The notes under the pieces: generated by a model
What the model was told of the DNA's origin: nothing
Seen by the model: only the letters and a program-made list of their open reading frames with translations
Databases searched by the model: none
In this document: in pieces, positions 1 to 64,000 of the stretch
Position numbering within the stretch: position 1 is the first letter of the stretch
Layout: every line of letters starts with the position of its first letter
DNA from: Deltaproteobacteria bacterium
GTDB taxonomy: Bacteria; Desulfobacterota; Desulfobulbia; Desulfobulbales; SURF-16
Length of the DNA: 64,000 bases
Assembly (NCBI GenBank): GCA_029933005.1
Contig: JAOZOY010000002.1
Span: 22,694-86,693 of the forward strand
Reading direction: 5' to 3'
Translations under genes and position numbers: made by a program

Positions 1-839
1 GTCTGGAAGAAATTATCGCTTTAATTCAGCATATCCCGCCGTTTCCCAAGGTCGCGATCCAGGTTATGGAGCGGCTCAAGGATCCCGATGTGCGGGCTGC
101 TCAGCTGGCCGAGGTCATCCAATATGATCTCTCCATCACGGCTAATGTGATCAAGATGTGCAATGCCGCCTACTTTGGCCTGCCTAGAAAGGTATCTTCC
201 CTTGACGATGCCTTGGTTGTTCTCGGCAATGAAACTTTAAAAGATATTATCATAGCCGGCAGCAGCGCCGGATTTTACAAGGGAGAGATCGGCGCGGGAT
301 ACATGCTTGAACAAGGTGAACTTTGGAAACATTCGGTAGCGGTTGCGATTATGGCCAGACTGCTGGTCCGGCATATAAAGGATGTTGACCCCGACAGCGC
401 CTTTACCGTTGGTCTGCTACACGACATTGGCAAACGGTTTTTGAGCAGTTTTGTCGCCGATGATTTTGCCCGGATCGTGGAGAAGGTTGATCGGGAAAAA
501 TGTTCCTTTGTTACGGCTGAGAAAAATTATCTGGGAATCAACCATGCCGATCTCGGCGCAATGATTCTGGAAAAATGGCAGTTTTCGCCGGAGCAGGTTG
601 AGGCGGTCAGGCGTCATCATGATTCCGATGCCCTGGAAAGGGATGAACTGACTGCCCTGGTAGCCCTGAGTAACGGCCTGGTGATTTCCATGGGGATCGG
701 TGTGGGAGTTGGTGGCCTAGCCACCGAGTTGCACGGTAAAGGGTTGAAGCGATTTGCAATAGGTTCCATGGAATTGCAGCTCTGTATGGCTGACTTGGTG
801 ATGGAGATGGAAGGGGCAGGGGAAATTTTTGATCTTTAA
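1..839 (+). CDS. HDOD-domain signalling protein, 5' end cut by window edge
   Basis: The frame of ORF 66..839 stays open back to base 3 (LEEIIALIQHIPPFPKVAIQVMERLKDP...), which is the usual start of an HDOD domain. HDIGK and RRHHD motifs follow. Stop TAA at 837-839. Confidence 0.8.
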   Translation, partial: LEEIIALIQHIPPFPKVAIQVMERLKDPDVRAAQLAEVIQYDLSITANVIKMCNAAYFGLPRKVSSLDDALVVLGNETLKDIIIAGSSAGFYKGEIGAGYMLEQGELWKHSVAVAIMARLLVRHIKDVDPDSAFTVGLLHDIGKRFLSSFVADDFARIVEKVDREKCSFVTAEKNYLGINHADLGAMILEKWQFSPEQVEAVRRHHDSDALERDELTALVALSNGLVISMGIGVGVGGLATELHGKGLKRFAIGSMELQLCMADLVMEMEGAGEIFDL

Positions 840-1889
<1,050 letters not shown>

Positions 1890-1936
1890 GGGCAGGGAAC
1901 AGGTGAACCGGGATCCAGTTTCAGACTTCAGCCTTT

Positions 1937-2109
1937 GTAAACGTTCACCAGCACCTCACGGAGTCTACGCTTACCTGACCTGCTCGAATAGCACCAGTAT
2001 GCTTCGCTGGCCCAGGTAAGCGAAGACTCCGAAAGAAAGAATCTAAGGCACTGGTAAACGTTTACAAGGAATGTGGTTCCCATAAATTAGTGATCCGGTG
2101 AACGGTTAC
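1937..2109. mobile_element. hairpin MITE copy A1 (GTAA-terminus superfamily)
   Basis: Termini are GTAAACGTTCACC and GGTGAACGGTTAC (12/13 inverted match). A perfect 8-bp direct repeat CAGCCTTT sits at 1929-1936 and 2110-2117. The interior is a long imperfect palindrome with apex AATAGCACCAGTATGCT. It is near-identical to 30569-30725. Confidence 0.75.
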
Positions 2110-2116
2110 CAGCCTT

Positions 2117-2638
2117 TTACCTACAACCTGCCACCTTTTTTTCCATCTCCAGCAGTTTTTTTTTAATTTCAACTCCGCCGCTGAAGCCGCCCAAGCTCTG
2201 ACTCCCAACCACTCTGTGGCAGGGAATGAGAAGAGGTAATGGATTGGCCCGACAGGCCTGACCTACGCCTCTGGCATAACCAATGGAGCCCAGTTGCCGT
2301 GCCAGCTCGCCATAGGTGCGAGTCTCTCCATAGGGGATCCTGCTGATAAGTTTCCAGACCTGTTTTTGAAATCTGGTCCCTTTGTCAAGAAAGGGTGAAT
2401 GGGGGGACGGGGCCAATGATGTTTTTTTGCCTGCAAGATAATCGTTGAATTTCTGGCAGAAACGGGAATTGTTCGGCGTAGTGGAAATGGAGGTAGTCCC
2501 CAGTTTTTCCAGGGCCTTGATATGTCTCTCTTCCTCAAAGGCCAAGTGGATGATCTTGTCTTCGGCTACAATCAAATAGATGGTTGTTCCCATGGAAAGG
2601 CAGGTTCCGGGCCGGATTTTTTTCACTTTGAACATCAC
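2117..2638 (-). CDS. ogt: methylated-DNA--protein-cysteine methyltransferase
   Basis: PCHRVV active-site motif and C-terminal Ada/Ogt-type fold signature (YGELA...GxAxxxNPxxxxIPCHRV). Confidence 0.85.
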   Translation of the reverse strand: MMFKVKKIRPGTCLSMGTTIYLIVAEDKIIHLAFEEERHIKALEKLGTTSISTTPNNSRFCQKFNDYLAGKKTSLAPSPHSPFLDKGTRFQKQVWKLISRIPYGETRTYGELARQLGSIGYARGVGQACRANPLPLLIPCHRVVGSQSLGGFSGGVEIKKKLLEMEKKVAGCR

Positions 2639-2800
2639 TTTTCATCGCCTGGTTATTACGTTATGTTGTTTTTTTTCAGAAAAACAGGAAGATATTGTTA
2701 AAATTTAAAGAAATATCTTGCTTTTTGTCGGCAAATTAATATATCCTTTAACATATTAATATCTCCCTTAAAATTATATAATTAAGCTGCATTCAGAACA

Positions 2801-3898
2801 ATGAGCAAGATGAAGACAAAATATTATTTTTTTCGAATGTTGATCATCTCCTTACTTGCCGCCCTGCTGGCCTTTCCTGCTGGTCTGTGTTTTGCCAAAG
2901 GATGGTCGGCTCCGCTTGATACCTGCCATAAACATTCTTCCGGGAAAAAACAGAAAAAGAACACGGTGTCAATTGTCTCGGGCGGACCATGTCTGGTTCA
3001 ATCCAAGTCCACAAAAAGGAGACCGAAATCTTCTCGTATTGTCTCTTCTTCCGCTTTCACAATTAATAAGAAAATTTCATCACGAAGCGCCATTGTCATG
3101 GATGCTCATACCGGCCGGGTTCTTTATTCTCAGGCCCCTGACCGGCCTGCCCAGCCTGCCAGCACTATCAAGATTTTGACCGGCCTGATTTCAATCCGGG
3201 CATTAAGAGATCAGGAGAAAGTGAAAGTCAGTAAAAAAGCCGCCGGCATGCCGCGATCCAAGATTTATCTTAAGCAGGGTAAATCATATGTCGTCGATGA
3301 TTTGATCAACGCGGTGCTTCTGTCCTCGGCCAATGACGCCAGTGTCGCCTTGGCCGAGAAAATTGCCGGATCAGAAAAAGCTTTTGCCAAAATTATGACT
3401 TACAAGGCAAAAGAACTGGGAGCCAATAGTACGATCTGTAAGACCGCCAGTGGTTTGACTTCACGGGGGCAGCAGTCTACGGTGCGTGATTTGGCCGTGA
3501 TTTTCTGTAAGGCCATGAAGGATGAAGAATTTGCCCGGCGCATCGGCAAAACCAAGGTCAGAACCCGATATGGCAAATTGTTACGAAATCACAACAAGGC
3601 CATGTGGCGGATTAAGGGTGCCGAAGGCGGTAAAACAGGGTATACCCGTGCAGCCCGGCAAACCTATGTAGGACAATTTTCACGCGGTGAAGATGCTATT
3701 GTCGTGGCTATCATGGGAAGTGAAACCATGTGGGATGACATTCATCATCTTGTGAAACACGGTTTTGCCAGAGAACAGCAGATCCGGCTGGCTTCCCTGG
3801 CCTCGGTCTCATCGGGATCAAATTCGAATCACGGCCGGTTCTCTTCGTCTTCTCAGCCGTCAGTACTTGACTCCACCAAGAAAAAAGCCAAATTATAA
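2801..3898 (+). CDS. D-alanyl-D-alanine carboxypeptidase (PBP5/6, peptidase S11 type)
   Basis: Signal/anchor at the N-terminus; SxxK (ASTIK), SxN (SSAND) and KTG (KTGYT) motifs in canonical order. Confidence 0.85.
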   Translation: MSKMKTKYYFFRMLIISLLAALLAFPAGLCFAKGWSAPLDTCHKHSSGKKQKKNTVSIVSGGPCLVQSKSTKRRPKSSRIVSSSAFTINKKISSRSAIVMDAHTGRVLYSQAPDRPAQPASTIKILTGLISIRALRDQEKVKVSKKAAGMPRSKIYLKQGKSYVVDDLINAVLLSSANDASVALAEKIAGSEKAFAKIMTYKAKELGANSTICKTASGLTSRGQQSTVRDLAVIFCKAMKDEEFARRIGKTKVRTRYGKLLRNHNKAMWRIKGAEGGKTGYTRAARQTYVGQFSRGEDAIVVAIMGSETMWDDIHHLVKHGFAREQQIRLASLASVSSGSNSNHGRFSSSSQPSVLDSTKKKAKL

Positions 3899-3909
3899 TC
3901 TGGTCGGGT

Positions 3910-4602
3910 ATGCCCTCCAAAAGCGTGTTGCGGGAAAAACTCGCGGTCGGCGTGGCTGACCGGCTTCCCGAACGTAGTGAGTGGGGTCGGATCGCCGAAA
4001 GGCTGCGCCGAACAGAGGCTTATCGTCAGTCACATTGGGTTTTTGTCGGGCCTGCCGATATTTTAAGTCAGATTCGCATCAATGTTCTCATGGACGGCAA
4101 GGAGTTGATCATGCCGTCTCCCGCCCTCAAGGAGGGGTTCTTCCTCTGCCGTCCAAGTGATATTCCATTTGTAAAACGAAGTTTTGCCGTCAGTTTTAAG
4201 GGGCTGGCTAAATTTGGCGAAAGGCTTAGTCTCGATGGTTTTGTCGGACTTGACATTGGTCTGTTTGTGGTGGATGCATTGGCTTGGGACCAGTTGGGGA
4301 ATCGTCTGGGGGATGGCATGGGTTTTTTTGATTTATCATGGGCTTTGCTGAAAACCCTGGGGGCCGTGTCAGGCCGTGCGTCCGTCTTTGGCGTGGGCGG
4401 GCAGGAACAGTGTGTTAATTTCCTTCCCGTTGATCCCTGGGACGTGAAGATGGACGGGGTGATCACGGAAGACGGGATTGATGTTTTTGCCAATGATCAG
4501 ATTGAAGGCACTCTCTTCTGGGAGCAGCTTTCTGCGAAACGGATCAGAAAGATGTCACTTCTTTGGAAACTTTCTGGCAATATCACTCCTTGTTCTTCCT
4601 GA
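3910..4602 (+). CDS. 5-formyltetrahydrofolate cyclo-ligase family protein
   Basis: N-terminal K..LR pattern, and a C-terminal VVDALAWDQLGNRLGDGMGFFD that matches the family pattern vPgvAFD..G.RlG.G.GyYD. Assigned from motif memory only. Confidence 0.55.
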   Translation: MPSKSVLREKLAVGVADRLPERSEWGRIAERLRRTEAYRQSHWVFVGPADILSQIRINVLMDGKELIMPSPALKEGFFLCRPSDIPFVKRSFAVSFKGLAKFGERLSLDGFVGLDIGLFVVDALAWDQLGNRLGDGMGFFDLSWALLKTLGAVSGRASVFGVGGQEQCVNFLPVDPWDVKMDGVITEDGIDVFANDQIEGTLFWEQLSAKRIRKMSLLWKLSGNITPCSS

Positions 4603-5473
4603 AAACAGGTTCCAGTTCGCACTGTTCGGCGTAACGGCCGATCTCCTCCTGAAATTCCCGCACGTAAGGGCAGTCCCAGACGGCCAGCAGTTTTTTTCTG
4701 GCCACAAAGGCCGGCAGGCTTTTGTCTTCGATATCTCTGTCCAGATTCGGCAGACGCTCAAGAACATAGGAAAAGATCTGCGGCCGTCGGCAGACATCAG
4801 GCCGCTTCGGATAAATCAGGCAACCACCGCTTGTCGGGTCCAGGTTGGGGCAGTGGTTGCGGCGGGGCAGAATCAGACTCCAGCCATGGAGCCAGTGGTA
4901 AAGAGCGGATTGTGTCTGGTAAAATGGACGCTTATTCCGGAGAAGAGGCGGTTCGCTATGGGATGTGGTCAGACGGGTTTCCGGGCTGTCTATTCTGTTC
5001 AGTTTAAAGAGTGATGCCTCTTCCGGCTGGAGCGGGATTTCAAAAAAATCCTGGTTGAGCGTATCATCGGGGCCAATGCAGCACAAGGTGCAGTTGCAGG
5101 GACGGCAGAGTTGACTGTTAATGGTTTCCAGTTCCCGCTTGACCACTTCCTGGGCCACCCAGCTGTCCAGAGCGTCAAGGGGATCCATTGGTTCGAGTTG
5201 TTCATTGAGCAGGATACGGGCCGGAGAACGGGGAGTCTTGATTCGTTCAAAGATCTCCAGAAGATCAAGATAGGGGAGGAGGTGAATTCCCGGTTTTTTA
5301 TAGGAAATTCCTCCTGTTTCCACCGGTTCGGTGAACTCATCCAGCAACGGCGCAAATGTATCAAAAGGCCCGGTGAGATAAAGCATCTGTGCCAGCCTGA
5401 CCAAGGGCAGGATCGGCTTTTTCAGTTGATCAAGCCCTTGTCCGCATTCATCAATCTGTTTTTGAGTCAGCAT
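4583..5473 (-). CDS. YkgJ/UPF0153-type cysteine-cluster (CxxCxxCC) protein
   Basis: CRPCNCTLCC cluster, followed later by GGCLIYPKRPDVCR, as in zinc/iron-chelating YkgJ-family proteins. Its 3' end overlaps the convergent 3910..4602 gene by 20 nt. Confidence 0.5.
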   Translation of the reverse strand: MLTQKQIDECGQGLDQLKKPILPLVRLAQMLYLTGPFDTFAPLLDEFTEPVETGGISYKKPGIHLLPYLDLLEIFERIKTPRSPARILLNEQLEPMDPLDALDSWVAQEVVKRELETINSQLCRPCNCTLCCIGPDDTLNQDFFEIPLQPEEASLFKLNRIDSPETRLTTSHSEPPLLRNKRPFYQTQSALYHWLHGWSLILPRRNHCPNLDPTSGGCLIYPKRPDVCRRPQIFSYVLERLPNLDRDIEDKSLPAFVARKKLLAVWDCPYVREFQEEIGRYAEQCELEPVFRKNKE

Positions 5474-5560
5474 GTGGATAGATAACGATTTTTTCGCTGA
5501 ATTGCAAGGGTAACAGGGGGTTGGTCTCTTGACCGTTTGAGCTGGAGTGAGTAGTATTGG

Positions 5561-5609
5561 CTTATGGCTTATGGCTTATGGCTTATGGCTCATGGCTCAT
5601 GGCTCATGG
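5561..5609. repeat. heptanucleotide tandem repeat (CTTATGG)x4 (CTCATGG)x3
   Basis: Seven perfect head-to-tail 7-nt units read directly from the sequence. They lie 38 nt upstream of the tatC ATG, in the divergent intergenic region. Confidence 0.95.
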
Positions 5610-5646
5610 CGAAAAAAAACTGCTATCAACCAATCAACAGTGAACA

Positions 5647-6416
5647 ATGGAAAATCTGGAACAACAGGGCCTGAGCGAACATCTGCGTGACCTGCGTCGC
5701 TGTTTGATCATTTCACTGATAGCCGTGGGCGTCTGCTTTACCCTCTCATATCCTTTTTCCAAGGAACTCGGCGTCTGGTTTTTTAAACCTCTGGTTGCTG
5801 TTCTGCCCCAAGGGTCAAGCCTGATTTTTATATCATACCAGGAGGCCTTTTTTTTTATCTGAAATTAGCCCTGGTGAGCGCCATATTGCTGGCCAGCCCG
5901 GTGATTTTCTGGCAGGTCTGGTCTTTTGTTGCCCCAGGTCTGTATCTGCATGAAAGACGGCTTGTCCTGCCTTTTTCTTTTCTTTCCTCGTTCTGTTTTC
6001 TTGGTGGCGCGGCTTTTGGTTATTATGTTGTTTTCCCTCCGGCCTTTCGTTTTTTGATGGGCTATTCCACTGAATATCTTACCGCTCTTCCTACGGTTAA
6101 AGAGTATTTCTCCCTCAGTCTGCGGCTGCTCATCGCCTTTGGCGTTATCTTTGAAATGCCGATTTTCATGGTGCTGCTGGCCAAAATCGGTATTGTCGAC
6201 GCCCCTTTTCTTCGGAATCACCGTAAGTACGCCTTTCTGCTTTCCTTTATCGTTGCCGCCATCCTTACTCCCACTCCGGATATTGTCAACCAGCTGCTCA
6301 TGGCCGGTCCGTTGGTCATTCTTTATGAGGTGAGTATCGGTGCGGTCTGGTTGTTCGGCCGCAAGAAGTTGGCCGGGTTTGAGGCCGAAGAACAGGACGG
6401 TGGGGAAGAATTATAA
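5647..6416 (+). pseudogene. tatC: twin-arginine translocase subunit TatC, reading frame broken in a T9 tract
   Basis: ORFs 5647..5862 and 5874..6416 are the N- and C-terminal parts of one TatC (PLVAVLPQGSSLI...QEAFFF | YLKLALVSAILLASPVIFWQVWSFVAPGLYLHERRLVLP). A -1 shift, or one extra T, in the T9 run 5848-5856 joins them. Confidence 0.85.
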
Positions 6417-6424
6417 GATTTAAA

Positions 6425-6611
6425 ATTGTTCAGGAGTATCCCGTTTCGGCCTTCTTGAATAGCACAAGTGCGGAGTCTCTGCTTTGCTACGCTTACCGTT
6501 CGAAGGCCAGGGAGCGAGGAACGAGACTCCGAATGAATCAATATGGAGCACTCCTGAACTGCCACAGGATTTAATAGTTAGGTAAATTTGGTGGCCCACC
6601 TGAATAGTTAC
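6425..6611. mobile_element. composite hairpin MITE (A5 + C1)
   Basis: 5' end ATTGTTCAGGAGT, 3' end CCTGAATAGTTAC. Flanked by GATTTAAA (6417-6424) and GATTTAAT (6612-6619), a 7/8 match with an ambiguous boundary. Internal stems are ttcaggagt/actcctgaa and cggagtctc/gagactccg. Confidence 0.5.
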
Positions 6612-6718
6612 GATTTAATTTTATTTCAACGGGTGGGAAAAAGAGAGGGCCGCAAGTTAAGAATCAACAATGTTCAACAGTTATATTTTGACTGCTGTGG
6701 AAGCCCTGGAGAAGTCCT

Positions 6719-7156
6719 TCAGGCATACCTGCGGCAGAAACGGGGGGCGGTTTTTCTGTGGGAGCGGTAATTGAGCAGGTTTTTTTTACCTTTATTGAGA
6801 TCTTTCAGCCTGGTGTCAATTTCTTTATGGCGCTCAGATATCTGTTTTGAGAGCTGCCGGTCGATTTCTTTGAGTTCTTTTCTATAAGAAACGAGGAGTC
6901 TGGCTTGGAGGGCCGGATTGTTTTTTTCGTCTTTTGGCTCGTGGCTTACAAAGGTTGTTTCTTTTTTCAGTAATAGCTGCAGGAGGGAGAATGTTTCCTC
7001 TCTGGCCTGGCTGAACGAGATTATTTCTTCGTTTTTCGGGACCCGGGTTTGAACCGTGAGCAGAAAGTCAGCGCTCATTCGTAGTATTTTTTCAAAAAGA
7101 GCAATAACTGTCATTGCCGGATGAGCGTCATTGTTTAGGGAATCTGTTTCAGGCAT
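6719..7156 (-). CDS. hypothetical helical protein directly downstream of fliD (possible flagellar chaperone)
   Basis: The start abuts the fliD stop and the C-terminal half is predicted coiled-coil. There is no recognisable motif, so the function is inferred from position only. Confidence 0.4.
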   Translation of the reverse strand: MPETDSLNNDAHPAMTVIALFEKILRMSADFLLTVQTRVPKNEEIISFSQAREETFSLLQLLLKKETTFVSHEPKDEKNNPALQARLLVSYRKELKEIDRQLSKQISERHKEIDTRLKDLNKGKKNLLNYRSHRKTAPRFCRRYA

Positions 7157-7157
7157 G

Positions 7158-8528
7158 TTATTCGTTGCCCCACATTTTTTCTATGTTCGAAAAAGCACCT
7201 TCCAGGTAAGAGCCCTGGCTCTGGAGGCTGCTCATCAGCTTGTCAAGTTCAATAAATTGCATCTGCAGAATTTTGTAACGGGCATCTATTCTCTGGTTCG
7301 CCTTTTCAATGTCTTCGTCAAGCTGGTCAATTCTCTGCTCGATGTTACCGGACTCAGAAGCAATAAGTCCGGTGGAAGGGCTGGTGATGAATTGAAGTTG
7401 ATCATTGAGTTTTTCCGCTATTCCTTCAACATCTGCTTCCGGGTCGCCGATAAGCAGCAACTTGACATCATCTATGTTGTCATTTAAGGCCGCATCGAGA
7501 ATTGTTTCGTCAAAGGACAGCGTGCCGTCTCGTTCAAAGGTCAGACCAATGTCTACCAGAGATGTGTATTGGCTGTCTAAGCCGCTGATTGGCGAGGTGA
7601 ACATCTGATTAAGCGTGTTGACCATGCTCTTAAAGTAGTTGGCCCCGAATAATGAGCCGCCGATACCGGTTTCGGGGTTATAGGTGCTGTTTGTTTTTAT
7701 TTCCTGGGTTGTTTCATTATAGACTGTTACCAGTTCTAATAGTTTTTCTTTCACCCCGGAACTGTCCGCTTTGGTTGTAACGCTGGCAATTCCAGTGCCG
7801 GTAAGGTTAAGGGTAACTCCCGTCAGGATGTCGTCTATGCTGTTGTTGCTGCGCTGGTAGTCAATGCCGTTAATGTTAACAAGGGCATTAAGTGTACCGG
7901 CGGCCTGCTTTTCGGTCAGGGTGATATCAGTGTCATTGGTGTCGATGGTGATGGCATTGGCTTCACCTGTCTCGTTTGAAACAAGCACCAGGTGAAAGGC
8001 GTCCGTGCCGGTGCCGTCATCCATGACAACGGCAATCACTCCGGGATTGTTTGCATCTTCATTAATCGCATCGGCCAGGCTCTGCAGGGTTGTGGAGGCA
8101 GTGATGTCCACTGAAGTCTGTTGACCGTCAACAGTATAAGTGAAGCTGCCGACGCTACTGGCTATAGCACTTGTCGGGGCGGAGACGCCCGATGATTGCC
8201 AGGAGTTTTTTTTCGCCAGGCTGGTGACCGTGATTTCATACGTTCCCGTGGAGGCGATGCTTGAAGCTTCCGCCTGAATAATGTCTTCTCGTGAGGATGA
8301 GATTTCCCGGGTGTCAAAGGTGTCATTCAGGGTGAGATCGAAGGCCAGGTTTTTTAAAGCCAGACATTTGCCGTTTACGGTTTCATACTCGGCAAGCTGG
8401 TCTTTATACTGGAGTTGCCTGGCTTCCATGTTGGCAATGGGAATGGTGTCGGCAGCCTTGAGTTTCTCCAGGATTCCCTGGAGATCAAGGCCGGAGCCCA
8501 GGCCAAGCGTGGATATGGAACCTGCCAT
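7158..8528 (-). CDS. fliD: flagellar filament capping protein FliD
   Basis: N-terminal ISTLGLGSGLDLQGILEKL, and C-terminal FliD-type heptads (RIDARYKILQMQFIELDKLMSSLQSQ). Confidence 0.9.
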   Translation of the reverse strand: MAGSISTLGLGSGLDLQGILEKLKAADTIPIANMEARQLQYKDQLAEYETVNGKCLALKNLAFDLTLNDTFDTREISSSREDIIQAEASSIASTGTYEITVTSLAKKNSWQSSGVSAPTSAIASSVGSFTYTVDGQQTSVDITASTTLQSLADAINEDANNPGVIAVVMDDGTGTDAFHLVLVSNETGEANAITIDTNDTDITLTEKQAAGTLNALVNINGIDYQRSNNSIDDILTGVTLNLTGTGIASVTTKADSSGVKEKLLELVTVYNETTQEIKTNSTYNPETGIGGSLFGANYFKSMVNTLNQMFTSPISGLDSQYTSLVDIGLTFERDGTLSFDETILDAALNDNIDDVKLLLIGDPEADVEGIAEKLNDQLQFITSPSTGLIASESGNIEQRIDQLDEDIEKANQRIDARYKILQMQFIELDKLMSSLQSQGSYLEGAFSNIEKMWGNE

Positions 8529-8568
8529 GATGCTTTCTCCCCTGTTTGGTGAAAGATGAAGGAAAAAT

Positions 8569-8677
8569 GTAACTATTCAGCTGCACTTCATCTACGCATG
8601 AGCAGGCAGTCTTAATATAGCACCAGTATGCTGCGCCAGTCTGCTTGCACGTATTTAAAGCACATCTGAATAGTTAG
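8569..8677. mobile_element. hairpin MITE copy A4 in the fliD-fliC spacer
   Basis: Termini are GTAACTATTCAG and CTGAATAGTTAG. A perfect 8-bp direct repeat GGAAAAAT sits at 8561-8568 and 8678-8685. Apex is ATATAGCACCAGTATGCTGCG. Confidence 0.75.
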
Positions 8678-8726
8678 GGAAAAATTAAACGTCCTCCCCT
8701 GGCGAGAAGGGCGTTTGGTTTTATTG

Positions 8727-10181
8727 TTACTGCAGCAGGGACAGTACGTTCTGCTGAACAGCATTGGACTGGGCCATGGCGAATGAACCGGCCTGGGCCA
8801 GGATTTGGTATTTGGCAAAGGTCGCGCTTTCTTCGGCAAAGTCAACGTCGCGAATCGCGGATTCGGCTGCGTAGATGTTAACTCGGGTAACTGAAATATT
8901 TCGTACGGTGGACTCGATTTGATTTTGAGAAGAACCGAGACCGGAACGAATGGTACCCAATTGTGCAAGAGCATGATCTGCTTTTCTGATCGACAACTCA
9001 GCTGCATCGCGAGTAGTTACGTCTACGGATGCCAAGGAATTTCCTGTTGTGATTGTTCCGTCAGTAAGACCTGCGACATCTGATGCCGTTCCGGCAATAA
9101 TGATGGCTTTGTCGGATTCGAGAGTGATAACGCCTTGATTCTGGATAGCTAATGCCCCAGCTGAAGCATCATTAACAGAAGCATTTGTTATGCCGAGTGA
9201 TGTAGCATCTCCCGCAGCCAAGGCTCCAGTGCCATCGGCGGCTGAGCTTAAATAAATATTTTGGCCATCTTCAGAAGAAAACTCAATCTTGCCGCCTTCG
9301 ACAACGGAAGCTGAGACGCCTGTTTGGTCAGAAATTTTATTTACCGCTGCAACCAGTGTGCCGGTTGAGTCTTGGGCGCTGAAGGTAACATCTCCAAGAT
9401 CGATACCATTAATATAGACATCCCCGGCCGAAAAGGTGCCGCCTGCAATATCTGCGGCTCCGACAACACTCGTAGAAGCGGTTGCGGTAACTCCAGTCTG
9501 TGACTGCACTGAGTTGACGGCATTCATTTTTACCCATGCGGAATCAAGCTCTTGAGCCAGCGCGTTATCTGTTCCTACAACTCCGGCACCAGTGTCAACA
9601 CCATTAATCGTAAGTGCCCCGGAGATTAAGTCAGTGGTTGTTACAGTAGTGCCGGTCTCATAGGCAAATTTGCCCATTGCGTTTGTTCTGGCACTGTCAA
9701 TAGAAACAGAAACCGTTTCGTTAGCGTAGGCGCCGACATGAAAATTCTTATCGACGTATGAACCGTCAAGAAGATTTAAGCCGTTAAATGCAGTGGTTTT
9801 TGCGATGTTGTCGGCTTGTTCTATTAATTTTGAAATATCAGCCTGAATTGCAAGCCGAGACGTTGTGTTCTGGCCGTCAGATGAGGCCTGGATGGATTTG
9901 GTGCGGACGGTGTTGATAATATTAATGTATTCTTCCAGTGCGCCGTCCGCCACCTGGACCACGGCAATACCATCATTGCCATTTTTAATCGCTTGTCCAA
10001 GGCCAAGGGCCTGTGCTTTGAGTGAGTCGGCAATGGCCATGCCTGATGCATCGTCGGCAGCCCTGTTGATTCGCAGGCCTGATGATAATCTCTCAAGCGA
10101 TCTGCTCAACTTACTATCGGTGTTGATCATGTTTTTATGTGCATTCAACGCCGAAATATTGGTGTTTATTCTAAGACTCAT
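8727..10181 (-). CDS. fliC: flagellin
   Basis: Conserved N-terminus (MSLRINTNISALNAHKNM) and C-terminus (QILAQAGSFAMAQSNAVQQNVLSLLQ). ATG at 10181 is preceded by GGAGG. The 35-codon upstream extension in the ORF track is not flagellin-like. Confidence 0.9.
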   Translation of the reverse strand: MSLRINTNISALNAHKNMINTDSKLSRSLERLSSGLRINRAADDASGMAIADSLKAQALGLGQAIKNGNDGIAVVQVADGALEEYINIINTVRTKSIQASSDGQNTTSRLAIQADISKLIEQADNIAKTTAFNGLNLLDGSYVDKNFHVGAYANETVSVSIDSARTNAMGKFAYETGTTVTTTDLISGALTINGVDTGAGVVGTDNALAQELDSAWVKMNAVNSVQSQTGVTATASTSVVGAADIAGGTFSAGDVYINGIDLGDVTFSAQDSTGTLVAAVNKISDQTGVSASVVEGGKIEFSSEDGQNIYLSSAADGTGALAAGDATSLGITNASVNDASAGALAIQNQGVITLESDKAIIIAGTASDVAGLTDGTITTGNSLASVDVTTRDAAELSIRKADHALAQLGTIRSGLGSSQNQIESTVRNISVTRVNIYAAESAIRDVDFAEESATFAKYQILAQAGSFAMAQSNAVQQNVLSLLQ

Positions 10182-10221
10182 TGGATAACCTCCATGTTTT
10201 TGGTAATGATTCGTGCCGGCA

Positions 10222-10233
10222 GGCATCCGTGCC
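10222..10233 (-). promoter_or_regulatory. candidate CsrA-binding hairpin in the fliC leader
   Basis: The minus strand reads GGCACGGAUGCC: stem GGCA/UGCC with the GGA motif in the loop. A second GGA lies in the SD region (ACAUGGAGGUU). Confidence 0.35.
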
Positions 10234-10329
10234 CGCCAGGCTTTATTGTTGATTGTTGGAAAAGGCGGTCCGTTTGTTTTTTTCACCCCCTTTCTTTATT
10301 TAAGGACTGTAATTTGCCTTCCATGGTAG

Positions 10330-10356
10330 TTATCGACATTGCTTCTTGTTTCCTTA
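10330..10356 (-). promoter_or_regulatory. sigma-28-like promoter for fliC
   Basis: The minus strand reads TAAG-N15-GTCGATAA, against consensus TAAA-N15-GCCGATAA. It lies about 150 nt upstream of the fliC ATG. Confidence 0.4.
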
Positions 10357-10438
10357 AATAAAAAATGATGGTTCCGCAAAAAATCGTTTGATGTTTTTTG
10401 TGAGCGTCTCTTTTTTGCTCGGATTACAAAATAAAGAT

Positions 10439-10466
10439 TAAATATTTTTTAATTGGCTGCCGATAG
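10439..10466 (+). promoter_or_regulatory. sigma-28-like promoter for fliS-flaG
   Basis: TAAA-N16-GCCGATAG on the plus strand, 56 nt upstream of the fliS ATG. Confidence 0.5.
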
Positions 10467-10521
10467 GAAATATAGTTGTGTGACGTTGATTGAGAAATGA
10501 TAGAAAAAACCGAGGTGATAT

Positions 10522-11016
10522 ATGAATGTAGCCCAGGCAACCAGAGCGTACCGTCAGTCGGAATCTTTTTCAAAAATTCATCCGGTGAAGCTTATTCATC
10601 TTTTATATGAAAGGGTTCTGGTTCATTTGCAGCTGGCAAAAGAGGGAATAGAGGATGGAAGTCCGAAAAAACGGGGGGAAAATCTGGGCAAAGCTATTGC
10701 TATTATCACGGAACTTAATGCTTCTGTGCAGGAAAAAGATAACCCTGATGTGGCGGTATTTTTGCGGGGACTCTATAGCACTGTATTAACGGAACTTGCC
10801 CAGGTGTCCTTATCGAATGATGTACATGTGCTGAGTCGGACAATGATGTATATGAGTCGTTTGAAGGAGGTCTGGGAGCAAACGGCCATGAAAGAGTTTG
10901 ATGAACAGTCTAATCAGGCTCCCGCAGTTGAGTCTCTGGCCCGGATTGACGTGGCGGGACGTGTTAAGCAGCTCGCAGCCGCGCAAAGGCACAGAGTGAA
11001 AAATATTTCAGTTTAA
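10522..11016 (+). CDS. fliS: flagellar export chaperone FliS
   Basis: The pattern PVKLIHLLYERVLVHL...KAIAIITELNASV...LYSTVLTELAQ...LKEVWEQ matches FliS four-helix-bundle conservation. There is an extra C-terminal tail of about 40 aa. Confidence 0.85.
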   Translation: MNVAQATRAYRQSESFSKIHPVKLIHLLYERVLVHLQLAKEGIEDGSPKKRGENLGKAIAIITELNASVQEKDNPDVAVFLRGLYSTVLTELAQVSLSNDVHVLSRTMMYMSRLKEVWEQTAMKEFDEQSNQAPAVESLARIDVAGRVKQLAAAQRHRVKNISV

Positions 11017-11059
11017 AGATCATGCTAAAAAAGAGAATACGTGTGGAAAGGAGGATGTC

Positions 11060-11482
11060 GTGGATGTGAATACTATGAACGCGGATGTGAAGGGATATGG
11101 GGTTCCGGTAACATCCACTGTAGAACTTGAAGATGCGACAAAACCAGCTGTGAAGCCGGTACCGGAGAGTACTGACGGGGTATCCGTCAAGTTGAATGAC
11201 CAGACCCAGACACAGCACCGTGATGCGGCGCAGGAGGAAAAGTCGCTTATGTCTTCTGGTGAAATGGAGGATGCGGCAAAAGATATTCAGCAGCGTTTTG
11301 AGGCTATAGGCAGTTCTTTCAGGTTTGGTCTTTTTATGGATCAAAAGTCAGAAACTATCGTTGGTCAGCTGCGGGATAAAAAAACAGATGAGGTTGTCAA
11401 GCAGTTTCCTCCTGAAGAAGTCATTAAGTTGCGGGTCCAGTTAAAGGATTTGATTGGTTTGATTTTTGACGAAAAAGTTTGA
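11060..11482 (+). CDS. flaG: FlaG family flagellar protein
   Basis: The C-terminal block FRFGLFMDQKSETIVGQLRDKKTDEVVKQFPPEEVIKL matches the FlaG signature (l.F..de..g..vv.v.D..T.evirqiP.Ee). The exact start is uncertain (GTG 11060/11066 or ATG 11075). Confidence 0.7.
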   Translation: MDVNTMNADVKGYGVPVTSTVELEDATKPAVKPVPESTDGVSVKLNDQTQTQHRDAAQEEKSLMSSGEMEDAAKDIQQRFEAIGSSFRFGLFMDQKSETIVGQLRDKKTDEVVKQFPPEEVIKLRVQLKDLIGLIFDEKV

Positions 11483-11604
11483 TTCTTTTTCCTGCATTGT
11501 AAACCTTTTCTGCGGGTAAAGGTGGTATTTAGTTTATCCTGTGGGAGAGATTTGTTTTTTTCTGTCCGGAGATTCGGGTAGTTATTGTATTGTTTTGTTT
11601 TTTT

Positions 11605-11636
11605 AAAAGCCCGTGGAAACGGGCTTTTTTTTTTTT
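11605..11636 (+). terminator. rho-independent terminator after flaG
   Basis: GCCCG-tggaaa-CGGGC stem-loop followed by a T12 run. Confidence 0.75.
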
Positions 11637-11683
11637 GTACAACCCTACCAAAAAAAATTAGAAAAAATACATCCTTTTTTTTC

Positions 11684-11713
11684 TTGACAATACCCCTTCA
11701 CTCACTTTATATA
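11684..11713 (+). promoter_or_regulatory. sigma-70-type promoter for sat
   Basis: TTGACA (11684-11689), a 17-nt spacer, then TTATAT/TATATA. About 90 nt upstream of the sat ATG. Confidence 0.5.
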
Positions 11714-11800
11714 TGCCTGTTTCTTTTTTTATGAATCTGTGTTCATTTTTGTGTCTTAGGTTAACTTATACATTCATTTTTTTTACAAGGAGACAATCAA

Positions 11801-13078
11801 ATGTCGAAATTAGTTGCGCCTCATGGCGGTAAAGGTCTGGTATGTGCTTTGCTTCACGGTAATGATCTGGAAGCGGAGCTGGAGAAGGCCGCCGGGATGA
11901 AAAAAATTCAGGTAAGCGCCCGCGCCAAGGGTGACCTGATTATGATGGGTATCGGTGGTTTCAGTCCCCTCACCGGTTTCATGGGCAAGGATGACTGGAA
12001 AGGCGTCTGCGCCAATTACCAGATGGCGGACGGCACCTTCTGGCCAGTGCCCATCACCCTTGATATTAGCAAGGATGAAGCCAACGATATCAACAAAGGC
12101 GATGAAATTGCCCTTGAGTTTGAGGGTGAGATCATGGCCACCATGCAGGTCAACGAGAAATTCGAGATGACCGAGGCCGACAAAAAATGGGAATGCGAGA
12201 AAGTATTCAAGGGCGAAGGCGAAGAGTCTGCCGATGATGTTTTCTGGAAGATCGCTGAAGAAGATCATCCAGGCGTTATCATGGTTATGAACCAGAAAGA
12301 CGTAAATATTGCCGGTCCTGTTAAAGTTCTTTCCCAGGGCGAGTATCCTGAGGAGTATAAAGGTGTTTACCTGACTCCGGCCGAGACCCGTGCCATGTTT
12401 GAGGAAAGAGGCTGGTCAAAAGTATCCGCCCTGCAGCTGCGTAATCCCATGCATCGCTCCCATGAATTCCTGGCCAAGATTTCCATCGAAGTCTGCGACG
12501 GCTGCCTGATCCATTCCTTGATTGGTAACCTGAAACCGGGTGATATTCCTGCTGATACCCGTGTTAAGGCCATTGAGATTCTGATCGATAACTACTTTGT
12601 AAAAGATAACGTTATTAATGCCGGTTATCCGCTGGATATGCGTTATGCCGGTCCCCGTGAGGGCCTGCTTCACGCTACATTCCGTCAGAATTATGGTGTA
12701 AACAACATGCTGATCGGTCGTGACCACGCCGGTGTTGGTGATTTCTACGGTCTGTTCGAGGCTCAGGATCTGTTTGACAAGATTCCCACCACGGGTGATG
12801 CCGGTAAGGATCTGCAGTGTCAGCCCATGAAGATTGACTGGACCTTCTATTGCCACAAATGTGACGGTATGGCTTCTCTGCGTACCTGTAATCACGGCAA
12901 AGAGGATCGCGTTATCCTCTCCGGTACCAAGCTGCGTAAGGCTCTGTCCGAAGGCGCTGAGATTGTCGATCACTTCGGTCGTGACGAAGTTCTTACTCAT
13001 CTCAAAAAATACTATGCAGGTCTTACCGAGAAGGTTGAGGTTAAAATGCAGGGCGCTGCTTCAGGCGATTCCATGTAG
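11801..13078 (+). CDS. sat: sulfate adenylyltransferase (ATP sulfurylase)
   Basis: Full-length homo-oligomeric ATP sulfurylase pattern: [19 protein letters not shown], and a C-terminal Cys/His cluster (CHKCDG...CNHG). Confidence 0.95.
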
Positions 13079-13107
13079 GTTGTATATTTTTTAGATTGAC
13101 TATAAAA

Positions 13108-13137
13108 AGGAGGAGTCGAAAGACTCCTCCTTTTTTT
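13108..13137 (+). terminator. rho-independent terminator after sat
   Basis: GGAGGAGTC-gaaa-GACTCCTCC followed by T7. Confidence 0.85.
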
Positions 13138-13154
13138 GTTTTTTTCACGAGCTA

Positions 13155-13297
13155 GTGTCTGTCCAGAAATAGGTCATTTTGTTCGAGATCAAGGAACAGT
13201 GAAAATTAAAAAGCGCAGCATATTAGTGATATGTGAGCATTTTTCATTTTTGCTGTGACGCAGAGATCGGGCAAAAGGGCCATTTATGGACAGACAC
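13155..13297. mobile_element. hairpin MITE-like element B1 (diverged termini)
   Basis: Termini are GTGTCTGTCCAG and ATGGACAGACAC. Flanks are ACGAGCTA and ACGAGTTA (7/8, boundary ambiguous). Long imperfect palindrome with apex CATATTAGTGATATGTGAGC, related to the B2/B3 copies. Confidence 0.5.
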
Positions 13298-13335
13298 GAG
13301 TTAACAGAAGTCACTCAGGGTAGTTGGGTATTGTC

Positions 13336-14415
13336 ATGAAAGAGATTCAGGTTGGCCTGGATGAACGTTCATATCCAATTATGATTCAGGCCGGGTTGCT
13401 GGCCGGGATTGGTAACGATCTGCGCCAACGTTCGCTGGCGGACCGTTATGTGGTGATCGCGGACCAGCATGTCGCTGATCTTTACGGCGAGGCATTGCTG
13501 GCATCATTGGCAGGGGCTGGGCTGGCTGCTGAACTGCTGACCTTTCCCCGTGGAGAGGCCAGTAAGAATCTGGCGACTATTACTGATCTGGTCCGGAGGC
13601 TGGCCCGTCTCGGCCTGGATCGCAAAGCTTGTCTGATCGGCCTTGGCGGCGGTGTGACCGGTGATATTACCGGTTTTCTGGCTGCCGTTTACATGCGGGG
13701 CATTTCCTTTGTTCAGGTTCCCACAACACTTTTAGCCCAGGTTGACAGTTCCGTGGGCGGCAAGACCGGGGTGGATATCCCGGAGGGAAAAAATCTGGTC
13801 GGTTGCTTTTATCAGCCCCGCTGTGTCTATATTGACAGTGAGTTACTCACCTCTCTGCCGGTTGAGGAGCTTTTAAACGGACTGGCGGAAGTGATTAAAT
13901 ACGGTGTCATTTATGATGCCGATTTTTTTAATTTTCTGGGCCGGAAACGGCAGGCTGTTCTTGCTCTTGATCTTCCTGTTATTGAAGAGGTGATTGACAA
14001 GTGCTGCCGCATTAAGGCCGATGTTGTTTCCCGGGATGAAAAGGAGTCGGATCTTCGGCGTATCCTGAATTTTGGTCACACAATCGGCCATGCCGTGGAA
14101 GCCGCTTCCGACTATCAACTGGCCCATGGAATGGCAGTTGCCATTGGTATGGTTGCCGCCTCCAGTTTGGCTTTCCGAAAGAAGATTTTTGCGGCTAATG
14201 AAGACAAAATGGTTCTTGAGCTGATCAAAAGCTATGGCCTGCCAGTCACTGTTCCGGCGGAGCTTGATCGGAACCGTATCAAGGAATATCTGAAAACCGA
14301 TAAAAAAGCGGTTGCCGGCAAACCTTTTTTTGTTCTGCCGAAAATGATCGGTTCGGTTGTGATTACCGATGATGTTCCTGAAGAGTTCATTGATGAGGTT
14401 CTGGAGGTCGGCTGA
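13336..14415 (+). CDS. aroB: 3-dehydroquinate synthase
   Basis: GGGVTGDITGF nucleotide-binding motif, VPTTLLAQVDSSVGGKTG, and a metal-binding HTIGHAVE. Confidence 0.9.
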   Translation: MKEIQVGLDERSYPIMIQAGLLAGIGNDLRQRSLADRYVVIADQHVADLYGEALLASLAGAGLAAELLTFPRGEASKNLATITDLVRRLARLGLDRKACLIGLGGGVTGDITGFLAAVYMRGISFVQVPTTLLAQVDSSVGGKTGVDIPEGKNLVGCFYQPRCVYIDSELLTSLPVEELLNGLAEVIKYGVIYDADFFNFLGRKRQAVLALDLPVIEEVIDKCCRIKADVVSRDEKESDLRRILNFGHTIGHAVEAASDYQLAHGMAVAIGMVAASSLAFRKKIFAANEDKMVLELIKSYGLPVTVPAELDRNRIKEYLKTDKKAVAGKPFFVLPKMIGSVVITDDVPEEFIDEVLEVG

Positions 14416-14614
14416 CAGATATAATCTGTTTTCTTCAACCTGGATTTTTAGCTGAACCTGTTTACGCATTGGATATATCAGTTTCCTCCCTCCCCCCCCT
14501 TTTTTTTGTGCGGTATGTATAAAATATGAATCCTTTACGAACTTATGAATGACAGGTATAATTTTTTTCTGAGTTATTAAGAAGGGGCAGAGGGGAAAGG
14601 GATAGAGAGAAAAA

Positions 14615-15658
14615 ATGTCAGAATACGAATTAACCTGGATTACCGATAGTCTTGCCGTGGGCTACGCTCCCATGTCATACGCCGAACTTGATTCCATCAG
14701 GGATCAGGGAATTGATGGTATTGTCAACCTCTGTGGAGAGTTCTGCGACCTGCACGAGATTGAGGAAGGCAGTGGCTTTGAGGTTTATTATCTGCCCATT
14801 CCCGATGAGAATGCGCCGGACATGGGGGAGATGGAGAAGGGGCTGCAGTGGCTGGATGAGGCCTTTTATCTCGGCAAAAAGGTATTAGTACACTGCCGGC
14901 ATGGTATTGGGCGTACCGGCACTTTTGTGACGGCCTATCTTCTCCGCCGGGGATTGGGTATGAAGGTTGCGGAAAAAAAATTAAAGCATACCAAAGCATC
15001 TCCGTCAAATTACACCCAGTGGAAATTATTAAAAAAATATGGCAAAAAAGAAGGTGTTCTTAAAATTCGCGAACCGTCTCTTGAAAACCGTCGCGTTGTC
15101 GATCTTTCCGAGTTTTTCAATGAATACGAGGCACTGTTGCTTGATGTGGATGAGCAGATTGAGGCGCTGCACCGGCAGAAGGCATTTCCTCGTTGCGGTG
15201 TAGACAGTTCAGTCGGCTGTTACCGCTATTTCAGGTTGCAGCTTATAGAGACGATTTATCTCAGTAATAAGATGAATAAAAAATTGACCAGCCAGATGCG
15301 CCAGGAAGCGATCGGCCGGGCTGTTGCTGTTGCCGGTCAGATTCGGAAGATTGCCCGGCTCAAGAGTGGACCTGAGTTGGAATCGACCTATGAACAGGCT
15401 CGTCTTCTCTGTCCTTTAAATGTTGATGACAAATGTATTCTGGCTGAGTTTCGACCGGTTAGCTGCCGGCTTTACGGAATTGGTCCGGATGGCCCGGATG
15501 TGGATTTGATTCGGGATGTTGTCATCAGTGTTTCCCGGAATGTTTTTGTCGCATTGTCAGGTTCTCTGCCGAATGGGCCGATGTTTACCACCACCTGTGG
15601 TGATGCTGTTTCCGGTAAATTTGCCCAGGACTATTTTCACTTTATGGCTTCATTGTAA
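14615..15658 (+). CDS. dual-specificity (Cys-based) protein phosphatase fused to a YkgJ-like cysteine-cluster domain
   Basis: HCxxGxxR(T) P-loop (VHCRHGIGRTGT) in the N-terminal 150 aa. The C-terminal half has spaced Cys and CILAEFRPVSCRLYG, resembling the UPF0153 C-terminal motif. Confidence 0.7.
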   Translation: MSEYELTWITDSLAVGYAPMSYAELDSIRDQGIDGIVNLCGEFCDLHEIEEGSGFEVYYLPIPDENAPDMGEMEKGLQWLDEAFYLGKKVLVHCRHGIGRTGTFVTAYLLRRGLGMKVAEKKLKHTKASPSNYTQWKLLKKYGKKEGVLKIREPSLENRRVVDLSEFFNEYEALLLDVDEQIEALHRQKAFPRCGVDSSVGCYRYFRLQLIETIYLSNKMNKKLTSQMRQEAIGRAVAVAGQIRKIARLKSGPELESTYEQARLLCPLNVDDKCILAEFRPVSCRLYGIGPDGPDVDLIRDVVISVSRNVFVALSGSLPNGPMFTTTCGDAVSGKFAQDYFHFMASL

Positions 15659-15703
15659 ATATGGACTATGTGATAAAGGCCCTGCTCTGACCCTTTCAAA
15701 AAA

Positions 15704-17122
15704 ATGGATGCTCTCAAAAAGACGCAACGAGTCATGATTGTCGATGATGAGCCGGATATGCTCAATATGATCCAGCTTATTCTCAAACGTAAATTTGATT
15801 GCGAAATTGTGCTGGCCGGTTCCGGTGAGGAAGGCCTGCGACAGCTTGAAAAATATCAGCCAGATGTCATTGTCAGTGACATCAAGATGGCGGATCTTGA
15901 CGGTCTTACTCTTCTTAAATTGGTCAGGGAGTTTGATGAAACCATTTCCGTTGTGCTCATGACAGGATACGGAACCATTGAAATGGCGGTTCAGGCTCTG
16001 AGGGACGGTGCCTATGATTTTCTGGAAAAACCGTTTGATAAAGACTATCTGATTCGGATTATCTCTCATTGTCTGGAGCGAACCCGGCTTCTACGCGACA
16101 ATCAAAATCTTCAGGATAAGCTGAGTGATTGCGCATTGCCCCATGGTTTCATCGGTCAGTCACCCCGTTTACGCGCAACCCTTGATCTGATTTCCAGAGT
16201 GGCGAATACCGATGTCACGGTTTTGATTCGCGGTGAGTCCGGCACCGGAAAGGAGGGCGCGGCCAGGGCTCTGCACGAAATGAGTGACCGGCGGGACCGG
16301 AAGATGGTGACCGTCAACTGTCCCGCTCTTCCCGAGCATATTTTGGAAAGTGAACTTTTCGGCTATGTCAAAGGCGCTTTTACCGGGGCCGTAAAAGACA
16401 AAAAAGGTCTATTTTTGGAGGCCCACGGGTCAACGATTTTACTTGATGAGGTCGCTGATATTCCACTTTCAATTCAAACCAAGTTATTGCGGGTTCTCCA
16501 GGAAAAGGAAATTCAACCCCTGGGACAGAATGATTGCCTGAAGGTCGATGTCAGGGTGGTCGCTCTGACGAATCAGGATATTGAAGCAATGATTGCGGCT
16601 GGACAGTTCCGGGAAGACCTTTTTTATCGCCTTAATGTGGTGACTGTAACCATGCCCTCACTTGAGGCAATGCAGGAGGATATCCCGCTTTTGGCCCATC
16701 ATTTCCTGGAACGCTATAGAAAAAAATATAAGCGCCTGGATTTGGAGTTAACGGATGATGCCATGGGATATCTTGTGAAAAGAAAGTGGCCGGGCAATGT
16801 CAGGGAGTTACAGAATATTTTGAAAAGGGGGGTTCTTCTCTGTTCTTCAAATAAAATTGCAGCAGTTGATCTTGGCGCTAATGGCAATGATGTAGAGGAA
16901 AAAAAGCCCTGTCTTGATCAGTCCCGTTTGCTTGATATGTCATACAGTGGCGCTAAAAATGAAGTTCTCAAACTGTTTACCACCAAGTATTTAAGTGAAA
17001 TTTTAACAAAAAATAAAGGGAATGTCACGGCCTCGGCTAAACAAAGCGGTCTTGAAAGACAATCTTTTCAGCGGATTATGCGTCGTTATAATATTCTTTC
17101 AGCAGATTTTAAAAAAACGTAA
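15704..17122 (+). CDS. sigma-54-dependent response regulator (NtrC/Fis family enhancer-binding protein)
   Basis: REC domain (VMIVDDE...SDIKMADLDG), then AAA+ domain with GESGTGKE and the GAFTGA loop, then a C-terminal Fis-type HTH. Confidence 0.9.
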   Translation: MDALKKTQRVMIVDDEPDMLNMIQLILKRKFDCEIVLAGSGEEGLRQLEKYQPDVIVSDIKMADLDGLTLLKLVREFDETISVVLMTGYGTIEMAVQALRDGAYDFLEKPFDKDYLIRIISHCLERTRLLRDNQNLQDKLSDCALPHGFIGQSPRLRATLDLISRVANTDVTVLIRGESGTGKEGAARALHEMSDRRDRKMVTVNCPALPEHILESELFGYVKGAFTGAVKDKKGLFLEAHGSTILLDEVADIPLSIQTKLLRVLQEKEIQPLGQNDCLKVDVRVVALTNQDIEAMIAAGQFREDLFYRLNVVTVTMPSLEAMQEDIPLLAHHFLERYRKKYKRLDLELTDDAMGYLVKRKWPGNVRELQNILKRGVLLCSSNKIAAVDLGANGNDVEEKKPCLDQSRLLDMSYSGAKNEVLKLFTTKYLSEILTKNKGNVTASAKQSGLERQSFQRIMRRYNILSADFKKT

Positions 17123-17194
17123 CTATTCTGCAAGACAACCAGGCCTGGAAGATCCAGGCATTTATATGAAAGTCTTTCGCGGAGGCATTGAGTT

Positions 17195-17237
17195 TACAGA
17201 GTTTTTCTTTCTTCGTCTCTGCGCCTTGTGAGAGATT
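17195..17237. repeat. short hairpin repeat, family D copy 1
   Basis: ACAGAG-ttttt..-CGTCTCTGCGCCTTGTGAGAGATT. Related to 43005-43043 and 59535-59594. Confidence 0.4.
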
Positions 17238-18279
17238 ATTTTTCGTTTTTTATTGTGCCGTTTCGCTGTCAAAAGTTTTCAATCCAGAACTCTGTTTTTT
17301 GTTATAAAGAGGATATGGTGCATCTTTTATGTTGCTGTTTGTCTGCAAATAAGGACTTTATATTGTCAGCTTGAAAGAAACTTGTTTCTTTTTTTTTAAA
17401 TTTTATTGTCAGTTTGTATTATTAATTTTCTCAAAAAACATCGATTGAAGGATGATGGCTTGATGCGATTTTTCCTTCAGTCATGAGCCTTCAGTCTTGA
17501 TGATGTCACTTTGCCCTTAACAGTTTTTCACTGCGTCCGGCTTTTTTTCAGGAAATAAAAATAGAGAATGCGTTTCAATCAACATTTCAATTAATGATTT
17601 ATCTGTCCCAGTTGCTGTTTTTTGATTGTGTTCTGCAGCAGATTTGTTGCACTTGTTGGACTTCATCTCTGTCTGTGGGTTGAAGAGTTGCACGGTTTTT
17701 TAAATATGCCGGCAGTTTTGCGTTCGCGAATCTCGGGGTGACATCAATTATTAATGTTTTGAATTAGTCATTTTACCCTATCACCTCAATTAGTTAAAGG
17801 CTATTAGCAGACAAAGCGAATTTCTTAGATTGACAGCTATAGTTTTGCCCCCGAAGGATCTCTTGTTCCTGGCATAGTCCTGCAAATTGCAGGTTTTTCA
17901 TTTTGAGTCAGTCATAAGGCATGATCCATAAGCCGTCAGAACAGTTGCGTAACCGATCACGGCTAAAAACTCCAAATATCATGTTGCCCCCTATAGTGAT
18001 CTATTACCAGCGGCCTTGGTTTTAAAGTATTTGTCCCATTTCTGAACAGCTGGAATTTTGCACAAAATATCAAATAATTTAATCGGCTAAAAAAGACAGG
18101 AGTTATTTGACAGGCAGTGAAAGGGTGAAACATTTCAGTTGCAGTTTGGGTCAAAAAACAAGCAAAAAGGGTGATTGAAACATTTAAAGGAGAATTTTAA
18201 ACTGCACAATGATTGGTTAACAAGTTTAACTTATTGAATTAATGACATTTTTTTGGTAATTAGAATTGTTGTCGTTATG

Positions 18280-18296
18280 CTGGTATGAGTTTTGCT
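18280..18296 (+). promoter_or_regulatory. sigma-54 (-24/-12) promoter upstream of the 18326 sensor operon
   Basis: CTGGTATGAGTTTTGCT, with GG at 18282-83 and GC at 18294-95 separated by exactly 10 nt, and the TTGC -12 element intact. It lies 30 nt upstream of ATG 18326. Confidence 0.5.
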
Positions 18297-18325
18297 GATT
18301 CTCTGTAATGGAGCTATAGAAGACA

Positions 18326-18796
18326 ATGAAAATTATCCGACATCATTTATTTAAAATAATACCATTTACAGTTACTTTCCTGTTGCTTGGTTTATCCGGC
18401 GTCGCCCAGGCATTTCAGGCCCACGGTGCCCCTGAAGGATTGTATGTCCACCAGATGTCCCATGTCCTCTTTATGTGCGGCCTGGCGTATCTGTACTGGC
18501 ATACACGTCGTACCGCCGCTCTGGTCAGCAAGGGCTGGCGGTATCTGCGTAGTTATTGTGTTCTGCTGATTCTCTGGAATATTCTCGCCTTTACCGGTCA
18601 TGCCATCGAAACGATTCTTGTCCCCGATGATTTTTTAAATAGCGGTTCCTGGGGATCTGTCATGCTTGAGCCTTTGACCTTGCCGAAGATTGTTTTTTAT
18701 ATTGTTAAGATGGACCATCTGCTCTGTGTGCCGGCTGCCTTTTTTCTGTTGTTCAGTCTCAGGACGTTTTATCTTGAACATAAGGGGGAAGAATAA
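18326..18796 (+). CDS. small integral membrane protein (4 predicted TM helices, conserved His)
   Basis: Signal/anchor plus hydrophobic helices. Its stop overlaps the start of the downstream kinase gene (TAATG). Confidence 0.6.
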   Translation: MKIIRHHLFKIIPFTVTFLLLGLSGVAQAFQAHGAPEGLYVHQMSHVLFMCGLAYLYWHTRRTAALVSKGWRYLRSYCVLLILWNILAFTGHAIETILVPDDFLNSGSWGSVMLEPLTLPKIVFYIVKMDHLLCVPAAFFLLFSLRTFYLEHKGEE

Positions 18797-20364
18797 TGCA
18801 TACTCTCCCCATGTATCCCACAATCCTGATAGATCTCGTCGGCTCAGGCTTGATGATTCTGATTACTTTCCTGGCCCTGCGCTATGCCTATTTTTTAAGT
18901 ACCCTGGATTCGAAGAATTTTATCTGGGGTTTTCTTTTTTATTTTTGTATGGCCATGGCCGCCTTTTCAATTTCCCGTGGGGTCGGCCATATCCTGAAGC
19001 AGATTCTTGTCTTGTCCGGGCATAAGGAGACATGGAAAGTTTTTTCCCCTTATTCCGGTGGATTTAATACCACCCTGATGATTTACCTTTACGCCGTCAT
19101 CATCTATTACCACAAGGGCTTGGCCGCTTATGAGGCGATCCAGGAAGAGGCCTCGAAACTGTTCACGGCCAATAAAAAACTTGAAGATGCCACCGGTGAA
19201 TTGCAGAAAATGAATGTCCAGCTTGAGGATATGGTGGAAGAACGGACACGGGAACTTTCTGAGTCAGAGAAGAAATTTCGCCATTTTTTCGAAAATTCCC
19301 AGGACATGGTTTATTTCTGTAATTCTGAAGGCAGTATTTCCGATATTAATCAAAGTGGATTGGAAATGCTGGGCTATAAAGAGTGGCCCAAAGATCTCAA
19401 TATTCTGGATATTTTTAACAAGGAGTCGGAACTGGAAACCTATGTTAAGGCCTTGCATGAAAAAGGTTTTGTCCGTGATTTTGAGATTGAAATTCACAAT
19501 GCCGATGGAGATCCTCTCCAAGTTGTTATCACGGCTAACGCGGTTCGGGATGATAACGGCAAGATGATCGGCTGTGAAGGGATTGCCAAGGATTTGACCA
19601 GGTTGAAAAATGTGATGGCGCAGCTGGCGGATAAACAGAAGTTGGCTTCGGTGGGCCAGCTTGCCGCAGGCGTTGCCCATGAAATTAACACTCCCCTTGG
19701 CGTCATCCTAGGCTATTCCCAGTTGATGAAAGAAGATTTTCCTGAAGATGATGATAATTACGAATCGATGGTTGTTATTGAACGGCAGGCCAAAGCCTGC
19801 CGGAAAATTGTTGCCGATCTGCTTAAATTTTCCCGCCAGGGTCTCAGTGAAAAGACCTATATGCAGCTCAATGAAATTATCCAGGATGTGGTGGCTGTCA
19901 CTGAACATGGCCTCAATATTGATCATATCATGGTTACGAGAAAATACAGTGAGGGAATGCCCTTTATCTTCTGCGATGTAGAAAAGTTGCGTCAGGTATT
20001 TATTAATTTGATCAATAACGCCCATCATGCCATGGAAGAAGGTGGGGAAATTATTATTTCCACTCGTACCTGCGCCGATGGACAGGAGGTTGAGGTTGTT
20101 GTCGAAGATACCGGCAAGGGAATCCCGGATGATGTAAGAAGCAAGATTTTTGAGCCATTTTTCACCACGAAGGCAGTGGGCAAGGGTACCGGGCTGGGCT
20201 TATCCGTATCTTATGGGATTATTCAGGATCATGGAGGGACAATCACTGTTGAGAGTCCCGTGGCCGGGAAGGATCATCCCGGTACGGCATTTACCATTCA
20301 TTTGCCTGTGGCAAGCGAACAGCCGTCCGCCGAATCTTTTGAAAGCGTGTTGAAGTTGCATTAA
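18796..20364 (+). CDS. membrane PAS sensor histidine kinase
   Basis: N-terminal TM helices, a PAS domain, H-box [10 protein letters not shown], and N/G1/G2 boxes ([25 protein letters not shown]). Confidence 0.85.
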
Positions 20365-20379
20365 AACAGGATCTTTGTG

Positions 20380-21558
20380 ATGGAAAAGAAAACAGCCGCC
20401 AGTCGTGATTATCTCAAGCAGGTCAGAGAGATCTCCCGGCTGGTGAATTCCACCTTGGATCTGAAGAAAATTTTGAATTTGATTGTTGAAAAATTACCGG
20501 TGGTTTTGCCGTGTAAGGCCTGTACAATCAGACTACTCGATCCAAGCCGCCAGCACCTTGAGCTTGTTGCAGCTTCAGCAAATCTGTCCGAGGAATATCT
20601 CGCCAGGGGATCCATCGTAAAAGAGGGTCACCTCCATACTGTGTTAAAGGGGGAGCCGGTAACTATTTATGACGCAACCAGCGATCCTCTGGTCGATTTC
20701 CAGGATGAAGCTGAAAAGGAAGGGGTAAAAAGTATTCTGGCCGTACCAATCAAGGTCAATCATAATATTATCGGTGTGTTACGCTTGCTCACGGATCATC
20801 ATCATGATTTCAGCCAGGATGAGATCAATTTTGCCATGACCGTGGCGGAAGAGGGCGGCAGTGCCATTAAAACTGCGCAGAATTACCAAAAAATAAATCT
20901 TCTCTTCCAGCAGAATGAAGAACATGAACGGTTTTTGCAGAGTATTATTGACAGCATTCCTCTCCAGCTTGTGGTGGTGGACCGTAACCAGAGAATCGTG
21001 CTGGTCAACAGGTCGTTTCTCCAGAAGTACAATCTCAAGGAAAAGGACAGTCTGGGTCGTTTGTTTAAGGATTTTACCCCGCCGGAACTGCAGAATAATG
21101 GTGTTGATGACCAGCAGTCCGATCCGGATAACATGCAGCAGGCCGTGTGGCGGTGTCAGCGGACTTATGGCGGTAAGTGGCTGGAAATGACGGATTCTCC
21201 GCTTTATGGTCAGGATGGCAGGCTTGAATATACCATTCGCATAATTCGTGATGTGACGGCACAGCATCTTTTATCCGAGGAACAGATGGAAAGGGGAAAG
21301 TTACAGGGAGTTATTGAAATGGCCGGAACCGTTGCCCATGAGTTGAATTCTCCGCTTTTTGCGGCCTTGGGAACAGCTCAACTCCTGCGGGAAGAATTAT
21401 CTGATTCCGATGAAAGAGCAGAGGAATTGGATTTGATTATTCGTAATATTCAAAAAGTTGGAAAATTAACCAAAAAAATGGCATCCATCACCCGTTACAA
21501 AACTAAACCGTATGTCGGTAATATCCAATTGGTGGATATTGATCAGGCAACTGCTTAG
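20380..21558 (+). CDS. GAF-PAS-DHp protein lacking a kinase ATPase domain
   Basis: GAF-like N-terminus and a PAS-like middle. The H-box VAHELNSPLFAALG is about 70 aa from the C-terminus, and no N/G1/G2 boxes follow. Confidence 0.75.
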   Translation: MEKKTAASRDYLKQVREISRLVNSTLDLKKILNLIVEKLPVVLPCKACTIRLLDPSRQHLELVAASANLSEEYLARGSIVKEGHLHTVLKGEPVTIYDATSDPLVDFQDEAEKEGVKSILAVPIKVNHNIIGVLRLLTDHHHDFSQDEINFAMTVAEEGGSAIKTAQNYQKINLLFQQNEEHERFLQSIIDSIPLQLVVVDRNQRIVLVNRSFLQKYNLKEKDSLGRLFKDFTPPELQNNGVDDQQSDPDNMQQAVWRCQRTYGGKWLEMTDSPLYGQDGRLEYTIRIIRDVTAQHLLSEEQMERGKLQGVIEMAGTVAHELNSPLFAALGTAQLLREELSDSDERAEELDLIIRNIQKVGKLTKKMASITRYKTKPYVGNIQLVDIDQATA

Positions 21559-21864
21559 GAAGATGGAATTTCAGTATGGCTTAGATAAAATCAACAAAGG
21601 AGGTGATAGTGATGTAATGTGGTGGAAAAATGAGGGACAAAGTGATTTTAGGCCGTTTTAAAATAATGTTATCAATTTGATTGATTTTTCGGATAAAGGG
21701 TGGGGGATCCAGGGGATCAACTTCTATGGAGTTTTTTTGCTGGCCTATGTCATTTCACTATAGTTTTGTTCAGGATCAAGAAACAACGCCTTTCATCGAA
21801 GAGAAAAGCATGTCGTGCCCGTAATGATGAAGCGTGTCTCCCTGCAATCGACGGAGTAAAATAA

Positions 21865-22224
21865 ATGGCAAAAATTCTGGTGTTAGACGATGTCTTTGAT
21901 GCAGGAGTGATGATCAAAAAAATCCTGCAGAGGAAAGGGCATGACGTCGAGACATTTACAGAGGAAGAGGATGCCCTGGCCCATGTCAAGGATCATCCCG
22001 TGGATCTGGCCATTCTTGACATCAAGCTTAAGAAGATGAGCGGTGTCGAGGTGCTGGAGGAAATGAAAAAAATAAGTCCTGAAGTAAAGGCCATTATGCT
22101 GACTGGCTTTCCCACCATAGAAACAGTCAGACAGGCCTTATCCCTGGGCGCAGACGAGTATTGTGTCAAGCCTATAGATAAAGACGAATTAGAGGATAAA
22201 GTGGCCCAGGTTCTGGGTGATTAA
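21865..22224 (+). CDS. single-domain response regulator (receiver only)
   Basis: ILVLDD...LAILDIKLKKMSG...MLTG...K pattern over 119 aa. Confidence 0.85.
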   Translation: MAKILVLDDVFDAGVMIKKILQRKGHDVETFTEEEDALAHVKDHPVDLAILDIKLKKMSGVEVLEEMKKISPEVKAIMLTGFPTIETVRQALSLGADEYCVKPIDKDELEDKVAQVLGD

Positions 22225-22240
22225 TTCTCGGAGGTAGATT

Positions 22241-24361
22241 ATGAGAAAAACAGTATGGAGCATGTGTGGAATGTGTTCCGTTCGCTGTCCCATTCGAGTT
22301 GAGGTGGAAAACGGCGAAATTAAATGGATTGAGGGCAACCCTCATCTGCTCGGCGGTGCTCTCTGTGCCAAGGGGTCGGCCGGTCCGGCCCTGGTGGCCG
22401 ATGATGAAAGGCCCAGACAGCCGCTTATTCGCAAGGCCGGTCGTGGCGCCGGTCAGTGGGAGGAGGTAAGCTGGTATGCTGCCCTTGATTATATTGCGGA
22501 TAAGATGAAAAAAATTAAGGAGAAGCATGGTGCGGAAGCCATGATGATGAGCTGCCGGGGCGGACCATTTCCGGATATGTTCAAGTCCTTTCTGCATGGT
22601 TTTGGTTCTCCGAACTTTACCAATCATGACAGTGGCTGCGGCCGTAATGTCCACCATGCCAGTAAATCGGTATATGGCCTGGGCCGGAAAGGCTTTATCT
22701 ATGATATTAAAAATGCCAAACATCTGGTTCTGTTTGGCCGTAATATCCTTGCCGCCCTGCGTATTGCCGAGGCCAATCAGGTCATGGACATGCTGGAAAA
22801 CGGCGGTAAGCTGACCTATGTTGATGTGCGCCAGTCCATGACCGGCATCAAGGCAACCCGTTTTTTTCAGGTTCGGCCGGGTACGGATTACGCCTTTCTG
22901 CTGGGAACAATTCACGGTCTTATTAAAAAAGAGGCCTATGACAAGGAATTTATTGAGCGTTATGTCAGTGATTTTGACAAACTCGTCGAGTTTATTGAGC
23001 CTTATACGCCGGACTGGGCTGCCAAGGAATGTGGCGTCAAGGTTAAAGGAATTAAGGATTTTATCAACGAGGTTGCTGAAGACAGGCCTAAGGTCATCTT
23101 CCATCCGGGCTGGATGTTGTCCCGGTATCGCGATTCTTTCTATGCCAGCCGTGCCCTGCATATCCTGAACGTCCTTATGGGTAATATCGAAGTTGAGGGT
23201 GGTCAGCTTCTGCCCAAGACTCCGGGTGACTGCGGTGTCAAGGGACTGCGTACCCTGGGCAGTATGGTGAGTGAAAAACCCACCCAGGAGCGGGCTGACC
23301 AGGTCGGCACCAAGTATACCCATTTTGATAAGGGCCCCGGCCTCTTCCATCTTTTTTATAAAGCCATGGAAACCGGCAAGCCTTATCCTGTCAAGGGTCT
23401 GATCTGTTACCGGCATGATCCTTTTAACTGCTTTCCTGATCCCCAGGCTCAGAAAAGAGCCCTGGATAACTGTGACCTGCTGGTCTCAATCGATACTCAC
23501 TACAGTGAGTTCGGCTGGTACAGTGATGTGATTCTGCCTGAATCCACCTATCTGGAAAGGGATTCCGCTATTGTCGCCCAGAAGGGTAATAAGCCCCGTT
23601 TTATCAAACGGAACAAGGCGCTGGAGCCCAGGCTTGATACCAAGCCCATGTGGGAAATTGTCAAGATGCTGGCTGATCGGCTCGGTTTTGGTGATAATTT
23701 CCCCTATAATTCCATTGAAGAGCTGTGGAAATGGCAGTTGGAGCCCACCGGCGTTTCTCTGGAAGATTTTGATGAAAAGGGCTATGCGGAATTGACCGAC
23801 ACCCCCATTCCAATTGACCAGGAAAAACTGGAGAAGAATATCAAAACCCCGTCCGGCAAGATTGAGATCATCAGTAAAGTCCTGACTGATGCCGGATTGC
23901 CTTCCCTGAAGGAATATGAGAGTCCGTTGAAACCGCCGAAAGGCCAGTTCCGTCTGGTCTTTGGCCGTACGGCTGTTCATGCCCATGGCCATACCATCAA
24001 CAATCCTCTTCTTCATGAGTTGATGCCGGATAATAGTGTCTGGATCAACAAGCGGGCTGCCTCGAAACTGGGTATTGCCGAGGGAGACTTGGTGGATGTC
24101 ATTGCCCATGACGGCACCACGGGTGTGATTAAAGCGCATGTTACTGATTTTATTCATGCGGAGGCAATCTATGTTGTTCACGGTTTTGGCCGCCAAGTGC
24201 CCTTGCAGACACGGGCCTATCATTCCGGTATGAGTGATCAGAAACTGCAGGGAGGCTTACTGCAGGACATGGATCCTGCTGGTGGCGGTCTCTGTCTCTG
24301 TGAATCCATTGTTACCGTGCTTCGCAGTTCCAAGAACCCGAAGAGGAGGGTCGAATTATGA
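22241..24361 (+). CDS. molybdopterin oxidoreductase catalytic subunit (Psr/Phs-like), no Tat signal
   Basis: N-terminal CxxCxxxC...C FeS motif (CGMCSVRCP...LCAKG) starts at residue 9 with no RR leader. A candidate Cys Mo-ligand lies in NHDSGCGRN. MopB-type C-terminal domain. Confidence 0.85.
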   Translation: MRKTVWSMCGMCSVRCPIRVEVENGEIKWIEGNPHLLGGALCAKGSAGPALVADDERPRQPLIRKAGRGAGQWEEVSWYAALDYIADKMKKIKEKHGAEAMMMSCRGGPFPDMFKSFLHGFGSPNFTNHDSGCGRNVHHASKSVYGLGRKGFIYDIKNAKHLVLFGRNILAALRIAEANQVMDMLENGGKLTYVDVRQSMTGIKATRFFQVRPGTDYAFLLGTIHGLIKKEAYDKEFIERYVSDFDKLVEFIEPYTPDWAAKECGVKVKGIKDFINEVAEDRPKVIFHPGWMLSRYRDSFYASRALHILNVLMGNIEVEGGQLLPKTPGDCGVKGLRTLGSMVSEKPTQERADQVGTKYTHFDKGPGLFHLFYKAMETGKPYPVKGLICYRHDPFNCFPDPQAQKRALDNCDLLVSIDTHYSEFGWYSDVILPESTYLERDSAIVAQKGNKPRFIKRNKALEPRLDTKPMWEIVKMLADRLGFGDNFPYNSIEELWKWQLEPTGVSLEDFDEKGYAELTDTPIPIDQEKLEKNIKTPSGKIEIISKVLTDAGLPSLKEYESPLKPPKGQFRLVFGRTAVHAHGHTINNPLLHELMPDNSVWINKRAASKLGIAEGDLVDVIAHDGTTGVIKAHVTDFIHAEAIYVVHGFGRQVPLQTRAYHSGMSDQKLQGGLLQDMDPAGGGLCLCESIVTVLRSSKNPKRRVEL

Positions 24362-24822
24362 ACAAATATATGCTCTACCTCGACTCCAAACGCTGTATCG
24401 GCTGTCATGGATGCGAGGTCCATTGTAAAACCAATAAAGGTCTCCCTGTTGGACCTATTCTCTGCGAGATCAGCCATGATCCGTTAAAAGCAGTGCGCGG
24501 TGTTCCCAGGACTGAGTTTCGCTTCCGTTCCTGTTTTCATTGCGAGGATCCTTTTTGCGTGCCGATCTGTCCGACCAAGGCCATGATCAAACGTGATGAC
24601 GGTATTGTTTATATTGATCAGGATAAATGTGTCGGCTGCATGGCCTGTGCGGGCGCTTGTCCGTGGAATATTCCGCAGATGAACCCGGAAACCGGCAAGG
24701 CGGTCAAATGCGATTATTGCATGGATCGCCTTGATATCGGTTTACGTCCGGCCTGTGTGACCAAGTGTACCACCCATGCTCTTAAGCTTGTGACCATGCA
24801 TGAGGTGACTGATTCAAAGTAG
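24358..24822 (+). CDS. 4Fe-4S dicluster electron-transfer subunit
   Basis: Several CxxCxxCxxxCP motifs (CIGCHGCEVHC, CVGCMACAGACP). ATGA start/stop overlap with the catalytic subunit gene. Confidence 0.85.
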   Translation: MNKYMLYLDSKRCIGCHGCEVHCKTNKGLPVGPILCEISHDPLKAVRGVPRTEFRFRSCFHCEDPFCVPICPTKAMIKRDDGIVYIDQDKCVGCMACAGACPWNIPQMNPETGKAVKCDYCMDRLDIGLRPACVTKCTTHALKLVTMHEVTDSK

Positions 24823-24844
24823 ATTGGAAAGTTGAATTGAGAGG

Positions 24845-25297
24845 ATGAATATGCTGGATACATGTGTAGATGGGGCTCGGGTTGCAGTGGAAAACATAAA
24901 AAGAGCCGCAGCATCCCCGCTGGGGATTTTTATCTATGCCGCGTTATCGGGAATGATTGGTATTGTTATTCTGGTAGTCTTTTTTTCCATGGTATTTCCC
25001 GGATCCACCTTGCTCGTGATCCTGCCTGTTTTTATTTCGTTCAACGCTGCTGCCGGCGGCTACGGTATAGTTGACAAAGGAGGGTGTGATTTTCCTTGGC
25101 TTAAGGTCAGCCTTATTGTCATCAGTGGTCTGCTGGCCGCAACAGGATGTTTTTCCATAATTGTTCTTTTTCCATGGGAAGCAACGACGATAGGTATTCA
25201 TTTTCTCCTCGGCAGCCTGGCAGCCTTGGTTTTTTCTTTTTTTGGCGCCTGGCTGGGTGCAAAGAGTAAAAAAGTGAAGAGAACATCTCAACCTTAA
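24845..25297 (+). CDS. small membrane protein (about 4 TM) of the oxidoreductase operon
   Basis: Hydrophobic helices throughout and no recognisable motif. Called from operon position. Confidence 0.55.
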   Translation: MNMLDTCVDGARVAVENIKRAAASPLGIFIYAALSGMIGIVILVVFFSMVFPGSTLLVILPVFISFNAAAGGYGIVDKGGCDFPWLKVSLIVISGLLAATGCFSIIVLFPWEATTIGIHFLLGSLAALVFSFFGAWLGAKSKKVKRTSQP

Positions 25298-25386
25298 TTA
25301 ATTTAAACAGGAGGTGTTACTGAAGAAAAGTTCATCACGGTTATATGTGAGTAGTCTAAACCCATTCTAAATTAGTGGAGGAAAAA

Positions 25387-27078
25387 ATGAAGAAGATTAA
25401 ATGGCCATCAATTATTTTGATGTTTGCTGCGATTTTTCTATTTACCGTTCCATGTTTTGCCGAGGTCAATATCTCGGCCGCAAAATATAAGGCGGGAGAT
25501 GTTGTAACCTTTGAAGGTACTATTGCCCCGGGCCAGGATCTGTATATCGCTGTTGCCCAGCAAAAAATGTTTAAACCAGCGGATACTAACGGTAAATTTG
25601 AGAAAAAGAAATTGCCGAAAAAAGGAAAAAAGGCGGGTTTTGGTAACGATACAGCTATTCCCCCTCTTTATTATATGCTGACCACCAACAGGGATGCCTT
25701 TGGTGAAGATGTAAATAAAAAATTTGGTGGCCCTTCTTTCGCATTTAAGAAAGGTGGCGGACTTTATAACACCACCATGTTTAAGCTGAAGAAAAATTTT
25801 GCTGACGTGGGCGCCAAGGAGATGATGGGTCCCATCCAGACAGCCGAGCAGTGGAATTTTTTCAAATTCGTCCATGAGAACAAATACGGTATCAATACTG
25901 TTGTTAAAGAGGGCAACAAGAAAGGTAAGGTTGTCATCTTTGCCCGAAGTGTCGTCGGTGATGCCTCTACCGGCAATTACTGGGACAAGGGCACATCCAT
26001 CAAGCTTGACAAGACTACCGGTAAATTTACCGCTTCTTTTGCAACATATCGTCATACGGCGCCGAACACGGCCTTTGATGTCTATGTCAACGGCACCAAA
26101 GGTGGTTCCTATGTTGTTGAGAAGAACGGTTACTGGATGAACCTGGGTTATCGTTATATGAATCCTCTCTGGGTTACCCTCGGCGCCATTGCCGTTGGTA
26201 CCTATTTTTCCATGATCGGCGCTGCCGGTGGTATGCTCATGGGTGCTTTCCAGGCCCTGGTCGTTCAAACCGCAGGTCCGGTTGGTATCAACGCCGCCAA
26301 CGTTCTTCGTCCATCAAATATCGCCCTCACCCTGTTTTCTCCGCTGGGTTCTTTTTACCGCTTTGCCGTGGTTGAAAAACGTGTTGCCTGGCCGGTCGGC
26401 CTCTCTTTTGGTGCCGGTATTTTCCTCGGTTCCGTCTGGCTCGGTGGCTATGTCACCCAATATCTCTCCATGAAGGCTTACAAAGAGTGGTTGGGTATTC
26501 TGGTTGTTCTGATGGGTATTAAAACTCTCATGGAAATGACCCCTGCGGCCATGAACAAGAGAAAAAACATCAAGGCCATGACCCAGAAATTCAACGCTGC
26601 TGTCAAGAAGGCTAAAGAGACCGGCGGCGCAGTTGAAATGGGTTCAATTGAACCGGTAAAATCAGGTCTTACGGATTACCGTTTTAAGTTCTGGGGCGAG
26701 GAATTCAGAATTAATCCGCTGCTCTTTGCTGTTCTCGGTGTCATCGTAGGTGTTGCATCAAGGGCCTTTGGTATTGGCGGTGGTTTCCTGCTGGTACCCA
26801 TGATGACGACTATTGCCGCTCTGCCCATGTATGTGGCCGTGCCAATTTCTTTGATCGGCACCTGTTTTTCCAGTATCGGTTCGTTCATCGGCTATGTGAT
26901 AAATGGCTATATGCCGGATATGACGCTGGCCATTGCCATTATTATCGGTGGTTTTGCCGGTGGTATGCTCGGCAGTCGTGCTCAGAAGATGTTCAGTGAG
27001 AAGACTCTCAAGGTTATTCTGGCCTGTACCCTGTTCTTCCTTTTCTTCCGTTTCTTGAAGATTGAGTACTGGATCTAA
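25387..27078 (+). CDS. TauE/SafE (TSUP) family anion exporter with a roughly 250-aa N-terminal exported domain
   Basis: Signal peptide MKKIKWPSIILMFAAIFLFTVPCFA, then a Lys-rich soluble domain, then two halves of a TSUP-like permease (GAAGGMLMG... / GIGGGFLLVPMM). ATG 25387 follows GGAGG. Confidence 0.75.
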   Translation: MKKIKWPSIILMFAAIFLFTVPCFAEVNISAAKYKAGDVVTFEGTIAPGQDLYIAVAQQKMFKPADTNGKFEKKKLPKKGKKAGFGNDTAIPPLYYMLTTNRDAFGEDVNKKFGGPSFAFKKGGGLYNTTMFKLKKNFADVGAKEMMGPIQTAEQWNFFKFVHENKYGINTVVKEGNKKGKVVIFARSVVGDASTGNYWDKGTSIKLDKTTGKFTASFATYRHTAPNTAFDVYVNGTKGGSYVVEKNGYWMNLGYRYMNPLWVTLGAIAVGTYFSMIGAAGGMLMGAFQALVVQTAGPVGINAANVLRPSNIALTLFSPLGSFYRFAVVEKRVAWPVGLSFGAGIFLGSVWLGGYVTQYLSMKAYKEWLGILVVLMGIKTLMEMTPAAMNKRKNIKAMTQKFNAAVKKAKETGGAVEMGSIEPVKSGLTDYRFKFWGEEFRINPLLFAVLGVIVGVASRAFGIGGGFLLVPMMTTIAALPMYVAVPISLIGTCFSSIGSFIGYVINGYMPDMTLAIAIIIGGFAGGMLGSRAQKMFSEKTLKVILACTLFFLFFRFLKIEYWI

Positions 27079-27191
27079 AACTAGAATTATTAATTCCCTG
27101 TCCCGGCAGAAGGCAATGAAGCTTTCTGCCGGGGTAACCGTTCATCGGGAGCGACAGGTGAACGCTTACCTGTCGGGAATCATGGAGAAGA

Positions 27192-27809
27192 ATGGATATG
27201 GATGAGTTCATGGACGCCTTATTGGACAATATATTGATCATGGTTCAATATGGAGCGTCGTTGTTTGACCGTCTACTTACGCCGCTTCATGTCTTCGGCC
27301 CTCTTGTTGTTATGACTTTGCTTGCTATTATGACTGTTGCGGTCACTAAACTGCTGAACAGAATCATTATCACCAAGCGTTACACCCGGTTGGAAGAAGA
27401 ATTTCAGCACTGGTTCAAAGTTCGCCAGGAAGCCATGAAATATGAGGATTATGATAAGGCAAAACGGCTGGCCAGAAATATCGATCAGGCGAAATTAAAC
27501 CAGGTCTACTATGATTATTTTTTAGAAGGATTCCTGCTGGGACTCATGCGCAATGTCCTGCCGATCTTTCTTGTCTGCACCTATATTAATAAATTTTATC
27601 GTGCCGAGGAACTCAGTCGTTTATTCGGCAAGGCATATATGCTCAGCATCCCGTCAACCAGTGGTGAACCGATCCTGATCGGGGCGGTATTTTATTATAT
27701 TATCACCCTGTTGCTATCTTACCTGGCATGGTTTATAATCAAAAAAATGGTCACTAAGAAAGTCAGTAGTCCAAAATCACTGGAATCTGTAACAGCGGAT
27801 CTTGCCTGA
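27192..27809 (+). CDS. three-TM membrane protein with EMC3/TMCO1 (DUF106)-like layout
   Basis: TM1, then a charged coiled coil (RLEEEFQHWFKVRQEAMKYEDYDKAKRLARNIDQAKL), then TM2 (LPIFLVCTYINKFY), a short beta-like segment, and TM3 ending in a basic tail. The family call is from pattern memory. Confidence 0.5.
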   Translation: MDMDEFMDALLDNILIMVQYGASLFDRLLTPLHVFGPLVVMTLLAIMTVAVTKLLNRIIITKRYTRLEEEFQHWFKVRQEAMKYEDYDKAKRLARNIDQAKLNQVYYDYFLEGFLLGLMRNVLPIFLVCTYINKFYRAEELSRLFGKAYMLSIPSTSGEPILIGAVFYYIITLLLSYLAWFIIKKMVTKKVSSPKSLESVTADLA

Positions 27810-27869
27810 GATCGGATGGTTGGCTGAACGCATCATCTGGATTTCATAAAAAGAAAATTTGACTACATA

Positions 27870-30341
27870 ATGTTACTCAATACACTTTTCAAGCATTGGT
27901 CGTACCGGTTATTTGCTCCGGGAACGATTATGCGTGAAAAGTACGAGGCGTTTAAACTCCTGCTGCACTACGATGTGCTTTGCCATGAGCAGATGGCGGA
28001 GATTCAGGATCTTTTTTATGGTGATCACCATGAGGATCTCTGCCGCATTCGTAAGCGTTTCACCCTTTTTTCCGAGCAGGTTGCCGGCATGATAGCCAGT
28101 CTCGAAACAATGGCTCCGGTAACCTATGTATCTCTTAAGGAGTATCATAAAAAATTTAATTTCTATATATGTTTTTTGCTGGCATCACCTGAAATTGATT
28201 TCTCACCTCCCTTTGTAGTTCCCCTTGCCAAAATAAATCCAGCCAACAAAAATATCGGCAATAAGGCAAAGAATCTCGCTATTCTGAAAAATGAACTTGG
28301 CGCTCCTGTGCCTCATGGTTTTGCGGTGACAGCCAATGCTTTTCATTATCTTCTCGAATACAACAATCTGCGTGGAGAAATTGATGATTTGCTCTCGGAA
28401 CTTAATATCGACTCATCCCACTCCCTGAACGTGATTTCCGGACAGTTACAAAAGCATATCCGAACAGCTGAGATGGTGCCGGACATCGAGATGGCCATGT
28501 ATGCCGCTTATGATGATCTGGAACAGGCGGTAAGCAGGCCGCTGACCATTGCTGTCCGCAGCAGTGCAATCAGTGAAGATGGCGAGTGTTCTTTTGCCGG
28601 TCAGTATGAAAGTATCCTTGGTGTAACCAAAGAAAAACTTATTGGAGCTTATCTGGAGGTAATGGCCTCAAAATATTCTCCTACTGCTCTTTGTTATCGT
28701 ATCAGAAACGGTTTGAGCGATGAAGAAACAGCCATGTCCGTGCTGATGTTGGAAATGGTTTCGGCAAAAAGTAGTGGCGTTCTCTATACCCGTGCTCCGC
28801 TGCAGGAAGCCGGGGAGAGCGATAAGCTTCAACTCCACGTTATCCGCGGATTTGGTGAAGCCTTGGTTGGTGGCGCAGCAATACCTGATCAGTATGTTAT
28901 GACAAGGGAGGAACATCCCAGGATTCTGAGCAGGAAGGAGCAGCACTCAGTTATTACGGAAAAACAGGTAGAGGTTATTGGCCGCTGGGGAATGAATATT
29001 GAAAAGTATTTTCAAACTACCCAGGATATTGAGTGGGCAATCGATACTGACGATAATCTTTATTTTTTGCAATCCAGACCTTTGCATATTTCCGCAGTAA
29101 TGGAAGCTCCCCGGAAAGCGACGGGAGAGGAGGAAAATCTTGTTGTTTTACTTGATGGTTGTGAAAGGGCGGCAGGCGGCGTTGCTGCCGGAGCGGTTTA
29201 CAGGCTTGATGACAACCATAAGCTGGAAGATATTCCCCTCGGAGCTGTGCTTGTAACCCGTAATACACCGCCAAGCTATGTACAGGTTATCAATCGGCTT
29301 GCTGCAGTCATTGCCGAGCGAGGTAGTCGGGCAAGCCATTTTGCCACTGTGGCCCGCGAATTTGGTGTGCCTTTCCTGGCGGGAACCGGCAGTGCCGCGC
29401 AATCCTTCGTACATGACAGCCAGATAACGGTTGACGGGGATCAGGGTGCAGTTTACCAGGGGAAAATCGAATCATTGATCCGTAAGGATACTGATCATTT
29501 AGAAAAAGACAGGTACTATCGAACCCTTAAAGAGGTTTTAAATTTTATTACGCCCCTTGAGCTTGTTGATCCGGCAGGGAAAAATTTTACGCCGGAAGGC
29601 TGCCGTTCCATGCACGATATTATCCGATTTTGTCACGAAAAGGCGGTGCAGGCGATGTTTTCTTCGGCCAGGCCGGGATCGGGACGCGGATCCTTGAAAC
29701 TGGTCGCTGATGTGCCCCTTGATGTGTTTTTATTTGATGTGGGGGGCGGAATTACTGCAGGGATACAGGAGGGAGGTTCCGTGCCGCTTGCCGGAATCAC
29801 ATCCGTGCCCTTTCAAGCTTTGTGGCGAGGTCTTGGCCACCCTGATGTGCAGTGGAAGCAGAAACCATTTGACTGGGATGCCTATGACAAGGTTGAACTG
29901 GCCGGCGGCATACCACCGGCTCGAGACAGCTTCGCCTTTTCAAGTTACGCCGTGATCGGTTTTGATTATCTCCATTTTAATATTCGTTTTGGCTATCATT
30001 TTACCATTGTCGATGTCCTATGCGGCAAAAATTCTGCGGAAAATCATTGCATGCTGCGTTTTGCCGGCGGAGGCGGCGATTTTGGTCATCGTTCGTTGAG
30101 AATAGATTTTATTACACGCATTCTTGAGCAGCTTGAATTTACAGTGGAAAAAAAGGGGGATATGCTTGAAGCTCGGCTTTCGAGCATGGAGAGCAGGGTT
30201 ATGCAGCATAAACTCGATATGCTTGGGCGTCTGCTTGGAGCTACCAAGTTGATGGACATGGTTCTTGAAGACGAGCAGATGGTGTCCCAGTGTGTTGATG
30301 ATTTTTTCAGTGGCCGTTATTCTTTTTCCCAGGAAGGGTGA
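27870..30341 (+). CDS. PEP/pyruvate-binding (PpsA-like) phosphotransferase family protein
   Basis: ATP-grasp PPDK_N-type region (GNKAKNL...VAVRSSA..ED...SFAGQ) and a swivel phospho-His domain (ERGSRASHFATVAREFGVPF). The C-terminal ~280 aa did not match the canonical PEP-binding barrel motifs I know. Confidence 0.8.
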   Translation: MLLNTLFKHWSYRLFAPGTIMREKYEAFKLLLHYDVLCHEQMAEIQDLFYGDHHEDLCRIRKRFTLFSEQVAGMIASLETMAPVTYVSLKEYHKKFNFYICFLLASPEIDFSPPFVVPLAKINPANKNIGNKAKNLAILKNELGAPVPHGFAVTANAFHYLLEYNNLRGEIDDLLSELNIDSSHSLNVISGQLQKHIRTAEMVPDIEMAMYAAYDDLEQAVSRPLTIAVRSSAISEDGECSFAGQYESILGVTKEKLIGAYLEVMASKYSPTALCYRIRNGLSDEETAMSVLMLEMVSAKSSGVLYTRAPLQEAGESDKLQLHVIRGFGEALVGGAAIPDQYVMTREEHPRILSRKEQHSVITEKQVEVIGRWGMNIEKYFQTTQDIEWAIDTDDNLYFLQSRPLHISAVMEAPRKATGEEENLVVLLDGCERAAGGVAAGAVYRLDDNHKLEDIPLGAVLVTRNTPPSYVQVINRLAAVIAERGSRASHFATVAREFGVPFLAGTGSAAQSFVHDSQITVDGDQGAVYQGKIESLIRKDTDHLEKDRYYRTLKEVLNFITPLELVDPAGKNFTPEGCRSMHDIIRFCHEKAVQAMFSSARPGSGRGSLKLVADVPLDVFLFDVGGGITAGIQEGGSVPLAGITSVPFQALWRGLGHPDVQWKQKPFDWDAYDKVELAGGIPPARDSFAFSSYAVIGFDYLHFNIRFGYHFTIVDVLCGKNSAENHCMLRFAGGGGDFGHRSLRIDFITRILEQLEFTVEKKGDMLEARLSSMESRVMQHKLDMLGRLLGATKLMDMVLEDEQMVSQCVDDFFSGRYSFSQEG

Positions 30342-30461
30342 AAATTGATGAAACGAATTTTGTAACTGTTCAGGTAGGACTATCAGCTACCATTAAACTT
30401 GTGACTCTGTATGGGGTGATCGATTCAAAATAAGAAGTCTTGTTTTGGGCGCAGGTTTTTA

Positions 30462-30491
30462 GGCCCGTCTCAAATTGAGGCGGGCTTTTTT
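30462..30491 (+). terminator. rho-independent terminator after the PpsA-like gene
   Basis: GGCCCGTCTC-aaatt-GAGGCGGGC followed by T6. Confidence 0.7.
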
Positions 30492-30568
30492 GTGGCCTAA
30501 AAATTTTAACTTTTTAACCTAACTTTGTGCGAATAATTCTCAAAGATTGCGTAACTATCTAATTTTTT

Positions 30569-30725
30569 GTATACGTTCACCTGCACCTCACGGAGTCTAC
30601 GCTTACCTGACCTGCTCGAATAGCACCAGTATGCTTCGCTAGCCTGAAAGAAGGAATCTAAGGCACTGGTAAACGTTTACAAGGGCTGTGTTTCCCATAA
30701 ATTAGTGACCCCGGTGAACGGTTAC
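30569..30725. mobile_element. hairpin MITE copy A2
   Basis: Collinear with A1 (GTATACGTTCACC...GGTGAACGGTTAC), but with a deletion of about 19 nt in the 3' arm. No intact flanking duplication (AATTTTTT upstream, AGTGCAAG downstream). Confidence 0.65.
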
Positions 30726-30932
30726 AGTGCAAGAATGGCAACACGGTTCATGTCAGAAAAAGTACACGAACCAACCAAAGCAACAGGAGATATATTCTGC
30801 CCTGAGAGTACAGAATCATCCCGGTCAGACGATAAAGACGACAATATGAAACAAAATGAAAGATGTAGTGCCATAACGACACCTGCTGACAGCGTAACTT
30901 GCTGTTATTACTGAAATTCGTAATCTGAAGCC

Positions 30933-31085
30933 ATAAATATTCGGCTTGTGTGAAAAAGTTTCAAAAAACTCGGCCTGTAAATGTTTGGATAGTGCCCAAG
31001 TTCGTTCAAGTCGCCTTGCGAGCTATATTAGTCATATGTGAGTAAGGCGAATCGGACGAAATTTGGGTGCTAGCCGAATATTTAC
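30933..31085. mobile_element. hairpin MITE copy B2
   Basis: Termini are ATAAATATTCGGC and GCCGAATATTTAC. Flanks are CTGAAGCC and CTAAAGCC (7/8); similarity continues into ...CCATAAA, so the boundary is ambiguous. Apex is CTATATTAGTCATATGTGAG. Confidence 0.65.
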
Positions 31086-31455
31086 CTAAAGCCATAAAGT
31101 TAGGTTAAGGGAGCATCAAAGTTTGGCAATGAAATTTCTGGATTTTACTTATCACCTGAAGAGTTCAGACAAAAAGCCGCCGGGAGAGATGCAACTTTAT
31201 GTGAAAAAAATAATGCAGCAAATAGGACGCGTTATTTTTATCGTATTTTCAATAGGTTGTCGGTTGGAGATGTTTTTATTTGTTTTTGTCAAGCAACATT
31301 TGAGATGCGCTTATTCAGTGTCTCAGGAAAAAAAGAGGATGTGGAAAAATAAGGTTTGTTTGTTGAATTTGGATAGAAGAATTAACCTATTGTTTTTATT
31401 TAAAATTTAAGATAATTACAATAAAAATTTATTTTAAAGTCTATTAAGTCGGGAT

Positions 31456-31471
31456 TGGCATGATATCTGCG
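31456..31471 (+). promoter_or_regulatory. sigma-54 (-24/-12) promoter with no downstream ORF
   Basis: TGGCATGATATCTGCG: GG at 31457-58 and GC at 31469-70 are separated by exactly 10 nt, and 13 of the 15 defined positions of TGGCAC-N5-TTGC fit. Confidence 0.45.
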
Positions 31472-31482
31472 ATCAATGATCA

Positions 31483-31657
31483 ATAGAATGTAGAAAGACG
31501 CTGAGATAATGTTTTTTCCTCCTTGTTAAAACTCTTGTCTTCCTCCATTCTCCATGGTCCTGAGACGTGAGGGGCAGTTGTTGTATATTGTAGTTCTTTT
31601 GAAGCGTGGTTCATCTTTTGGCATTTCTTTGAAATACCCCTCACGTCTTATTTTTTG
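31483..31657 (+). ncRNA. candidate sigma-54-dependent sRNA (unit 1)
   Basis: Lies between the sigma-54 promoter and a 12-bp perfect stem (AGACGTGAGGGG 31563-74 / CCCCTCACGTCT 31637-48) followed by TATTTTTT. Contains no ORF. Contains the CU-rich stretches UUUUCCUCCUUG and CUUCCUCCAUUCUCC. Confidence 0.35.
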
Positions 31658-31715
31658 AATATCAAAGATATACCGCAGATTTGAGTTCAAGTTCTTTTAC
31701 AGGATAAATTCTACG

Positions 31716-31803
31716 ATTTTTTTGGGTGAACGGTCATGTTCCTCCTTGCCTGGGATCTCTCTCTCTCATGCCTTGCAAGATGACCGTTTGCCTGAATTTT
31801 TTT
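31716..31803 (+). ncRNA. candidate sRNA (unit 2) sharing the UUCCUCCUUG seed
   Basis: A 17-bp stem (31721-37 / 31780-96) includes 4 G-U pairs that can form only in the plus-strand RNA, followed immediately by T7. The loop carries GUUCCUCCUUGCC. A possible TTGAGT-N17-ATAAAT promoter lies at 31681-31709 (weak). Confidence 0.3.
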
Positions 31804-31990
31804 GAGCCCTCTCTTTTTTTCTGCTTTCTTTCCTACCGTATCACAATTTTCTAATGTCAATTTAGTCAGTTATCTTGTCACTATTTGAGTTCCCGTGTGA
31901 ATTCCAATTATAGTGAAGTTAAACAAATTCCTGGGAACTGGTACATAGTTATGAACATTATTTGTAACTGTTCAATAAATGGTGGCAATC

Positions 31991-32030
31991 AAAAAACAAA
32001 TCCCCCTCAATACCCTTTTTTTAAGGGGGA
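31991..32030 (-). terminator. rho-independent terminator ending the minus-strand signalling operon
   Basis: On the minus strand: UCCCCCU-loop-AGGGGGA followed by UUUGUUUUUU. Confidence 0.7.
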
Positions 32031-32046
32031 AGTTGTCGCTACGCTG

Positions 32047-32229
32047 TCAGCGGCCATCTAAAACCAGCACTTCCCCAACCATCTGAAATTGTCTATTTTT
32101 TTCTTCTGTTGTTGAGGTTTTCTTTCGATCTTCTTCCATTTTGAGTCGATCATCAGTCATGGAGGTTGTGACTGATGGACCCAAAAAACTCAAAGAGTAA
32201 CATACGCCACCACTTATTGAAGTTACCAT
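32047..32229 (-). CDS. possible 60-aa protein translationally coupled to the upstream HD-GYP gene
   Basis: The ATG overlaps the HD-GYP stop (TAATG), and the ORF ends just before the operon terminator. No similarity recognised; composition is low-complexity. Confidence 0.3.
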   Translation of the reverse strand: MVTSISGGVCYSLSFLGPSVTTSMTDDRLKMEEDRKKTSTTEEKNRQFQMVGEVLVLDGR

Positions 32230-34109
32230 TATTTCACAAATCTAAAGAGTTTTTTTCTCTGAGTTTTCGCGGTATCCGTGATAGGCGTTTTTTTCAATGA
32301 ATGTTGGCTTGCCGTGGATCGTAAGTTTGGATAATCCGTAAAGAGGTGTCTGTCTTTCAGTTTTTTCCAATCCATGAAATTCGGGGAAGATAGGGCAAGA
32401 GGTTTTTTGTCTTCATATGTTTTTTTAATTTTTTGAAATTCTTTTTCTCTGGCAAGAAAGGCTTCAACAACGTCAGGATCAAAATGTCTGCCCTTTTCTT
32501 CAACAATAACCGCTAATGCTTTCTGGTGGGAAAAGGATTCCTTGTAAGTCCGTTTAGAAGTCAGGGCATCATAGACGTCGGCGAGGGAAACGATTCTTGA
32601 TGATAATGGAATTTCTTCTCCATTCAGACCTTGGGGATAGCCGGAGCCATCCCATTTTTCATGATGGAAATAGGCGATTGTTTTGCCCATGGTCAGAAAT
32701 GACGGGCCGGGAACCTGTCCCTCAATCGCCTTTATAGTGTCGCCGCCAAGCAGGGTATGCTGTTGAATGATTTCAATTTCATCGGGAGTTAATCGGTCCG
32801 CTTTTAACAGGAGATTATCCGGGATGCCGACTTTGCCGATATCATGAAGAATGGAAGACATGTAAATATCTTCAATAAACCGAGTTGAAATATAATCATG
32901 ATATTTTGGCTTTAAGGCCAGTTCCGTGGCGAGTATGCGGCAGAATTCCCTGATTCTCTCCAGATGGTTACCGGAGTTGATATCACGGTATTCCGCCAGG
33001 TTGGCCAAGGAAAGAATTGTTGCGGAGCGGGTTTCCTGCACCCTTGTAAAGGATGCCAGTAACTCTGTTTCCAGCTTTTTTCTGTCTGTGATATCCCTGA
33101 CCAGCATCTGGTATCCAACCAGTGCTTGATCCTTATAAATAGTTGTGGCATTACATTCGACATCAATGATCTGTTTCTGCTTGTTGATGAATCTGAATTG
33201 CAGCCCAGTGACGTTTCGGCCGTCCTGTAACTGTTGTAGAAGAGAGCGCAGCACAGTCTCCTGGTCATCCGGATGGACAAATTCTAGAATGAGATCCCCC
33301 GCTTTTTCATGAGCCGGATCTCCCATGGTTTCGTAGAAACGGGGATTGGCCATGACAATTTTGCCGTCGCGGTCCGTGAGGATGACATCATCACTGATGT
33401 TTTCGTACAGCTTTTGGTAGCGAATTTCAGATTTTTTCAGTTCTTTCGTTCTGTTGGCAACCTCTTCCTCAAGATGATCCGCATGGTAGGAAAGTTGAGC
33501 GGCAAGAGCGTCCTCCTTCATTCGCATATTAAATTCTCTTTTTCTGGCTCGGGACTCTTCCAGGCATTTGACAATAATGATAAGAAGAAAAGAGACGAAG
33601 AAAAAAGTGTTATTGAAAAGTATTTTTAGGTTTGAAGGTGTGAGCTGGTTGTAAATAAAAATCGGTGCCAGGTAAAAAGAATAGACCAGAATCCCTGTTC
33701 CAGCAGCTTGGTATGGATTTAAGGGTAAAATAACGGCACAGACAACAAGAACCATGACCATCCCGATATAATATGAAGAGGTAATACCGCCAAGTTTGAT
33801 GATCATGATTGATATTGTCAGTGCCGAGATAGCATAGGCTGTTATGGCAGTGGAAAAGGGTTGTCTGCGCGAGAAGGAGGTTCTGTTTGCGATATAAATA
33901 CCAAGAAGCGAGAGAGAACACAGAATTCGCAGGATGAAAAAAGACGTGAAGAGTGAGGGGGCTACAACATAATCAAGAATGGAAAAACAAGGAAAGAGAA
34001 AAGCCCCGAACAGAACAGTGGTATTGATTCGTTGATGGAGGAGGGTTCGGGTTTCCTCCTGGTATTTCTGTAGATTGGCGGAAGAGATTTTTTCCATGAT
34101 CAGTCGCAA
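32229..34109 (-). CDS. membrane (6-TM) PAS-domain HD-GYP phosphodiesterase, copy 1
   Basis: N-terminal 6 hydrophobic helices, a coiled coil, a PAS domain, then HDIGKVGIPD ... HHEKWDGSGYPQGL (HD-GYP). Confidence 0.85.
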   Translation of the reverse strand: MRLIMEKISSANLQKYQEETRTLLHQRINTTVLFGAFLFPCFSILDYVVAPSLFTSFFILRILCSLSLLGIYIANRTSFSRRQPFSTAITAYAISALTISIMIIKLGGITSSYYIGMVMVLVVCAVILPLNPYQAAGTGILVYSFYLAPIFIYNQLTPSNLKILFNNTFFFVSFLLIIIVKCLEESRARKREFNMRMKEDALAAQLSYHADHLEEEVANRTKELKKSEIRYQKLYENISDDVILTDRDGKIVMANPRFYETMGDPAHEKAGDLILEFVHPDDQETVLRSLLQQLQDGRNVTGLQFRFINKQKQIIDVECNATTIYKDQALVGYQMLVRDITDRKKLETELLASFTRVQETRSATILSLANLAEYRDINSGNHLERIREFCRILATELALKPKYHDYISTRFIEDIYMSSILHDIGKVGIPDNLLLKADRLTPDEIEIIQQHTLLGGDTIKAIEGQVPGPSFLTMGKTIAYFHHEKWDGSGYPQGLNGEEIPLSSRIVSLADVYDALTSKRTYKESFSHQKALAVIVEEKGRHFDPDVVEAFLAREKEFQKIKKTYEDKKPLALSSPNFMDWKKLKDRHLFTDYPNLRSTASQHSLKKTPITDTAKTQRKKLFRFVK

Positions 34110-34148
34110 TAGTTCGCCGGGGCAATAAATCTTGGTTAATTCTTACGA

Positions 34149-35711
34149 TCAGTCTGGTCTGACCGCCTTTACGAAGAGATTCACTCCCTGCTTTTCCGAC
34201 AGGATTTCGATCTTGTCGGCAAAAGGGCTTTGGGAAAAGATGGCTGTCAGGTCTTCCCGATTGCGATAATGCAGGCGCCATTGGAGGATATGGTCCATAA
34301 ATGGCTGATCCGGATTAGGAGAGAAGTTGCCGACAATGAGAACGCCTCCTGGTTTTAATTGATGATAGCAGCGGGTAATAAAGGCGACAAAGAGTTTATC
34401 TTCCAAATAATCGGTCAAGCCGGCTGAATAGATAATATCCTGCAGACGCATATTATGATTGACCCTTCCCAGAGACCATTTAACCAGATTTTCATTCATC
34501 AGACGGATAGAGGCATTGTGGGGAAAGGTGTTCACATGCTTATTGGTGTATTGCAGAGCCTCTGAGTCAATATCAATGCAGAGTGCCTCGATGGCTTCAG
34601 TGTAGTCGCATTGTCTTAAAAAATCGAAGAGTTCCTGGTTTGGTCCGCAGGCAAGATTCATAATATTGATGATATGGCCTTTTTTGTATTTTTTGTTGCT
34701 GATTTCGGCCAGCTGTCTGCTTAGCAGTTTTCTCCTGCCGCGGATTGCCTTGGAGCCAATGGAATTGAGACACCACTCATCGACAATCACACCGAGTTTC
34801 CCATCTCCGGCCGGTTTGTTCTGGTAAATTTTTTCGATCATCAGGAAGTCACCGGCATAACCTTTGGGCTTGAAATAGACCCGTTCGGCAAAACGACTTC
34901 GCATAAAATAAGGATAAATCTCCTTGAACAGGTAGCCCCAGGCGTAATTTTCCTCATCAAGGTTTTGAATTTCCTTTTTCAGGTTGAGTATCTGGACATA
35001 AAACTGATTCAGGATATTGAGGCACTGCTCCCGGACCTCTTCAGCAATGGCGGTGGATGAGTCTTCCTGCAACCGGTAGGAGATGTTGTACATTTTTCCT
35101 TTGAAATCTTCAACGATTCGATTGACGGAACGCCAGGCCGCTGTTTCGAAAAATTTTTCCGGTAAGGGAGCCGAGTCTTCGTATTTGTCTTTTTTCCTGG
35201 TTGACAGCGAGGCCCCATAAGCCCTGAGAGGTTCCCGCTCTTCCAGAATACGACGGAATTTGATGCAGATTCCCCGGGTGAGCAGATCAAGAAAATAGCC
35301 GTAAAGTAGCGGATTTTCTTTCTGCATGCATTTCATGGTTGATTGATCGAAAACCCTGATTTCGGCATCTTCCGTTATTCGAATGTCACGAACCCGTGAT
35401 CCGCCGTCAAAATAGCCGATTTCACCGAAAAAGTTTCCGGAGCCGATCAGGGCAACGGTTATTTTCGTGTCATGGGCCGTATGGGAAACCTCAATGGAAC
35501 CTTTTTTGACATAATAAAAGGCAGGTTTTTCCGAGTTTTTGGGACGGAATTCCTCTCCAGTCAGAAAGAACAGTGTCCTTGAAAAAGGCAGAACCTCTTC
35601 AACGAGTTGGTCAGGCAGACCTCTCAGAAAATTCAACTCACCGCTACTGGACATTGTTTTATTATTGATTCTATCTTTCTGCGCCGTTTGCATGAAAAAC
35701 TCCTTTGCCAT
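34149..35711 (-). CDS. cyclic-nucleotide-binding domain / class I SAM methyltransferase fusion, copy 1
   Basis: CAP_ED-type motif FFGEIGYFDGGSRVRDIRI near the N-terminus. The C-terminal half has MTase motif I (INIMNLACGPNQEL) and a post-I acidic residue (CIDID). Its start abuts the stop of the upstream HD-GYP gene (35711/35712). Confidence 0.8.
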   Translation of the reverse strand: MAKEFFMQTAQKDRINNKTMSSSGELNFLRGLPDQLVEEVLPFSRTLFFLTGEEFRPKNSEKPAFYYVKKGSIEVSHTAHDTKITVALIGSGNFFGEIGYFDGGSRVRDIRITEDAEIRVFDQSTMKCMQKENPLLYGYFLDLLTRGICIKFRRILEEREPLRAYGASLSTRKKDKYEDSAPLPEKFFETAAWRSVNRIVEDFKGKMYNISYRLQEDSSTAIAEEVREQCLNILNQFYVQILNLKKEIQNLDEENYAWGYLFKEIYPYFMRSRFAERVYFKPKGYAGDFLMIEKIYQNKPAGDGKLGVIVDEWCLNSIGSKAIRGRRKLLSRQLAEISNKKYKKGHIINIMNLACGPNQELFDFLRQCDYTEAIEALCIDIDSEALQYTNKHVNTFPHNASIRLMNENLVKWSLGRVNHNMRLQDIIYSAGLTDYLEDKLFVAFITRCYHQLKPGGVLIVGNFSPNPDQPFMDHILQWRLHYRNREDLTAIFSQSPFADKIEILSEKQGVNLFVKAVRPD

Positions 35712-37436
35712 CTACTGGACAAGAATAGACATCCTGGTTTTTTTGAAGACATGCTCCTGAACTGCAAAGGCTTCCACCACGGCGGGAGCAAAATGTTTTC
35801 CTTTTTCGGCGAAAATGATTTTCCTGGCCTCTTCATGGGTCATGGAGGGTTTGTAACATCTTTTTGATGTCAGGGCGTCATAAACATCGGCCAAGGAGAC
35901 AATGGCTGCGGATAAGGGAATTTCACCGTTTTTCAGTCCCTGGGGATATCCGCTGCCATCCCATCTTTCATGGTGATAATAGGCCACCTCTCTGCCGATG
36001 GTTAAAAATGTCTTCCCTTTTATTCGAGATTCAAGATCACTGAGGGCATCACCGCCGATAATGGAATGAAATTTCATGATGTTGAATTCTTCCGGGGTGA
36101 GTTTGTCGGGTTTGAGAAGGATCGCATCCGGAATGCCTACTTTGCCGATATCATGCAAAATGGAAGAAAGATAAAGATCATCAGTATAATCCTGATTGAT
36201 GATATTAGCATATTCCGGGTATCCAGCCAGTTCTTCACAGATAATCCTGGTGTATTCCCGGATTCTTTCGAGGTGATTTCCAGTCTCATGATCCCGTGAC
36301 TCCACAAGTTTTGCCAGACCGAATATCGCGGCTGTTCTGGAGGTGTTGATCTCTTCTTGGGAGCGAACAAGCTCGGATTTCATTTTGTTTCTTCTGGTAA
36401 TATCTCTGGCCACTAATTGATAACCGATAAATTGTCCGTCTTTGTTAATTGTTTTGGCATTACATTCAATGTCCGCCTTTTTCAGGTTCCCGTTCAACAT
36501 TTTAAACTGAAAATCTTTGATATCCTGGCCTGACATCAGACCGGCCAACAGGTCCTGTTTTACCCTGGCAACATCTTCATCATCAACGAAATCAAAAAAA
36601 GATACACCTGCGACATCTTCACGTCTTTTTTTAAGAAAATTATAAAAATGGGGGTTAGCCATAAGTATTGTCCCATCATGATCCAGCAGAATGACAGGAT
36701 CCAGAATATTATCATACAGTTTTTTGTAGCGCAGTTCGGATTCTTCGATTTCCTTAAGCTGTTTTTCAACCTCTTCTTCCAGGTGATGCGTGTAATAAGA
36801 TAACTCCCCGGTCAGCTTTTTGAGCTTTATTTTTAGATTAAATTCTCTCACCCGTCCTTTGAGCTCTTCATGGCACTGGACAATACCAATCATGGCAAAT
36901 GCAAAAAGAAAAAAAGTATTGTTGAAGAAAGTATTAAAATTTTCAGGGCTGGTTTTTAAAAAAGTAAACGGATCGAGATAGCAGGGAACGGTATAGATGA
37001 GCAGAAGAATAATTCCTGAAAAAATTGCCTGGAAAAAATGAAGCGGCAGGATGGCAAAATAGCCCACCAGGATAAGGAGCGGGCCGGCATAATAAAAATG
37101 TCCGCTATGGCCGATTTTGAGGATCATCAGGACAAGGATAAAGCTGCCAATCGCGCAGAATGTGATGGCAATGAGAAAGGAAGAAATTAGTTTTTTATGA
37201 TGCAGCAGAAGAAAGCCGGCCATAAGTAATGAAAAAAAGATGCGATATTGAGCAAAGAGAATAAAATGTTCTCTGGCCATGACAAAGTCAAGAATGGAAA
37301 AAAACGGAAAGAAAACAATGCCAAGCCAGAGCAGGGCCGTAACTCTTTGACGAAGGAGATCTTCAGTCTCTTTTGTAAAGAGTTTCAGATGTTTTTTTTC
37401 AATGCCCAGGGAAGGGGCTGACCAGGATAGGTTCAT
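35712..37436 (-). CDS. membrane (6-TM) PAS-domain HD-GYP phosphodiesterase, copy 2
   Basis: Same architecture as 32229..34109: HDIGKVGIPD ... HHERWDGSGYPQGL. Confidence 0.85.
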   Translation of the reverse strand: MNLSWSAPSLGIEKKHLKLFTKETEDLLRQRVTALLWLGIVFFPFFSILDFVMAREHFILFAQYRIFFSLLMAGFLLLHHKKLISSFLIAITFCAIGSFILVLMILKIGHSGHFYYAGPLLILVGYFAILPLHFFQAIFSGIILLLIYTVPCYLDPFTFLKTSPENFNTFFNNTFFLFAFAMIGIVQCHEELKGRVREFNLKIKLKKLTGELSYYTHHLEEEVEKQLKEIEESELRYKKLYDNILDPVILLDHDGTILMANPHFYNFLKKRREDVAGVSFFDFVDDEDVARVKQDLLAGLMSGQDIKDFQFKMLNGNLKKADIECNAKTINKDGQFIGYQLVARDITRRNKMKSELVRSQEEINTSRTAAIFGLAKLVESRDHETGNHLERIREYTRIICEELAGYPEYANIINQDYTDDLYLSSILHDIGKVGIPDAILLKPDKLTPEEFNIMKFHSIIGGDALSDLESRIKGKTFLTIGREVAYYHHERWDGSGYPQGLKNGEIPLSAAIVSLADVYDALTSKRCYKPSMTHEEARKIIFAEKGKHFAPAVVEAFAVQEHVFKKTRMSILVQ

Positions 37437-37564
37437 GTAATGCGCTTATCGGGTAACAGAATATTTATCAATTTTGTCTGCATTTTTTGGTAACCATTCA
37501 GAATGCAGATTTTAAAAACTAATAGTCTTTAGTCTACAGCCTAACCACCTGAATAGTAAGCATT

Positions 37565-39121
37565 TTATTTAGTGGCCAGAGCAAAAAGGTTCACCTGTTC
37601 AGGTTCGGAGATGATTTGGACATTTTTGCCAAAGGGAGTGTTTAAAAAAAGTTCTCTTAATTCGTCTTCGGTTCGGTAGATCAGTTTCCAGTTCAGGATA
37701 TGATCCATGAAGTACTGGTCGACACAAGGAGCAAAGTTGCCAATCACCAGTTGACCTCCCGGTTTCAAGTGCTCATGACATCGGCTGACAAGGGCCTGGA
37801 ATAGTTTTCGGTCCAGGTAGTCGCTGAGTCCGGCTGAATAGATGATGTTCTGCATGCCGATGTTGTGGCTCACTTTTCCCAAGGCCCATTTGACCAGGTT
37901 TTCGTTCATGAACCGGATTGAAGCCATGTGGGGAAAGGTGTTGACATGTTGATTGGTGTATTGCAGAGCCTCGGAATCAATGTCTACACAGAGGGCCTCA
38001 ATTTTTTCGCTGTAATCACAATTTGATAGAAAATCAAACAGTTCCCGGTTTGGTCCACAGGCAAGGTTCATGATTTGAATTGTATCGCCCTTCGCTAGCT
38101 TTTGGCGGCTGATTGTTTCCAACTGGCCGCATAACAGTTTACGGCGTCCTCGTATTGCCTTTGTGCCGGGTCGCTGGAGACACCAGGCATCGACGAGTTT
38201 GCCGATTTTCCCCTCGCCTTCCGGTTGATTCAAGTAGATATGCTCCATCATCAGAAAATCACCGGCATATCCTTTTGGCTTGTAATAGGCTCTTGCTGCA
38301 AATCGGCTACGCATGATAAAGGGAAAAGCTTCTTTAAAGAGATACCCCCACAACACGTTTTTATCTTCAGGGCGTTTCAGGAGGTTTTGGAAATTACCAA
38401 GATTGTCGCTGAAATCGTCCAGTATGGAGTAGCATTCCGAACGGTGATCCTCGGAGATTTCCGGGGTTGAATCTTTTTGCAGGGCATAAGAGAGGTCAAA
38501 GATACGGGATTTTATTTTTTCAATATGTTGATTGATCAAATGCCATTCATCGGATTGCAGTAATGTCTTCGGTATGGGTTTTGACTCTGTATAATTCCGG
38601 CTCCGGCGCGGTGCCGAAAGAGAGGCGGCATAGCTGGCCAGGGGATCCCGTTCTTCCAGGACGCGGCGGAATTTTTTGCAGATGGATCGGGCTAGATAAC
38701 TGATGAAATTGCCATAAAGAACAGGATCCTGCTCTTGAAGATCAAGCAAGGAATTTTCGCTGAATACTCTGATGTTGGAATCCTGAACGGCTTTAATGTC
38801 ACGAACCCGGGAGCCGCCGTCAAAAAAACCAATTTCTCCAAAAAATTGCCCGGCGCCGATTAGAGCTACGGTAATTTTTGTCCCCTTGTCGGTATATGAG
38901 ACTTCTATCGCGCCTTTGAGGACATAATAGATTGATCTCTGTTCTTCTCCATGCAGTTCCAGGGGATCATTTTTGCGACAGAAAATTTCTGTAGAAAAAG
39001 GGAGAATACTCCGTATGGTTTTATTTGTAAAAGCCAGGAGTGATCTTTTTGGCTTTGATGTCTGGATTGCTGGCCCCATTTTGTTCCTTTTTCGAGAAAG
39101 ACAGACCCTCTTTTTTATCAT
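37565..39121 (-). CDS. cyclic-nucleotide-binding domain / class I SAM methyltransferase fusion, copy 2
   Basis: Paralogue of 34149..35711 (FFGEIGFFDGGSRVRDIKA; IQIMNLACGPNREL; CVDID). The start could instead be the internal MGPAIQ. Confidence 0.8.
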   Translation of the reverse strand: MIKKRVCLSRKRNKMGPAIQTSKPKRSLLAFTNKTIRSILPFSTEIFCRKNDPLELHGEEQRSIYYVLKGAIEVSYTDKGTKITVALIGAGQFFGEIGFFDGGSRVRDIKAVQDSNIRVFSENSLLDLQEQDPVLYGNFISYLARSICKKFRRVLEERDPLASYAASLSAPRRSRNYTESKPIPKTLLQSDEWHLINQHIEKIKSRIFDLSYALQKDSTPEISEDHRSECYSILDDFSDNLGNFQNLLKRPEDKNVLWGYLFKEAFPFIMRSRFAARAYYKPKGYAGDFLMMEHIYLNQPEGEGKIGKLVDAWCLQRPGTKAIRGRRKLLCGQLETISRQKLAKGDTIQIMNLACGPNRELFDFLSNCDYSEKIEALCVDIDSEALQYTNQHVNTFPHMASIRFMNENLVKWALGKVSHNIGMQNIIYSAGLSDYLDRKLFQALVSRCHEHLKPGGQLVIGNFAPCVDQYFMDHILNWKLIYRTEDELRELFLNTPFGKNVQIISEPEQVNLFALATK

Positions 39122-39488
39122 GACCGCAAATTGACGTCAGGTATTGGTCAGTCAGGAAAATGGTGAGAGTCGTATATTTTTTTTATTAAAGATTACCAGA
39201 ATTATGCTAACCTTTTAAATTTTTTATAAAAACAAAGAGTATATTTATAATTTTCCTGAATTAGAAACGAATTGTCAACATATTAATCCGGATCAACCCA
39301 TAAAAAGTTTTTTTTACCACGGAGAATGAGGATTTCAAGAGAAATTTTCTTGATCATAATTAGTTAGTTCAACGATTTTTTGGGTGAATTTGTTAGTTTT
39401 TATGAGAGAATCATATAACATTTTGTTGCGGGAGTTTTGCGGTAGAGATTGTTCTGGATGAGTGATGCAGAAGTTAGGTGCAGCCGGG

Positions 39489-40532
39489 TTACTTCTTTGC
39501 ATTTTTATAGATACAGGTTTGGTCGCAATAATTTGTAAACATCAGTTGATCACCAAGTTTCTGGACATAATTGGGCGTAAGCGGGATTTTCCCGCCTCCG
39601 CCGGGCGCGTCAACTGCATAGGTGGGCACGCCCAGGCCCGAGGTGTAACCAATGAGAGATTTCATGATCTTAAGGCCGGTCTCTATGGGGGTGCGGAAAT
39701 GGTCGGTGCCAAGGGTCAGGTCGGCCTGGAAAAGATAATAGGGTTTGACTCGAATCATCAAAAGTTTGCGCATCAGTTCTTGCATGGTTTCCGGGTGATC
39801 GTTCACACCGCGCAGCAGCACGGTCTGGCAGCCAAGAGGGATGCCCGCGTCGGCCAGCCTGGTGCAGGCCAGGCTTGCTTCCGGTGTGATTTCATCTGGA
39901 TGATTGAAATGGGTGTTGATATACAGGGGATGGAATTTTTTGAGAATTTTTACCAGCCGGGTGGTTACCCGCATGGGCAGAGTGCAGGGTGCCCTGCTGC
40001 CGATGCGGATGATCTCGACAGTTGGAATGCTCCGCAGGGATGACAGGATCCAATCCAGAATCTCATCATCAAGGAGAAGTGGATCGCCGCCGGAAACCAG
40101 CACATCCCGAACCTGGGGGGTTTGTCTGATGTAGTCGAGCCCGGCTCGGATCGTTTTTTTTGTGATGGCCATTTCGCTTGTGCCGACCTTGCGTTTTCGG
40201 GTACAGAAACGGCAATACATGGCGCATTGGGAGGTCACCAGAAAGAGGACTCGATCCGGATATTTGTGAATCAGGTTTGGAACCGGGCTCAGATCTTCTT
40301 CCCCCAGCGGATCGGGCATGCAGACCTGATCCTGGATTTCCCGGATATCCGGCACAGCCTGTTTCCAGAGAGGATCATTTTTTTCACGGATCAGTCCCAG
40401 GTAATAGGAATTGATCCGCATGGGATACTGTTTGATGACCTTGTTGATTCTTTCCTGATTTGGGCGTAGTTCAAGTGGCAGGTCGGTAACAGTAGAGATG
40501 CTTTTTTTAAGCAGGTTCCGCCAGGTTTGCAA
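39489..40532 (-). CDS. KamA-family radical SAM aminomutase (lysine 2,3-aminomutase / EpmB-like)
   Basis: CAMYCRFCTRKR (CxxxCxxC) and a KamA-type N-terminus (WRNLLKKSISTVTDLP...YPMRINSYYLGLI). At 347 aa it has the short EpmB-like length. TTG start. Confidence 0.85.
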   Translation of the reverse strand: MQTWRNLLKKSISTVTDLPLELRPNQERINKVIKQYPMRINSYYLGLIREKNDPLWKQAVPDIREIQDQVCMPDPLGEEDLSPVPNLIHKYPDRVLFLVTSQCAMYCRFCTRKRKVGTSEMAITKKTIRAGLDYIRQTPQVRDVLVSGGDPLLLDDEILDWILSSLRSIPTVEIIRIGSRAPCTLPMRVTTRLVKILKKFHPLYINTHFNHPDEITPEASLACTRLADAGIPLGCQTVLLRGVNDHPETMQELMRKLLMIRVKPYYLFQADLTLGTDHFRTPIETGLKIMKSLIGYTSGLGVPTYAVDAPGGGGKIPLTPNYVQKLGDQLMFTNYCDQTCIYKNAKK

Positions 40533-40545
40533 GGCTCTTTATCTC

Positions 40546-41166
40546 TTATGCGGCTTCAGGATAAGGAAATTCCGGATGATTTAGCAATTTTGCCATACGC
40601 TGTTTTTTATTTGTATGGGTATCATGGAAATCAAGCAGTTTCTCAATGGCCTCGATGATGGTCTTGTCATCGCCATGTTTGATAATGTGCCGGCCGATTT
40701 TGGGCATGGACCCACCTTTGCCGCCGGCGTAAAGATTCAGGCCGGCCTTGGTGGCAACAATGCCGATATCCGTACTCACCGGGTTGGTGCAGTTGGCCGG
40801 ACAGGCGGCAATGGCTATTTTGACTTTGGGTTTAACGCTTCTGTCCTTAAAATGATCGAGGATCTTTTCGCTTAACAGCTTGGTGTCAATGAGGCCAAGT
40901 TTGCAGTGGGGCTCTCCGATGCAGACCCTTGGGATGGGAAAAATACAGGGTTTTTTTAAGGCGGTGCCAAGCGCGGCAAGTTCATTTTTGATTGTTTCCG
41001 CATCATCTTTATTGATATTAAGGAGCCTGATGTTCTGGGCCGTTGAACAGTAGAGTTCAAGGTCAAAGCGGTAGGCCAGTTCCCGGATTTTTTCGAGAAT
41101 CAACAGGGGAAGTCGGCCAGCCGGCAGCAATACGGTTATATTTTGTTTTTTACTTTTGTTGTTCAT
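40546..41166 (-). CDS. small nitrite/sulfite-reductase-like 4Fe-4S/siroheme half-domain protein
   Basis: CIGEPHCKLGLID and KIAIAACPANCTNPVSTDIGIV resemble the NirA/Sir ferredoxin-like half-domain cluster motifs. ATG 41166 (MNNKSKK) is preferred over the longer ORF start. Confidence 0.6.
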   Translation of the reverse strand: MNNKSKKQNITVLLPAGRLPLLILEKIRELAYRFDLELYCSTAQNIRLLNINKDDAETIKNELAALGTALKKPCIFPIPRVCIGEPHCKLGLIDTKLLSEKILDHFKDRSVKPKVKIAIAACPANCTNPVSTDIGIVATKAGLNLYAGGKGGSMPKIGRHIIKHGDDKTIIEAIEKLLDFHDTHTNKKQRMAKLLNHPEFPYPEAA

Positions 41167-41269
41167 TGTTTTCTTGTCCTGTATCGTGTTATTCTTTGAA
41201 AATTTTTTTGAGAATAAAAATTTACTTACTATGATGATGGATAAGTTAATAGTCAATAGTAAATTTTTT

Positions 41270-41329
41270 GTAATTATTCAGGTGGCCCATCAAATTGGCA
41301 TAACCACTGTTCTGCTCCTGAACAGTTAC
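41270..41329. mobile_element. minimal MITE copy C2
   Basis: Termini are GTAATTATTCAGG and CCTGAACAGTTAC. A perfect 8-bp direct repeat AATTTTTT sits at 41262-41269 and 41330-41337. Confidence 0.7.
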
Positions 41330-41362
41330 AATTTTTTGATCTTTAATAACAGGTTGTGAACC

Positions 41363-42307
41363 ATGGCTGTGAAATCGGGCTACCTGGCCCTGCATGAATT
41401 CGGCGAACTTGAAAAACGAATTGAAGCGGCGCGGGAGAATTTACAATGCTGCACCCTTTGTCCCCGCATCTGCAAGGTGAACCGGCTTGAAGGTGAACTC
41501 GGTATCTGCAAGACTGGAAAACGGATGATCGTAGCCAGTTACGCGCCCCATTTCGGCGAAGAGGCACCCCTTGTGGGTCAGGGCGGCTCCGGGACAATTT
41601 TTGTCTCAAACTGCAATCTGGGCTGTGTTTTTTGTCAAAATTATGAAATCAGCCATGTGGGTGATGGCGTGAAAGCGGAGCCTGGGCAGGTGGCCGCCAT
41701 CATGGTCAGCCTGCAGAAACAGGGTTGTCATAACATTAATTTTGTCACCCCGAGCCATGTTGTGCCTCAGATCCTTGAGGCCCTGCCTCTGGCCATTGCG
41801 AAAGGACTGACCCTGCCTCTTGTTTATAACAGCAGCGGTTATGATTCGGTGGAGACCTTGAAACTGCTGGACGGCGTGGTGGATATTTACATGCCGGATT
41901 TTAAATTCTGGGATAAAGAGTCGGCTAAACGCCTGGCAAAGGCCCCTGATTATCCTGAAAGGGCCAGGTCTGCCATCAGCGAGATGTTTCGCCAGGTTGG
42001 TGATCTGGAAATGGATCAGGATGGGATTGCGATCCGGGGACTTCTTGTCAGGCATCTTGTCATGCCGGGTGGATTGGCCGAAACAAGGGAGATTGTCCGT
42101 TTCCTGGCAGGACTCTCAAAGGATACTTATGTCAATATCATGGAGCAGTACCGGCCCATGGGGCGAGCTGCCGAGTTTCCGCCCATTGACCGTCCCCTGG
42201 CTCATGATGAGTATGTGGAGGCGGTGAGACTGGCTCGGGAGGCGGGTTTGGATCGGCTTGATGAAAAGGATTTTGCAAAGATGCTGCGCCGCTTGGGCAT
42301 TGTTTGA
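41363..42307 (+). CDS. radical SAM protein, PflX-like (pyruvate formate-lyase activase homologue)
   Basis: CTLCPRICKVNRLEGELGICKTG N-terminal motif, then the CNLGCVFCQNYEIS radical SAM cluster. Confidence 0.8.
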   Translation: MAVKSGYLALHEFGELEKRIEAARENLQCCTLCPRICKVNRLEGELGICKTGKRMIVASYAPHFGEEAPLVGQGGSGTIFVSNCNLGCVFCQNYEISHVGDGVKAEPGQVAAIMVSLQKQGCHNINFVTPSHVVPQILEALPLAIAKGLTLPLVYNSSGYDSVETLKLLDGVVDIYMPDFKFWDKESAKRLAKAPDYPERARSAISEMFRQVGDLEMDQDGIAIRGLLVRHLVMPGGLAETREIVRFLAGLSKDTYVNIMEQYRPMGRAAEFPPIDRPLAHDEYVEAVRLAREAGLDRLDEKDFAKMLRRLGIV

Positions 42308-42333
42308 TTGAGGATTGTGGAGTGAGAAGCGAG

Positions 42334-42984
42334 ATGGGTACTTTGAGTAAGATCATTTTATCTTCCATAGGCAAAAAAAGCATCATGGCTGTCAGCGGCA
42401 TCATGCTCGGTTTGTTTTTGCTGGTTCATGCCCTGGGCAATTGCACAACTTTTTTCGGCCGAGAAGCCTTTAATTCCTATGCCAGCCATCTTCACAGCCT
42501 GGGATGTCTGATTTTATTTTTCGAGGTCGGCCTTGTTGTTATTTTTTTGACCCATATCGTTCTGGGATGCATGACCTGGTGGCAAAACAAAAGGGCGCGA
42601 CCTCATAGTTATGAGGTTTACAGAAGTTCGGGGGGGCGCACTATGGGCTCAAAAACGATGCCTTATACCGGCATAATCATTCTGTTTTTTTTGTTTGTTC
42701 ATTTGCAGAATTTTCATTTTACTGATCATTCCAGGGAGATTTCCGCAATAGTCAAAGGGGTTTTGATCCAGCCGTTCTATGCTATTTTTTATAGTATCGC
42801 CATGCTGGCTCTGGCCCTTCACATAAGCCATGGCTTCTGGAGCATGCTCCAGTCTCTGGGGATCAATCACCCGAAATATAATTCTATCATGCAGAGAGGA
42901 ACCCTGTCTCTGTGCGTGGTAATGGTAGCGGTTTTTGTCTTGATTCCGGCTTTGACTTTACTTTGGCCAGGTTTTTTGTTGTAG
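42334..42984 (+). CDS. sdhC: succinate dehydrogenase/fumarate reductase cytochrome b subunit (b558 type)
   Basis: Five hydrophobic helices with conserved His (LLVHALGN, THIVLG, LHISHGF). Directly upstream of sdhA and sdhB. Confidence 0.75.
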   Translation: MGTLSKIILSSIGKKSIMAVSGIMLGLFLLVHALGNCTTFFGREAFNSYASHLHSLGCLILFFEVGLVVIFLTHIVLGCMTWWQNKRARPHSYEVYRSSGGRTMGSKTMPYTGIIILFFLFVHLQNFHFTDHSREISAIVKGVLIQPFYAIFYSIAMLALALHISHGFWSMLQSLGINHPKYNSIMQRGTLSLCVVMVAVFVLIPALTLLWPGFLL

Positions 42985-43004
42985 CTGTTGAATCAGCCAT
43001 GAAG

Positions 43005-43043
43005 TCACAGAGGAGCGGAGTTTTTTCTACGTCTCTGTGAGCA
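43005..43043. repeat. short hairpin repeat, family D copy 2 (sdhC-sdhA spacer)
   Basis: CACAGAGGAGCG-gagttttttcta-CGTCTCTGTGAG. Confidence 0.4.
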
Positions 43044-43060
43044 CAAAAGAGATAACATCA

Positions 43061-44974
43061 ATGATCCTTGACGCAAAAATACCCTCAGGCCCTCTGGCGG
43101 AAAAATGGGACAAACATCGGTTTGAGACCAGATTGGTGAATCCGGCCAATAAACGCAAATTTACCATCATTGTCGTGGGAACCGGCCTTGCCGGTGCCTC
43201 GGCCTCGGCAACCCTGGCTGAGCTGGGTTATCATGTCAAAACCTTCACGATTCATGATTCTCCCCGCCGGGCCCACAGTATCGCGGCCCAGGGCGGCATT
43301 AATGCGGCCAAGAATTACCAGAACGACGGCGACAGTATTTTTCGCCTTTTTTATGACACGATCAAGGGCGGTGATTTTCGCTCTCGGGAGGCTAATGTTT
43401 ATCGGCTGGCCCAGATCAGCAACAGTATTATTGATCAATGCGTGGCCCAGGGCATTCCCTTTGCCAGGGAATACGGCGGTACCCTGGCCAACCGTTCCTT
43501 TGGCGGCGCCCAGGTGTCGAGAACTTTTTATGCCAGGGGCCAGACCGGCCAGCAGCTCTTACTCGGTGCCTACAGTGCCCTGATGCGTCAGGTGAAGATG
43601 AGAAAGGTTGAAATCCTGCCGCGCCGGGAGATGCTTGATTTGATAGTTATTGACGGCAGGGCTCGTGGCATCGTGGTTCGGGATATGCGGAGCGGTCGCA
43701 TTTCCTCCCATGTGGCGGATGGTGTGGTGCTGGCCACAGGCGGTTACGGCAATGTCTATTTTCTCTCCACCAATGCCATGAATTCCAATGTTACCGCGGC
43801 ATGGCGGGCTTGTAAGCAGGGGGCCTTTTTTGCCAATCCCTGCTTTGTTCAGATTCATCCTACCTGTATCCCGGTGCATGGCGATTATCAGTCTAAATTG
43901 ACCCTGATGAGTGAGAGCCTGCGCAATGACGGCCGGGTCTGGGTGCCGAAAAAGGTGGGTGACGACAGGGATCCGGATCGGATTCCTGAAGAAGAGCGGG
44001 ATTATTATCTGGAAAAAAAGTATCCGAGTTTCGGCAATCTCGTTCCCCGAGACGTAGCCTCGCGCAATGCCAAGGAGCAATGTGATCAAGAAAAGGGAGT
44101 GGGGCAAACCGGCCGGGCCGTCTATCTCGATTTTGCCGAGGCCATTGAACGTGACGGGCTGGAGATGATTTTGAAAAAATACGGCAATCTTTTTCAGATG
44201 TATGAAAAGATCACGGCCAGCGATCCGCGCCGGGAACCGATGATGATCTATCCGGCCGTCCATTACACCATGGGCGGTCTCTGGGTTGATTACAATCTCA
44301 TGAGCACCATTCCCGGCCTCTTTGTCCTGGGCGAGGCGAATTTCTCTGATCACGGCGCCAATCGGCTAGGGGCCAGTGCCCTGATGCAGGGTTTGGCGGA
44401 CGGTTATTTTGTCCTGCCCGCCACGATCTGTGGTTATCTGGCTGAAACCAAATTAGCTCCTGTAAAAAGCGATCATGTGGTGTGTGAAAAGGGCGAAAAA
44501 CAGGCGGCTGACAAAATCAGCAGCCTGCTGAACTGTAGTGGTAAACGAACGGTTGATGATTTTCATAAGGAATTGGGAAGGCTGCTCTGGGATTATTGCG
44601 GCATGGCCAGGAACCGGAATGGATTGGAAACGGCTCTGGCAAAAATTCCCGAGATCCGGGAGGAATTTCGACATAATGTCCTGGTGCCGGGCAAAAATGA
44701 GTCCTTGAACCAGTCGCTGGAGCGGGCCGGCCGCCTGGAAGATTATCTGGAATTTGCCGAAATGATGGTTGTGGACGCCTTACAACGTAGGGAATCCTGC
44801 GGATGTCATCTCCGGGAGGAAAGCCAGACCGCCGAAGGAGAGGCCAGACGGGATGATGAAAATTACGCCTATGTGGCGGCCTGGGAATTTGCCGGGGATG
44901 GAAAGTCTCCAAAACTTCACAGGGAGAATCTTGTTTTTGAGAATGTGACCCTGAGTCAGAGAAGTTATAAGTGA
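43061..44974 (+). CDS. sdhA: succinate dehydrogenase/fumarate reductase flavoprotein subunit
   Basis: [14 protein letters not shown] motif and [12 protein letters not shown] (covalent FAD His). ATG 43061 ([12 protein letters not shown]) is preferred because the GTG 43037 lies inside a hairpin repeat. Confidence 0.9.
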
Positions 44975-45004
44975 GAAGACAGAAGTCAGGAGATAGAAGA
45001 TATC

Positions 45005-45763
45005 ATGAGCAATGACAAGATCGGTTTAACCCTGAAAATCTGGCGGCAGCCATGTTCACATTCTAAAGGCAAATTTGAGACTTTTCATGTGAATAATATT
45101 TCTTCTGATATGTCTTTTCTGGAAATGCTCGATGTTCTCAATGAACATCTTACCCTGGGCGGTAAACAACCGGTGGCCTTTGACCATGACTGCCGGGAGG
45201 GAATCTGCGGCATGTGCGGCGCCGTGGTCAACGGTCAGGCCCATGGCCCGGAAAAGGGAACAACTTTGTGCCAGCTTCACATGCGTCATTTCAGGAATGG
45301 TGATACCCTGGTGATTGAGCCATTCCGGGCTCGTGCTTTCAAGGTTGAACGGGATCTTGTGGTGAACCGCTCTCCTTTGGACAAGATTATTCAGGCCGGG
45401 GGCTATGTCTCGGTGAATACCGGCGGTGCCCCGGATGGCAATGGAGTTCCCGTTGCTCAGGATACAGCGGAGCAGGCCATGGATGCGGCCGCCTGTATCG
45501 GCTGTGGGGCTTGTGTGGCAGCCTGTCCCAATGGCTCGGCCATGCTCTTTGTCGGTGCCAAGGTTTCCCAGCTTGTTTTGTTGCCCCAGGGGTACCCGGA
45601 GCGGGCCGGTCGGGCTCTCAATATGGTGGCTGAAATGGATGAGCTTGGTTTTGGTAATTGCGGCAATGAACGGGAGTGTGAGGCGGTCTGTCCCAAATCG
45701 ATTTCCATCCGAAATATCGCCCGTTTAAATCGGGAATTTTTCAAGGCGGCCCTGTTTGGCTGA
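45005..45763 (+). CDS. sdhB: succinate dehydrogenase/fumarate reductase iron-sulfur subunit
   Basis: 2Fe-2S ([10 protein letters not shown]), 4Fe-4S ([12 protein letters not shown]) and 3Fe-4S ([12 protein letters not shown]) motifs. Confidence 0.9.
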
Positions 45764-47489
45764 TAACAGGCAAATACTCCGGCCGCCAGCGCATATTGAT
45801 GATCAGTTCCCGCAGCCGTTTCGGGTCATTATTGTGTTGGAATTCGGAGAAAGCGCATAAGCTGCCGACATCTTCCCTGATGGCGGTCTCGCCTACGGTC
45901 TGAGCCACATTCAGGCTGATCTTGCTTAATTCTTCAACCGGCGGCAGGAGTTCGCCGTTTTTCATGGCTTTGGGACTGACATGGTCTGACACGGCACGGG
46001 CCGCTGCCGTGAAAAAGGAGGGCAACACTTCCCTGGCGCCCGAGGCAATTACTCCCAGGCCGACTCCGGGAAAGATAAAGACATTGTTGCATTGGCTCAC
46101 CGGATATTTTCGGCCCTGAAATGAAACAGGCGCAAAAGGACTGCCGGTGGCCACCAGGGCTTTCCCCTCTGTCCAGGTATGGATATCCCGGGGCAGGGCC
46201 TCGGTTTTATCGGTGGGATTGCTGAGCGGCAGAATGATGGGTCTGTTGCTGTTGCCTGCCATTGCCAGGATCACCTCTTTTGTAAAACAGCCGCCTTGTC
46301 CTGATGTGCCGATGAGGATGGTCACCTCGGCCTTTTTTATTACATTCAACAGCTCTCCATCGCGTGAATCTTTATACCAGCCAAGTTTGGCCGGATCTTT
46401 AGCGAATTTCTTTTTATATGGCTCGAGCTCTCGCTCCGTGGTGACCATTCCCCGGCTATCCAGGGTGAAAATCCGTTCAACTGCCTGAGCCAGGCTCAGT
46501 CCTTTTTCGACAAGTGCTGTTTTGAGCTGTTCGGCAATGCCAACTCCGCCGGCTCCGGCCCCATGCACCAGAAAGATCTGTTTTTGCAATTTCTCTTTTT
46601 TGATCTTTATTGCCGTAAGAATCGCGGCCAGGGTGATGGCGCCGGTGCCCTGGATATCATCATTAAATGAAATCAGGTCGTGGAGATAGGTGTCCCGGAT
46701 GGCAAAGGCATTCTGTTTGGAGAAGTCCTCCCACTGGCAGAGGGCATTGGGGAAAATCGCCCGGAATGCCCTGGCAAATTGTTGAACAAAGGTAATATAG
46801 TCGTCTCCGGTGAGTCGTTCATGCCGCCAGCCAAGGTAGTCATCCGCCTCCAGCAGACTTTTGTTATTTGTCCCCACGTCGAGAGAGACGGGTAGGCAAT
46901 GCCATGGCGCAATGCCGGCGCCCTCAGTGTAGAGCATCAATTTTCCAAGACAGATGGCAATGCCGCCGGCCCCCTGATCGCCAATACCCAGAATGCCTTG
47001 ATTGTCAGTGACCACGGCCACCCGTATGTCCCGGTGGTGGTAGCGTTTCAGGATCTCTTCGGCGTTGTTGATATTGCCCGGATAAAAATGGATGCCGTTG
47101 GCCCGGCGAAAGATGGTGGAATAGCGCTGGCAGGCAAGACCGACAGTGGGGGTATAGATGATGCCCATATAATGTTTGATTTCGCTGCTGATCAGGGCAT
47201 GGGCCAGGGTAACGTTGCGGTCAAACAGGGCGCGGATATAGATAAATCGTTCGATATCGTCCTCCTTGCCCGCAACTTTGATGGCACTGTTTGTGACCTG
47301 TGTTTTCAGGGTGCGGGGAGTGGGGGGCAGGGCGCCATCCAGGTCAAGAGCGGTTCTTTCTTTAAGGGAAAAGGCGGAGCCCTTGTTGGTGTAATTATTT
47401 GCCATCAGGCCAAGGCCTGTCTCCTTGGCAATAATCGCCCTTGTTTCCCCATATTTACCATATTGAAATCCGTATATGTTTTTCGGCAT
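45741..47489 (-). CDS. NAD(P)-dependent malic enzyme (large form)
   Basis: [12 protein letters not shown]-terminal motif, FNDDIQGTG, and [10 protein letters not shown] dinucleotide fold. The 3' end overlaps the sdhB 3' end by 23 nt. Confidence 0.85.
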
Positions 47490-47599
47490 GAGAGACCTCT
47501 GGTGTTAGATTAGAACCCATGACAAAAAGGCGAATGTCCAGGGATCGAGCGTAAAGAGCTGACAGTCAACGTCATGACCAGACCCGGCAGAATGGGTCA

Positions 47600-49582
47600 T
47601 CAGTGAGTTGTCATACTGGGGGCGTCCAGAATTTTGCGAATAAGCAAGGCCATATTTTGCAGGCTAAGTGGTTTCATGGCAAATTCGCGGATTCCGATTT
47701 CCCGGGCACTTTTTTCGTCGATTTTTTCGCTGAAACCCGTACAGAGAATAATCGGAAGATCGCATCGGATTGCCAGGAGTTCACGAGCAAAGTCCGCACC
47801 GTTCATCTCAGGCATTGTCTGGTCGGTAATAACCAGATCAAAACGTTCCGGCTGACTGCGAAAAATTTCCAGGGCTTGAACAGACTTTTGACTGGTGACC
47901 ACCTGATAACCGAGACAGACCAGTGTTTTTTCCCCAATCGCGACCAGCTCGGGTTCATCATCAACAAAGAGGATCGTTTCATCTCCCTTTGGCAGGGACA
48001 GGGTTTCATTTTTTATCTTCGTCTGCAATTGATCTTCATCATTAATGGCAGGAAAATAAAGTTCAAAAGTCGCCCCCTGACCTGGTTTGCTTTGCATCGT
48101 AATGGTGCCATGATGACTTTTAACAATGCCATGGACCACTGCGAGCCCCATGCCTGTGCCTTTGCCAACATCCTTGGTGGTAAAAAAAGGTTCAAAAATT
48201 CGTTTTGCCACATCCTGCTCCATTCCCTTTCCGGTGTCACTGACTGTAAGTTTCAGGTGCGGGCCGGTTTTTAGTTCCGGCAGCCGGGAAACATCATCGG
48301 AATTAATGGTCACTTCGGCAACACTGATTTCAATACGGCCGGTCTCGTCCCGCAGGGCGTGGAAGGCGTTGGTACAGAGATTCATGAGAATCTGATGGAT
48401 CTGGACCGGATCGGCCATGATTTTTCTGGAAATGGCGGGTAAGTTTTGACGAATTTCGATGGAAGTCGGCAGCGAGGCCCGCAGCATTTTCAGGGCCTCT
48501 TTAATTACAGGAAGGATGTTGACAGGCTGTTTTTGCAAATCGGTTTGACGGCTGAAAGCCAGGATCTGGGCCACCAGGTCAGTGGCCCGTTTGGAGCCTT
48601 GACGAATTCCTTTGAGGTATTCTTTCATTTCAGCATCGGTGGGCTGAACGAGCAGCGCAAGATCCGTGTAGCCGGTAATAGCGCTTAAAATGTTGTTGAA
48701 ATCATGGGCAATACCGCCGGCCAGGGTGCCGATGGCCTCCATTTTCTGGGCCTGGAGAAGTTGGGCCTCCATTGTGCTTCGATCGGCCTCTGCCTGTTTT
48801 CTGACATTGATTTCTTTTTCCAGCTGAGTGTTGGTTTCAAGGAGCTGGGAAGTTCGTTCTTCCACTTTTGTTTCCAGCTTATCCTTGGCCGTCCGGACTT
48901 TTTTCTGTTCCTCTTTCAGCATATGGCCCAGGAAAAAGTTTTTTCGGGTATAAAGTTCAATGGCATAGCAGCTGGCCATACCGATCATATTGGCGCTGAT
49001 AAAGAAAAAGTTGTTGTTGACAAGCACGGGCAGGGGCGTATTCGTGAGTTTGATTGCCGCTATTTCGTACAGGACGACAATAAGCCAGCCGGCCAGGGTT
49101 GCCCAGACAAAGCGGATTTTGATTAGTGTATAGCCCGTCATAAAGACCAGGATCAAGCCGGCATAATATGAAAAACTCGCTGGAGGCGGCGCAATGATAA
49201 TCATGGCGATGATGCCGGTGCCGGCCAGAATCACCCAGAGAACAAGGGCAGGCTGCATTATTTTTTTAAAATAGGATGAATATGTGAAGAAGAAAAACAG
49301 GATGGTAAGGGGACAGCAGAAGGCGTAACGGATCAACCATAATGTTGTCTTGCTTTCCGGCACAAGATGGGCGTCAAGGATGCCGAAAACAGCAAAAAGG
49401 ATCAAGACAAGAAAGCAGGAGACGCGGATGACCGGCAGACCGTTTGTAAAAAAATGATCCTGAAATTGTTCTTCGAGAACGTGCTGGTCGTCCCGGAAGG
49501 CAAGGGTGAGGGGATGGAGCTTTATTCTGGCCCACACTTGTGAAGATGTCTGGATATTGAGGTTACTGTCAGGTTTAATCAT
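47600..49582 (-). CDS. hybrid sensor histidine kinase (6-TM sensor, HisKA, HATPase, C-terminal receiver)
   Basis: H-box IAHDFNNIL, N/G boxes (MNLCTNAFHAL, SDTGKGM, GTGMGLA), and a receiver domain (ILFVDDE...VITDQTMPEMNG). Confidence 0.85.
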   Translation of the reverse strand: MIKPDSNLNIQTSSQVWARIKLHPLTLAFRDDQHVLEEQFQDHFFTNGLPVIRVSCFLVLILFAVFGILDAHLVPESKTTLWLIRYAFCCPLTILFFFFTYSSYFKKIMQPALVLWVILAGTGIIAMIIIAPPPASFSYYAGLILVFMTGYTLIKIRFVWATLAGWLIVVLYEIAAIKLTNTPLPVLVNNNFFFISANMIGMASCYAIELYTRKNFFLGHMLKEEQKKVRTAKDKLETKVEERTSQLLETNTQLEKEINVRKQAEADRSTMEAQLLQAQKMEAIGTLAGGIAHDFNNILSAITGYTDLALLVQPTDAEMKEYLKGIRQGSKRATDLVAQILAFSRQTDLQKQPVNILPVIKEALKMLRASLPTSIEIRQNLPAISRKIMADPVQIHQILMNLCTNAFHALRDETGRIEISVAEVTINSDDVSRLPELKTGPHLKLTVSDTGKGMEQDVAKRIFEPFFTTKDVGKGTGMGLAVVHGIVKSHHGTITMQSKPGQGATFELYFPAINDEDQLQTKIKNETLSLPKGDETILFVDDEPELVAIGEKTLVCLGYQVVTSQKSVQALEIFRSQPERFDLVITDQTMPEMNGADFARELLAIRCDLPIILCTGFSEKIDEKSAREIGIREFAMKPLSLQNMALLIRKILDAPSMTTH

Positions 49583-49620
49583 TGTCCGTGAATATCTTTT
49601 CCGGGTCAGCGATCAGAAAA

Positions 49621-49692
49621 GCGGCACCTGTGAACGCTTACAGAATAAGGAGTTACTCGAAAGCTTGGTGATTTCACCCCGTGATTGGTTAC
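49621..49692. mobile_element. 5'-truncated MITE fragment (3' arm only)
   Basis: GGCACCTGTGAACGCTTAC followed by ...ATTTCACCCCGTGATTGGTTAC. This parallels the 3' part of A1 (GGCACTGGTAAACGTTTAC...GGTGAACGGTTAC). Confidence 0.4.
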
Positions 49693-49800
49693 GTAATCGC
49701 TGACAGAGCAATGGGCTGCTCAGGTTTGTCCTATTTTATTCTGCAACAGGTTCTCTTTCCGGAAGGGCGAAAATGAAACTATTTTCACGAAATTGAGCTG

Positions 49801-50682
49801 CTATTTTCCGAAAATTCCGCGTAGAGCATCCATGCCCTTCTGCATAGCATCCTGCATGTCCTGACCTTCTGTGCCCTCGGCAGGCCTCGTGCTTCCCCCG
49901 GACTTTGTCCCGGAGCTCATGGAAGATGGAGGCATTGTGCTGTGTTGACCGATACTGGCTTGCGCTTTGTCCGGGTCAAGAAGCATTTCAATGGTCTGTT
50001 TTGCTATGGTGCGGGCCATCTGGTCAGCCTCTGGGTCATGTTCCAGCTTGATGCCGGCCGGCGGGATGAAAACATTTTTCGGCGCAGAATTCTTATCGAT
50101 TCTGGTGGCTATGGACTGGAAATTCATGCCCGCCACACTGGTTTCTGATTTCAGCGGCAGCCCGGTTTTGTTTATCATGTAAATTGTCGAACCCATGAAA
50201 GAAATTTTATCACAGGAATAACCGAGAATTTTTGTCGCGTTTTTTTCAATTTCACCTTGGGTGCCGTTGATGGCGGACTGGCCAAGTTTTTCGGAATTTT
50301 TAATAAGTTTTTTTCGGTCACTCCTGGAAAGACTGTTGTACTCCTCAATCATATACTTGGTCGGGTTGACGGATTTTTTACCGGTTTTTTCCTGCATGTC
50401 GATGGTATAGATCCACTCCGGTGTAACAATTCGAATGGTCTCGGTTTTTGTTGTCATGAAAAATATTTTTGTGGTCGTGTTTCGGTATGTGGCCTGTTCC
50501 TTGCCATAGTTGCGGATGTAGAGCGTTTCGCTGCCGTTTTCCGAGCCGGTTATCGAATAATTGATAGTAGCATTTTTGAAAGGGAGCCTGGTGTCCCAAG
50601 GGTTTTCCCCGGCCAGAACCGGAGCCGTAATCAGAAGGTTCAGAATCAGAATACGCAGCAGGAAAGAAAAAGATTGTGCCAT
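49801..50682 (-). CDS. exported hypothetical protein
   Basis: N-terminal signal sequence (LLRILILNLLITAPVLAG). No motif recognised. Ser/Gly/Met-rich C-terminal tail. Confidence 0.6.
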   Translation of the reverse strand: MAQSFSFLLRILILNLLITAPVLAGENPWDTRLPFKNATINYSITGSENGSETLYIRNYGKEQATYRNTTTKIFFMTTKTETIRIVTPEWIYTIDMQEKTGKKSVNPTKYMIEEYNSLSRSDRKKLIKNSEKLGQSAINGTQGEIEKNATKILGYSCDKISFMGSTIYMINKTGLPLKSETSVAGMNFQSIATRIDKNSAPKNVFIPPAGIKLEHDPEADQMARTIAKQTIEMLLDPDKAQASIGQHSTMPPSSMSSGTKSGGSTRPAEGTEGQDMQDAMQKGMDALRGIFGK

Positions 50683-50826
50683 GACAGTTGTACTCCTTGT
50701 CGTTGGGAAATTTGGTGGAATTTTATTATTAAGTACTTAAAAAATCATATACAAATTGATCTTTTTTTTCCATTGTTATTTTCTTCTGTGTCTCAGGGTT
50801 GAAAAAACAATTTTTACCAGTTCATC

Positions 50827-51010
50827 GTAATTGTTCAGATGGGACCACCAAATTGGTCAAATTACAATTCCGTAACTGTTCAGGGCGATAGGCTCCAGGC
50901 TGGACGGCAGGAGAAATGAGATTGTACACTGGAGTGATGTAACGAGAAACGCCGCAGATTTCGAAAATTAATAACTTTTGGCCGACAGCCTGAGCAATCT
51001 GAATAGTTTC
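50827..51010. mobile_element. two adjacent MITE units (C3 + A6)
   Basis: GTAATTGTTCAG at 50827 and GTAACTGTTCAG at 50872, with CTGAATAGTTTC ending at 51010. An internal imperfect palindrome is present (ggctccaggctggacggc / gccgacagcctgagc). No clean flanking duplication. Ends 6 nt from the EamA gene stop. Confidence 0.5.
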
Positions 51011-51016
51011 GAGGTG

Positions 51017-51883
51017 TTAACCGAAAAGAGCGATAAGCATGGCGCCGCAAAACATGAGCAGCGCTCCCAGGCCCCGGGATCTGATGTTGGTTTCTTTCAA
51101 AATGAACGAGCTCAGGATAATGGAAAAGAGAATGCTGCTTCTTTTAACCGTGATCATGTATACAGCAGTGGTGAGCATGATCGCCAGACCGTGGCAAGCC
51201 ACATGGGTTGTCAGCAGGCTGCCTAAGAGTAAACCTTTTCTGCTGTTTTTGATGATTGATGACCAGTTTGTCTGTTTGAAAATAAAGAGGCCGAATAACA
51301 GAGTAATGTTGAAAATCAGAAAGAAGAAAAAAGTGAAAAAAAGTGGTGAGGAATGAATCATGCTTTTTTTGCCCACTACGGCGGCAAAAGAGAAAATGAA
51401 AGCCACACCGAGCATGAGAAGGGAGCCTTTTTCCCGCAGGATGGATTTGAAGGGTTCCAGAAGGCCTTTTTTTAAACTGGAAAAGTTCAGCAGATAAGTG
51501 CCGCCGACAATGAGCCCGACACCGGTTATTCCCCATGAGTTTACGGTTTCATCAAGGATAAAGGAACCGGTGAGCAGAATGAAAAGCGGAGTAAAGGCCA
51601 GAAAGGGAACGGTCAGGGACAGAGGTGAGAGTTTGAGGCTGTAGAGATAAAGAATATATGCCAGCCAGTTGATGGGCAGAGAGAGAAAAAAGGACCACCA
51701 GAAGGTCTGATCCAGAACAGGAATGTTGATAAAAAGACAACCGATAATCAGAAAGGGCAGGGACCAGAACAGCTCAAGAGCTGCGATTTTCTGGATTCTC
51801 AGATCACGGCAGAAAATTTTTACGGATGTATCCCGGACAGCGACACATAAAGCGGTGAGCAGAGAGAGAAAAAACCAGGTCAT
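51017..51883 (-). CDS. EamA/DMT-family transporter
   Basis: Ten hydrophobic helices in two similar halves, 288 aa. Confidence 0.8.
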   Translation of the reverse strand: MTWFFLSLLTALCVAVRDTSVKIFCRDLRIQKIAALELFWSLPFLIIGCLFINIPVLDQTFWWSFFLSLPINWLAYILYLYSLKLSPLSLTVPFLAFTPLFILLTGSFILDETVNSWGITGVGLIVGGTYLLNFSSLKKGLLEPFKSILREKGSLLMLGVAFIFSFAAVVGKKSMIHSSPLFFTFFFFLIFNITLLFGLFIFKQTNWSSIIKNSRKGLLLGSLLTTHVACHGLAIMLTTAVYMITVKRSSILFSIILSSFILKETNIRSRGLGALLMFCGAMLIALFG

Positions 51884-51903
51884 TGCAGGATAGGTTCCAT
51901 ATT

Positions 51904-54900
51904 TTACCGTTCCCTTAACAATTGCAACAACTCCTTGCTGTTGATCTGTCCACCTACATCTATATTGTTGAGCAGGCTGTCGGCCAGAGTTCTTTTTTCC
52001 CGGTGCAGATTAACGATTTTTTCTTCAATGGAGTTTTTTGTGACCAGGCGGTAGATGGTTACCGGTCGTATCTGGCCAATGCGGTGAGCTCGATCCGATG
52101 CTTGATCCTCCACGGCTGGATTCCACCAGGGATCCATGTGGATCACGTAATCGGCTGCAGTCAGGTTGAGACCCAGGCCACCGGCCTTGAGGCTGATCAG
52201 AAAAAGGTCGCCCGTCCCTGTCTGAAACCCGTTGATCTGCTGTCTCCTTTCCCTGGCCGTGGTGGAACCATCCAGGTAGCAGTAACTGATTTTTTTATTA
52301 TCAAGAAGTTCCCTTAAAATGGTCAGGTGACCGACAAATTGACTGAAAACCAAGACTTTGTGCCGATTTTCCAGAAGTTCATCAATCACCTTGCTGAAAA
52401 GATTCAGCTTGGAACTTGGGATGTCGCAGTCTTTGGCTACCAGCCTGGGGTGGCAGCAGGCCCGGCGCAGTCTCATGAGTTCCGCCAGAATACGCATATG
52501 TTTCTGGCCGGCAGGAACTGTGTGTGTTTCGATTTTCTCGACGGCCTCCCGCCTGAGAGCCTCGTAGAAGGCTGTTTCCTCGGGACTCATCTCAACCCGT
52601 AGGGTAATTTCCGTTTTCGGCGGCAATTCTTCAAGAACCTGGGATTTTAGACGACGCAGAATGAACGGGCTGATCAGTTTTTTGAGTTTGCGCTGAGCCG
52701 TCCTGTCCTGGTAGCGCTCGATGGGCAGGCGGTATTTTTTATTAAATCGCTCAAGGCTGCCAAGGAGGCCGGGGTTGATGAAGTTGAACAGGTTCCATAA
52801 TTCTCCGAGATGATTTTCGATAGGGGTGCCGGTGGTGATCAGTTTAAATTCCCCCTGCAGCGACATGGCTGCCTTGCTTCGTTTTGTCGCCATGTTTTTG
52901 ATGGCCTGGGCTTCATCAAGGATAATCACCTGCCAGTGGACAGCGGTCAGCAGTTTGATTTCCTGCTGCAATAAACCATAACTGATAATGACTACATCGA
53001 AGGGCTGCAGGGAGGTGACCTGCTCGGAGCGGTTTTTCCCGCCAAAAAGATTGACATTCAAGGTCGGGCTGAAACGGTTCATCTCAGCCTGCCAGTTCAG
53101 GCAGACCGACATAGGCGCCACCACCAGGGAGGGCCCCAGACCCGCCCTGTCCAGTATGACGGCCAGTCCCTGGATTGTTTTTCCTAGACCCATGTCATCG
53201 GCCAGGCAGGCCCCGGCTCCCCAGTGGGCAAGGCGGGCCAGCCATTGATATCCTTCAACCTGGTAATCGCGGAGCTGGGCCTGCAGGGTTGATGGGATGC
53301 TAGGCAGGAATTCCCGTACCTCGTGCACCCGCTTGAGCATGTCAATCCATTGTTGATCCGTGTCAAGATGAAAGGGTTTTTCGTTGATATTTTCAAGAGC
53401 GGCCGCGGCCAGTGGGTGAAGACGAATTTTATTGCCCCGATCTTCTCCAAAAAAGTTGATTTCTTCAAGCTGTTTGCGGAAGTTCCGGGAAAGGACGATA
53501 TACTGGCCATCTTCCAGTGGGACAAATTTGCTGGAACTGTTACGGACAAGGGACAAAAGGCGTCGCATATTCAAGACCTTATCATCGTCAAGATGAAGCT
53601 TTCCCTGGAGCTCAAACCAGTTATTTTTTTTGCGGATTTGCAAATGGCAATGTTCAAAAGAGACCTGTTGTTTCAGCTTCAGTTTTTCTCCTTCCGGCCA
53701 TTCAACCGTGATTTCTCCCTTGATTTCCCGGAGCTCCTGCAACAACTGCAAACATTCCTCAACTTTTTGAATTTCCCATTCCCAGTCCGAGTTTTCCAGA
53801 TTGGTCAGGATGGAACATTTTGATTCTATTTTTCGGCAATTCTGAATTTCAAGCTCAAGATTTCTCTTGGCCTGCAATCGTTGACCGTCAATTTCGGCAA
53901 TGATATTTTCGCTGCCTCTGCCCGGATTCAGGTAGGGGCCGCCGTCGGCAAATGGTTTGATCAGCATGGTCAGCCTGAATCCCGTCCCCACTGGCAGGAG
54001 ATGAATGATAATTCTGGAATTCGCCGTAACTTTTTTAACATTTTTTGCAACATCGCCAATAGCTGAATGGATAGTTATGCAGGTTGACAGATTGCCAAGG
54101 GACTGCATGACCTGTTCTTTGGCCGCCAGCGGAACAAGCAGGCCCTCTTCACCCATGATAGACGCAATTCTCCGGTGCTCTTTCGAGATTTCAATGATTC
54201 GGAAACGGTTTGGGGTTTCACGAATTGCCATGACTTTGTCAGCAAAAATGTCGGGAAAAATCTCAAGATGAAGTTGATTGTTTTCTTGTCTGACTCTGAG
54301 TTCTGGTTCTCCCTTGATGAGTTCAACCGGAACTGTCGGCACGTCGGCGAGAAAGAGGTGCGGATGGCCGATCAGGGCCGGCAGGGCCTCAGTCATATTG
54401 AAATCATAGGAGATGGAATGAAATGAGCGGGTTTTTTTGAGCGATCGGCAGACTTTCTGATCCTGAGCAGTTAGAAAATCCAGTTTTTGGCCGCTGTTGA
54501 GACGCTGCAGGGCAACAGGTCTTCCTTTGCTCCAAAATCCTTTTGCGTTTAATTTCTGTTCTTTCGGAGTGATGGTGACAAAGCCGTGTTCATAGTGGAT
54601 CATCCAGGCCAGTCGTGATTGGGATACCTGATCTTTTTGTGGAGGCGCGATCAGCGCGTTTAATGCCTTCAGGGCGCGTTGCCACTTTTCTTCCTGTTTG
54701 AGCGTCGGAAAGATGGAAATGATGTTGTTTTGACGTCTGAAATCCTCTGCGAATTTGCGAAAAGAATCATCCCTCCCAGATTGGTGGAGCAGTTCTGCAT
54801 ATTCCATGGCCAGGAGGGAATAGCCGTTCCGGTGGGCCTTTTGAAAACAGGAAGAAAGTATTTCCTGTTGTTCTGCCGTCAGATGGCCATTGATCCAGAA

Positions 54901-56010
54901 ATAGGCCAGTCCCTGGATCAGGACGGTCAGGCTGTCTTCAGGCTTATCCTGCTGGCAGGAAAAATAATGCGGGTCAGCAAGAGATTCCTGGTGGGAGACA
55001 ACGTCCGCCAGCACTGTGTAGGCAGGCAGAAACAGGTTGTGGGGCTGGATAGCGGCTATGTTTGTGACAAGGGATTTGATTTTTGGGTAAAGGGTATAAT
55101 CTCCGGCTTTGATCATTGCCAGAATAAAAAACAGTCCTTCCGGACCGGTAAAAAAAATATGCCGTTGCCCCTGAATTTTTTTTAGTTTTTTGAGATCGTC
55201 TTTAAAATGAAGAATGGCTTTGTCGTTTTTGCCTTGGAGAAAAGCCAGCCAGCCCAATAGTCCGAAACCTTCCATCCCGTCGCCGGCCCGGCGTAGTAAT
55301 TCAACAGCCAGGGTTGTTTCTCCCCGCCACAGGAGGTTTGAAATGAGCAGATAATAAAACGAGCTGATGCCTTCCGCAGGGATCTCTCCCTTTCTTTCTT
55401 TGTCACGTAGGAAATTCAGGGGGCCGTCACAGGGTACCAGCCGCAGGAGGGAATAATTTAAGATTTCATGGAGTCCGTGGAGTTGCAGATGATCAGGCAG
55501 GGTGGCAAACCATCTTCCGTCAAAGGGATTATTCAGGATGGAGACCAGCGGTGAGGATTCCTCCGAAACATCCGGACATTGATAATATTTGGATAAACTG
55601 TTGTTGAAGAGGTCGAAATTCGCTGTGTAAAGGCCGATACGAACATCACGGAGATAACGGATGGATGTGTTCTCGGCAGGCATCTCCTGGCGGACAATTT
55701 TGGCAAGATGATTATAAAGTCCTTCCGTAACAGCCTGCTGGCTGAGGATTTCGACTATGGAGTCGTTACACTGAAATTTCCAGTTGAGCAGGAAATTGTT
55801 CTGGAGATGTCGAATGGATTCAGAGAGGCTCCTGTCTGGTGGCTCGTCGGTTTTGATCAGAGCAGGATCCGATTTGTCCAGACAATGATTAATTACACTT
55901 ATCTTTATCGGTTCATAGATGATCGAGATCATATAGAGGATAATTTTCTCATGACGCGGCAGGCTGTTAAAGGCTGCAGGAAGTTTGTCGGCGGCGTAGT
56001 TGTTGTTCAT
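51904..56010 (-). CDS. SNF2/Rad54-family helicase with a ~900-aa N-terminal region of unknown function
   Basis: The C-terminal ~470 aa carries the SNF2 motifs: LADDMGLGKT (I), DEAQAIKN (II), TGTPIEN (III), a helicase C domain, and WWNPAVEDQASDRAHRIGQ (VI). Confidence 0.85.
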   Translation of the reverse strand: MNNNYAADKLPAAFNSLPRHEKIILYMISIIYEPIKISVINHCLDKSDPALIKTDEPPDRSLSESIRHLQNNFLLNWKFQCNDSIVEILSQQAVTEGLYNHLAKIVRQEMPAENTSIRYLRDVRIGLYTANFDLFNNSLSKYYQCPDVSEESSPLVSILNNPFDGRWFATLPDHLQLHGLHEILNYSLLRLVPCDGPLNFLRDKERKGEIPAEGISSFYYLLISNLLWRGETTLAVELLRRAGDGMEGFGLLGWLAFLQGKNDKAILHFKDDLKKLKKIQGQRHIFFTGPEGLFFILAMIKAGDYTLYPKIKSLVTNIAAIQPHNLFLPAYTVLADVVSHQESLADPHYFSCQQDKPEDSLTVLIQGLAYFWINGHLTAEQQEILSSCFQKAHRNGYSLLAMEYAELLHQSGRDDSFRKFAEDFRRQNNIISIFPTLKQEEKWQRALKALNALIAPPQKDQVSQSRLAWMIHYEHGFVTITPKEQKLNAKGFWSKGRPVALQRLNSGQKLDFLTAQDQKVCRSLKKTRSFHSISYDFNMTEALPALIGHPHLFLADVPTVPVELIKGEPELRVRQENNQLHLEIFPDIFADKVMAIRETPNRFRIIEISKEHRRIASIMGEEGLLVPLAAKEQVMQSLGNLSTCITIHSAIGDVAKNVKKVTANSRIIIHLLPVGTGFRLTMLIKPFADGGPYLNPGRGSENIIAEIDGQRLQAKRNLELEIQNCRKIESKCSILTNLENSDWEWEIQKVEECLQLLQELREIKGEITVEWPEGEKLKLKQQVSFEHCHLQIRKKNNWFELQGKLHLDDDKVLNMRRLLSLVRNSSSKFVPLEDGQYIVLSRNFRKQLEEINFFGEDRGNKIRLHPLAAAALENINEKPFHLDTDQQWIDMLKRVHEVREFLPSIPSTLQAQLRDYQVEGYQWLARLAHWGAGACLADDMGLGKTIQGLAVILDRAGLGPSLVVAPMSVCLNWQAEMNRFSPTLNVNLFGGKNRSEQVTSLQPFDVVIISYGLLQQEIKLLTAVHWQVIILDEAQAIKNMATKRSKAAMSLQGEFKLITTGTPIENHLGELWNLFNFINPGLLGSLERFNKKYRLPIERYQDRTAQRKLKKLISPFILRRLKSQVLEELPPKTEITLRVEMSPEETAFYEALRREAVEKIETHTVPAGQKHMRILAELMRLRRACCHPRLVAKDCDIPSSKLNLFSKVIDELLENRHKVLVFSQFVGHLTILRELLDNKKISYCYLDGSTTARERRQQINGFQTGTGDLFLISLKAGGLGLNLTAADYVIHMDPWWNPAVEDQASDRAHRIGQIRPVTIYRLVTKNSIEEKIVNLHREKRTLADSLLNNIDVGGQINSKELLQLLRER

Positions 56011-56214
56011 TTGGGATGTTGTGATAATAGGAACTTTGCGCTCTCTGAGTCTCTACGTTGAGAAAACAGTTTTTATGAGGTCATCAAGATGAGGTACTTT
56101 GTTTTTCTGTCGATGTTGTCATTTTATCAGTATACCATATAATAGATGAACCATATAGATGAACTGTTTGACTCTATTGTAAAAAAGCAAAGAAAACAAC
56201 AGTGGGGTGATTGA

Positions 56215-56970
56215 ATGGAAATAACCTTTCTCGGGGTTGGCGAGGCCTGTGACTGCAGCTATCCAAACACATCGATATTGCTGAAAAGTGATATTGGCCG
56301 GAGTTTTCTTCTCGACTGTGGTTTTACCGTGCCCCATGAGTACTTTCGGTTCTGTACTGATCCGGACGAACTGGATGCTTTGTGGATTTCTCATTTTCAT
56401 GGAGATCATTTTTTTGGGGTTCCACTGCTGCTTCTCAGGTTTTGGGAGATGGGCAGAATTAAACCTTTGCAGATTATCGGTCAATTTTGCGTTGAAAATA
56501 AAATTCAGGCGGTCATGGATCTGGCCTATCCGAATTTTGGCAAAAAATTGCAGTACGATCTTGAATTTGTGAACATCGATTTTGGAGAATCTTTAGTGGT
56601 TTCGGATCTCGGGCTGAGAACTGCCGAAATCTCTCATTCCCAACCCTGTCTGGCCCTGAGACTTGATGAGGGTGAAAAGAGTTTGTTCTACAGTGGTGAC
56701 GGCCGGCCTACGGCGGCAACTCTGGAGCTGGCGCATGGTTGTAACCTTGTTATCCATGAGGCTTTCAAGTTGTCGGATGAGGTGCCCGGCCATGGTAGTG
56801 TGCGTGGCTGTCTTGATTTCTGTCGCAGGGCCCATGCGTATCGGCTTGCTCTGGTTCATCTGAATCGTCAGGTCAGGCGGGAGGAGATAGATCAAATACG
56901 GGTCATGATTGACACTGCTTCCGGCTTGGATGCTTTTCTGCCGGAACCTGGAGATGTTGTTAAACTTTGA
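56215..56970 (+). CDS. MBL-fold metallo-hydrolase (RNase Z/ElaC-like)
   Basis: HFHGDH metal motif, and further His/Asp (DGRP, HEA, VHLN) at the expected spacing. Confidence 0.8.
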   Translation: MEITFLGVGEACDCSYPNTSILLKSDIGRSFLLDCGFTVPHEYFRFCTDPDELDALWISHFHGDHFFGVPLLLLRFWEMGRIKPLQIIGQFCVENKIQAVMDLAYPNFGKKLQYDLEFVNIDFGESLVVSDLGLRTAEISHSQPCLALRLDEGEKSLFYSGDGRPTAATLELAHGCNLVIHEAFKLSDEVPGHGSVRGCLDFCRRAHAYRLALVHLNRQVRREEIDQIRVMIDTASGLDAFLPEPGDVVKL

Positions 56971-57024
56971 TGTTTTATTAAATTTCTAATTGCTTGAATC
57001 TGCAAGAATTTTCCAAAAAGACGA

Positions 57025-57180
57025 GTAAATATTCGGCTAGCACCCCATCTTTGAACGATCAGGCCTACTCGCATATGAATCAATATAGCTCACAGACCTG
57101 ATCGTCCAAATATGGGCCACTATCCAAAATTTACATTTCGGTGGTTTTTGTAATAATTTATTATCAAGCCGAATGTTTAC
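57025..57180. mobile_element. hairpin MITE copy B3 (inverted relative to B2)
   Basis: Termini are GTAAATATTCGGC and GCCGAATGTTTAC. A perfect 8-bp direct repeat AAAGACGA sits at 57017-57024 and 57181-57188. The first 21 nt are identical to the reverse complement of the B2 3' end. Confidence 0.75.
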
Positions 57181-57251
57181 AAAGACGATGGATGAATACT
57201 GATAGTTCAGTATTCTTTTTTTGCCATGAGCCTTCACCACAGACGATCATT

Positions 57252-58310
57252 ATGATAAAAGAAAAAAAAAGAGTGCAGGATGAAAAAATATTTAAAATTA
57301 CCATCTGGATCATTTTTCTGCTGCTCATTATTACTATTTTAAAAAAACTTGCCTTGCTGTTTATCCCTTTCAGTATTTCTCTTCTTCTTTGCTATGCTCT
57401 GGGTATCCCACTTGATCTACTGCGGCGTCTTCGGGTTCCCAGGTTTTTACGGATATTTGTGGTGGTGCTGTTTGTTTTTGTTATTGTTTACCTCTTTGGC
57501 AGGGTTTTGGCATCCAATATTAGAGAATTTCATGGGCAGTTTCCAGTTTTTGAGGAGAAATTCTGGAGCTATGTCAATATTTTACTGTCCCGGTTTGATG
57601 TTACTCCGGCCCAGGTTCGGGAAAGTTATGATGGATTCCTTTCGAATCTTGAGGGGGCGGACTTTAAATCAATGGGCTCCTTTGTTCAGCGTTTGGGCGG
57701 GGAATTTTTTTCTTTTCTGGGGAATGCAATCTGGGTTGCCCTGTTTATGATTTTTATGCTGGCTGAACAGGACGGATTTGACAAACGAGTTGCCCGCGCC
57801 TTTGGAGAGGAATTTTCCGTTTCGATTCTTGAGGCCTTGAGCCGCATCAATAAGGCTGTTCAGGATTATCTGGGCCTCAAGACGCTGATTAGTTTTTTTA
57901 CCGGTATTTTGGTTTTCATTGCCCTTTTCTTGTTTGACGTTCCATTTGCCGTGCTCTGGGGAATGCTGGCCTTTCTCTTAAATTTTATACCGAATATCGG
58001 TTCTATGATTGCGGTCGTGCCACCGGTGCTCATCACTCTGTTTCACTTTGGCTCGCTGTCAAAAACTATTGGAGTTTGTGTGGTACTGCTTGCTATTCAA
58101 GTAGTGGTGGGTAGTTTTGTTGAACCGAAAATAATGGGTAAAGGATTGAACCTGAGTCCGCTGACAGTGCTGTTTGCCCTGCTTTTCTGGGGATGGATGT
58201 GGGGGATCCCTGGCATGCTTTTGTCCGTCCCTTTGACTGCGGCAATCAAAATCGCCTTCGAACAGCTGGAGGCCACCCGGCCTATTGCCCTGATGATGGC
58301 CGGTGACTAG
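57252..58310 (+). CDS. AI-2E family (PerM/YhhT-like) transporter
   Basis: Multi-TM protein with the family's conserved C-terminal block (FIPNIGSMIAVVPP...GWMWGIPGMLLSVPLTA). ATG 57252 is chosen because the longer ORF start lies inside MITE B3. Confidence 0.8.
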   Translation: MIKEKKRVQDEKIFKITIWIIFLLLIITILKKLALLFIPFSISLLLCYALGIPLDLLRRLRVPRFLRIFVVVLFVFVIVYLFGRVLASNIREFHGQFPVFEEKFWSYVNILLSRFDVTPAQVRESYDGFLSNLEGADFKSMGSFVQRLGGEFFSFLGNAIWVALFMIFMLAEQDGFDKRVARAFGEEFSVSILEALSRINKAVQDYLGLKTLISFFTGILVFIALFLFDVPFAVLWGMLAFLLNFIPNIGSMIAVVPPVLITLFHFGSLSKTIGVCVVLLAIQVVVGSFVEPKIMGKGLNLSPLTVLFALLFWGWMWGIPGMLLSVPLTAAIKIAFEQLEATRPIALMMAGD

Positions 58311-58415
58311 GTTGCGTGTAATTGATTAATTGTAGAGTGGACTAGAGAGCTGTTTACCCATTTCACTCCGTGATTGGTTGCGGTTGCAATAGAAAAAGAA
58401 ATGATTACAATACGG

Positions 58416-58608
58416 GTAAGCGTTCATTAGCACCTCATCTTCGCCCGTTTCGGAGTCTCGTACTCGCCTTACCTGACCTGCTCGCATAGCACCAGTATGC
58501 TGCGTAGGCCCAGGTAAAAGCACCCTTAAAAGCTGGAGGGTATGAGGGTATAAGGAGGGTATAACCTTTGACTTTGAATGAACGACGAAGGCACTGGTAA
58601 ACGCTTAC
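58416..58608. mobile_element. hairpin MITE copy A3
   Basis: Termini are GTAAGCGTTCATT and GGTAAACGCTTAC, with apex CATAGCACCAGTATGCTGCG. The 3' arm carries an extra GAGGGTAT x3 mini-repeat (58534-58563). No flanking duplication found. Confidence 0.55.
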
Positions 58609-58723
58609 GGCTATTTAATTTAGCGAAATCTGTGCTTCTGCTGAGAGATTACCATTACAGATAGTTCGGTTTGGCAACGAGGTTTTTCAAAAAATATAGA
58701 TGTTTTTCAGGAGGAAATGATCG

Positions 58724-59428
58724 ATGTATAATAATGTTGTTTCATCAAGCCAAGCCCAATCGCAGGCTTCGACCCTGTTTCTGGCGATGGTTTTTAAATG
58801 GATGGCCCTGGGGCTGGCCCTTACCGGTCTGACAGCTTTTTTTGTGGTTCATTCTCAGGCCGCCATTCAGATTTTTTTGGTAAACCCGGTGATGCGCTGG
58901 GGTATTATTATTGGTGAATTAGGTCTGGTTTTTTATCTCTCGGCCAGAATTGAGCGCCTTTCACCTCAGGCTGCCACGGCTCTCTTTTTTGTTTATGCTG
59001 CTTTGAACGGGATTACTTTATCGGTGATTCTGCTGATCTATACGGCGACATCCGTGGCATCGACTTTTTTTATCACGGCCGGTATGTTCGGCGCTATGGC
59101 TATTTATGGTCTGGTGACCAAAAAAGACCTCAGTACCATGGGTTCTTTTATGTTCATGGGATTGATCGGCGTGATTCTGGCTTCGGTTGTGAATATTTTT
59201 ATGCAGAGTTCCATGATGTCCTGGGTTATCTCGGGCATCGGCGTAATCGTTTTTACAGGTCTTACTGCTTATGATGTCCAGAAAATCACCCAGATCGGCG
59301 CATCAGGGATTATGCGTAGTGGTGAAGCAGCGATCCGCAAGGGAGCCATTATGGGCGCCCTTGCTCTTTATCTTGATTTTATTAATCTGTTTTTGAGCTT
59401 GCTGCATTTTATGGGGAATCGTGAATAG
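58724..59428 (+). CDS. Bax inhibitor-1/YccA family membrane protein
   Basis: Seven TM helices, with the family pattern F...VY.WM..GL..T ... the C-terminal DFINLFL.LL. Confidence 0.85.
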   Translation: MYNNVVSSSQAQSQASTLFLAMVFKWMALGLALTGLTAFFVVHSQAAIQIFLVNPVMRWGIIIGELGLVFYLSARIERLSPQAATALFFVYAALNGITLSVILLIYTATSVASTFFITAGMFGAMAIYGLVTKKDLSTMGSFMFMGLIGVILASVVNIFMQSSMMSWVISGIGVIVFTGLTAYDVQKITQIGASGIMRSGEAAIRKGAIMGALALYLDFINLFLSLLHFMGNRE

Positions 59429-59469
59429 GGTTTCAATTTTTCCGATTATCGGGAGATTATCGTTGAATA

Positions 59470-59511
59470 AAAATGCCGGTCCCGCTGTTTTTTATCGGGA
59501 CCGGCATTTTT
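59470..59511. terminator. bidirectional rho-independent terminator
   Basis: AAAATGCCGGTCCC-loop-GGGACCGGCATTTTT. Confidence 0.75.
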
Positions 59512-59534
59512 GCGTAAAGCCTTTATTGGCATTT

Positions 59535-59594
59535 TTCACAGAGACGCAGAGGCACAGAGAAAAACTTTTGAGTTCTGTGCCTCAGTGAGAGATT
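59535..59594. repeat. short hairpin repeat, family D copy 3
   Basis: TTCACAGAGACGCAGAGGCACAGAG-aaaaacttttgagtt-CTGTGCCTCAGTGAGAGATT. Confidence 0.4.
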
Positions 59595-59666
59595 TTTTAA
59601 ATTTCGTTATAGAAACAAGATAACCGTTCACCGGGGTCTATAAGATTACGAAACAAGACATGCGGG

Positions 59667-60581
59667 TTAGTAAAGTTTTTCATATTTCCTTGCTAACGCA
59701 TCCAGCCTGTCCACATATTTGTCCCTGTTTTTTAATCCCTGACTGACTTCTATCTCATCAAGCAAAGAGTTGATCGGATATCTGATGTCGATGCCAAATT
59801 GGTTTATGTTTTGTTCATTTGCTCTATCAAGGATAAGAATGCAGTAGTATCGGGTCAGCATTCGGATGTTAACTTTTCGTCTGAATAGATAGGATTGACC
59901 TCCCAGGGTATTGAGAAAAAAACCGGCATAATTGTAAAGGCTTTCCACGGGAAGTCGTGGTTGATCAGGGTTTTTGCATTTGCTATCTAGTTCAGACCAT
60001 TGGAAAAAATGGGCCATGGTTGTTTCAATGATCTCATCTTCGTTTGTCAGGATATCTTTTATAATTTTAATATTTTCTCCGCCCAGGACTCTGTAAAAGT
60101 GAGCGGTATTTTTAAGAATTGTAAAAAGATTATCGGTTTCCCTGATAACACTGGGTGGATTTGTCGACATTTGAAGAGAAATTTCCCGAAAAAACTTTTT
60201 TGATCCTCCGGAAATTTTGTACGCTTGAAAATAGGCTTGTCCATCAAGATGATTGAAAAAACTGTCAAGTTGTTGTTCCGTGCTGAGGCAGGGATCGGCA
60301 GGATCGATGTTGACCGGTGCCTGTTTGTAAATTGTCTCAGAAACAGGTATTTCAACTTTTTCCTCATTTACCTCAATCTGCTCTGAATATAGGTGCGGCG
60401 GAGAATTTTTTTCAGGAGGCGCAATCTGTTCATCGCAACCCGATTTTTCGATGTCTATGACTTCTTTTCTTGGCGTCTGTTGATTCCAAAAAAAATATAA
60501 TAGGCCTGCAGAGACGATCAGAACCAAAAGAATTAAAATAATCAGGGTGTTGCCGGTTTGGGCTGTTTTTATTTTTGGCAT
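59667..60581 (-). CDS. membrane-anchored hypothetical protein
   Basis: Single N-terminal TM helix (LIILILLVLIVSAGLLYFF). No motif recognised. Confidence 0.55.
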   Translation of the reverse strand: MPKIKTAQTGNTLIILILLVLIVSAGLLYFFWNQQTPRKEVIDIEKSGCDEQIAPPEKNSPPHLYSEQIEVNEEKVEIPVSETIYKQAPVNIDPADPCLSTEQQLDSFFNHLDGQAYFQAYKISGGSKKFFREISLQMSTNPPSVIRETDNLFTILKNTAHFYRVLGGENIKIIKDILTNEDEIIETTMAHFFQWSELDSKCKNPDQPRLPVESLYNYAGFFLNTLGGQSYLFRRKVNIRMLTRYYCILILDRANEQNINQFGIDIRYPINSLLDEIEVSQGLKNRDKYVDRLDALARKYEKLY

Positions 60582-60979
60582 GTCATTTTCCCTTGATGTG
60601 TTTTAGTCATTTTAAGAGGTTGGATGTGGACAGTCACTACTATAACGGCACTATTTTTACTGAATAGTTATCTTTTATTAACGTAAAAAATAAATTATTG
60701 CTCTTAATAATTTCAATAAGTTATAATGATAAAAATTATGAAGCGTACTGCATGAAAAGGAGATGTGATTGTAATCGATCGCAGGGTAAATTATCAGACT
60801 TCAAATAGCCTCCATTCCAGTAAGTGGTTACAGGGTGCCGGAGATGCGAGGCATTGGGCTGTGAGCTATATATCAGTATGCGATTATGCCGATAATACCC
60901 CACAAGGGGGCATAAACTCCGCAGATTCGGTGCCCTGTGATCGCGTATAAGTAGAGTTGGCTAATGAGTAGGACTTGGG

Positions 60980-61363
60980 ATGAAACAGAAAATACTTGTT
61001 GTGGATGATTCAAAGGTCATGCGGCGGATTATTGCCGGTTATTTAAACAGAATGAGTTTGACTAATGTTATTGAGGCATCAAGCGGCAGACAGGCTTTGG
61101 ATATTCTTGCCACGGAAGATATTGATCTCGTTATTTCCGACTGGTCGATGCAGGGGACAACCGGACTCGATGTATTACGAAGTGTTCGTTTGAGCAAATC
61201 ACAGGGAGACCTGCCTTTCGTTATGGTTACCGCGGAAGCGCAACTGTCTCATATCCTGGAGGCCTTCAGGGCACAGGTAAACCGGTATATCGTGAAACCC
61301 TTTTCTTATCGTCAGTTTGAATATGTTATCGGCATTTTTTTGCTGGTTGGATCTGCCAAATGA
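60980..61363 (+). CDS. CheY-like single-domain response regulator
   Basis: ILVVDDS...VISDWSMQGTTG...MVTA...KP receiver pattern over 127 aa. Confidence 0.85.
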   Translation: MKQKILVVDDSKVMRRIIAGYLNRMSLTNVIEASSGRQALDILATEDIDLVISDWSMQGTTGLDVLRSVRLSKSQGDLPFVMVTAEAQLSHILEAFRAQVNRYIVKPFSYRQFEYVIGIFLLVGSAK

Positions 61364-61914
61364 ATTTTATGCAAGAAAAAGACAAGAAAAAAGGCAAAAA
61401 AAGTTGGTATCAAAAATATCTGCCTTTTGTTGCCCGCAGTCCGGAGATGCAGATAGAATGGTTAGTTTCCTCCCTTAAGAAAAAAAGGTTGACCAGAGAG
61501 GAGATTGCTCCTTATGTCCATTTATTCCTGGAAGATGATCAAAATAATGATTTCGATCGTTTGAAAACGTTGTTTCAGGGGCTGGATAAACAGGCTCTGG
61601 ATGATTTGCTTGTGACAGTAGATATTTATGATACGCCAAAACTGTTTCGGCTCCTGCCGGAACCTACTTTGCCGCAGGCCGTGATAGCTCTGAAAAAACA
61701 TTTGCCCCCGTACGAAAAAAAACCTCAAAAAGTGATAGATGAGGTCTTTTTTGCTGTTAATGAGCGTTCAGGGGAGCTTTTGCAATGGGCTGCAGGCTCA
61801 TTATTGGACAAAGGTGAGGTTGCTTCACATTTTCAGAAAAATTATGAAATGTTTTTGGAACTTTTACATGATGAAAATTTTTTGATTTCCATTTACCCCA
61901 ATACAAAAAGGTGA
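61360..61914 (+). CDS. hypothetical protein coupled (ATGA overlap) to the CheY-like gene
   Basis: 4-nt start/stop overlap with 60980..61363. Helical and Lys-rich, with no motif recognised. Confidence 0.55.
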   Translation: MNFMQEKDKKKGKKSWYQKYLPFVARSPEMQIEWLVSSLKKKRLTREEIAPYVHLFLEDDQNNDFDRLKTLFQGLDKQALDDLLVTVDIYDTPKLFRLLPEPTLPQAVIALKKHLPPYEKKPQKVIDEVFFAVNERSGELLQWAAGSLLDKGEVASHFQKNYEMFLELLHDENFLISIYPNTKR

Positions 61915-62104
61915 AAGTTTTCTTTTAAAAAGAAATAAATCGATCTGGTATGATATATGCTTATATTTGTTAGAGAAACTGGAGTGGCGAGCTGATGAAA
62001 AGTACCGGATTATCGATAATCGTTGTCGCAGACTGCTTTCTTGAGGCGGAGAAGACAATTATGAAATTTAAAACATCCATCACTTTTAGGTTAAAAAAGT
62101 AATA

Positions 62105-62146
62105 AAAAAGTTTCAGCAAATAATTTTTTGCTGAAACTCTTTTTTT
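62105..62146. terminator. bidirectional rho-independent terminator
   Basis: A-run, then AGTTTCAGCAAA-taattt-TTTGCTGAAACT, then a T-run. Confidence 0.75.
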
Positions 62147-62233
62147 AAAATAGGTATTAATTAATACCTTTGGCGGAAGATTTCTGAAAAGATGTTTTTT
62201 GCCATCTCCCACTTTTTCCACATCGAACATCTA

Positions 62234-62479
62234 TTATTTCTTTCCGGCAGCAGCTCGTTTTGACGCCTTAAGCGGATTGATTTTGACCTGATTTGTTGAA
62301 ATTTCAGGTTTGACGTGGGTTGCGAAGTTACAGATGCCAAGTTTCCATTTGGCTTCAGGAATGGCATAACTTTGACAGTATTTTGAATTGTTTGTTTCAA
62401 CGATTCTTTCGCACCCTTCACATTTATCAATAATAGGATGAAAAAAACCGCTGTTTTGTAGCTCTGTGACTGTTGCCAT
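62234..62479 (-). CDS. PxxKW-family cysteine-rich small protein
   Basis: CEGCERIV...YCQSYAIPEAKWKLGICNFATH (Cys pairs plus PEAKW). ATG 62479 is preceded by AGGAGG. The family name is recalled from memory, not searched. Confidence 0.55.
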   Translation of the reverse strand: MATVTELQNSGFFHPIIDKCEGCERIVETNNSKYCQSYAIPEAKWKLGICNFATHVKPEISTNQVKINPLKASKRAAAGKK

Positions 62480-63073
62480 GACAGTAAACCTCCTGATCAT
62501 GCTATTTGGAAAAAGATAATTAGTTTGGAGTTCCGCAATTTTTGGTGTGCAGCTAAGCACCCCCCTTCAGAATAAGAACGGAGCATAGTCCGACTTCGGT
62601 GCGTACCCTGCTTTTTTAAGGTATTTGTTTTTTCCAGAGTGGCGATTCCTACCATTGGAGAAGGATGACCTCGTTCCAAAATTCTAAACTCGGGAATTAG
62701 CTCAAAAGAATATTTAATTATAGGAAAATAAGCAGCCTGTCAACGAGAATCTCTTTCAAAGAGAAGAAAGTGATCGAAAAAACGAATAGTAGCAGAAAAA
62801 AACAGTAAAAATGAAAAATATTAACCTTCCAGTTGAGTTTCAAAAAATCTTGTTATAAAATTTAATTATCTCATATGAAAAGATACATTATCCCAAGCCG
62901 GCCAAGTCGGTAGAATTCCGCATACGTTTGCTGGAATGTGAATTTAAAATATTGACCATCATCTACGCCTTGACGTAGATGTTAATAGAGAGACTGTTGC
63001 GACTTTTACAAAGTCATCAAAAAATGGGTTTTGATTTTTTAAAGTCCGTCAGTTTGAGCAAAAGGATTGCATT

Positions 63074-64000
63074 ATGCCTGTTTATGTTTGGAAAGGATTA
63101 AACTCATACGGTGAGAAACGTAAAGGAAAACTTGACGCGATCAATGAGATTGCAGCCAAAGCGCAGCTGAAGAAAATCAGGATCAAGCTAGATTCCCTGA
63201 AAGAAGCGCCCAAGGATATTTTTGCAAACATTGAAATCTTCAAGCCGAAAGTGACCGGAAGGGATGTTGTGATTTTTACCCGGCAGCTTTCAACGATGAT
63301 TGATGCCGGACTGCCACTGGTTCAGAGTCTGCAGATTCTTGGGGATCAACAGGAAAACCCAACATTTAAAAAGGTGCTTACTGAAATCAGGGTGGATGTT
63401 GAAACAGGAACCACGTTTGCCGATGCCATGAAAAAACATCCCAAGATTTTTGATAACCTTTTCTGTAACATGATTGATGCAGGTGAGGTGGGAGGTATAC
63501 TTGATACTATTCTTAGTCGTCTTGCCGAGTTCATGGAAAAAAGCATGATCTTGAAAAAGAAGGTTAAGGGGGCCATGACTTATCCGGTGATCTGTCTCTG
63601 TATTTCTTTTGTGATTACCGCAGTCATTATGATTTTTGTTGTTCCTGTTTTTTCAAAGATGTTTGCTGATTTCGGTTCCTCCCTTCCGGCGATGACTCAG
63701 ATGGTTGTTAATATGAGTGAGTTTTTTAAAAGTAATTTTATGTTTATAGCGGGTGGCATCGCTTTTATCATTGTTCTTATTAAAAAAATTTACAGTACTG
63801 AAAAAGGAAGAAAAAAAATTGATATTTTGCTGCTCAAGGCGCCGGTTTTTGGCCCGTTAATTCGTAAAATTGCCGTGGCAAAATTTAGCAGAACACTGGG
63901 GACCATGATGAAAAGTGGTGTGCCGATCCTGGATTCCCTGACGGTTGTCGCCAAAACGGCCGGAAATAAGGTGATTGAGGAGGCTGTGTTCCGGGTGGCG
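63074..64000 (+). CDS. pilC: type IV pilus assembly protein PilC (GspF family), 3' end cut by window edge
   Basis: The frame is open from ATG 63074 to the window end (309 codons) and is absent from the ORF track because it has no stop. Motifs: MPVYVWKGLNSYGEKRKGKLDA..., FTRQLSTMIDAGLPLVQSL, and a second repeat FSRTLGTMMKSGVPILDSL. Confidence 0.85.
   Translation, partial: MPVYVWKGLNSYGEKRKGKLDAINEIAAKAQLKKIRIKLDSLKEAPKDIFANIEIFKPKVTGRDVVIFTRQLSTMIDAGLPLVQSLQILGDQQENPTFKKVLTEIRVDVETGTTFADAMKKHPKIFDNLFCNMIDAGEVGGILDTILSRLAEFMEKSMILKKKVKGAMTYPVICLCISFVITAVIMIFVVPVFSKMFADFGSSLPAMTQMVVNMSEFFKSNFMFIAGGIAFIIVLIKKIYSTEKGRKKIDILLLKAPVFGPLIRKIAVAKFSRTLGTMMKSGVPILDSLTVVAKTAGNKVIEEAVFRVA

Follow-up and report, generated by a model that had tools for sequence, protein, structure and literature searches.

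Bacterial hairpin MITEs include Correia/NEMIS in Neisseria, ERIC/IRU in enterobacteria, RUP and BOX in Streptococcus, and Nezha in cyanobacteria. These elements are small, non-coding, mostly intergenic and present in high copy, they fold into long hairpins, and they occur as modular or mosaic variants; for ERIC, an RNA-like fold that favours one strand has been discussed. The family described here, found in a 64,000-nt stretch of a Deltaproteobacteria genome (the window), shares this general character but has different termini and target-site duplications (TSDs), Correia duplicating TA. We know of no counterpart in Correia, ERIC, RUP, BOX or Nezha to its three-end architecture (outer end, linker, inner end), to a hairpin tip held in common with MITEs that have unrelated ends, or to its 17-40-nt GGTAAGCG...GACTCCG cassettes. 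Among insertion sequences, IS66 elements have inverted repeats that begin GTAAGCG and are flanked by 8-bp direct repeats (PMC11946415); those of ISPsy43 and ISPsko1 are GTAACCGTCCGGGCA and GTAAGCGTCCGGCG, respectively (PMC12888890). In the ISBst12 group, the terminal inverted repeats (TIRs) of Deinococcus geothermalis ISDge4 read GTGACTACTCAGCA / GTAACTGCTCAGCA, and its direct repeat is 8 bp long (PMC12898284).

A family of GTAA...TTAC hairpin elements is represented in the window by 16 copies and fragments, which together make up 21.5% of the intergenic DNA there. They are non-coding sequences of 36-264 nt. The claim of the initial annotation that GTAA-ended hairpin MITEs with 8-bp duplications occur here was borne out. 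Terminal motifs were strongly enriched over chance expectation in the window, with 10 matches to GTAANNNTTCRNC (0.99 expected), 7 to GTAAYTNTTCAG (0.07 expected) and 27 to GTAANYRTTYR (1.44 expected). A transposase domain was detected in none of the 49 window ORFs scanned, and tblastn of the window with IS66 TnpB, IS66 TnpC and the transposase newly found here gave no match, in line with the earlier statement that no transposase gene lies in this stretch. Nor was a transposase found in the 113 related loci bearing these MITEs.

Five window copies are flanked by perfect 8-bp TSDs. The four already reported were all exact: a full-length, 173-nt element at 1937-2109 (minus strand; outer end, linker, inner end and hairpin; covariance model score 82.9 bits) with CAGCCTTT at 1929-1936 and 2110-2117, and two 17-nt cassettes at 1959-1975 and 2015-2031; a 109-nt short form at 8569-8677 (minus strand, 73.8 bits) consisting of inner end, hairpin and right end without the leader, with GGAAAAAT at 8561-8568 and 8678-8685; a 60-nt deletion derivative at 41270-41329 (plus strand) that retains outer end, linker and right end and is flanked by AATTTTTT; and a full-length, 156-nt subfamily B element at 57025-57180 (minus strand, 122.8 bits) flanked by AAAGACGA. 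The fifth, a 264-nt member of the GTAACTKTTCAATAA subfamily at 31964-32227 (no strand assigned), carries CATTATTT at 31956-31963 and 32228-32235. The 8569-8677 copy sits between fliC and fliD.

Three further copies had been proposed to have 7/8 flanking repeats. This held for a full-length, 153-nt subfamily B element at 30933-31085 (plus strand, CTGAAGCC/CTAAAGCC, 114.7 bits). For the 187-nt element at 6425-6611 (minus strand), which has its outer end GTAACTATTCAGG at 6611, a degraded opposite end and a 27-nt cassette at 6471-6497, the 7/8 match GATTTAAA/GATTTAAT stands only with the boundaries first proposed, and the third, at 13155-13297, was rejected. The copy beginning at 58416 had been ended too early, at 58608; its outer end GTAATCTCTCAGC lies at 58652, giving a full-length, 237-nt element at 58416-58652 (minus strand) with TSD CAATACGG/CATTACAG and a 23-nt cassette at 58451-58473.

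Besides 31964-32227, several copies were added to those first annotated. A full-length, 157-nt element at 30569-30725 (minus strand, 85.1 bits) has no clean TSD, is 84% identical to 1937-2109 and differs from it by a 17-nt cassette. A 36-nt remnant at 27134-27169 (no strand assigned) consists of two facing ends, GTAACCGTTCATC...GGTGAACGCTTAC, with 7/8 flanks CTGCCGGG/CTGTCGGG. More decayed are an old, degenerate copy at 49605-49692 (minus strand) that includes a solo end at 49629-49642, a degenerate copy at 50827 to approximately 51012 (plus strand) in which outer end, linker and inner end are present and the interior has diverged, and a degraded full-length copy at 60786-60948 (plus strand, 34.9 bits). 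Additional solo ends, all on the plus strand, are an outer-end fragment at 17119-17171 (GTAACTATTCTGC...), an outer end with linker at 30362-30420 (GTAACTGTTCAGGTAGG...) and an outer-end remnant at 59621-59655 (ATAACCGTTCACCGGGG...).

When the window and the 113 related loci were analysed together, 62 of 327 TIR pairs had flanking repeats that match at 7-8/8 positions and lie precisely at the borders of the element, compared with at most one match each when flanks were offset by 3, 8 or 12 nt. The repeats did not continue into a ninth base; together with the offset controls, this indicates that the 8-mers are true duplications, as first proposed, and not parts of a longer conserved repeat.

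Further copies, predicted from the density in the window, were abundant, and many Desulfobulbaceae genomes carry the family. A 19-mer taken from the hairpin tip had exact matches in at least 113 contig stretches from at least 11 Desulfobulbales MAGs, and the covariance model produced 160 matches in the 550 kb searched. MAG contigs typically break off within these elements. Comparison with a syntenic relative of approximately 92% nucleotide identity (MAG015) revealed the empty sites expected of mobile elements, in both directions. MAG015 lacks the window copies at 41270, 57025, 58416-58652 and 60786 at the orthologous positions, and the ortholog of 58416-58652 is an empty site with a single CAATACGG. 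Conversely, two MAG015 copies are missing from the window, which has a single 8-mer at each position (GAATTTTA at 61362-61369 and GTGAATAG at 59422-59429). Another orthologous site is filled in one related locus (L067) and empty in a second (L028), and nested insertions were seen for which paralogous host copies are intact. The two degenerate copies at 49605-49692 and 50827-51012 (the latter in its 5' part) are common to both genomes. Over the approximately 23 kb compared, 6 copies, counted as intact, were private to one genome and only 2 degraded copies were shared, so element turnover is fast.

All subfamilies follow one plan of approximately 152 nt: an outer end, a linker of about 30 nt, an inner copy of the end, a hairpin of about 37 bp with a conserved tip, and a right end. 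The stem covaries strongly, with 93.2% of stem cells paired (against 77.6% after shuffling and no more than 47% after sliding) and compensatory changes in 22 of 37 stem pairs; since related copies have common ancestry, independent events are fewer than such covariation and wobble counts suggest. Conservation of the hairpin concerns the fold of one particular strand: the alignment contains 135 G-U cells versus 12 A-C cells, the forward strand gave the better fold in 39 of 46 copies by a mean of 10 kcal/mol, and the covariance model scored one strand approximately three times as high as the other. The tandem U-G/G-U pairs of AGUGCC/GGUGCU remain almost unchanged from subfamily to subfamily, and a wobble pair is the majority state in six columns. 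Transitions that keep the pairing intact distinguish the inner end from the outer and right ends. The 17-40-nt cassettes have been gained or lost within stems without TSDs, in combinatorial patterns among copies.

MAG015 also carries an autonomous IS66-family element, in which a left end (GTAACTTCTCAATAATCCCGTGC) is followed by a DruA-like ORF1 matching PF14236 (142 bits) and by ORF2, a DDE_Tnp_IS66 transposase matching PF03050. Its terminal 15 nt, GTAACTTCTCAATAA, are those of the MITE subfamily that includes window copy 31964-32227. Complete copies are 2581 bp long with TIR GTAACTTCTCAATAAYCCC, and their transposase scores 87.6 bits against PF03050 and 150.8 bits against NF033517, below the NCBIfam equivalog cut-off of 180. 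A 1929-bp, single-ORF relative (L128) has GTAACTTCTCAA ends and a perfect 8-bp TSD, ATATCATC. Ends of this clade show 15-nt identity to a MITE at L067 324-425 and are near-identical to 31964-32227, both of which have perfect 8-bp TSDs. A TSD was found for only 1 of approximately 10 recovered autonomous copies, the rest lying mostly in short, possibly chimeric metagenome contigs; flanks of a copy in a 316-kb contig match at 4/8 positions only. The exact end match concerns one minor MITE subfamily, while the major-subfamily ends (GTAACCGTTCACC, GTAACTATTCAGG, GTAACTACTCA and GTAAATATTCGGC) have about 9/12 positions in common with the autonomous element. Cognate transposases of the major subfamilies were not found.

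The family resembles classic IS66 elements (ISPsko1, ISPsy43 and an E. coli IS66-like element in L115), whose inverted repeats begin GTAAGCG or GTAACCG (PMC11946415, PMC12888890), in its 8-bp direct repeat and in the first 8 nt of MITE ends GTAAGCGTTCACC and GTAACCGTTCACC. In contrast to classic IS66, the partner found here lacks tnpA and tnpB, no TnpB or TnpC homologue was found in the window or the MITE-bearing loci, and the transposase was barely detected by BLASTP against E. coli TnpC. Likeness to the ISBst12 group is closer, with GTAAC/GTGAC...CTCA ends (ISDge4, PMC12898284; compare MITE subfamily ends GTAACTACTCAYGG / GTAACTGCTCACAGG), 8-bp target duplication and a 1.9-kb single-ORF form. 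Unlike that group, the window elements are short and non-coding, and the autonomous clade, its transposase very distant from classic TnpC, often has a DruA/DUF4338 ORF1 and is then neither single-ORF nor tnpA/tnpB/tnpC. The original IS66 assignment was sound at the family level, with an IS66-type element of matching ends recovered for one subfamily, but the closest relatives are a divergent clade of ISBst12-like single-ORF forms and DruA-like ORF/transposase forms rather than classic tnpA/B/C elements.

The window elements are very probably MITEs that depend for movement in trans on DDE transposases of this clade, that is, of ISBst12-like single-ORF elements and relatives with an extra DruA/DUF4338-domain ORF. 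The transposase would recognise the 12-20-nt TIRs of the outer left end and the right end, GTAAC(Y)(R)(Y)TCA..., and insert the element, by an 8-bp staggered cut, at AT-rich 8-mers that lie mostly between genes; the outcome of insertion is an 8-bp TSD, with a single 8-mer at empty sites. Two ends probably suffice, since the 109-nt inner-end, 60-nt outer-end and 36-nt two-end forms have intact TSDs. The high density of palindromic intergenic repeats would also suit another mobile-repeat class, such as REP/REPIN with RAYT, Correia- or ERIC-like repeats, or MITEs of ISL3, IS6, IS256 or IS1595, and MAG015 does carry an ISL3 transposase, ISL3 elements also giving 8-bp TSDs. We consider this very improbable: REP/REPINs have neither TSDs nor GTAA TIRs, Correia has its TA duplication, an IS66-family element with 15-nt end identity exists, and in L120 no GTAA end precedes the ISL3 transposase gene. 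To our knowledge, ISfinder family descriptions give no GTAA start for the ends of ISL3, IS6 or IS256.

Why the hairpin is strand-specific is a separate question. Long TIRs are common in MITEs, and the hairpin could be their functionless by-product, its arms matched by gene conversion or palindrome-templated repair and by amplification of master copies; the approximately 95% identity within a subfamily fits such bursts, and the combinatorial cassettes suggest frequent recombination between copies. However, a symmetric DNA-level process predicts equal G-T and A-C mismatches, and the 135:12 ratio, the majority-wobble columns across divergent subfamilies and the pairing-preserving transitions of the inner end make this passive origin doubtful and the less likely account. 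Selection on a single-stranded form of the element, either transposition DNA or an RNA transcript, most likely explains the strand-specific fold. Going further, the element might mainly serve to carry a single-stranded module with a function of its own (a structured small RNA, or a DNA hairpin in a strand-specific transposition or replication step) acquired by different transposon ends. The wobble excess, the near-invariant tandem pairs and the covarying stem with its conserved tip agree with this, as does the presence of a comparable tip (GCAGCATATTAGTGATATGTGAG), with strand asymmetry of the same kind, in MITEs of a family whose termini are unrelated. Against it, orientation relative to co-directional neighbouring genes is unbiased (19 same, 19 opposite), which argues against a role within host transcripts; the leader has no conserved promoter-like hexamers visible by eye in alignment A1; no Rfam family matched even at E<=5; and the hairpin-less 41270-41329 and 27134-27169 still have TSDs, showing that insertion can proceed without the hairpin. 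Given also the shared ancestry of the copies, we hold this module reading to be unlikely.

The rejected candidate at 13155-13297 belongs to a second, non-GTAA family of hairpin MITEs. Its extent is 13152-13300 (plus strand), its TIR is CTNGTGTCTGTCCA, related to GGAGGYTGTCCGAGAAT, and it has no 8-bp TSD, the repeat originally read as one overlapping the inverted repeat. Other members of its family have flank repeats of only about 2 bp. The 13152-13300 element carries a hairpin-tip motif in common with the GTAA family.

The window census drew on a covariance model and on BLAST, run both within the window and with query copies from other genomes. It recovered 16 copies and fragments of the GTAA family, the superfamily of hairpin MITEs with GTAA...TTAC termini, which sum to 2,116 nt and take up 21.5% of the intergenic portion of the window (9.8 kb), or one per 4 kb. 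Elements of the family measure 36-264 nt, and the TIRs of the window copies agree at 11-13 of 13-14 positions. Four copies described in the initial annotation as having perfect 8-bp flanking repeats (1937-2109, 8569-8677, 41270-41329, and 57025-57180) were found exactly where it had placed them. The excess of terminal motifs that it had noted was also borne out, as all three patterns searched were far above expectation: GTAANNNTTCRNC matched 10 times in the window versus 0.99 by chance, GTAAYTNTTCAG 7 times versus 0.07, and GTAANYRTTYR 27 times versus 1.44. Newly recognized were MITEs at 31964-32227 (perfect TSD CATTATTT) and 30569-30725, a 36-nt element consisting of two ends at 27134-27169, and a number of solo ends and degraded copies. 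Two earlier assignments required correction. The outer end of the copy at 58416 sits at 58652, and the supposed copy at 13155-13297 is not a GTAA-family element, as the termini of 13152-13300 differ and its presumed TSD overlaps the inverted repeat. The window was said to lack a transposase gene, and none of its 49 ORFs has a transposase domain or is a transposase homologue. Window genes include ATP sulfurylase and flagellar genes, and the window proteins share at least 90% identity with MAG proteins of Desulfobulbaceae and Thermodesulfobacteriota. Two unusually long stretches, 17123-18325 (1.2 kb) and 30342-32228 (1.9 kb), contain no ORF of at least 100 aa; the latter holds three MITE copies and one solo end.

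Outside the window, a 19-nt query taken from the tip of the hairpin matched more than 113 contig stretches, nearly all from Desulfobulbaceae or Thermodesulfobacteriota MAGs, and its carriers include at least 11 species-level genomes. In 550 kb of loci drawn from the hairpin-tip matches listed, the covariance model gave 160 matches, and the ends of MAG contigs very often fall inside a GTAA-family element. A blastn search of PLSDB plasmids with a MITE query gave no match. No paper describing MITEs in Desulfobulbaceae was found in the searched literature; the superfamily is undescribed in searchable literature or Rfam, and the kind of element itself is familiar. Genomes that carry the GTAA family contain at least four MITE-like families, among them one palindromic repeat family with TIR GGGCTCACTCAAAAAT and a TAA flank repeat and another with TIR CGTCATTCCGGCATGT (for these two jointly, L120 7511-7715, L003 ~900-960, L013 ~7100, L025, L038, L083, and L132 ~1990, where L-numbers denote stretches from other genomes).

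Among 327 TIR pairs across the window and loci, 62 had flanking repeats matching at 7-8 of 8 positions exactly at their borders, while offset controls gave at most 1. The duplicated 8-mers are AT-rich, and the repeat stops before 9 bp. Insertion differences were seen directly in MAG015 (GCA_034723545.1), a Desulfobulbales MAG with two contigs that are syntenic with the window over 41336-51902 and 52548-64000 (~89-94% identity), where the alignments are interrupted exactly at GTAA-family elements. The elements at 41270-41329, 57025-57180, and 60786-60948 are present in the window and missing from MAG015, as is that at 58416-58652, for which MAG015 has an empty site with a single CAATACGG. The reverse holds at 61362-61369 and 59422-59429, where the window is empty with a single GAATTTTA and a single GTGAATAG, respectively, and MAG015 is filled (L119 8678-8893 and ~6706-7150). 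Degraded copies at 49605-49692 and 50827-50884 are shared by the two genomes. An additional orthologous pair is filled in L067 and empty in L028, and two elements are nested in other elements, each with an 8-bp TSD and with intact paralogues serving as empty sites.

The initial annotation had named three grounds for abandoning the family: an absence of further copies, identical occupancy at all sites in relatives, or 8-mers belonging to a longer repeat. Copies do occur elsewhere, relatives do have empty sites, and the 8-mers are true duplications, so all three grounds fall away. These elements have the four features of a MITE that were examined, namely TIRs, a TSD of fixed length, a small non-coding body, and insertion polymorphism. 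REP/REPIN sequences, which are mobilised by RAYT, consist of a short REP palindrome whose 5' tetranucleotide is conserved, make no target duplication, and are ruled out here by the 8-bp TSDs and GTAA TIRs. The GTAA family is a genuine and highly active superfamily of MITEs, probably of IS66-family origin. Since insertions differ between genomes only ~8% diverged, it is also a major, recently active shaper of intergenic regions, as the initial annotation had proposed on condition that the density in the window held genome-wide.

IS66 inverted repeats begin with GTAAGCG and are accompanied by 8-bp direct repeats (PMC11946415). Those of ISPsko1 and ISPsy43 begin with GTAAGCGTCC and GTAACCGTCC, respectively (PMC12888890), and ISDge4, of the ISBst12 group, has ends GTGACTACTCAGCA / GTAACTGCTCAGCA and an 8-bp repeat (PMC12898284). 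By the definition drawn from these three papers, the MITE ends GTAAGCGTTCACC, GTAACCGTTCACC, GTAACTATTCAG, and GTAACTACTCA satisfy the IS66 start GTAA(G/C)C(G), and the hallmark 8-bp direct target repeat is present. One MITE subfamily has an end pair, GTAACTACTCAYGG / GTAACTGCTCACAGG, almost equal to that of ISDge4. The IS66 assignment in the initial annotation is supported by the GTAA ends, the 8-bp repeats, and an IS66-family element with ends matching one subfamily.

An autonomous IS with matching ends and a DDE_Tnp_IS66 transposase was recovered for the GTAACTTCTCAATAA subfamily. In L120, a stretch of MAG015, an IS with left end GTAACTTCTCAATAATCCCGTGC interrupts an ISL3 transposase gene adjoining a CRISPR array. 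Its ORF1 (303 aa) matches PF14236 (DruA/DUF4338) at 142 bits, and its second ORF (530 aa) matches DDE_Tnp_IS66, with 7,976 homologues of the transposase at E<=1e-20. Complete autonomous copies are 2,581 bp long with TIR GTAACTTCTCAATAAYCCC. For the transposase of this clade (the L120 IS, with L121-L127 and L131-L133 as complete copies), the PF03050 score is 87.6 bits, and that on NCBIfam transpos_IS66 is 150.8 bits, under the cut-off of 180. The first 15 nt of the TIR are identical to those of the MITE at L067 324-425 and nearly identical to those of the MITE at window 31964-32227, both of which have perfect TSDs. A 1,929-bp single-ORF relative, L128, encodes a transposase 67.5% identical and is flanked by a perfect 8-bp TSD, ATATCATC. 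No TSD was seen at the 2.6-kb copies in L121-L127 and L131-L133; L127 comes from a 316-kb contig and most others from short metagenome contigs, and chimerism of such contigs may perhaps account for the missing TSDs in most of the large copies. For the four major MITE subfamilies, no IS with matching ends was recovered, and their ends share ~9 of 12 positions with the autonomous TIR.

Unlike the classic three-gene IS66 (tnpA/tnpB/tnpC), these partner elements either have a DruA-like ORF1 or lack accessory ORFs. The former (L120 ~1-2231, L121-L127, L131, and L132; Pfam DruA/DUF4338, 136-142 bits) takes the place of TnpA/TnpB, while L128 and L133 are single-ORF relatives. A TnpB_IS66 probe, whose identity was confirmed by a PF05717 score of 149.5 bits, detected nothing in the window or loci. 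In the 113 MITE-bearing loci, searches for a parent IS by long-range TIR pairs with a TSD and by multi-copy ORF families were negative, as was tblastn with TnpB, TnpC, and the new transposase. Matches to TnpB by tblastn against PLSDB were saturated by enterobacterial IS66. Non-MITE tails at contig ends were considered as candidate IS left ends and rejected, being mosaics of other repeats. A Desulfotalea psychrophila plasmid (NC_006139, L117) carries a decayed IS66-family transposase remnant at 30213-31000, between galE and galU, that is 31-36% identical to E. coli TnpC and has the end GTAAGCGGTAGC; all 121.6 kb of this large plasmid were read, and no GTAA-family MITE copy was present.

A whole-length alignment (~152 nt) of 22 copies from all subfamilies, including the B subfamily of the window, defined the canonical anatomy. 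An outer end is followed by a linker of ~30 nt in which AACCACCG is conserved, an inner copy of the end, AGTGCC, a variable stem, a conserved tip (GC.TA.T.GT..TA.GTAAG, or TTCAAG), the opposite stem arm, GATGAGGTGCT, and the right end. The TSD borders the outer and right ends. Among short forms, 8569-8677 uses the inner end instead of the outer end, and 41270-41329 is missing the hairpin altogether. In the consensus hairpin of 37 pairs, 93.2% of cells were paired, compared to 77.6% when shuffled and at most 47% when slid, with compensatory changes in 22 pairs. Pairing is specific to one strand, as G-U cells outnumber A-C cells 135 to 12. A wobble pair is the commonest state in six columns, and the forward strand gives the better fold in 39 of 46 copies.

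A role in host transcripts was rejected. Relative to co-directional flanking genes, 19 elements lie in the same and 19 in the opposite orientation, so read-through host transcripts do not explain the strand asymmetry; 10 copies are flanked by convergent and 9 by divergent genes. Rfam 15 gave no match at gathering thresholds and nothing overlapping any element at E<=5, and candidate families such as Desulfotalea-1 did not match.

The stems also vary by cassettes of the form (A)GGTAAGCG-X-AGACTCCG, 17, 23, 25, or 40 nt long, which appear as clean indels between otherwise ~95% identical copies. Within the stems they are found at three or four fixed sites, in every combination and with no TSD; they are preceded by A at 187 of 194 occurrences, and sometimes up to 4-5 units follow one another in tandem. 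Examples lie at window 1959-1975, 2015-2031, 6471-6497, 30591-30607, and 58451-58473, and in many other loci, such as L078 3640-3894, L065 ~4270-4380, and L104. These cassettes recur in two other families of palindromic repeats, making three MITE families in total. One of these two is the 13152-13300 family, a second hairpin MITE family with TIR GGAGGYTGTCCGAGAAT and flank repeats of only ~2 bp (also L012 2667-2837, L077 3063-3191, and L096 1305-1615). Its tip motif and strand-asymmetric fold are shared with the GTAA family, into whose elements it inserts.

Three features may represent new biology, namely the one-strand hairpin, the shared tip, and the cassettes. In one reading, which would draw on the one-strand fold, tandem G-U pairs, conserved tip, and presence of that tip in MITEs with unrelated termini, the hairpin would be a functional single-stranded module selected in its own right. 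Such a module might act as an RNA, or as a strand-specific DNA hairpin in IS66-type transposition, and transposons with several types of ends would have acquired it. In a second reading, which would draw on their TSD-less, clean gain and loss at fixed sites in the stem, their tandem arrays, and their occurrence in three MITE families, the cassettes would be a new kind of ultra-small insertion unit. We consider these two readings, taken jointly, unlikely. The hairpin and the TSD-less cassettes could nonetheless expose a step involving single strands or a novel mode of insertion.

With about one fifth of intergenic DNA in the window occupied, and MAG assemblies broken across Desulfobulbales, a clade important for sediment sulfur cycling, the GTAA family is a practical hindrance to metagenomics of this order and also offers it a strain marker. 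It also provides a large natural substrate set for the poorly understood IS66 family, including 36-, 60-, and 109-nt minimal derivatives that keep their TSDs, and draws attention to an IS66 clade that is widespread and has an accessory DruA-like ORF.

The window and MAG015 differ in other respects. At L120 ~3640-5290, a CRISPR array with repeat GTTTCAATCCTTGTTGTTTTGGATCATGCCGCTCTGG lies where the window has a SNF2 helicase gene beside an EamA gene, and the array is flanked nearby by ISL3 and IS66 insertions. At L119 ~4670-4745, ~13 tandem heptamers (GCCATGA/CCATGAG) lie just before or at the start of an AI-2E transporter gene, compared to one copy at window ~57222-57236; this array is a possible slipped-strand switch.

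Follow-up and report, generated by a model that had tools for sequence, protein, structure and literature searches.

PhsABC of Salmonella and PsrABC of Thermus and Wolinella belong to the same MopB subfamily as the enzyme described here, and share with it FS0, the Mo-ligand Cys and an FeS partner with four clusters. They are, however, exported by the Tat system, face the periplasm and are mounted on a quinol-oxidising membrane subunit, whereas the present enzyme has neither leader nor anchor. SoeABC of Allochromatium vinosum is a complex iron-sulfur molybdoenzyme which acts on a sulfur oxyanion with its active site facing the cytoplasm. Unlike the present enzyme it has a membrane subunit of the NrfD type, and its catalytic subunit SoeA is far larger, with roughly 950 aa against the 706 aa of the MopB subunit found here.

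Anchorless or cytoplasmic PhsAB-like enzymes have already been described (PMC9751629, PMC13047784, PMC13490349), and in papers of 2022-2026 the "cytoplasmic PhsAB-like" enzyme and a TauE protein were both induced in cells disproportionating thiosulfate. DITHS69_2028/2027 (PMC13490349) and the PhsAB of Desulfolithobacter dissulfuricans (PMC9751629) likewise have two subunits, no Tat leader and no PhsC. In Dissulfuribacter thermophilus, a PhsAB-like pair of this kind rose in thiosulfate disproportionation (log2 +2.45 and +3.51), as did a TauE protein and the membrane protein next to it (1.56 and 1.79), and both YeeE/YedE thiosulfate-uptake candidates went down (PMC13490349). Homologues of the enzyme studied here, at 67-81% identity, occur in the same taxa (Dissulfuribacterales, Dissulfurimicrobium and Desulfolithobacter), and from this identity across Dissulfuribacterales and Desulfobulbales we infer that DITHS69_2028 and the Desulfolithobacter GF1 enzyme are orthologous to ours. 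The linkage of such genes to TauE, and the exported domain itself, appear to be undescribed: PMC13490349 and PMC9751629 report neither the TauE linkage, DUF8269 and the 205-aa protein nor the kinase/sigma-54/PEP-synthase-like neighbourhood and the NAD(P)H-linked version of the Desulfobacterales.

The window, a stretch of 64,000 nucleotides, was compared with 165 related loci, centred either on the enzyme or on the permease. The features of the cluster given below lie on the forward strand. The original prediction described a cytoplasmic Psr/Phs-like molybdoenzyme operon joined to a TauE-type protein. All of its ORFs were present in the window and every item of the description proved real; its interpretation was also supported, since three checks set beforehand (on the clade of the enzyme, its start and its co-conservation with TauE) were all run and none refuted it. 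Homologues with 67-97% identity were found in hundreds of contigs, and the recurrence of the cluster is far beyond chance. There is about an even chance that the cluster encodes a soluble cytoplasmic two-subunit Psr/Phs-family molybdoenzyme with a transport module of its own, which would take up thiosulfate for cleavage to sulfide and sulfite in the cytoplasm. The present analysis shows the anatomy of the cluster, where the enzyme resides, the family to which it belongs and its co-conservation with the permease; substrate, electron donor, direction of transport and regulation are inferred.

A leaderless molybdoenzyme and its FeS partner

The catalytic subunit (22241..24361; 706 aa, 79 kDa) is a leaderless Mo-bisPGD enzyme with the Pfam domains Molybdop_Fe4S4, Molybdopterin and Molydop_binding. 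Its FS0 cysteines are C9, C12, C16 and C42, and the FeS motif begins at residue 9 as predicted. The start lies behind a GGAGG ribosome-binding site in the context TAG(22235-37)-ATT-ATG, and the in-frame TAG two codons upstream of the ATG leaves room for neither an upstream start nor a twin-arginine leader. Moreover, 113 of 117 homologous genes have no Tat-like motif ahead of the start; the remaining four have RR dipeptides in the translated stretch 5' of the conserved start, which are read as spurious. Judged from its reading frame, the enzyme resides in the cytoplasm.

The electron-transfer subunit (24358..24822; 154 aa, 17 kDa) matches Pfam Fer4_11 and a DmsB-like NCBIfam model (131 bits). 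It has 16 Cys, four [4Fe-4S]-binding groups and no signal peptide, and its gene overlaps the catalytic gene by ATGA, as had been noted. This gene directly follows that for MopB in 78 of 80 loci, and a natural MopB-FeS fusion was found (P0363). The 79-kDa subunit would hold Mo-bisPGD and one [4Fe-4S] cluster, and the 17-kDa subunit four more.

The best NCBIfam match of MopB was PhsA (518 bits, below the PhsA equivalog cut-off of 694), followed by Fdh-alpha (235 bits), and its best PDB match was Thermus PsrA 2vpw (371-444 bits), with acetylene hydratase at 171 bits. An NJ tree puts it in a monophyletic clade without leaders, whose sister group consists of Tat-bearing Psr/Phs-like clusters. The 150 closest protein clusters, all of them unnamed, included none recognisable as SoeA-like. 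By these scores and this tree the enzyme is a member of a leaderless clade inside the Psr/Phs family, and not of a clade with a non-sulfur function. Nearly all carriers of this enzyme family are dissimilatory sulfur metabolisers; it is widespread in ordinary sulfate reducers and common in S0 disproportionators (Desulfocapsa, Dissulfurimicrobium, Desulfurivibrio).

This last occurrence, together with Thermus PsrA being the closest solved structure and with Psr and Phs not being separable by sequence (PMC13047784), would also suit a cytoplasmic polysulfide or sulfane-sulfur reductase. Such an enzyme would act on polysulfide or a persulfide carrier in S0 disproportionation or sulfide oxidation, for which NAD(P)H would be an easy donor, and the permease would import polysulfide or export the product. 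We regard this as possible but unlikely. In the alignment with PsrA (2vpw), Cys173 pairs with C133, the predicted Mo ligand, but of two further residues placed near Mo, His145 has become Arg106 and Arg332 has become Trp291, so that the pocket differs from that of the only solved relative. In addition, rhodanese, TusA and a Sud-like carrier are all absent from the cluster, and the exported domain described below has no Cys for sulfane sulfur. The D. thermophilus proteome ties the enzyme to thiosulfate, and in seep microcosms the phsA of Desulfocapsaceae answered thiosulfate and not S0 (bioRxiv 10.64898/2025.11.30.691342).

The permease and its linkage to the enzyme

The 150-aa membrane protein (24845..25297) has 3-4 predicted TM helices and no Pfam or NCBIfam match, and had originally been described as a 4-TM protein unlike NrfD/PsrC-type anchors. 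Its homologues directly precede the permease gene also in loci that have the enzyme genes on the opposite side (L034, L065, L071 and many of L086-L165), and on this gene order it travels with the permease and not with the enzyme.

The permease (25387..27078) has 563 aa from its ATG, or 567 aa from an alternative GTG at 25375, and consists of a Sec signal, DUF8269 and a TauE/TSUP domain. The signal peptide is MKKIKWPSIILMFAAIFLFTVPCFA, followed by EV. The exported stretch, which had been predicted to be rich in Lys, has ~230 aa with 32 Lys, 3-4 Arg, 19 Asp+Glu and no Cys (pI 9.7); this DUF8269 domain is mostly beta. Homologues of the permease carry PF26800 and PF01925, and the TauE domain PF01925 scores 101 bits against a cut-off of 32.6. 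The membrane part has eight helices in two 4-helix repeats with GGG motifs (pLDDT of the AF2 model, 74), and there is a conserved cytoplasmic insert of ~60 aa with the motif FKFWGEEF. Ordinary TauE/SafE (TSUP) permeases have the same PF01925 domain, repeats and GGG motifs, but they are about 250 aa long with no extra domain, so that the signal peptide, the basic exported domain and the insert are additions of this protein. The usual proposal for TauE proteins is export, which counts against uptake.

A TauE-family gene was found in 29 of the 36 enzyme-centred loci with long flanks, and the permease-centred loci contained the enzyme in 21 and the FeS gene in 24 of 25 cases; enzyme and TauE gene are co-conserved. 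This linkage persists with shuffled gene order, in two bacterial orders and with three divergent types of permease, of which one is divided between two genes, and the varying gene order argues for a functional coupling of enzyme and permease. The membrane domain of the permease is 90-95% identical between genera in which the enzyme is only 67-70% identical. It might be argued that the two are co-regulated neighbours handling different compounds, as seven of the 36 loci have no TauE nearby, four of the 25 permease loci lack the enzyme, and about 38 genes separate the two in D. thermophilus (PMC13490349). This is highly unlikely, given that their co-location outlasts rearrangement, changes of permease type and the divergence of two orders, and that D. 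thermophilus induces both together although the two are unlinked there.

Extended neighbourhood and regulatory genes

The real unit is larger than the 21865-27078 of the original prediction and covers about 14.6-30.5 kb of the window, adding a 205-aa membrane protein, a PEP-synthase-like protein, a phosphatase, kinases and a sigma-54 regulator. The 205-aa protein (27192..27809), a constant companion of the cluster, has 3 predicted TM helices with a long helical stretch separating TM1 and TM2, and a weak Pfam match to EMC3_TMCO1 (E 6.6e-4, below cut-off). In type-1 loci its gene comes next behind that of the permease, and in type-2 loci it follows the FeS gene. The PEP-synthase-like protein (27870..30341; ATP-grasp PPDK_N and mobile His domain by Pfam and NCBIfam), whose C-terminus of ~300 aa is uncharacterised, recurs in L030, L035, L036, L039, L045, L081, L083 and L094-L108. 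An intrinsic-terminator-like hairpin of 12 pairs followed by a T-run (30461..30487), the strongest of the region, is likely to be the end of the transcription unit. A dual-specificity/PTP-type phosphatase (14615..15658; Pfam Tc-R-P, PTP-SAK, DSPc) shares the extended neighbourhood in L081, L082, L083 and many metagenome loci. Sat, rightly predicted in the window (11801-13078), lies 9 kb upstream of the enzyme genes.

The sigma-54-dependent response regulator (15704..17122; receiver and AAA+ activator, Pfam Response_reg and Sigma54_activat, E 2e-66) is kept across the cluster loci. A sigma-54-type -24/-12 promoter-like element, TGGTATGAGTTTTGCT (18281..18296), lies 30 nt upstream of the ORF of a 156-aa membrane protein; it is a consensus match only, in a window with fewer such matches overall than shuffled sequence. 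Canonical -24/-12 elements are found 5' of the redox operon in 14 related loci. The 156-aa protein (18326..18796) has a signal peptide and about 3 TM helices, and its stop abuts the kinase start; in L081-L085 and most metagenome loci a homologue immediately precedes the kinase, a position which marks it as a conserved kinase partner. The membrane histidine kinase (18796..20364; Pfam PAS, HisKA, HATPase_c; predicted TM helices) is 42-61% identical across loci. It is followed by a GAF-PAS-HisKA protein (20377..21558; Pfam) with no ATPase domain, and all eight homologues checked likewise stop right behind the HisKA (DHp) domain. The receiver-only response regulator predicted at the head of the operon (21865..22224; 119 aa, Pfam Response_reg only, E 2e-24) lies 16 nt upstream of the molybdoenzyme gene and accompanies the cluster in most loci (55-74% identity). 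It is probably the membrane kinase and its small partner that control expression, along with the sigma-54 activator and the receiver-only regulator.

Control this tight, and in several layers, suggests a substrate that is met only now and then, as might be expected of a reductase for another permease-borne oxyanion (tetrathionate, trithionate, selenite or arsenate) serving detoxification or respiration and not specific to sulfur disproportionation. The arsenate reductase ArrA and selenite reductases are relatives of Psr/Phs, the active-site residues are unlike those of PsrA, and Bilophila has related leaderless AB pairs with no TauE. We hold this to be quite improbable: hardly any carriers are other than dissimilatory sulfur metabolisers, the scores of MopB with the ArrA and TtrA models are low (106 and 41 bits), and proteomic and transcript responses are to thiosulfate.

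Electron supply and proposed function

In the annotated loci that were examined, the enzyme genes had no NrfD/PsrC gene next to them, and with neither a Tat leader nor a quinol-oxidising anchor the electrons must be supplied by soluble carriers of the cytoplasm. In Desulfobulbales the donor would probably be ferredoxin or a comparable low-potential carrier; Desulfobacterales loci also encode a GltD/SudA-like NAD(P)H flavoprotein and a 2Fe-2S/4Fe-4S protein. Thiosulfate reduction has an E0' of about -400 mV and is uphill from NAD(P)H under standard conditions.

Sulfite is a reductant strong enough for NAD(P)+, and a soluble sulfite dehydrogenase analogous to an anchorless SoeAB could oxidise it to sulfate, passing electrons to NAD(P)+ or ferredoxin while TauE exports sulfate or sulfite. 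Such an enzyme would share the cytoplasmic orientation of SoeABC, its permease would belong to the classically proposed sulfite exporters, and it would supply Desulfocapsa with its long-missing 'sulfite oxidoreductase'. It is nevertheless improbable, since the sequence affinity is to Psr/Phs, the catalytic subunit is smaller than SoeA and ordinary sulfate reducers commonly have members of the family. Moreover, the PhsAB-like pair of D. thermophilus was lower on sulfite, where sulfite disproportionation also ran (PMC13490349).

Under the preferred reading of thiosulfate uptake and cleavage, the transport module would be formed by the permease with its basic Sec-exported domain together with the 150-aa and 205-aa membrane proteins. 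The periplasm would be the site of thiosulfate capture, and the anion would then be imported, perhaps by exchange with sulfite or sulfate; uptake is at least as likely as the export originally proposed. Nothing supports an organosulfonate, which had been suggested as a substrate. Thiosulfate raises the phsA transcripts of Desulfocapsaceae and Desulfobulbaceae (bioRxiv 10.64898/2025.11.30.691342). Against this reading, D. dissulfuricans GF1 had more of one PhsA copy (GF1_10120, close to a response regulator of 128 aa) in sulfate reduction than in thiosulfate disproportionation. The score below the PhsA cut-off, the two replaced residues near Mo, the seven loci with no TauE nearby and the uphill reduction from NAD(P)H also count against it. 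Once in the cytoplasm, thiosulfate would be reductively cleaved to sulfide and sulfite, and the sulfite may pass to DsrAB in respiration or to AprAB/Sat in disproportionation. If this is true, the cluster would provide an uptake-and-cleavage route for thiosulfate in sulfur disproportionation.

The leaderless molybdoenzyme and its location

The gene set at 21865-27078 consists of five open reading frames, all on one strand, and an ORF check found each of them as in the original prediction. It is led by a receiver-only regulator of 119 aa (receiver-domain Pfam match, E 2e-24), followed by a molybdopterin oxidoreductase with three Pfam domains (22241-24361; 706 aa, 79 kDa) and by the small 4Fe-4S protein (24358-24822; 154 aa), whose gene shows the expected ATGA overlap with the enzyme gene and which contains 16 Cys in four cluster-binding groups. 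The fourth frame (24845-25297) encodes a 150-aa protein with three to four hydrophobic helices, and the fifth, with its ATG at 25387 and extending to 27078, a permease of 563 aa. Sat, also credited to this sulfur metabolizer, was found within the window at 11801-13078. The predicted extent held for these frames but not as a boundary, since the recurrent unit reaches far past both coordinates.

The FeS motif of the catalytic subunit starts at residue 9 (C9, C12, C16 and C42), as had been claimed. Behind a GGAGG ribosome-binding site the sequence reads TAG (22235-22237), ATT and the ATG of the enzyme gene; this in-frame TAG two codons upstream allows no longer reading frame and therefore leaves no room for a twin-arginine leader. 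The Tat motif was also absent in 113 of 117 homologues, and the predicted lack of a leader and of an upstream start thus stood. Neither the window cluster nor the surroundings of the enzyme genes in six other annotated loci (L081-L083, L085, L166 and L167) contained an adjoining NrfD/PsrC-like gene. Judged by its sequence, the active site faces the cytoplasm.

The enzyme belongs to the Psr/Phs subfamily of MopB proteins, with which it shares the FS0 Cys motif, the molybdopterin and dinucleotide-binding domains (PF04879, PF00384 and PF01568) and the Mo-ligand Cys. Its top NCBIfam match was PhsA with 518 bits, ahead of Fdh (235), DmsA (198), ArrA (106) and TtrA (41); the PhsA score is below the equivalog cut-off of 694, and the alignment begins at profile position 41, just past the leader of true PhsA. 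The best solved structure was PsrA of Thermus (371 bits), with acetylene hydratase at 171 bits. In the alignment, the Mo ligand Cys173 of PsrA corresponds to an invariant Cys133, and in place of the pocket residues His145 and Arg332 the enzyme has invariant Arg106 and Trp291. By this comparison the catalytic core is conserved and the pocket is different from that of PsrA. A cytoplasmic polysulfide or sulfane-sulfur reductase, which the match to PsrA would favour and the replaced pocket residues would not, is in our opinion unlikely. A reductase for another oxyanion could accommodate the altered pocket; set beside the scores of ArrA and TtrA, it appears very improbable.

A scan covering 1.84 billion cluster representatives placed the window enzyme family in one 50%-identity cluster. 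In the next clusters (35-48% identity) the FeS motif likewise begins at residues 8-13, and most of those at or below 37% identity have Tat leaders. Neighbour-joining of 129 full-length sequences assigned the window protein to a leaderless clade that is monophyletic and has Tat-bearing Psr/Phs-like clusters as its sister group; as a distance tree without named references it supports this placement but does not prove it. Together with the best scores to PhsA and PsrA, the tree agrees with the prediction that the catalytic subunit is not part of a non-sulfur clade, and on these scores and the tree we rejected a formate dehydrogenase or a relative of acetylene hydratase. The leaderless clade includes an anchorless pair in Bilophila, and some of its members (P0378, P0384 and P0402) are entirely without the N-terminal FS0 Cys motif. 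A natural fusion of catalytic and FeS subunit also belongs to the clade (P0363, 921 aa, at 8001-10766 of locus L167), with no membrane gene near it.

PhsABC and PsrABC differ from this system in the Tat leader of their catalytic subunit and in the quinol-oxidising PhsC or NrfD-type PsrC that is encoded with A and B. The catalytic subunit of SoeABC faces the cytoplasm, as predicted for the window enzyme, but is accompanied by an NrfD-type SoeC anchor, whereas the window cluster has no anchor gene. SoeA has about 950 aa and the window subunit 706; a SoeABC-like orientation with other subunit sizes and another membrane partner had been anticipated. The enzyme could alternatively be an anchorless sulfite dehydrogenase filling a gap in Desulfocapsa; according to a 2025 preprint, D. 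sulfexigens has sulfite oxidoreductase activity for which no gene is known (bioRxiv 10.64898/2025.11.30.691342). With the shared orientation on one side and the Psr/Phs affinity and smaller subunit on the other, we find this distinctly improbable.

Linkage of enzyme and permease

An enzyme-centred scan with one genome per species gave 80 loci at 67-81% identity, originating from Desulfobulbales, Dissulfuribacterales and related MAGs and including isolates such as Desulfurivibrio and Hydrosulfovibrio. The window enzyme is 73% identical to that of a Dissulfuribacterales MAG (L010), 74% to that of Dissulfurimicrobium (P0014) and 68% to that of a Desulfolithobacter MAG (P0101), which speaks indirectly for an identity above 60% to the proteins of Dissulfuribacter thermophilus and Desulfolithobacter dissulfuricans. 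The FeS gene comes directly after that of the enzyme in 78 of the 80 loci. Among the 36 loci whose flanks reached 5 kb or more on both sides, 29 had a TauE-family gene, 19 of them with a recognisable DUF8269 fusion. The reverse, permease-centred scan of metagenomes yielded 80 further loci; among the 25 with long flanks, 21 encoded the leaderless enzyme and 24 the FeS protein. The TauE gene and the enzyme are thus co-conserved in both directions, as the original prediction required. By our own estimate, a TauE gene within 8 kb of a random genome position would be rare.

The gene order differs between loci. The order of the window (enzyme, FeS, 150-aa protein, permease, 205-aa protein, PEP-synthase-like protein) was seen again in L041, L045, L088 and L089, and in Desulfocapsa the permease and the 205-aa protein lie upstream of the enzyme. 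As the linkage persists through rearrangement, paralogue replacement and gene fission, it argues for functional coupling. The genes might instead be co-regulated and have separate functions, which, given the persistent linkage, we regard as hardly to be expected. The Desulfobulbaceae MAG bin10054 has two enzyme paralogues, one 81% identical to the window enzyme and located on a short contig (L001), the other 70% identical and adjoining the permease set (L034).

In Desulfobacterales the same permease set and leaderless enzyme occur with a 171-aa FeS protein, and the loci also encode a GltD/SudA-like NAD(P)H flavoprotein (~720 aa) and a 2Fe-2S/4Fe-4S protein (3025-15783 of L085; also L131, L144, L120 and others). 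Further along come a protein of 123 aa, the permease, a protein of 194 aa, a kinase and a sigma-54 regulator. Three loci (L084, L125 and L165) hold this set with no enzyme gene in the flank. The arrangement is independent evidence for cytoplasmic redox chemistry fed by soluble carriers.

All three parts of the predicted permease fusion were recovered, namely a Sec-type signal peptide, a Lys-rich exported stretch of about 230 aa (32 Lys, no Cys, pI 9.7) and a TauE/SafE domain. The latter is shared with the TSUP permeases and covers residues 269-558 (PF01925, 101 bits against a gathering score of 32.6). A Pfam scan of the window permease gave no DUF8269 match; homologues at 71-94% identity carry precomputed PF26800. 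Of 40 homologues, 39 have a basic exported domain, and the domain is essentially free of Cys, which would fit anion capture better than the covalent binding of sulfane sulfur. In an AlphaFold2 model derived from 40 homologous sequences (mean pLDDT 74), the exported domain is mainly beta (pLDDT 80-92), the membrane part forms the two four-helix repeats typical of TSUP permeases, and a cytoplasmic insert of one helix and three strands carries the invariant F435, W436, G437, E438 and F440. A fold search of the model against the PDB returned nothing significant (best E-value 0.03), the helical part being loosely similar to BacA/UppP and the exported domain to Ig/Fab folds, and no function can be read from the fold.

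Three divergent permease types were distinguished. Type 1 is 70-95% and type 2 about 40% identical to the window permease, and type 3, from one lineage, is split in the cytoplasmic loop into two genes (L035 10833-12452; L050 5632-7476). The first of the two supplies the signal peptide, the ~235-aa exported domain and the first half of the TauE permease; the product of the other opens with the FWGxEF motif, ahead of the second half. Homology of the type-3 exported domain to DUF8269 was not established, as the profile comparison gave a probability of 23% (E 9e-4 over 39 columns; reversed control, E 0.5). The TauE membrane domain (26161-27078 in the window) is 90-95% identical to those of L036, L058, L060, L072 and L079, loci from different genera in which the enzyme is 67-70% and the exported domain 70-79% identical; the constraint on the membrane domain, as read from these identities, is unusually strong.

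The 150-aa protein had been described as unlike NrfD/PsrC-type anchors, and it had no Pfam match even at E 5 and no NCBIfam family. Its synteny follows the permease: where the permease precedes the enzyme, the homologue keeps its position immediately ahead of the permease (L034, L065, L071 and many metagenome loci). Both results led us to reject it as an anchor of the enzyme, and the negative Pfam search as a known TauE partner. It is absent from the Desulfocapsa-type loci. The 205-aa protein (27192-27809) is a constant member that always accompanies the permease. In type-1 loci its gene is the next one after the permease; in type-2 loci it comes behind the FeS gene, with homologues at 23-28% identity. 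It has three TM helices, the first two separated by a long helical stretch. Its match to EMC3/TMCO1 of the Oxa1 superfamily was weak and below the gathering score (PF01956, E 6.6e-4, 19.9 bits against 27.1), one homologue likewise gave a weak match only, and the single-sequence AF2 model (pLDDT 60, pTM 0.34) was too poor for fold comparison. This is a weak hint, at the level of sequence, of a relative of the Oxa1/EMC3 insertases; a protein like DUF106 in a bacterium would be out of the ordinary, and the basis for one here is thin.

Regulatory genes and other features of the window

Further genes recur around the core, namely those for a phosphatase, a sigma-54 activator, a membrane kinase together with the small membrane protein that abuts it, a PEP-synthase-like protein and a GAF-PAS-DHp protein that lacks the ATPase domain; they were seen in D. 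sulfexigens, Dissulfurimicrobium and Desulfolithobacter as well as in many contigs from metagenomes. The GAF-PAS-HisKA protein at 20377-21558 is one of these, and all eight homologues examined (L034, L039, L046, L048, L061, L068, L070 and L151) end directly after the DHp helix, which indicates that this kinase-dead, DHp-only sensor is a conserved part of the cluster and not a truncation. The PEP-synthase-like protein (27870-30341), with an uncharacterised C-terminus of ~300 aa, and the dual-specificity phosphatase (14615-15658) are found together around the cluster in many genomes and could act as a phosphorylation/dephosphorylation pair. The strongest terminator-like hairpin was located at 30461-30487.

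Canonical sigma-54 -24/-12 elements lie 5' of the redox operon in 14 related loci. In loci of the Desulfobacterales type (L109, L123, L125-L127, L129, L134, L138, L140, L141, L145 and L164), elements close to the consensus TGGYAY-N5-TTGCT are situated 85-185 nt upstream of the first gene of this operon. With up to two mismatches allowed, the window had no such promoter immediately before the regulator and enzyme genes, its only match being at 18281, before a small membrane ORF. The Rfam search detected no riboswitch, Moco included, and no other Rfam family.

The window also contains, at 32229-39121 on the minus strand, a two-gene module in tandem duplicate, in which cNMP-binding methyltransferase-like proteins (518 and 520 aa) alternate with PAS / HD-GYP-type HD_5 proteins (574 and 626 aa). 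At 39489-42307, a 236-aa protein with a nitrite/sulfite-reductase-like 4Fe-4S/sirohaem domain is flanked by two radical-SAM genes.

Proposed thiosulfate uptake and cleavage

Enzymes of this kind have already been described in papers of 2022-2026, which reduces the novelty of the present one. Hashimoto et al. (2022) found two PhsAB pairs without PhsC in Desulfolithobacter dissulfuricans, one slightly higher in thiosulfate disproportionation and the other higher in sulfate reduction (PMC9751629). The supplement of that paper lists a 128-aa regulator, GF1_10080, near GF1_10120 (PhsA-2), which hints that the latter may be the orthologue. In the proteome of Dissulfuribacter thermophilus published in August 2026, the pair DITHS69_2028/2027 was named cytoplasmic PhsAB-like, consisting likewise of A and B only without Tat leader or PhsC, and was among the most increased proteins in thiosulfate disproportionation; a TauE protein and a neighbouring membrane protein were up, and both YeeE/YedE candidates down (PMC13490349). 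Its authors proposed that thiosulfate is cleaved in the cytoplasm with electrons from sulfite oxidation, and called for characterisation of the enzyme and its "potential membrane association" (PMC13490349). Moreover, phsA transcripts of Desulfocapsaceae increase with thiosulfate (bioRxiv 10.64898/2025.11.30.691342). The MOLY cluster is Tat-exported and a separate system (PMC12998232). In the literature searched we found no mention of DUF8269 and no report of the enzyme-permease gene linkage. New are the conserved coupling of the enzyme to a permease bearing an exported domain, the accessory membrane proteins and the regulatory set, as well as the leaderless clade as a whole and the NAD(P)H-wired variant of Desulfobacterales.

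The best reading, to which we give about an even chance, is uptake of thiosulfate by the permease and its cleavage in the cytoplasm by the soluble AB enzyme. The location of the enzyme, its family and its linkage to the permease are shown by the present analysis, and from there we infer the substrate, the electron donor and the direction of transport. The permease would bring thiosulfate inward, perhaps against sulfite or sulfate, and the enzyme would split it into sulfide and sulfite with ferredoxin-level or NAD(P)H-derived electrons. The resulting sulfite would then enter Dsr or Apr/Sat. More tentatively, and in our view less likely than not, the DUF8269-TauE permease, the two small membrane partners and the anchorless enzyme might be one physical thiosulfate uptake-and-cleavage unit, possibly exchanging thiosulfate for sulfate or sulfite, with the enzyme docked on the conserved cytoplasmic FKFWGEEF insert.

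Bacterial disproportionation of thiosulfate and sulfur is a long-standing question with no agreed marker gene set (PMC12998232). The linkage names candidate partners of the enzyme, namely a permease with exported domain, two small membrane proteins and a dedicated set of sensors and regulators, and the module is not confined to disproportionators but occurs also in Desulfobacterales, with a connection to NAD(P)H. Should the substrate be confirmed, the gene pair could mark cytoplasmic thiosulfate turnover in sediment metagenomes, and the poorly understood TauE/TSUP family would gain a defined physiological role. If the physical unit is real, it would represent the missing entry step of thiosulfate respiration and disproportionation in Desulfobulbales and Desulfobacterales, and its TSUP permease would be the first to bring along a periplasmic domain of its own for capturing the substrate.

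Follow-up and report, generated by a model that had tools for sequence, protein, structure and literature searches.

The window (the whole 64,000-nt stretch of DNA that was analysed) carries, near genes that include ogt, tatC, fliD, fliC, sat, aroB, an MBL-fold gene and an EamA gene, a set of short repeats identified as MITEs, non-autonomous transposons, whose ends are of the IS66 type. In its canonical form the element measures 152 nt and consists of the terminal inverted repeat T1 (GTAAnnnTTCAnn), an imperfect hairpin of about 108 nt, a spacer of about 31 nt (range 30-34 nt) and the opposite terminal repeat T3; the base of the hairpin is formed by T1 paired with T2, an internal inverted copy of T1. 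T1 and T3 match as terminal inverted repeats (e.g., GTAACTATTCAGC and GCTGAATAGTTAC). A first-pass annotation of this DNA had described each element as a long imperfect palindrome. A palindrome was present at every site it listed, but a plain palindrome does not describe the elements adequately: full copies continue for about 31 nt past the hairpin to a third end, T3; A1, for example, extends over 1937-2109. The target duplications enclose the whole of T1 to T3. The copies in the window are the following:

1937-2109, plus strand: A1, full element (T1 1937-1949, hairpin 1937-2067, apex 1988-2003, T3 2097-2109)
6425-6611, plus strand: degenerate copy that has lost the first T1 bases; its T3 is CCTGAATAGTTAC
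8569-8677, plus strand: A2, hairpin-only copy (T1 to T2, 109 nt), apex 8617-8632
13152-13300, minus strand: B1, with the hairpin core and apex class common to the family; folded strand plus, core 13172-13281
27134-27169, no strand assigned: mini-copy of 36 bp with two facing ends only and the terminus motif on both strands
30569-30725, plus strand: A3, full element, 85% identical to A1
30933-31085, minus strand: B2, full element (T1 ending at 31085, hairpin 30977-31085, T3 30933-30945)
41270-41329, minus strand: hairpin-less copy of 60 bp (T1 stub, spacer and T3)
50832-50871: end-plus-spacer fragment
50872-51009, plus strand: element of uncertain membership, with family-type ends (GTAACTGTTCAGG and CTGAATAGTTTC) and a non-palindromic interior
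57025-57180, plus strand: B3, full element (T1 at 57025, hairpin 57025-57134, T3 57168-57180)
58416-58608, plus strand: A4, hairpin copy into which extra modules are inserted; apex 58486-58501
30362-30374 (plus), 31964-31976 (plus), 37490-37502 (plus), 49629-49641 (minus) and 59620-59643 (plus): solo ends with the terminus motif

Ends, target duplications and spread of the family

The ends of the elements begin GTAA(GCG). The IS66-like start of the inverted repeat is GTAAGCGTTCACC in A4 and at many other loci, and GTAAAC, GTAACT or GTAAAT in other subfamilies; the terminus motif GTAAVYRTTCR occurs 17 times in the window, against 0.43 occurrences expected. Six to seven copies of the window are flanked by 8-bp target duplications matching at at least 7/8 positions, four of them perfect and up to three at 7/8. 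The perfect ones surround A1 (CAGCCTTT at 1929-1936 and 2110-2117), A2 (GGAAAAAT), the 60-bp copy (AATTTTTT) and B3 (AAAGACGA), and those agreeing at 7/8 surround B2 (CTGAAGCC and CTAAAGCC), the degenerate copy (GATTTAAA and GATTTAAT) and the mini-copy (CTGCCGGG and CTGTCGGG). No target duplication was found in the flanks of B1, A3, A4 or the element at 50872-51009. Among 18 canonical copies from related MAGs the duplication was perfect in 15 and matched at 7/8 in two. Duplications of 8 bp are a signature of the IS66 family, whose members have inverted repeats of 20-30 bp starting GTAAGCG and 8-bp direct repeats (PMC11946415); an annotated E. coli IS66 copy, checked directly, had GTAAGCG ends and the 8-bp duplication AGAAGGTT. 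The terminal inverted repeats and 8-bp duplications bear out the MITE identity first proposed for these elements.

Several copies depart from the canonical form. B1 has outer ends unrelated to the family (GTGTCTGTCCAGAAATAGG), A3 has a mutated left end (GTATACG) and one partly deleted arm, and in the degenerate copy the apex ATAGCACAAGT is split by an insert. Both arms of A1 contain a 17-19-nt GTAAGCG..GACTCCG module. The spacer of the 60-bp copy matches that of the L067-type full copies.

The census comprised 113 distinct copies in 0.55 Mb, with sizes from 36 to 200 bp and all of them intergenic. The recovered copies (more than 110) were carried exclusively by Desulfobulbaceae/Thermodesulfobacteriota MAGs, and the family has spread and diversified within Desulfobulbaceae genomes. 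The apex ATAGCACCAGTATGCT occurs exactly four times in the window (1988, 8617, 30620 and 58486; 0.34 expected at up to three mismatches), as had been annotated. The second, "TATATTAGTCATATG-like" apex was weaker as a string match, but the structure model does group B1, B2 and B3 as one family. Three apex classes (A, B and C) are related variants, visible also among extra copies collected without apex bias; most loci were gathered through an exact apex match, which inflates the apparent conservation of the apex. Searches of about 0.6 Mb of related sequence, of plasmids and of viral contigs, together with one pattern scan of metagenome sequence, yielded no autonomous IS66 bearing these ends. Multi-copy IS elements are usually lost from MAG assemblies, so the missing parent is weak evidence.

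Strand-specific pairing of the hairpin

Compensatory change has conserved the hairpin on just one of the two strands, the one read from T3 to T1. Compensatory changes were present in 29 of the 44 stem pairs, in agreement with the earlier proposal that subfamilies keep pairing while arm sequence changes. B2 and B3, which lie in opposite orientation and share an identical 21-nt end (GTAAATATTCGGCTAGCACCC), illustrate this: as had been noticed, their inner arms differ (about 60% alike) yet pair, and in the structural alignment seven stem pairs had changed on both sides and were still paired. Paired cells amounted to 95.3%; shuffling lowered this to 82.3% and sliding the partners to about 40%, and the covariation score was 0.463 (vs. 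0.219) and was reached by none of 500 shuffles.

This conservation differs sharply between the strands. Standard pairs made up 95.3% on the strand opposite T1 and 79.7% on the T1 strand; G·U-type cells numbered 224 on the folded strand and 12 on the other, and subfamily consensus states comprised 108 G·U vs. 9 A·C. On one strand, the route from one Watson-Crick pair to another leads through G·U; the A·C equivalent is almost never used. G·U accounts for about 16% of consensus pairs, and a tandem UG/GU is conserved. The covariance model scored about twice as high on the folded strand, as seen in A2 (81.7 bits on the minus vs. 32.4 on the plus strand), B2 (77.4 on the plus vs. 32.8 on the minus) and B3 (85.4 on the minus vs. 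41.5 on the plus). A1 and A3 were matched on the minus strand (51.5 and 53.1 bits), B1 on the plus strand only (31.8 bits, E=3.5e-6; palindrome 72%) and A4 partially, at 58467-58519 of the minus strand. The minimum free energy was lower on the folded strand in six of seven window copies. Because it is strand-specific, the covariation goes beyond that expected of a DNA palindrome and is stronger than the first-pass annotation had stated. Such one-stranded use of G·U intermediates implies that a single strand folds, and RNA is the natural candidate for it. A convincing promoter was not seen for the folded strand, the sole conserved promoter-like signal reading in the opposite direction, out through T3.

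Gene context, decay of copies and probable function of the fold

The insertion sites annotated in the window proved correct. The degenerate copy begins 9 nt past the tatC stop codon (6414-6416), the right target duplication of A1 overlaps the ogt stop codon, A2 is placed between fliD and fliC, B1 follows the sat terminator (although the aroB start is closer to it than the sat stop), B3 is inserted between the stop of the MBL-fold gene, 55 nt upstream, and a terminator-like hairpin at 57194-57215, and the element at 50872-51009 terminates 7 nt ahead of the EamA stop codon at 51017. The 60-bp copy is sited between divergent genes. A position just after stop codons did not hold as a rule, however: the gene ends adjacent to the 113 copies were 3' in 84 cases and 5' in 82, so that the 3'-UTR reading fails, and those within 150 nt were 46 and 31, respectively (p=0.11). 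Read-through from flanking genes would yield the well-paired strand as often as the other (42:42).

These counts bear on the possibility that the hairpins are transcribed with the upstream gene and kept because they stabilise the 3'-UTR, terminate transcription or serve as sites of RNase processing. Strand-specific covariation does indicate a folded single strand, several window copies lie 10-60 nt from a stop codon, B3 has a stop codon on one side and a terminator on the other, and the Bacillus bcr1 repeats offer a precedent of transcribed repeats with compensatory changes (PMC3184786). We nevertheless regard such a host-level role as unlikely, since copies are oriented exactly at random with respect to flanking genes, 3' and 5' gene ends are equally adjacent, no U-tract follows the hairpin on either strand, and pair-breaking A·C changes are as frequent per copy as G·U, which means that the insertions are structurally unconstrained. 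Of the RNA-level role suggested for the family, the folded single strand is supported, and the part in host transcripts is not.

Individual copies decay neutrally, without regard to pairing. Private substitutions in Watson-Crick pairs, a small sample of 45 events, led to A·C in 16 cases, to G·U in 13 and to other combinations in 16. This symmetry indicates that the G·U asymmetry reflects neither a mutational bias nor selection at each locus, and no per-locus function is preserved. Set against the 108:9 ratio of the consensus states, it points to selection on the proliferating source copies and not on each insertion. The data set thus separates two levels of selection: founders always keep one-strand pairing, and insertions decay symmetrically in random orientation, a combination pointing to a function that serves the transposon. 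The existence of MITEs whose transcripts can fold is well established, and the structure is usually credited to effects on host genes.

Based on these results, we think it probable that in these MITEs with IS66-family ends the one-strand hairpin serves propagation or regulation of the transposon and not host genes. The elements would depend for mobility on a DDE transposase of the IS66 type, acting in trans and making 8-bp target duplications, and only copies retaining the one-strand fold would have founded new subfamilies, hence the role suggested for the fold within the transposon. In the form that we somewhat favour, the active molecule would be an RNA stem-loop read from T3 to T1, perhaps comparable to the stem-loops at both ends of reference IS66 copies; RNA is preferred because of the share of G·U among consensus pairs and the conserved tandem UG/GU. 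The alternative form would be a single-stranded DNA hairpin during transposition.

In this alternative, the duplex "end" recognised by the transposase or a host factor would arise by folding of T1 with T2, either in a transposition intermediate or at a replication fork, and we take this form to be a serious though clearly less probable candidate. That selection acts on proliferation and not on single loci agrees with a role in transposition, the stem has the transposase-binding repeat itself as its base, and the T1-T2 hairpin alone is mobile, A2 having its perfect duplication around T1 to T2. The family is also tied to replication forks by binding of the beta sliding clamp, IS66 TnpC and TnpB peptides being clamp ligands (PMC3971601). 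G·T is the most stable and least destabilising DNA mismatch, but five to nine G·T pairs per 45-bp stem, the conserved tandem included, are typical of RNA but unusual among the ssDNA hairpins known from recombination. Moreover, the perfect duplication around the hairpin-less copy at 41270-41329 indicates that insertion does not strictly need the hairpin, and the copies had no preferred orientation with respect to GC skew (31:29), though a bias is not strictly predicted. Far less probable is maintenance at the duplex level only, with no function of a single strand, in which two facing transposase sites and arm-to-arm gene conversion keep the palindrome and the apex reflects recent descent or recombination. 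It would agree with the 17-nt module found at mirrored positions in one or both arms, with the chimeric copies L113, L064 and L056, whose breakpoint at the apex indicates recombination among copies, and with the share of apex conservation that is an ascertainment effect. Duplex processes are strand-symmetric, however, which the 224:12 cells and 108:9 consensus states are not, and mutation itself is symmetric (16:13).

That the repeats are integron attC sites or REP/RAYT-type repeats instead of DDE-mobilised MITEs can practically be dismissed. Conservation of structure over sequence, folding of one strand and location after stop codons are traits in common, and attC sites share all three. This identity was rejected, since the MITEs have terminal inverted repeats and 8-bp target duplications, are dispersed singly among housekeeping genes and not in cassette arrays, lack RYYYAAC/GTTRRRY boxes and measure 108-152 nt, against 20-40 nt for the GC-rich REP; attC sites have neither terminal inverted repeats nor target duplications and depend on the integron integrase, none of which applies here.

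Comparison with IS66 and other repeats

Besides their GTAA(GCG) ends and 8-bp duplications, IS66 and the MITEs have in common GGTGCT beside the end and a terminal stem-loop parallel to T1-T2. In E. coli and Serratia IS66 the right inverted repeat forms a stem with an inverted copy of itself that lies next to it inside the element and overlaps the tnpC stop codon, and E. coli IS66 has a left-end hairpin ahead of tnpA with three G·U pairs on the antisense strand, where it is more stable. The MITEs differ in lacking a transposase, in their size of 36-200 bp only and in their stem of about 45 bp with a conserved apex, that of IS66 having 8-11 bp. No description of IS66-derived MITEs was found in the literature searched.

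ERIC/IRU and Correia (NEMIS) elements are likewise intergenic imperfect palindromes of 100-160 bp, present in many copies and RNA-foldable if co-transcribed. Correia elements have 26-bp terminal inverted repeats and a TA duplication. The resemblance to ERIC, REP and Correia elements drawn in the first-pass annotation goes no further than analogy: those elements have other ends, another target duplication and another host range, there is no sequence match to the MITEs, and Rfam covariance models gave zero matches at the gathering score, just generic long-hairpin miRNA models appearing below it. The roles in host transcripts proposed for those elements are unsupported by the orientation of the MITEs. 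A functional parallel may be RNA-OUT of IS10, an imperfect stem-loop RNA from a transposon end, whose fold is rich in G·U and mismatches and matters for the element's own regulation; the MITEs differ in being non-autonomous, in having the terminal repeat within the hairpin and in that their RNA is putative. ERIC/IRU and Correia elements are different sequence families, hosted by Enterobacteria and Neisseria (Delihas review). The bcr1 repeats of the Bacillus cereus group are dispersed mobile MITE-like repeats of about 155 bp flanked by direct repeats, in which compensatory base changes preserve a predicted RNA fold (PMC3184786). They differ in their 5-bp direct repeats, host phylum and cruciform-like two-stem fold, and their transcription was demonstrated experimentally, whereas that of the MITEs is putative; the strand-specific G·U asymmetry and master-copy selection found here do not figure in the bcr1 account consulted.

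More tentatively, IS66-type transposition or its control may itself require a nucleic acid that is encoded at the element end and folds from one strand only. The candidate is a stem-loop of about 108 nt with a conserved tandem UG/GU, an apical tetra- or penta-loop and the terminal repeat as stem base, of which the MITEs would be minimal carriers, proliferation being limited to fold-keeping copies. If so, an RNA- or ssDNA-dependent step would exist in a DDE transposon family whose mechanism, with its accessory proteins TnpA and TnpB, is unexplained. The defined hairpin, its strand, the tandem G·U pairs and the apex variants provide a testable handle on this poorly understood family.

Many copies were located at contig ends in MAGs, and the family, with its 8-bp duplications, is a major source of contig breaks in Desulfobulbaceae MAGs; the covariance model from this analysis can be used to annotate it.

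Anatomy and IS66-type ends of the elements

The seven hairpin copies named in the first-pass annotation (A1 to A4 and B1 to B3) are long imperfect palindromes lying where it had placed them, in the gene context it had described: cheB/ogt, tatC, fliD/fliC, sat/aroB, a PEP-utilising enzyme gene, an MBL-fold gene and EamA. There are exactly four copies of the apex string ATAGCACCAGTATGCT in the window. The terminus motif GTAAVYRTTCR was found 17 times in the window, against 0.43 expected, and exposed extra copies and solo ends. Element orientation was set by T1, the terminal end at the hairpin base, which bears GTAAnnnTTCAnn followed after 2–3 nt by GCACC. Full elements consist of T1, an arm, an asymmetric apex, a second arm, T2 (which repeats T1 internally in inverted orientation and pairs with it), a spacer of 30–34 nt and T3, a second inverted copy; since this third end lies past T2 and the spacer, the elements are not simple palindromes. 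Canonical copies in related genomes measure 152 nt (47 + 16 + 45 + ~31 + 13).

Elements and ends in the window (single coordinates are starts or positions of ends)
1937-2109: A1, full element from T1 to T3; perfect 8-bp target duplication CAGCCTTT
8569: A2; perfect 8-bp target duplication GGAAAAAT
13152-13300: B1; hairpin core and apex class common with the family, outer ends unrelated
30569: A3
30933: B2; target duplication matched at 7/8 positions
57025-57180: B3, full element from T1 to T3; perfect 8-bp target duplication AAAGACGA
58416: A4
6425-6611: degenerate copy at tatC, found via the terminus motif; duplication matched at 7/8 positions
27134-27169: 36-bp mini-copy, found via the terminus motif; duplication matched at 7/8 positions
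41270-41329: 60-bp hairpin-less copy (T1-spacer-T3), found via the terminus motif; perfect 8-bp target duplication AATTTTTT
50872-51009: TIR-bounded element, found via the terminus motif
30362, 31964, 37490, 49629-49641 and 59620: solo ends, found via the terminus motif

Target duplications of 8 bp bracket T1 to T3 in the window copies so marked above, and among canonical copies from other genomes they were perfect in 15 of 18 and matched at 7/8 positions in 2. The IS66 family is described by inverted repeats starting with GTAAGCG and by 8-bp direct repeats (PMC11946415); an annotated IS66 copy on an E. coli plasmid (2529 bp, ends GTAAGCG...CGCTTAC, duplication AGAAGGTT) agrees with this signature. 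The elements are thus IS66-type MITEs, and their target duplications and context ruled out attC and REP/RAYT identity. A2 shows that the T1 to T2 portion alone can be mobile, and the hairpin-less arrangement of the 60-bp copy also bears a perfect duplication. A 17-nt module, GGTAAGCGTAGACTCCG, with the IS66 heptamer GTAAGCG inside it, was observed in A1, A4, the fetched loci L003, L034 and L045, and others; it is inserted in one arm of the hairpin or in both, and the positions mirror each other exactly. A very small nested element, a footprint or copying from arm to arm could account for it.

A scan for the 16-nt apex across 185,579 species genomes returned at least 114 loci. Among the matches listed, about 89 were true copies, all in Desulfobulbaceae/Thermodesulfobacteriota MAGs (carrier bins include Desulfocapsa, Desulforhopalus and Desulfobia), and about 32 others, from unrelated taxa, were chance matches to the 16-mer. 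Contig ends are a frequent location of the copies. With a covariance model trained on 31 canonical hairpins, 113 distinct copies were identified across 0.55 Mb of fetched loci and the window. The fetched loci showed no synteny with the window, and genes are ~70–75% identical in nucleotides between MAGs, too divergent for empty-site comparison of orthologous loci. A tRNA/tmRNA scan gave no hits. No autonomous parent was found among TIR pairs 0.7–4 kb apart with matching duplications, by a TnpB motif scan, by a repeated-ORF search, by tblastn with the E. coli IS66 proteins or by blastn against plasmids. Viral contigs gave chance matches only, and a metagenome pattern joining T2 to the back-translated LLPW C-terminus of TnpC gave a single chance match, inside an ORF.

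Strand-specific structural selection on the hairpin

The central observation of the first-pass annotation, that pairing is kept while the arms diverge, was correct. RNAalifold analysis of the 31-hairpin alignment yielded 44 predicted pairs, with compensatory double changes in 29 of them. The covariation score was 0.463 (0.219 when shuffled), a value that none of 500 shuffles reached. Standard pairs occupied 95.3% of cells, against 82.3% in column shuffles and 33–43% with slid partners. Between B2 and B3, seven pairs are changed on both sides and still paired.

This pairing belongs to one strand. Cells of G·U type numbered 224, spread over 25 of the 44 pairs, on the anti-T1 strand (the strand read from T3 to T1) and 12 on the T1 strand, where overall pairing fell from 95.3% to 79.7%. 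Changes between C-G and U-A go via U·G, as pairs 28/87, 30/85, 21/94 and 46/71 illustrate, and 28 of the 31 sequences have a tandem UG/GU at columns 17-18/97-98. For the window copies, folding energy was lower on the anti-T1 strand in six of seven, and the covariance-model score was about twice as high on it. Strand symmetry, unlike what these data show, would be expected of a palindrome acting as duplex DNA, of two protein sites facing each other and of conversion between the arms.

A mutational origin of the G·U asymmetry, such as deamination or another strand bias, was rejected on the evidence of the private single substitutions at Watson-Crick pairs in five tight subfamilies, which comprised 16 A·C, 13 G·U and 16 other mismatches. 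Since these are symmetric, mutation is strand-symmetric, and single copies are unprotected. In contrast, the consensus states of subfamilies were skewed (G·U 108 versus A·C 9; 51 versus 2 in clusters of at least three copies), and the asymmetry therefore arises when copies found new subfamilies. Proliferation appears limited to copies retaining the anti-T1 fold. Structural selection on the hairpin is strand-specific and acts on the copies that proliferate.

The invariance of the apex is inflated because loci were fetched by exact apex match. Among 43 additional copies from the same loci and the window, three related apex classes were distinguished, written here on the folded (anti-T1) strand.

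Apex classes
Class A: AGCAU-ACUG-GUGCU, with loop variants ACUU, ACUA and ACCA
Class B: AUAU-UAGUC-AUAU or AUAG-UAGUC-CUAU
Class C: GUAU-UAGUC-AUAC

The apex is a small stem with a 4–5-nt loop that itself covaries; the class A stem shows changes from U·G to U-A or from A-U to G·U. Very different arms were found with the same apex, and three chimeric copies (L113 3322-3429, L064 ~2243 and L056 3025-3132) join arms from different subfamilies with the breakpoint at the apex, a sign that copies may have recombined or exchanged templates at that point. Recombination among copies therefore adds to the mosaic.

Host genes, IS66 ends and the role of the fold

The elements had been proposed to act as 3'-UTR-like RNA structures placed just after stop codons. 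When the neighbours of the 113 copies were assigned from ORFs, this reading was unsupported: read-through from the upstream gene would yield the well-paired strand 42 times and the other strand 42 times, and adjacent gene ends were 84 3' and 82 5' (46:31 within 150 nt, p=0.11). A U-run after the hairpin is absent on either strand. Proximity to stop codons is what tolerated insertions in a compact genome often show, and the copies have no association with host genes. The insertion of B3 separates the stop codon (56970) of the MBL-fold gene from a terminator-like hairpin and its T-run (57194-57215), so that the 3' UTR of this gene now includes the entire element. A relation to replication was rejected as well, orientation versus local GC skew being 31:29. 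Within the window, GC skew is positive in all 2-kb bins (1-64000), the + strand being G-rich, so that the window as a whole would seem to belong to a single replichore.

No consistent promoter was found on the folded strand. A conserved promoter-like pair is present only on the T1 strand, reading outward via T3, with a -35 provided by the end of T2 (TTTACA/GTTACA). A promoter scanner detected this sigma-70-like pair in A1, A3 and B3, and nine of the 15 distinct spacers have a TAnnnT hexamer 14–17 nt downstream (shuffles: 1.6). The signal may drive transcription via T3 into flanking DNA.

Outward sigma-70-like signals, with the -10 in the spacer
2061-2088, + strand
30676-30703, + strand
57130-57157, + strand
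30964-30936, - strand

In the E. coli IS66 copy (NZ_CP124491, 2096-4624), the right inverted repeat pairs with an internal inverted copy overlapping the tnpC stop codon, as AUAAGCGUCAA-(loop with GGUGCU)-UUGACGCUUAC. The same pairing occurs in a Serratia copy and is absent in a third. This stem-loop mirrors T2/T1 of the MITEs, and by this likeness the folded strand would be the one that is sense for the transposase. At its left end (IS nt 47-84), directly before the tnpA ATG, the E. coli copy carries a further hairpin, whose loop CUAUAUCAG resembles the B apex of the MITEs and which is stabler on the antisense strand (three G·U pairs; -41.7 versus -25.7 kcal/mol for the 150-nt end). No description of either structure was found in the literature searched. 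These leads conflict as to which IS end, left or right, T1 corresponds to.

We infer that the fold serves the transposon. Its folded form is somewhat more probably RNA, a reading favoured by the abundance of G·U pairs and by conservation of the tandem wobble. Action of the hairpin as single-stranded DNA in transposition is a less probable but plausible alternative, consistent with the base of the stem being the transposase site itself and with the binding of IS66 proteins to the beta clamp (PMC3971601). The nearest described parallel to these MITEs is a mobile repeat of ~155 bp in the Bacillus cereus group, bcr1, which has compensatory changes in its predicted RNA fold (PMC3184786). The resemblance to ERIC and Correia elements noted earlier holds for these as analogues and goes no further, Rfam searches at gathering and permissive thresholds giving no family match. 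In the literature searched, neither this hairpin family nor any IS66-derived MITE was found described.

Other repeats in the carrier genomes and the window

The same Desulfobulbaceae MAG genomes also contain three or more further families of palindromic repeats (for example at L018 5525-5704, L031 5913-5986 and L034 3978-4064).

Coexisting palindromic repeat families
Ends AGGGCTCACTCAAAAATAA, ~180 bp
Ends GTAGGAGCCCGCCC, ~75–85 bp
Ends CGTCATTCCGGCATG, ~87–108 bp

Elsewhere in the window, 32229-39121 (- strand) holds a tandem duplication of a two-gene unit, in which one gene codes for cNMP-binding and methyltransferase domains and the other for PAS and HD-GYP-type HD_5 domains; the two units are ~60–65% identical in nucleotides. 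A heptanucleotide tandem repeat (TGGCTTA/TGGCTCA, ~7 units) lies upstream of tatC at 5558-5606, and a 48-nt AT-rich near-perfect palindrome, 88% complementary and without a spacer, occupies 62100-62147 in a low-GC intergenic region.

Follow-up and report, generated by a model that had tools for sequence, protein, structure and literature searches.

Two convergent genes are separated here by a gap of 1.9 kb, in which a GG-N10-GC motif of the σ54 type is followed by a stretch that ends in a long hairpin and a T-run and holds no credible plus-strand ORF. The question raised by this locus is whether a small RNA is made from it, which promoter would drive it and on what it would act. From sequence comparisons, we conclude that the segment 31482-31657 is probably a functional plus-strand RNA (coordinates refer to the window, i.e. 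the whole stretch of 64,000 nucleotides that was analysed). The full statement, according to which this plus-strand sRNA is both σ54-dependent and active by base pairing, seems to us to have about an even chance of being correct.

Two conserved units between convergent genes

The nearest relatives of the region are found in uncultured Desulfobulbaceae/Thermodesulfobacteriota MAGs. The sole retrieved ortholog with both units described below, in syntenic position, comes from a Desulfobulbaceae-type MAG (L001), and a further sequence (L002) has the upstream part alone, without the units. The gap and its flanks contain the following features:

27870-30341, plus strand: gene for a PEP/pyruvate-binding enzyme
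30514-31108: MITE-like element of 595 bp with terminal repeats TTAACCTAACTTTGTG, missing from L001 and L002, with copies in other loci
31105-31455: region upstream of the motif that is also present in L001 and L002 and could harbour an enhancer; identity near neutral (72-80%), with short three-way conserved patches
31129-31410: possible small lineage-specific ORF directly upstream of the promoter motif
31456-31471, plus strand: σ54-type promoter motif TGGCATGATATCTGCG, recognized in the sequence, with GG (-24) at 31457-58 and GC (-12) at 31469-70
31482-31657, plus strand: predicted primary transcript of unit 1 (~176 nt), with the conserved block 31485-31657 between the predicted start and the U-run
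31485-31551, plus strand: 5' hairpin of the predicted fold (AGAAUG...CAUUCU) with the anti-SD-like apical loop UUUUUUCCUCCUUG at 31512-31525
31539-31562, plus strand: CU-rich tract 2 and single-stranded linker CCAUGGUCC of the predicted fold, a candidate seed with complementarity to the RBS of ORF 27192-27809
31561-31656, plus strand: terminator-like hairpin; the stem has 14 bp, 12 of them perfect, the loop has 62 nt with internal structure, and U6 follows at 31651-56
31716-31815, plus strand: unit 2, with a 17-bp stem, a 42-nt loop and U7 at 31797-31803; 98% identity to L001
31964-32224: MITE element of 261 bp with terminal repeats GTAACTGTTCAATAAATGGTGGC and duplicated ATTATTT, missing from three relatives
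34109-32229, minus strand: PAS/HD-GYP gene

Much of the 1.9-kb gap is recent insertion, the two MITE elements having enlarged it. In relatives with amino acid identity of 78% or less, other genes or no similarity were found downstream and the units were not found. Searches of genome contigs and proteins from the side of the PEP-utilising enzyme brought up many relatives, of which L001 alone has the units. From the HD-GYP side, all contigs of the relatives end at MITE copies that lie 40-215 nt beyond the gene; almost no orthologous copies were retrieved because the assemblies of the relatives break at these repeats. The sole match of a metagenome scan with both CU-rich tracts (L023) was rejected as a chance, non-homologous one. 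The two MITEs were missing from the first-pass annotation of this DNA, as were the small upstream ORF and the rival minus-strand ORF discussed below.

As a neutral yardstick for the comparison of the window with L001, we used the four-fold sites of the adjacent enzyme gene, which are 74% identical; the gene as a whole is 89% identical and so is its amino acid sequence. On this scale, the segment 31485-31562 is 95% identical and the stem arms and U-run of unit 1 are 100% identical, with no difference from L001 from 31539 to 31574 (tract 2, linker and stem arm). Unit 2 is 98% identical across ~100 nt. The sequences around and between these parts diverged: identity is 57% in the 13 nt from the -12 element to the predicted start (31472-84), 82% in the terminator loop of unit 1 (with 1-nt and 3-nt indels) and 53% in the stretch between the units (with a 21-nt indel). 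The left edge of the conserved block coincides with +4 of the predicted σ54 start and its right edge with the U-run. Judged by this one pairwise comparison, the locus contains two blocks with sharp edges, both more strongly constrained than a conserved enzyme gene. Identity of 95-100% in the blocks, compared with 74% at neutral sites, does not fit the view that the region is simply decayed spacer, which had been named earlier as a possible outcome. Conservation of the putative promoter plus terminator, proposed at the same time as a check, was found in the one ortholog L001, in which GG and GC are kept and the stem arms are 100% identical. Between the two sequences compared, the number of compensatory pairs is 0; in the 5' hairpin, three of the four substitutions recast one helix segment, GAC/GUC in the window and GGC/GCC in L001.

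Unit 1 folds on the plus strand with an MFE of -43.5 kcal/mol (z = -3.05). Both CU-rich tracts recorded by the first-pass annotation are present, tract 1 (UUUUUUCCUCCUUG, 31512-25) and tract 2 (CUUCCUCCAUUCUCC, 31539-53). Their proposed role as seeds would fit tract 1, which lies in the predicted apical loop, but less well tract 2, which for the most part pairs with the 5' end when the RNA is folded computationally. The perfect 12-bp stem described earlier was also found, its arm AGACGTGAGGGG (31563-74) being perfectly complementary to CCCCTCACGTCT (31637-48) and followed by T6 at 31651-56; G.U and U-A pairs (31561-62/31649-50) lengthen it to 14 bp. Perfect 12-bp inverted repeats no more than 100 nt apart occur at five loci in the window versus 0.34 expected, and three of the five, including this stem, precede a T-run. 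The 12-bp stem of unit 1 is non-random. A GC-rich stem followed by a U-run, the pattern of an intrinsic terminator, is present in both unit 1 and unit 2, although a simple terminator scan called neither (loops of 62 nt and 42 nt). The Rfam search gave 0 gathering-level matches in the window, Qrr (RF00378) included, and at E values up to 10 it returned unrelated families alone for 30300-32300.

Unit 2 was absent from the first-pass annotation and is conserved even better than unit 1. Its stem arms (31721-37/31780-96) include four G.U pairs that are valid on the plus strand alone, and its 42-nt loop, which opens with GUUCCUCCUUG, is 100% conserved in L001. The 10-mer UUCCUCCUUG occurs exactly twice in the window, once in the loop of unit 1 and once in that of unit 2, and a third tract, CUUCCUCC, is present besides these two loop copies. 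Similarly, TTCCTCCTTG is found at 31516 and 31739, i.e. in two window copies versus 0.34 expected. Complete conservation of such a long loop implies a function of unit 2 beyond termination.

The putative σ54 promoter and other possible sources of the predicted transcript

The strict GG-N10-GC spacing noted earlier at 31456-31471 is present (exactly 10 nt between GG and GC) and it is also found in L001. The GC element predicts a σ54 start at ~31482. By itself, the motif is of chance frequency and not significant (~0.6-1.4 expected per window). The pattern TGGCAYN5YTGC has one match in the window versus 0.64 expected and at least one match in 49 of 100 shuffles. With an approximate σ54 PWM that we built ourselves, the site ranks second among ~128,000 window positions, and ~1.4 equal or better matches are expected in shuffles. 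Compared with the extended consensus TGGCAC-N5-TTGCW, the -24 and -12 elements, described earlier as good, have two mismatches (TGGCAT and CTGCG), the -12 element reading CTGCG and not TTGCA.

The counterpart of the motif in L001 is TGGCGTGATATCTGCA (PWM score 13.5), with unchanged spacing. The two sites are identical in 14 of 16 positions and both changes fall at non-critical ones; GG and GC are kept, as is their distance to the conserved block, and the flanks diverged. According to a binomial estimate, the probability of GG/GC retention is ~0.17 if the neutral identity (0.74) is assumed and ~0.01 with the local one (57%), so that the retention may be regarded as weakly significant. Support for a σ54 promoter thus appears to be positional and comparative, not statistical.

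The NtrC-type activator reported at 15704-17122 was confirmed as an EBP (REC + Sigma54_activat, E = 2e-66). We found no evidence that links it to the promoter motif, which lies 14 kb away. Two more intergenic, correctly oriented σ54-like sites of the TGGYATG type were found at 18281 and 61946, the former 29 nt ahead of ORF 18326 and adjoining the EBP and kinase genes, and the EBP more plausibly serves this neighbouring site. Downstream of the site at 61946 lie an ORF of 35 aa and a perfect terminator; no homology of this second orphan σ54 unit to the present one was found. No EBP gene adjoins the candidate sRNA locus and rpoN itself was not seen within the window. Upstream of the promoter motif, no enhancer, EBP site or dyad was identified; what this region does show is a set of short patches conserved in all three sequences and, at 31383-95, a weak IHF-like site that L001 retains.

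The same plus-strand RNA might also arise independently of σ54, either from a σ70-type promoter (31460-89 or TACAAT at 31417-22) or by processing of the 3' part of the transcript of ORF 31129-31410, the GG-N10-GC motif being fortuitous. We consider this unlikely, but it deserves to be weighed. In addition to the chance frequency of the motif, a σ70-like pair, ATGATA-N18-TAGAAT, was called at 31460-89, where it overlaps the σ54 motif, and the TAYAAT at 31417-22 is retained in L001, as judged by eye. The L001 version of the pair at 31460-89, GTGATA-N19-CAGAAT, is however degraded in both hexamer and spacing, and its -10 element lies inside the conserved block, so that a start from it would remove the 5' arm of the hairpin. 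Furthermore, the segment 31472-84 is just 57% conserved, which would not be expected of a part of a functional RNA. As for processing, 3' UTRs are a well-documented source of sRNAs (PMC9731577), and ORF 31129-31410 has a dN/dS of ~0.41 versus L002 and is called as a gene in public data. Against this, the ORF has a stop at codon 24 in L001; no homologs of it were found beyond the lineage. A σ54-driven start at ~31482 remains our preferred reading.

For unit 2, no GG-N10-GC motif that could serve as its own promoter was found, and a σ70-like pair, TTGAGT-N18-TAAATT, was discarded since the 21-nt indel destroys it in L001 (judged by eye). Located 60 nt downstream of unit 1, unit 2 would be transcribed by read-through, giving a ~320-nt isoform, or be a sibling RNA.

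Proposed action and competing readings

We propose that, when some EBP is active, the promoter at 31456-71 would drive transcription of a ~176-nt plus-strand non-coding RNA (31482-31657), which would stop at the GC-rich stem and U6. The RNA would consist of a 5' hairpin showing UUUUUUCCUCCUUG, a CU-rich single-stranded linker and the large terminator hairpin. The CCUCCUU core of UUUUUUCCUCCUUG matches the anti-Shine-Dalgarno core of 16S rRNA, and this match suggests occlusion of ribosome-binding sites; the window itself contains no rRNA. By pairing with the Shine-Dalgarno and start regions of mRNAs, the RNA may prevent the initiation of translation.

The best local candidate target belongs to the operon just upstream:

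27173-27200, plus strand: SD and start region of ORF 27192-27809 (205 aa, function unassigned)

This ORF sits two genes upstream of the candidate sRNA, in an operon encoding a molybdopterin oxidoreductase, a TauE-like exporter and a PEP-utilising enzyme. In L001, the predicted pairing comprises a perfect 15-mer and five more bp (-34.5 kcal/mol) and is stronger than that of all 6378 window tiles; ~0.003 perfect 15-mers are expected by chance in the L001 locus. The pairing is weaker in the window (-26.8 kcal/mol, ~5th of 6378 tiles), where, owing to a 3-nt insertion and one substitution, 11 bp are separated by a 3-nt bulge from 4-5 further bp. Homology ends at the 15-mer. When 381 start regions in the window were ranked (z = -3.1), no single target stood out statistically. 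The ribosome-binding site of ORF 27192-27809 may be regarded as the best local candidate, as a lead only.

The repeated loop motif might instead make units 1 and 2 a sponge or decoy that titrates an RNA-binding protein, or CsrA in the case of the GGA-rich loops of the minus strand, a reading that we find quite improbable. Known sponge RNAs carry 5-20 copies of their motif and only two or three are present here, namely the identical 10-mer in two loops and the third CUUCCUCC tract. No known bacterial CCUCC-specific protein is implicated here and no Rfam match to CsrB, RsmY/Z or CrcZ was found. The GGA motifs that would bind CsrA lie on the minus strand, yet this strand has no terminator, conserved promoter or Rfam match. 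What speaks for a sponge is the 42-nt loop of unit 2, the 100% conservation of which exceeds the needs of a short seed, together with the precedent of the σ54-driven sponge RNAs CrcZ/CrcY (PMC6292655).

In a bolder version of the base-pairing model, to which we give little credence, units 1 and 2 would form one ~320-nt σ54-gated RNA whose loops present repeated exact copies of the CCUCCUU anti-SD, compete with 30S subunits for the strong SDs of many mRNAs and act as a global translation brake, with the loop of unit 2 binding a protein or ligand. Such an RNA would be a signal-controlled brake rather than a gene-specific repressor.

With respect to the strand, the sequence is asymmetric. The U-runs follow both hairpins on the plus strand alone, and the G.U pairs of both hairpins would turn into C.A mismatches if the minus strand were transcribed. 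The plus-strand folds are stronger for unit 1 in the window (-43.5 versus -41.4 kcal/mol) and in L001 (-46.5 versus -40.3 kcal/mol) as well as for unit 2 (-30.3 versus -20.8 kcal/mol). The claim that unit 1 holds no credible plus-strand ORF agrees with our results: the sole ORF inside it, 31554-31658 (34 aa), lacks an SD and is frameshifted in L001. A GTG ORF in unit 2 was also rejected, since it has no SD and is too perfectly conserved to be a coding sequence.

Read on the minus strand, the CU-rich tracts are strong SD sequences, and L001 contains an intact minus-strand ORF of 76 aa that starts with AAGGAGG-N4-ATG in the loop of unit 2 and extends across both units to the left edge of unit 1. 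The blocks could accordingly be read as a small-protein gene in which unit 2 would form a structured 5' leader, the copy in the window being a pseudogene. The lengths of the indels of 21 nt and 3 nt are divisible by three, the stop codon of the ORF also coincides with the left conservation edge, and z is -4.2 for unit 1 folded on the minus strand. We nevertheless judge this reading to be very unlikely. Two frameshifts and an in-frame stop interrupt the ORF at three places in the window, and they recur in an independent Logan assembly (L036), which shows 100% identity over 31058-32045. The substitutions are distributed 3/7/8 among the codon positions, with no third-position excess. The 95-100% identity exceeds the 89% of the enzyme gene, and synonymous changes are almost nil, with long stretches free of them. 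No homolog sharing words with the ORF was found among 5.8 billion proteins. Moreover, the minus strand has no terminator and the G.U pairs are lost on it. Because the ORF is broken, without codon bias, poor in synonymous changes and without a homolog, it was rejected as the main explanation, and the comparison supports the view that unit 1 is non-coding.

We give the least credence to the view that no functional RNA exists and that the conservation is that of DNA, either of sites bound by proteins or of a segment that is mobile or was recently exchanged within a gap rich in MITEs: the gap contains at least two MITE insertions at which the relatives' contigs break, and recent transfer would also yield near-identity between genomes, but the units are single-copy (no extra copies in the window, 36 loci or plasmid, phage or viral sets, and nhmmer with the units found the syntenic L001 copy alone), their edges lack the terminal inverted repeats and target-site duplication of a mobile element, features that the flanking MITEs do have, they keep their position relative to flanks diverging at the neutral rate, and a hairpin with U-run, conserved arms and a variable loop fits an RNA.

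Relation to known systems

Known sRNAs controlled by σ54 and an EBP include Qrr1-5 of Vibrio (LuxO), CrcZ/CrcY of Pseudomonas and Azotobacter (CbrB) and the enterobacterial GlmY/GlmZ (GlrR). Like them, the candidate is intergenic and ORF-less, with GG-N10-GC directly upstream and a predicted Rho-independent terminator at its end. In contrast to the Qrr RNAs, which are ~100 nt long, the candidate has ~176 nt, and it has no sequence or structure match to them. Both units share with canonical intrinsic terminators the GC-rich perfect stem followed by U6 or U7, although canonical loops have 3-8 nt versus 62 nt in unit 1 and 42 nt in unit 2. Pyrimidine-rich loop seeds that pair with SD sequences are also found in Firmicutes, e.g. 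in RsaE/RoxS and in the UCCC loops of S. aureus RNAIII. These sRNAs with C- or CU-rich seeds are unrelated in sequence and taxon and depend on other sigma factors and regulators.

Closer to the host is Dv_sRNA2 of the sulfate reducer Desulfovibrio vulgaris, which is σ54- and DVU0679-dependent (PMC3333781). Both hosts belong to the EBP-rich Desulfobacterota. The DVU0679 gene directly adjoins its sRNA, whereas the candidate has no adjacent EBP gene.

The rhizobial sRNA NfeR1/αr14 carries identical anti-SD motifs in several loops (PMC10746234). As in αr14/NfeR1 and AbcR1/2, the hairpins at our locus each expose an identical anti-SD motif, unpaired, on stems unrelated in sequence, and the predicted action is occlusion of the ribosome-binding site. 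The motif is UUCCUCCUUG here and CCUCCUCCC in the rhizobial sRNAs, which belong to another phylum and show no homology to the candidate. NfeR1, unlike the candidate, has an LsrB-activated promoter without a σ54 signature.

If confirmed, the candidate would give an uncultured Desulfobulbaceae-type lineage an sRNA family that has no counterpart in Rfam, and it would add to the cases of σ54/EBP signalling via RNA in the sulfate-reducer phylum, where very few sRNAs have been characterised. A lineage-restricted sRNA is plausible; since the concept of a σ54-driven sRNA with an anti-SD seed is already established, the gain would be incremental. The tandem anti-SD copies in two modules and the candidate target in the adjacent operon constitute a directly testable circuit. 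Although it matches none of the known systems in sequence or structure, the candidate resembles in its logic both the σ54-controlled sRNAs and the sRNAs carrying multiple anti-SD motifs.

MITE-like insertions and the intergenic gap

The 1.9-kb gap between the PEP/pyruvate-binding enzyme gene and the PAS/HD-GYP gene, which contains the candidate sRNA (unit 1), also carries two MITE-like insertions:

30514-31108: MITE-like insertion of 595 bp with the 16-nt terminal inverted repeats TTAACCTAACTTTGTG / CATAAAGTTAGGTTAA
31964-32224: MITE-like insertion of 261 bp; its terminal repeats are GTAACTGTTCAATAAATGGTGGC, and ATTATTT is duplicated

The orthologous site of the 595-bp element is free of the insertion both in L001, the only retrieved ortholog with the RNA units, and in L002, in which only the upstream part is present. 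Partial copies of this element were found in L002 and in the retrieved loci L030-L034. L030-L032 lack the 261-bp element. Immediately past the stop codon of the PEP-enzyme gene, a 34-bp sequence, GTAACTGTTCA...AGCTACCATTA (30362-30395), resembles the fused ends of this element. Another MITE-like element, with the terminal repeats TAGGAGGCTGTCCGAGAATG...CATTCTCGGACAGCCTCCTA, was observed in L001 (~8566-8731), where it is inserted right behind the PEP-enzyme gene, and also in L009; the window lacks it.

Almost all of the relatives' independent assemblies (compared: L001, L002, L024, L025, L027-L032 and L036) end at MITE copies ~40-220 nt from the genes flanking the gap. The MITE repeats break up the assemblies of the relatives, and the intergenic gap is therefore hidden in public data.

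A possible small ORF and the signalling genes around the RNA locus

31129-31410, plus strand: possible lineage-specific small ORF of 93 aa, directly upstream of the predicted promoter of unit 1

The alignment of this ORF with L002 is ungapped over 71 codons, with a dN/dS of ~0.41, and in the L001 counterpart codon 24 is a stop codon and the reading frame is shifted. Among 1.84 billion representatives searched, the only homologs were the ORF itself and the L002 copy.

On the other side, a gene pair is duplicated in tandem (32229-39121, minus strand). In each pair, the gene for a PAS/HD-GYP phosphohydrolase precedes one for a cNMP-binding Methyltransf_20 protein (622/520 aa and 574/518 aa). These pairs form a second-messenger signalling cluster adjoining the RNA locus.

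Other sigma-54-like sites in the window

61946-62140, plus strand: second orphan sigma-54-like site, TGGTATGATATATGCT
18281-18296, plus strand: sigma-54-like site TGGTATGAGTTTTGCT, 29 nt before ORF 18326

TGGTATGATATATGCT (61946) shares the GATAT spacer with the sigma-54-type motif of unit 1 and is followed by a 35-aa ORF (MKSTGLSIIVVADCFLEAEKTIMKFKTSITFRLKK) and then by a terminator made up of a perfect 12-bp stem and a T-run; no sequence similarity was found between the 61946-62140 unit and unit 1. TGGTATGAGTTTTGCT lies at the end of a 1.2-kb, ORF-poor gap (17123-18325) downstream of the gene for the NtrC-type sigma-54 activator, and a PAS histidine kinase gene comes next after ORF 18326. 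The TGGTATGAGTTTTGCT site is the likelier local target of this activator.
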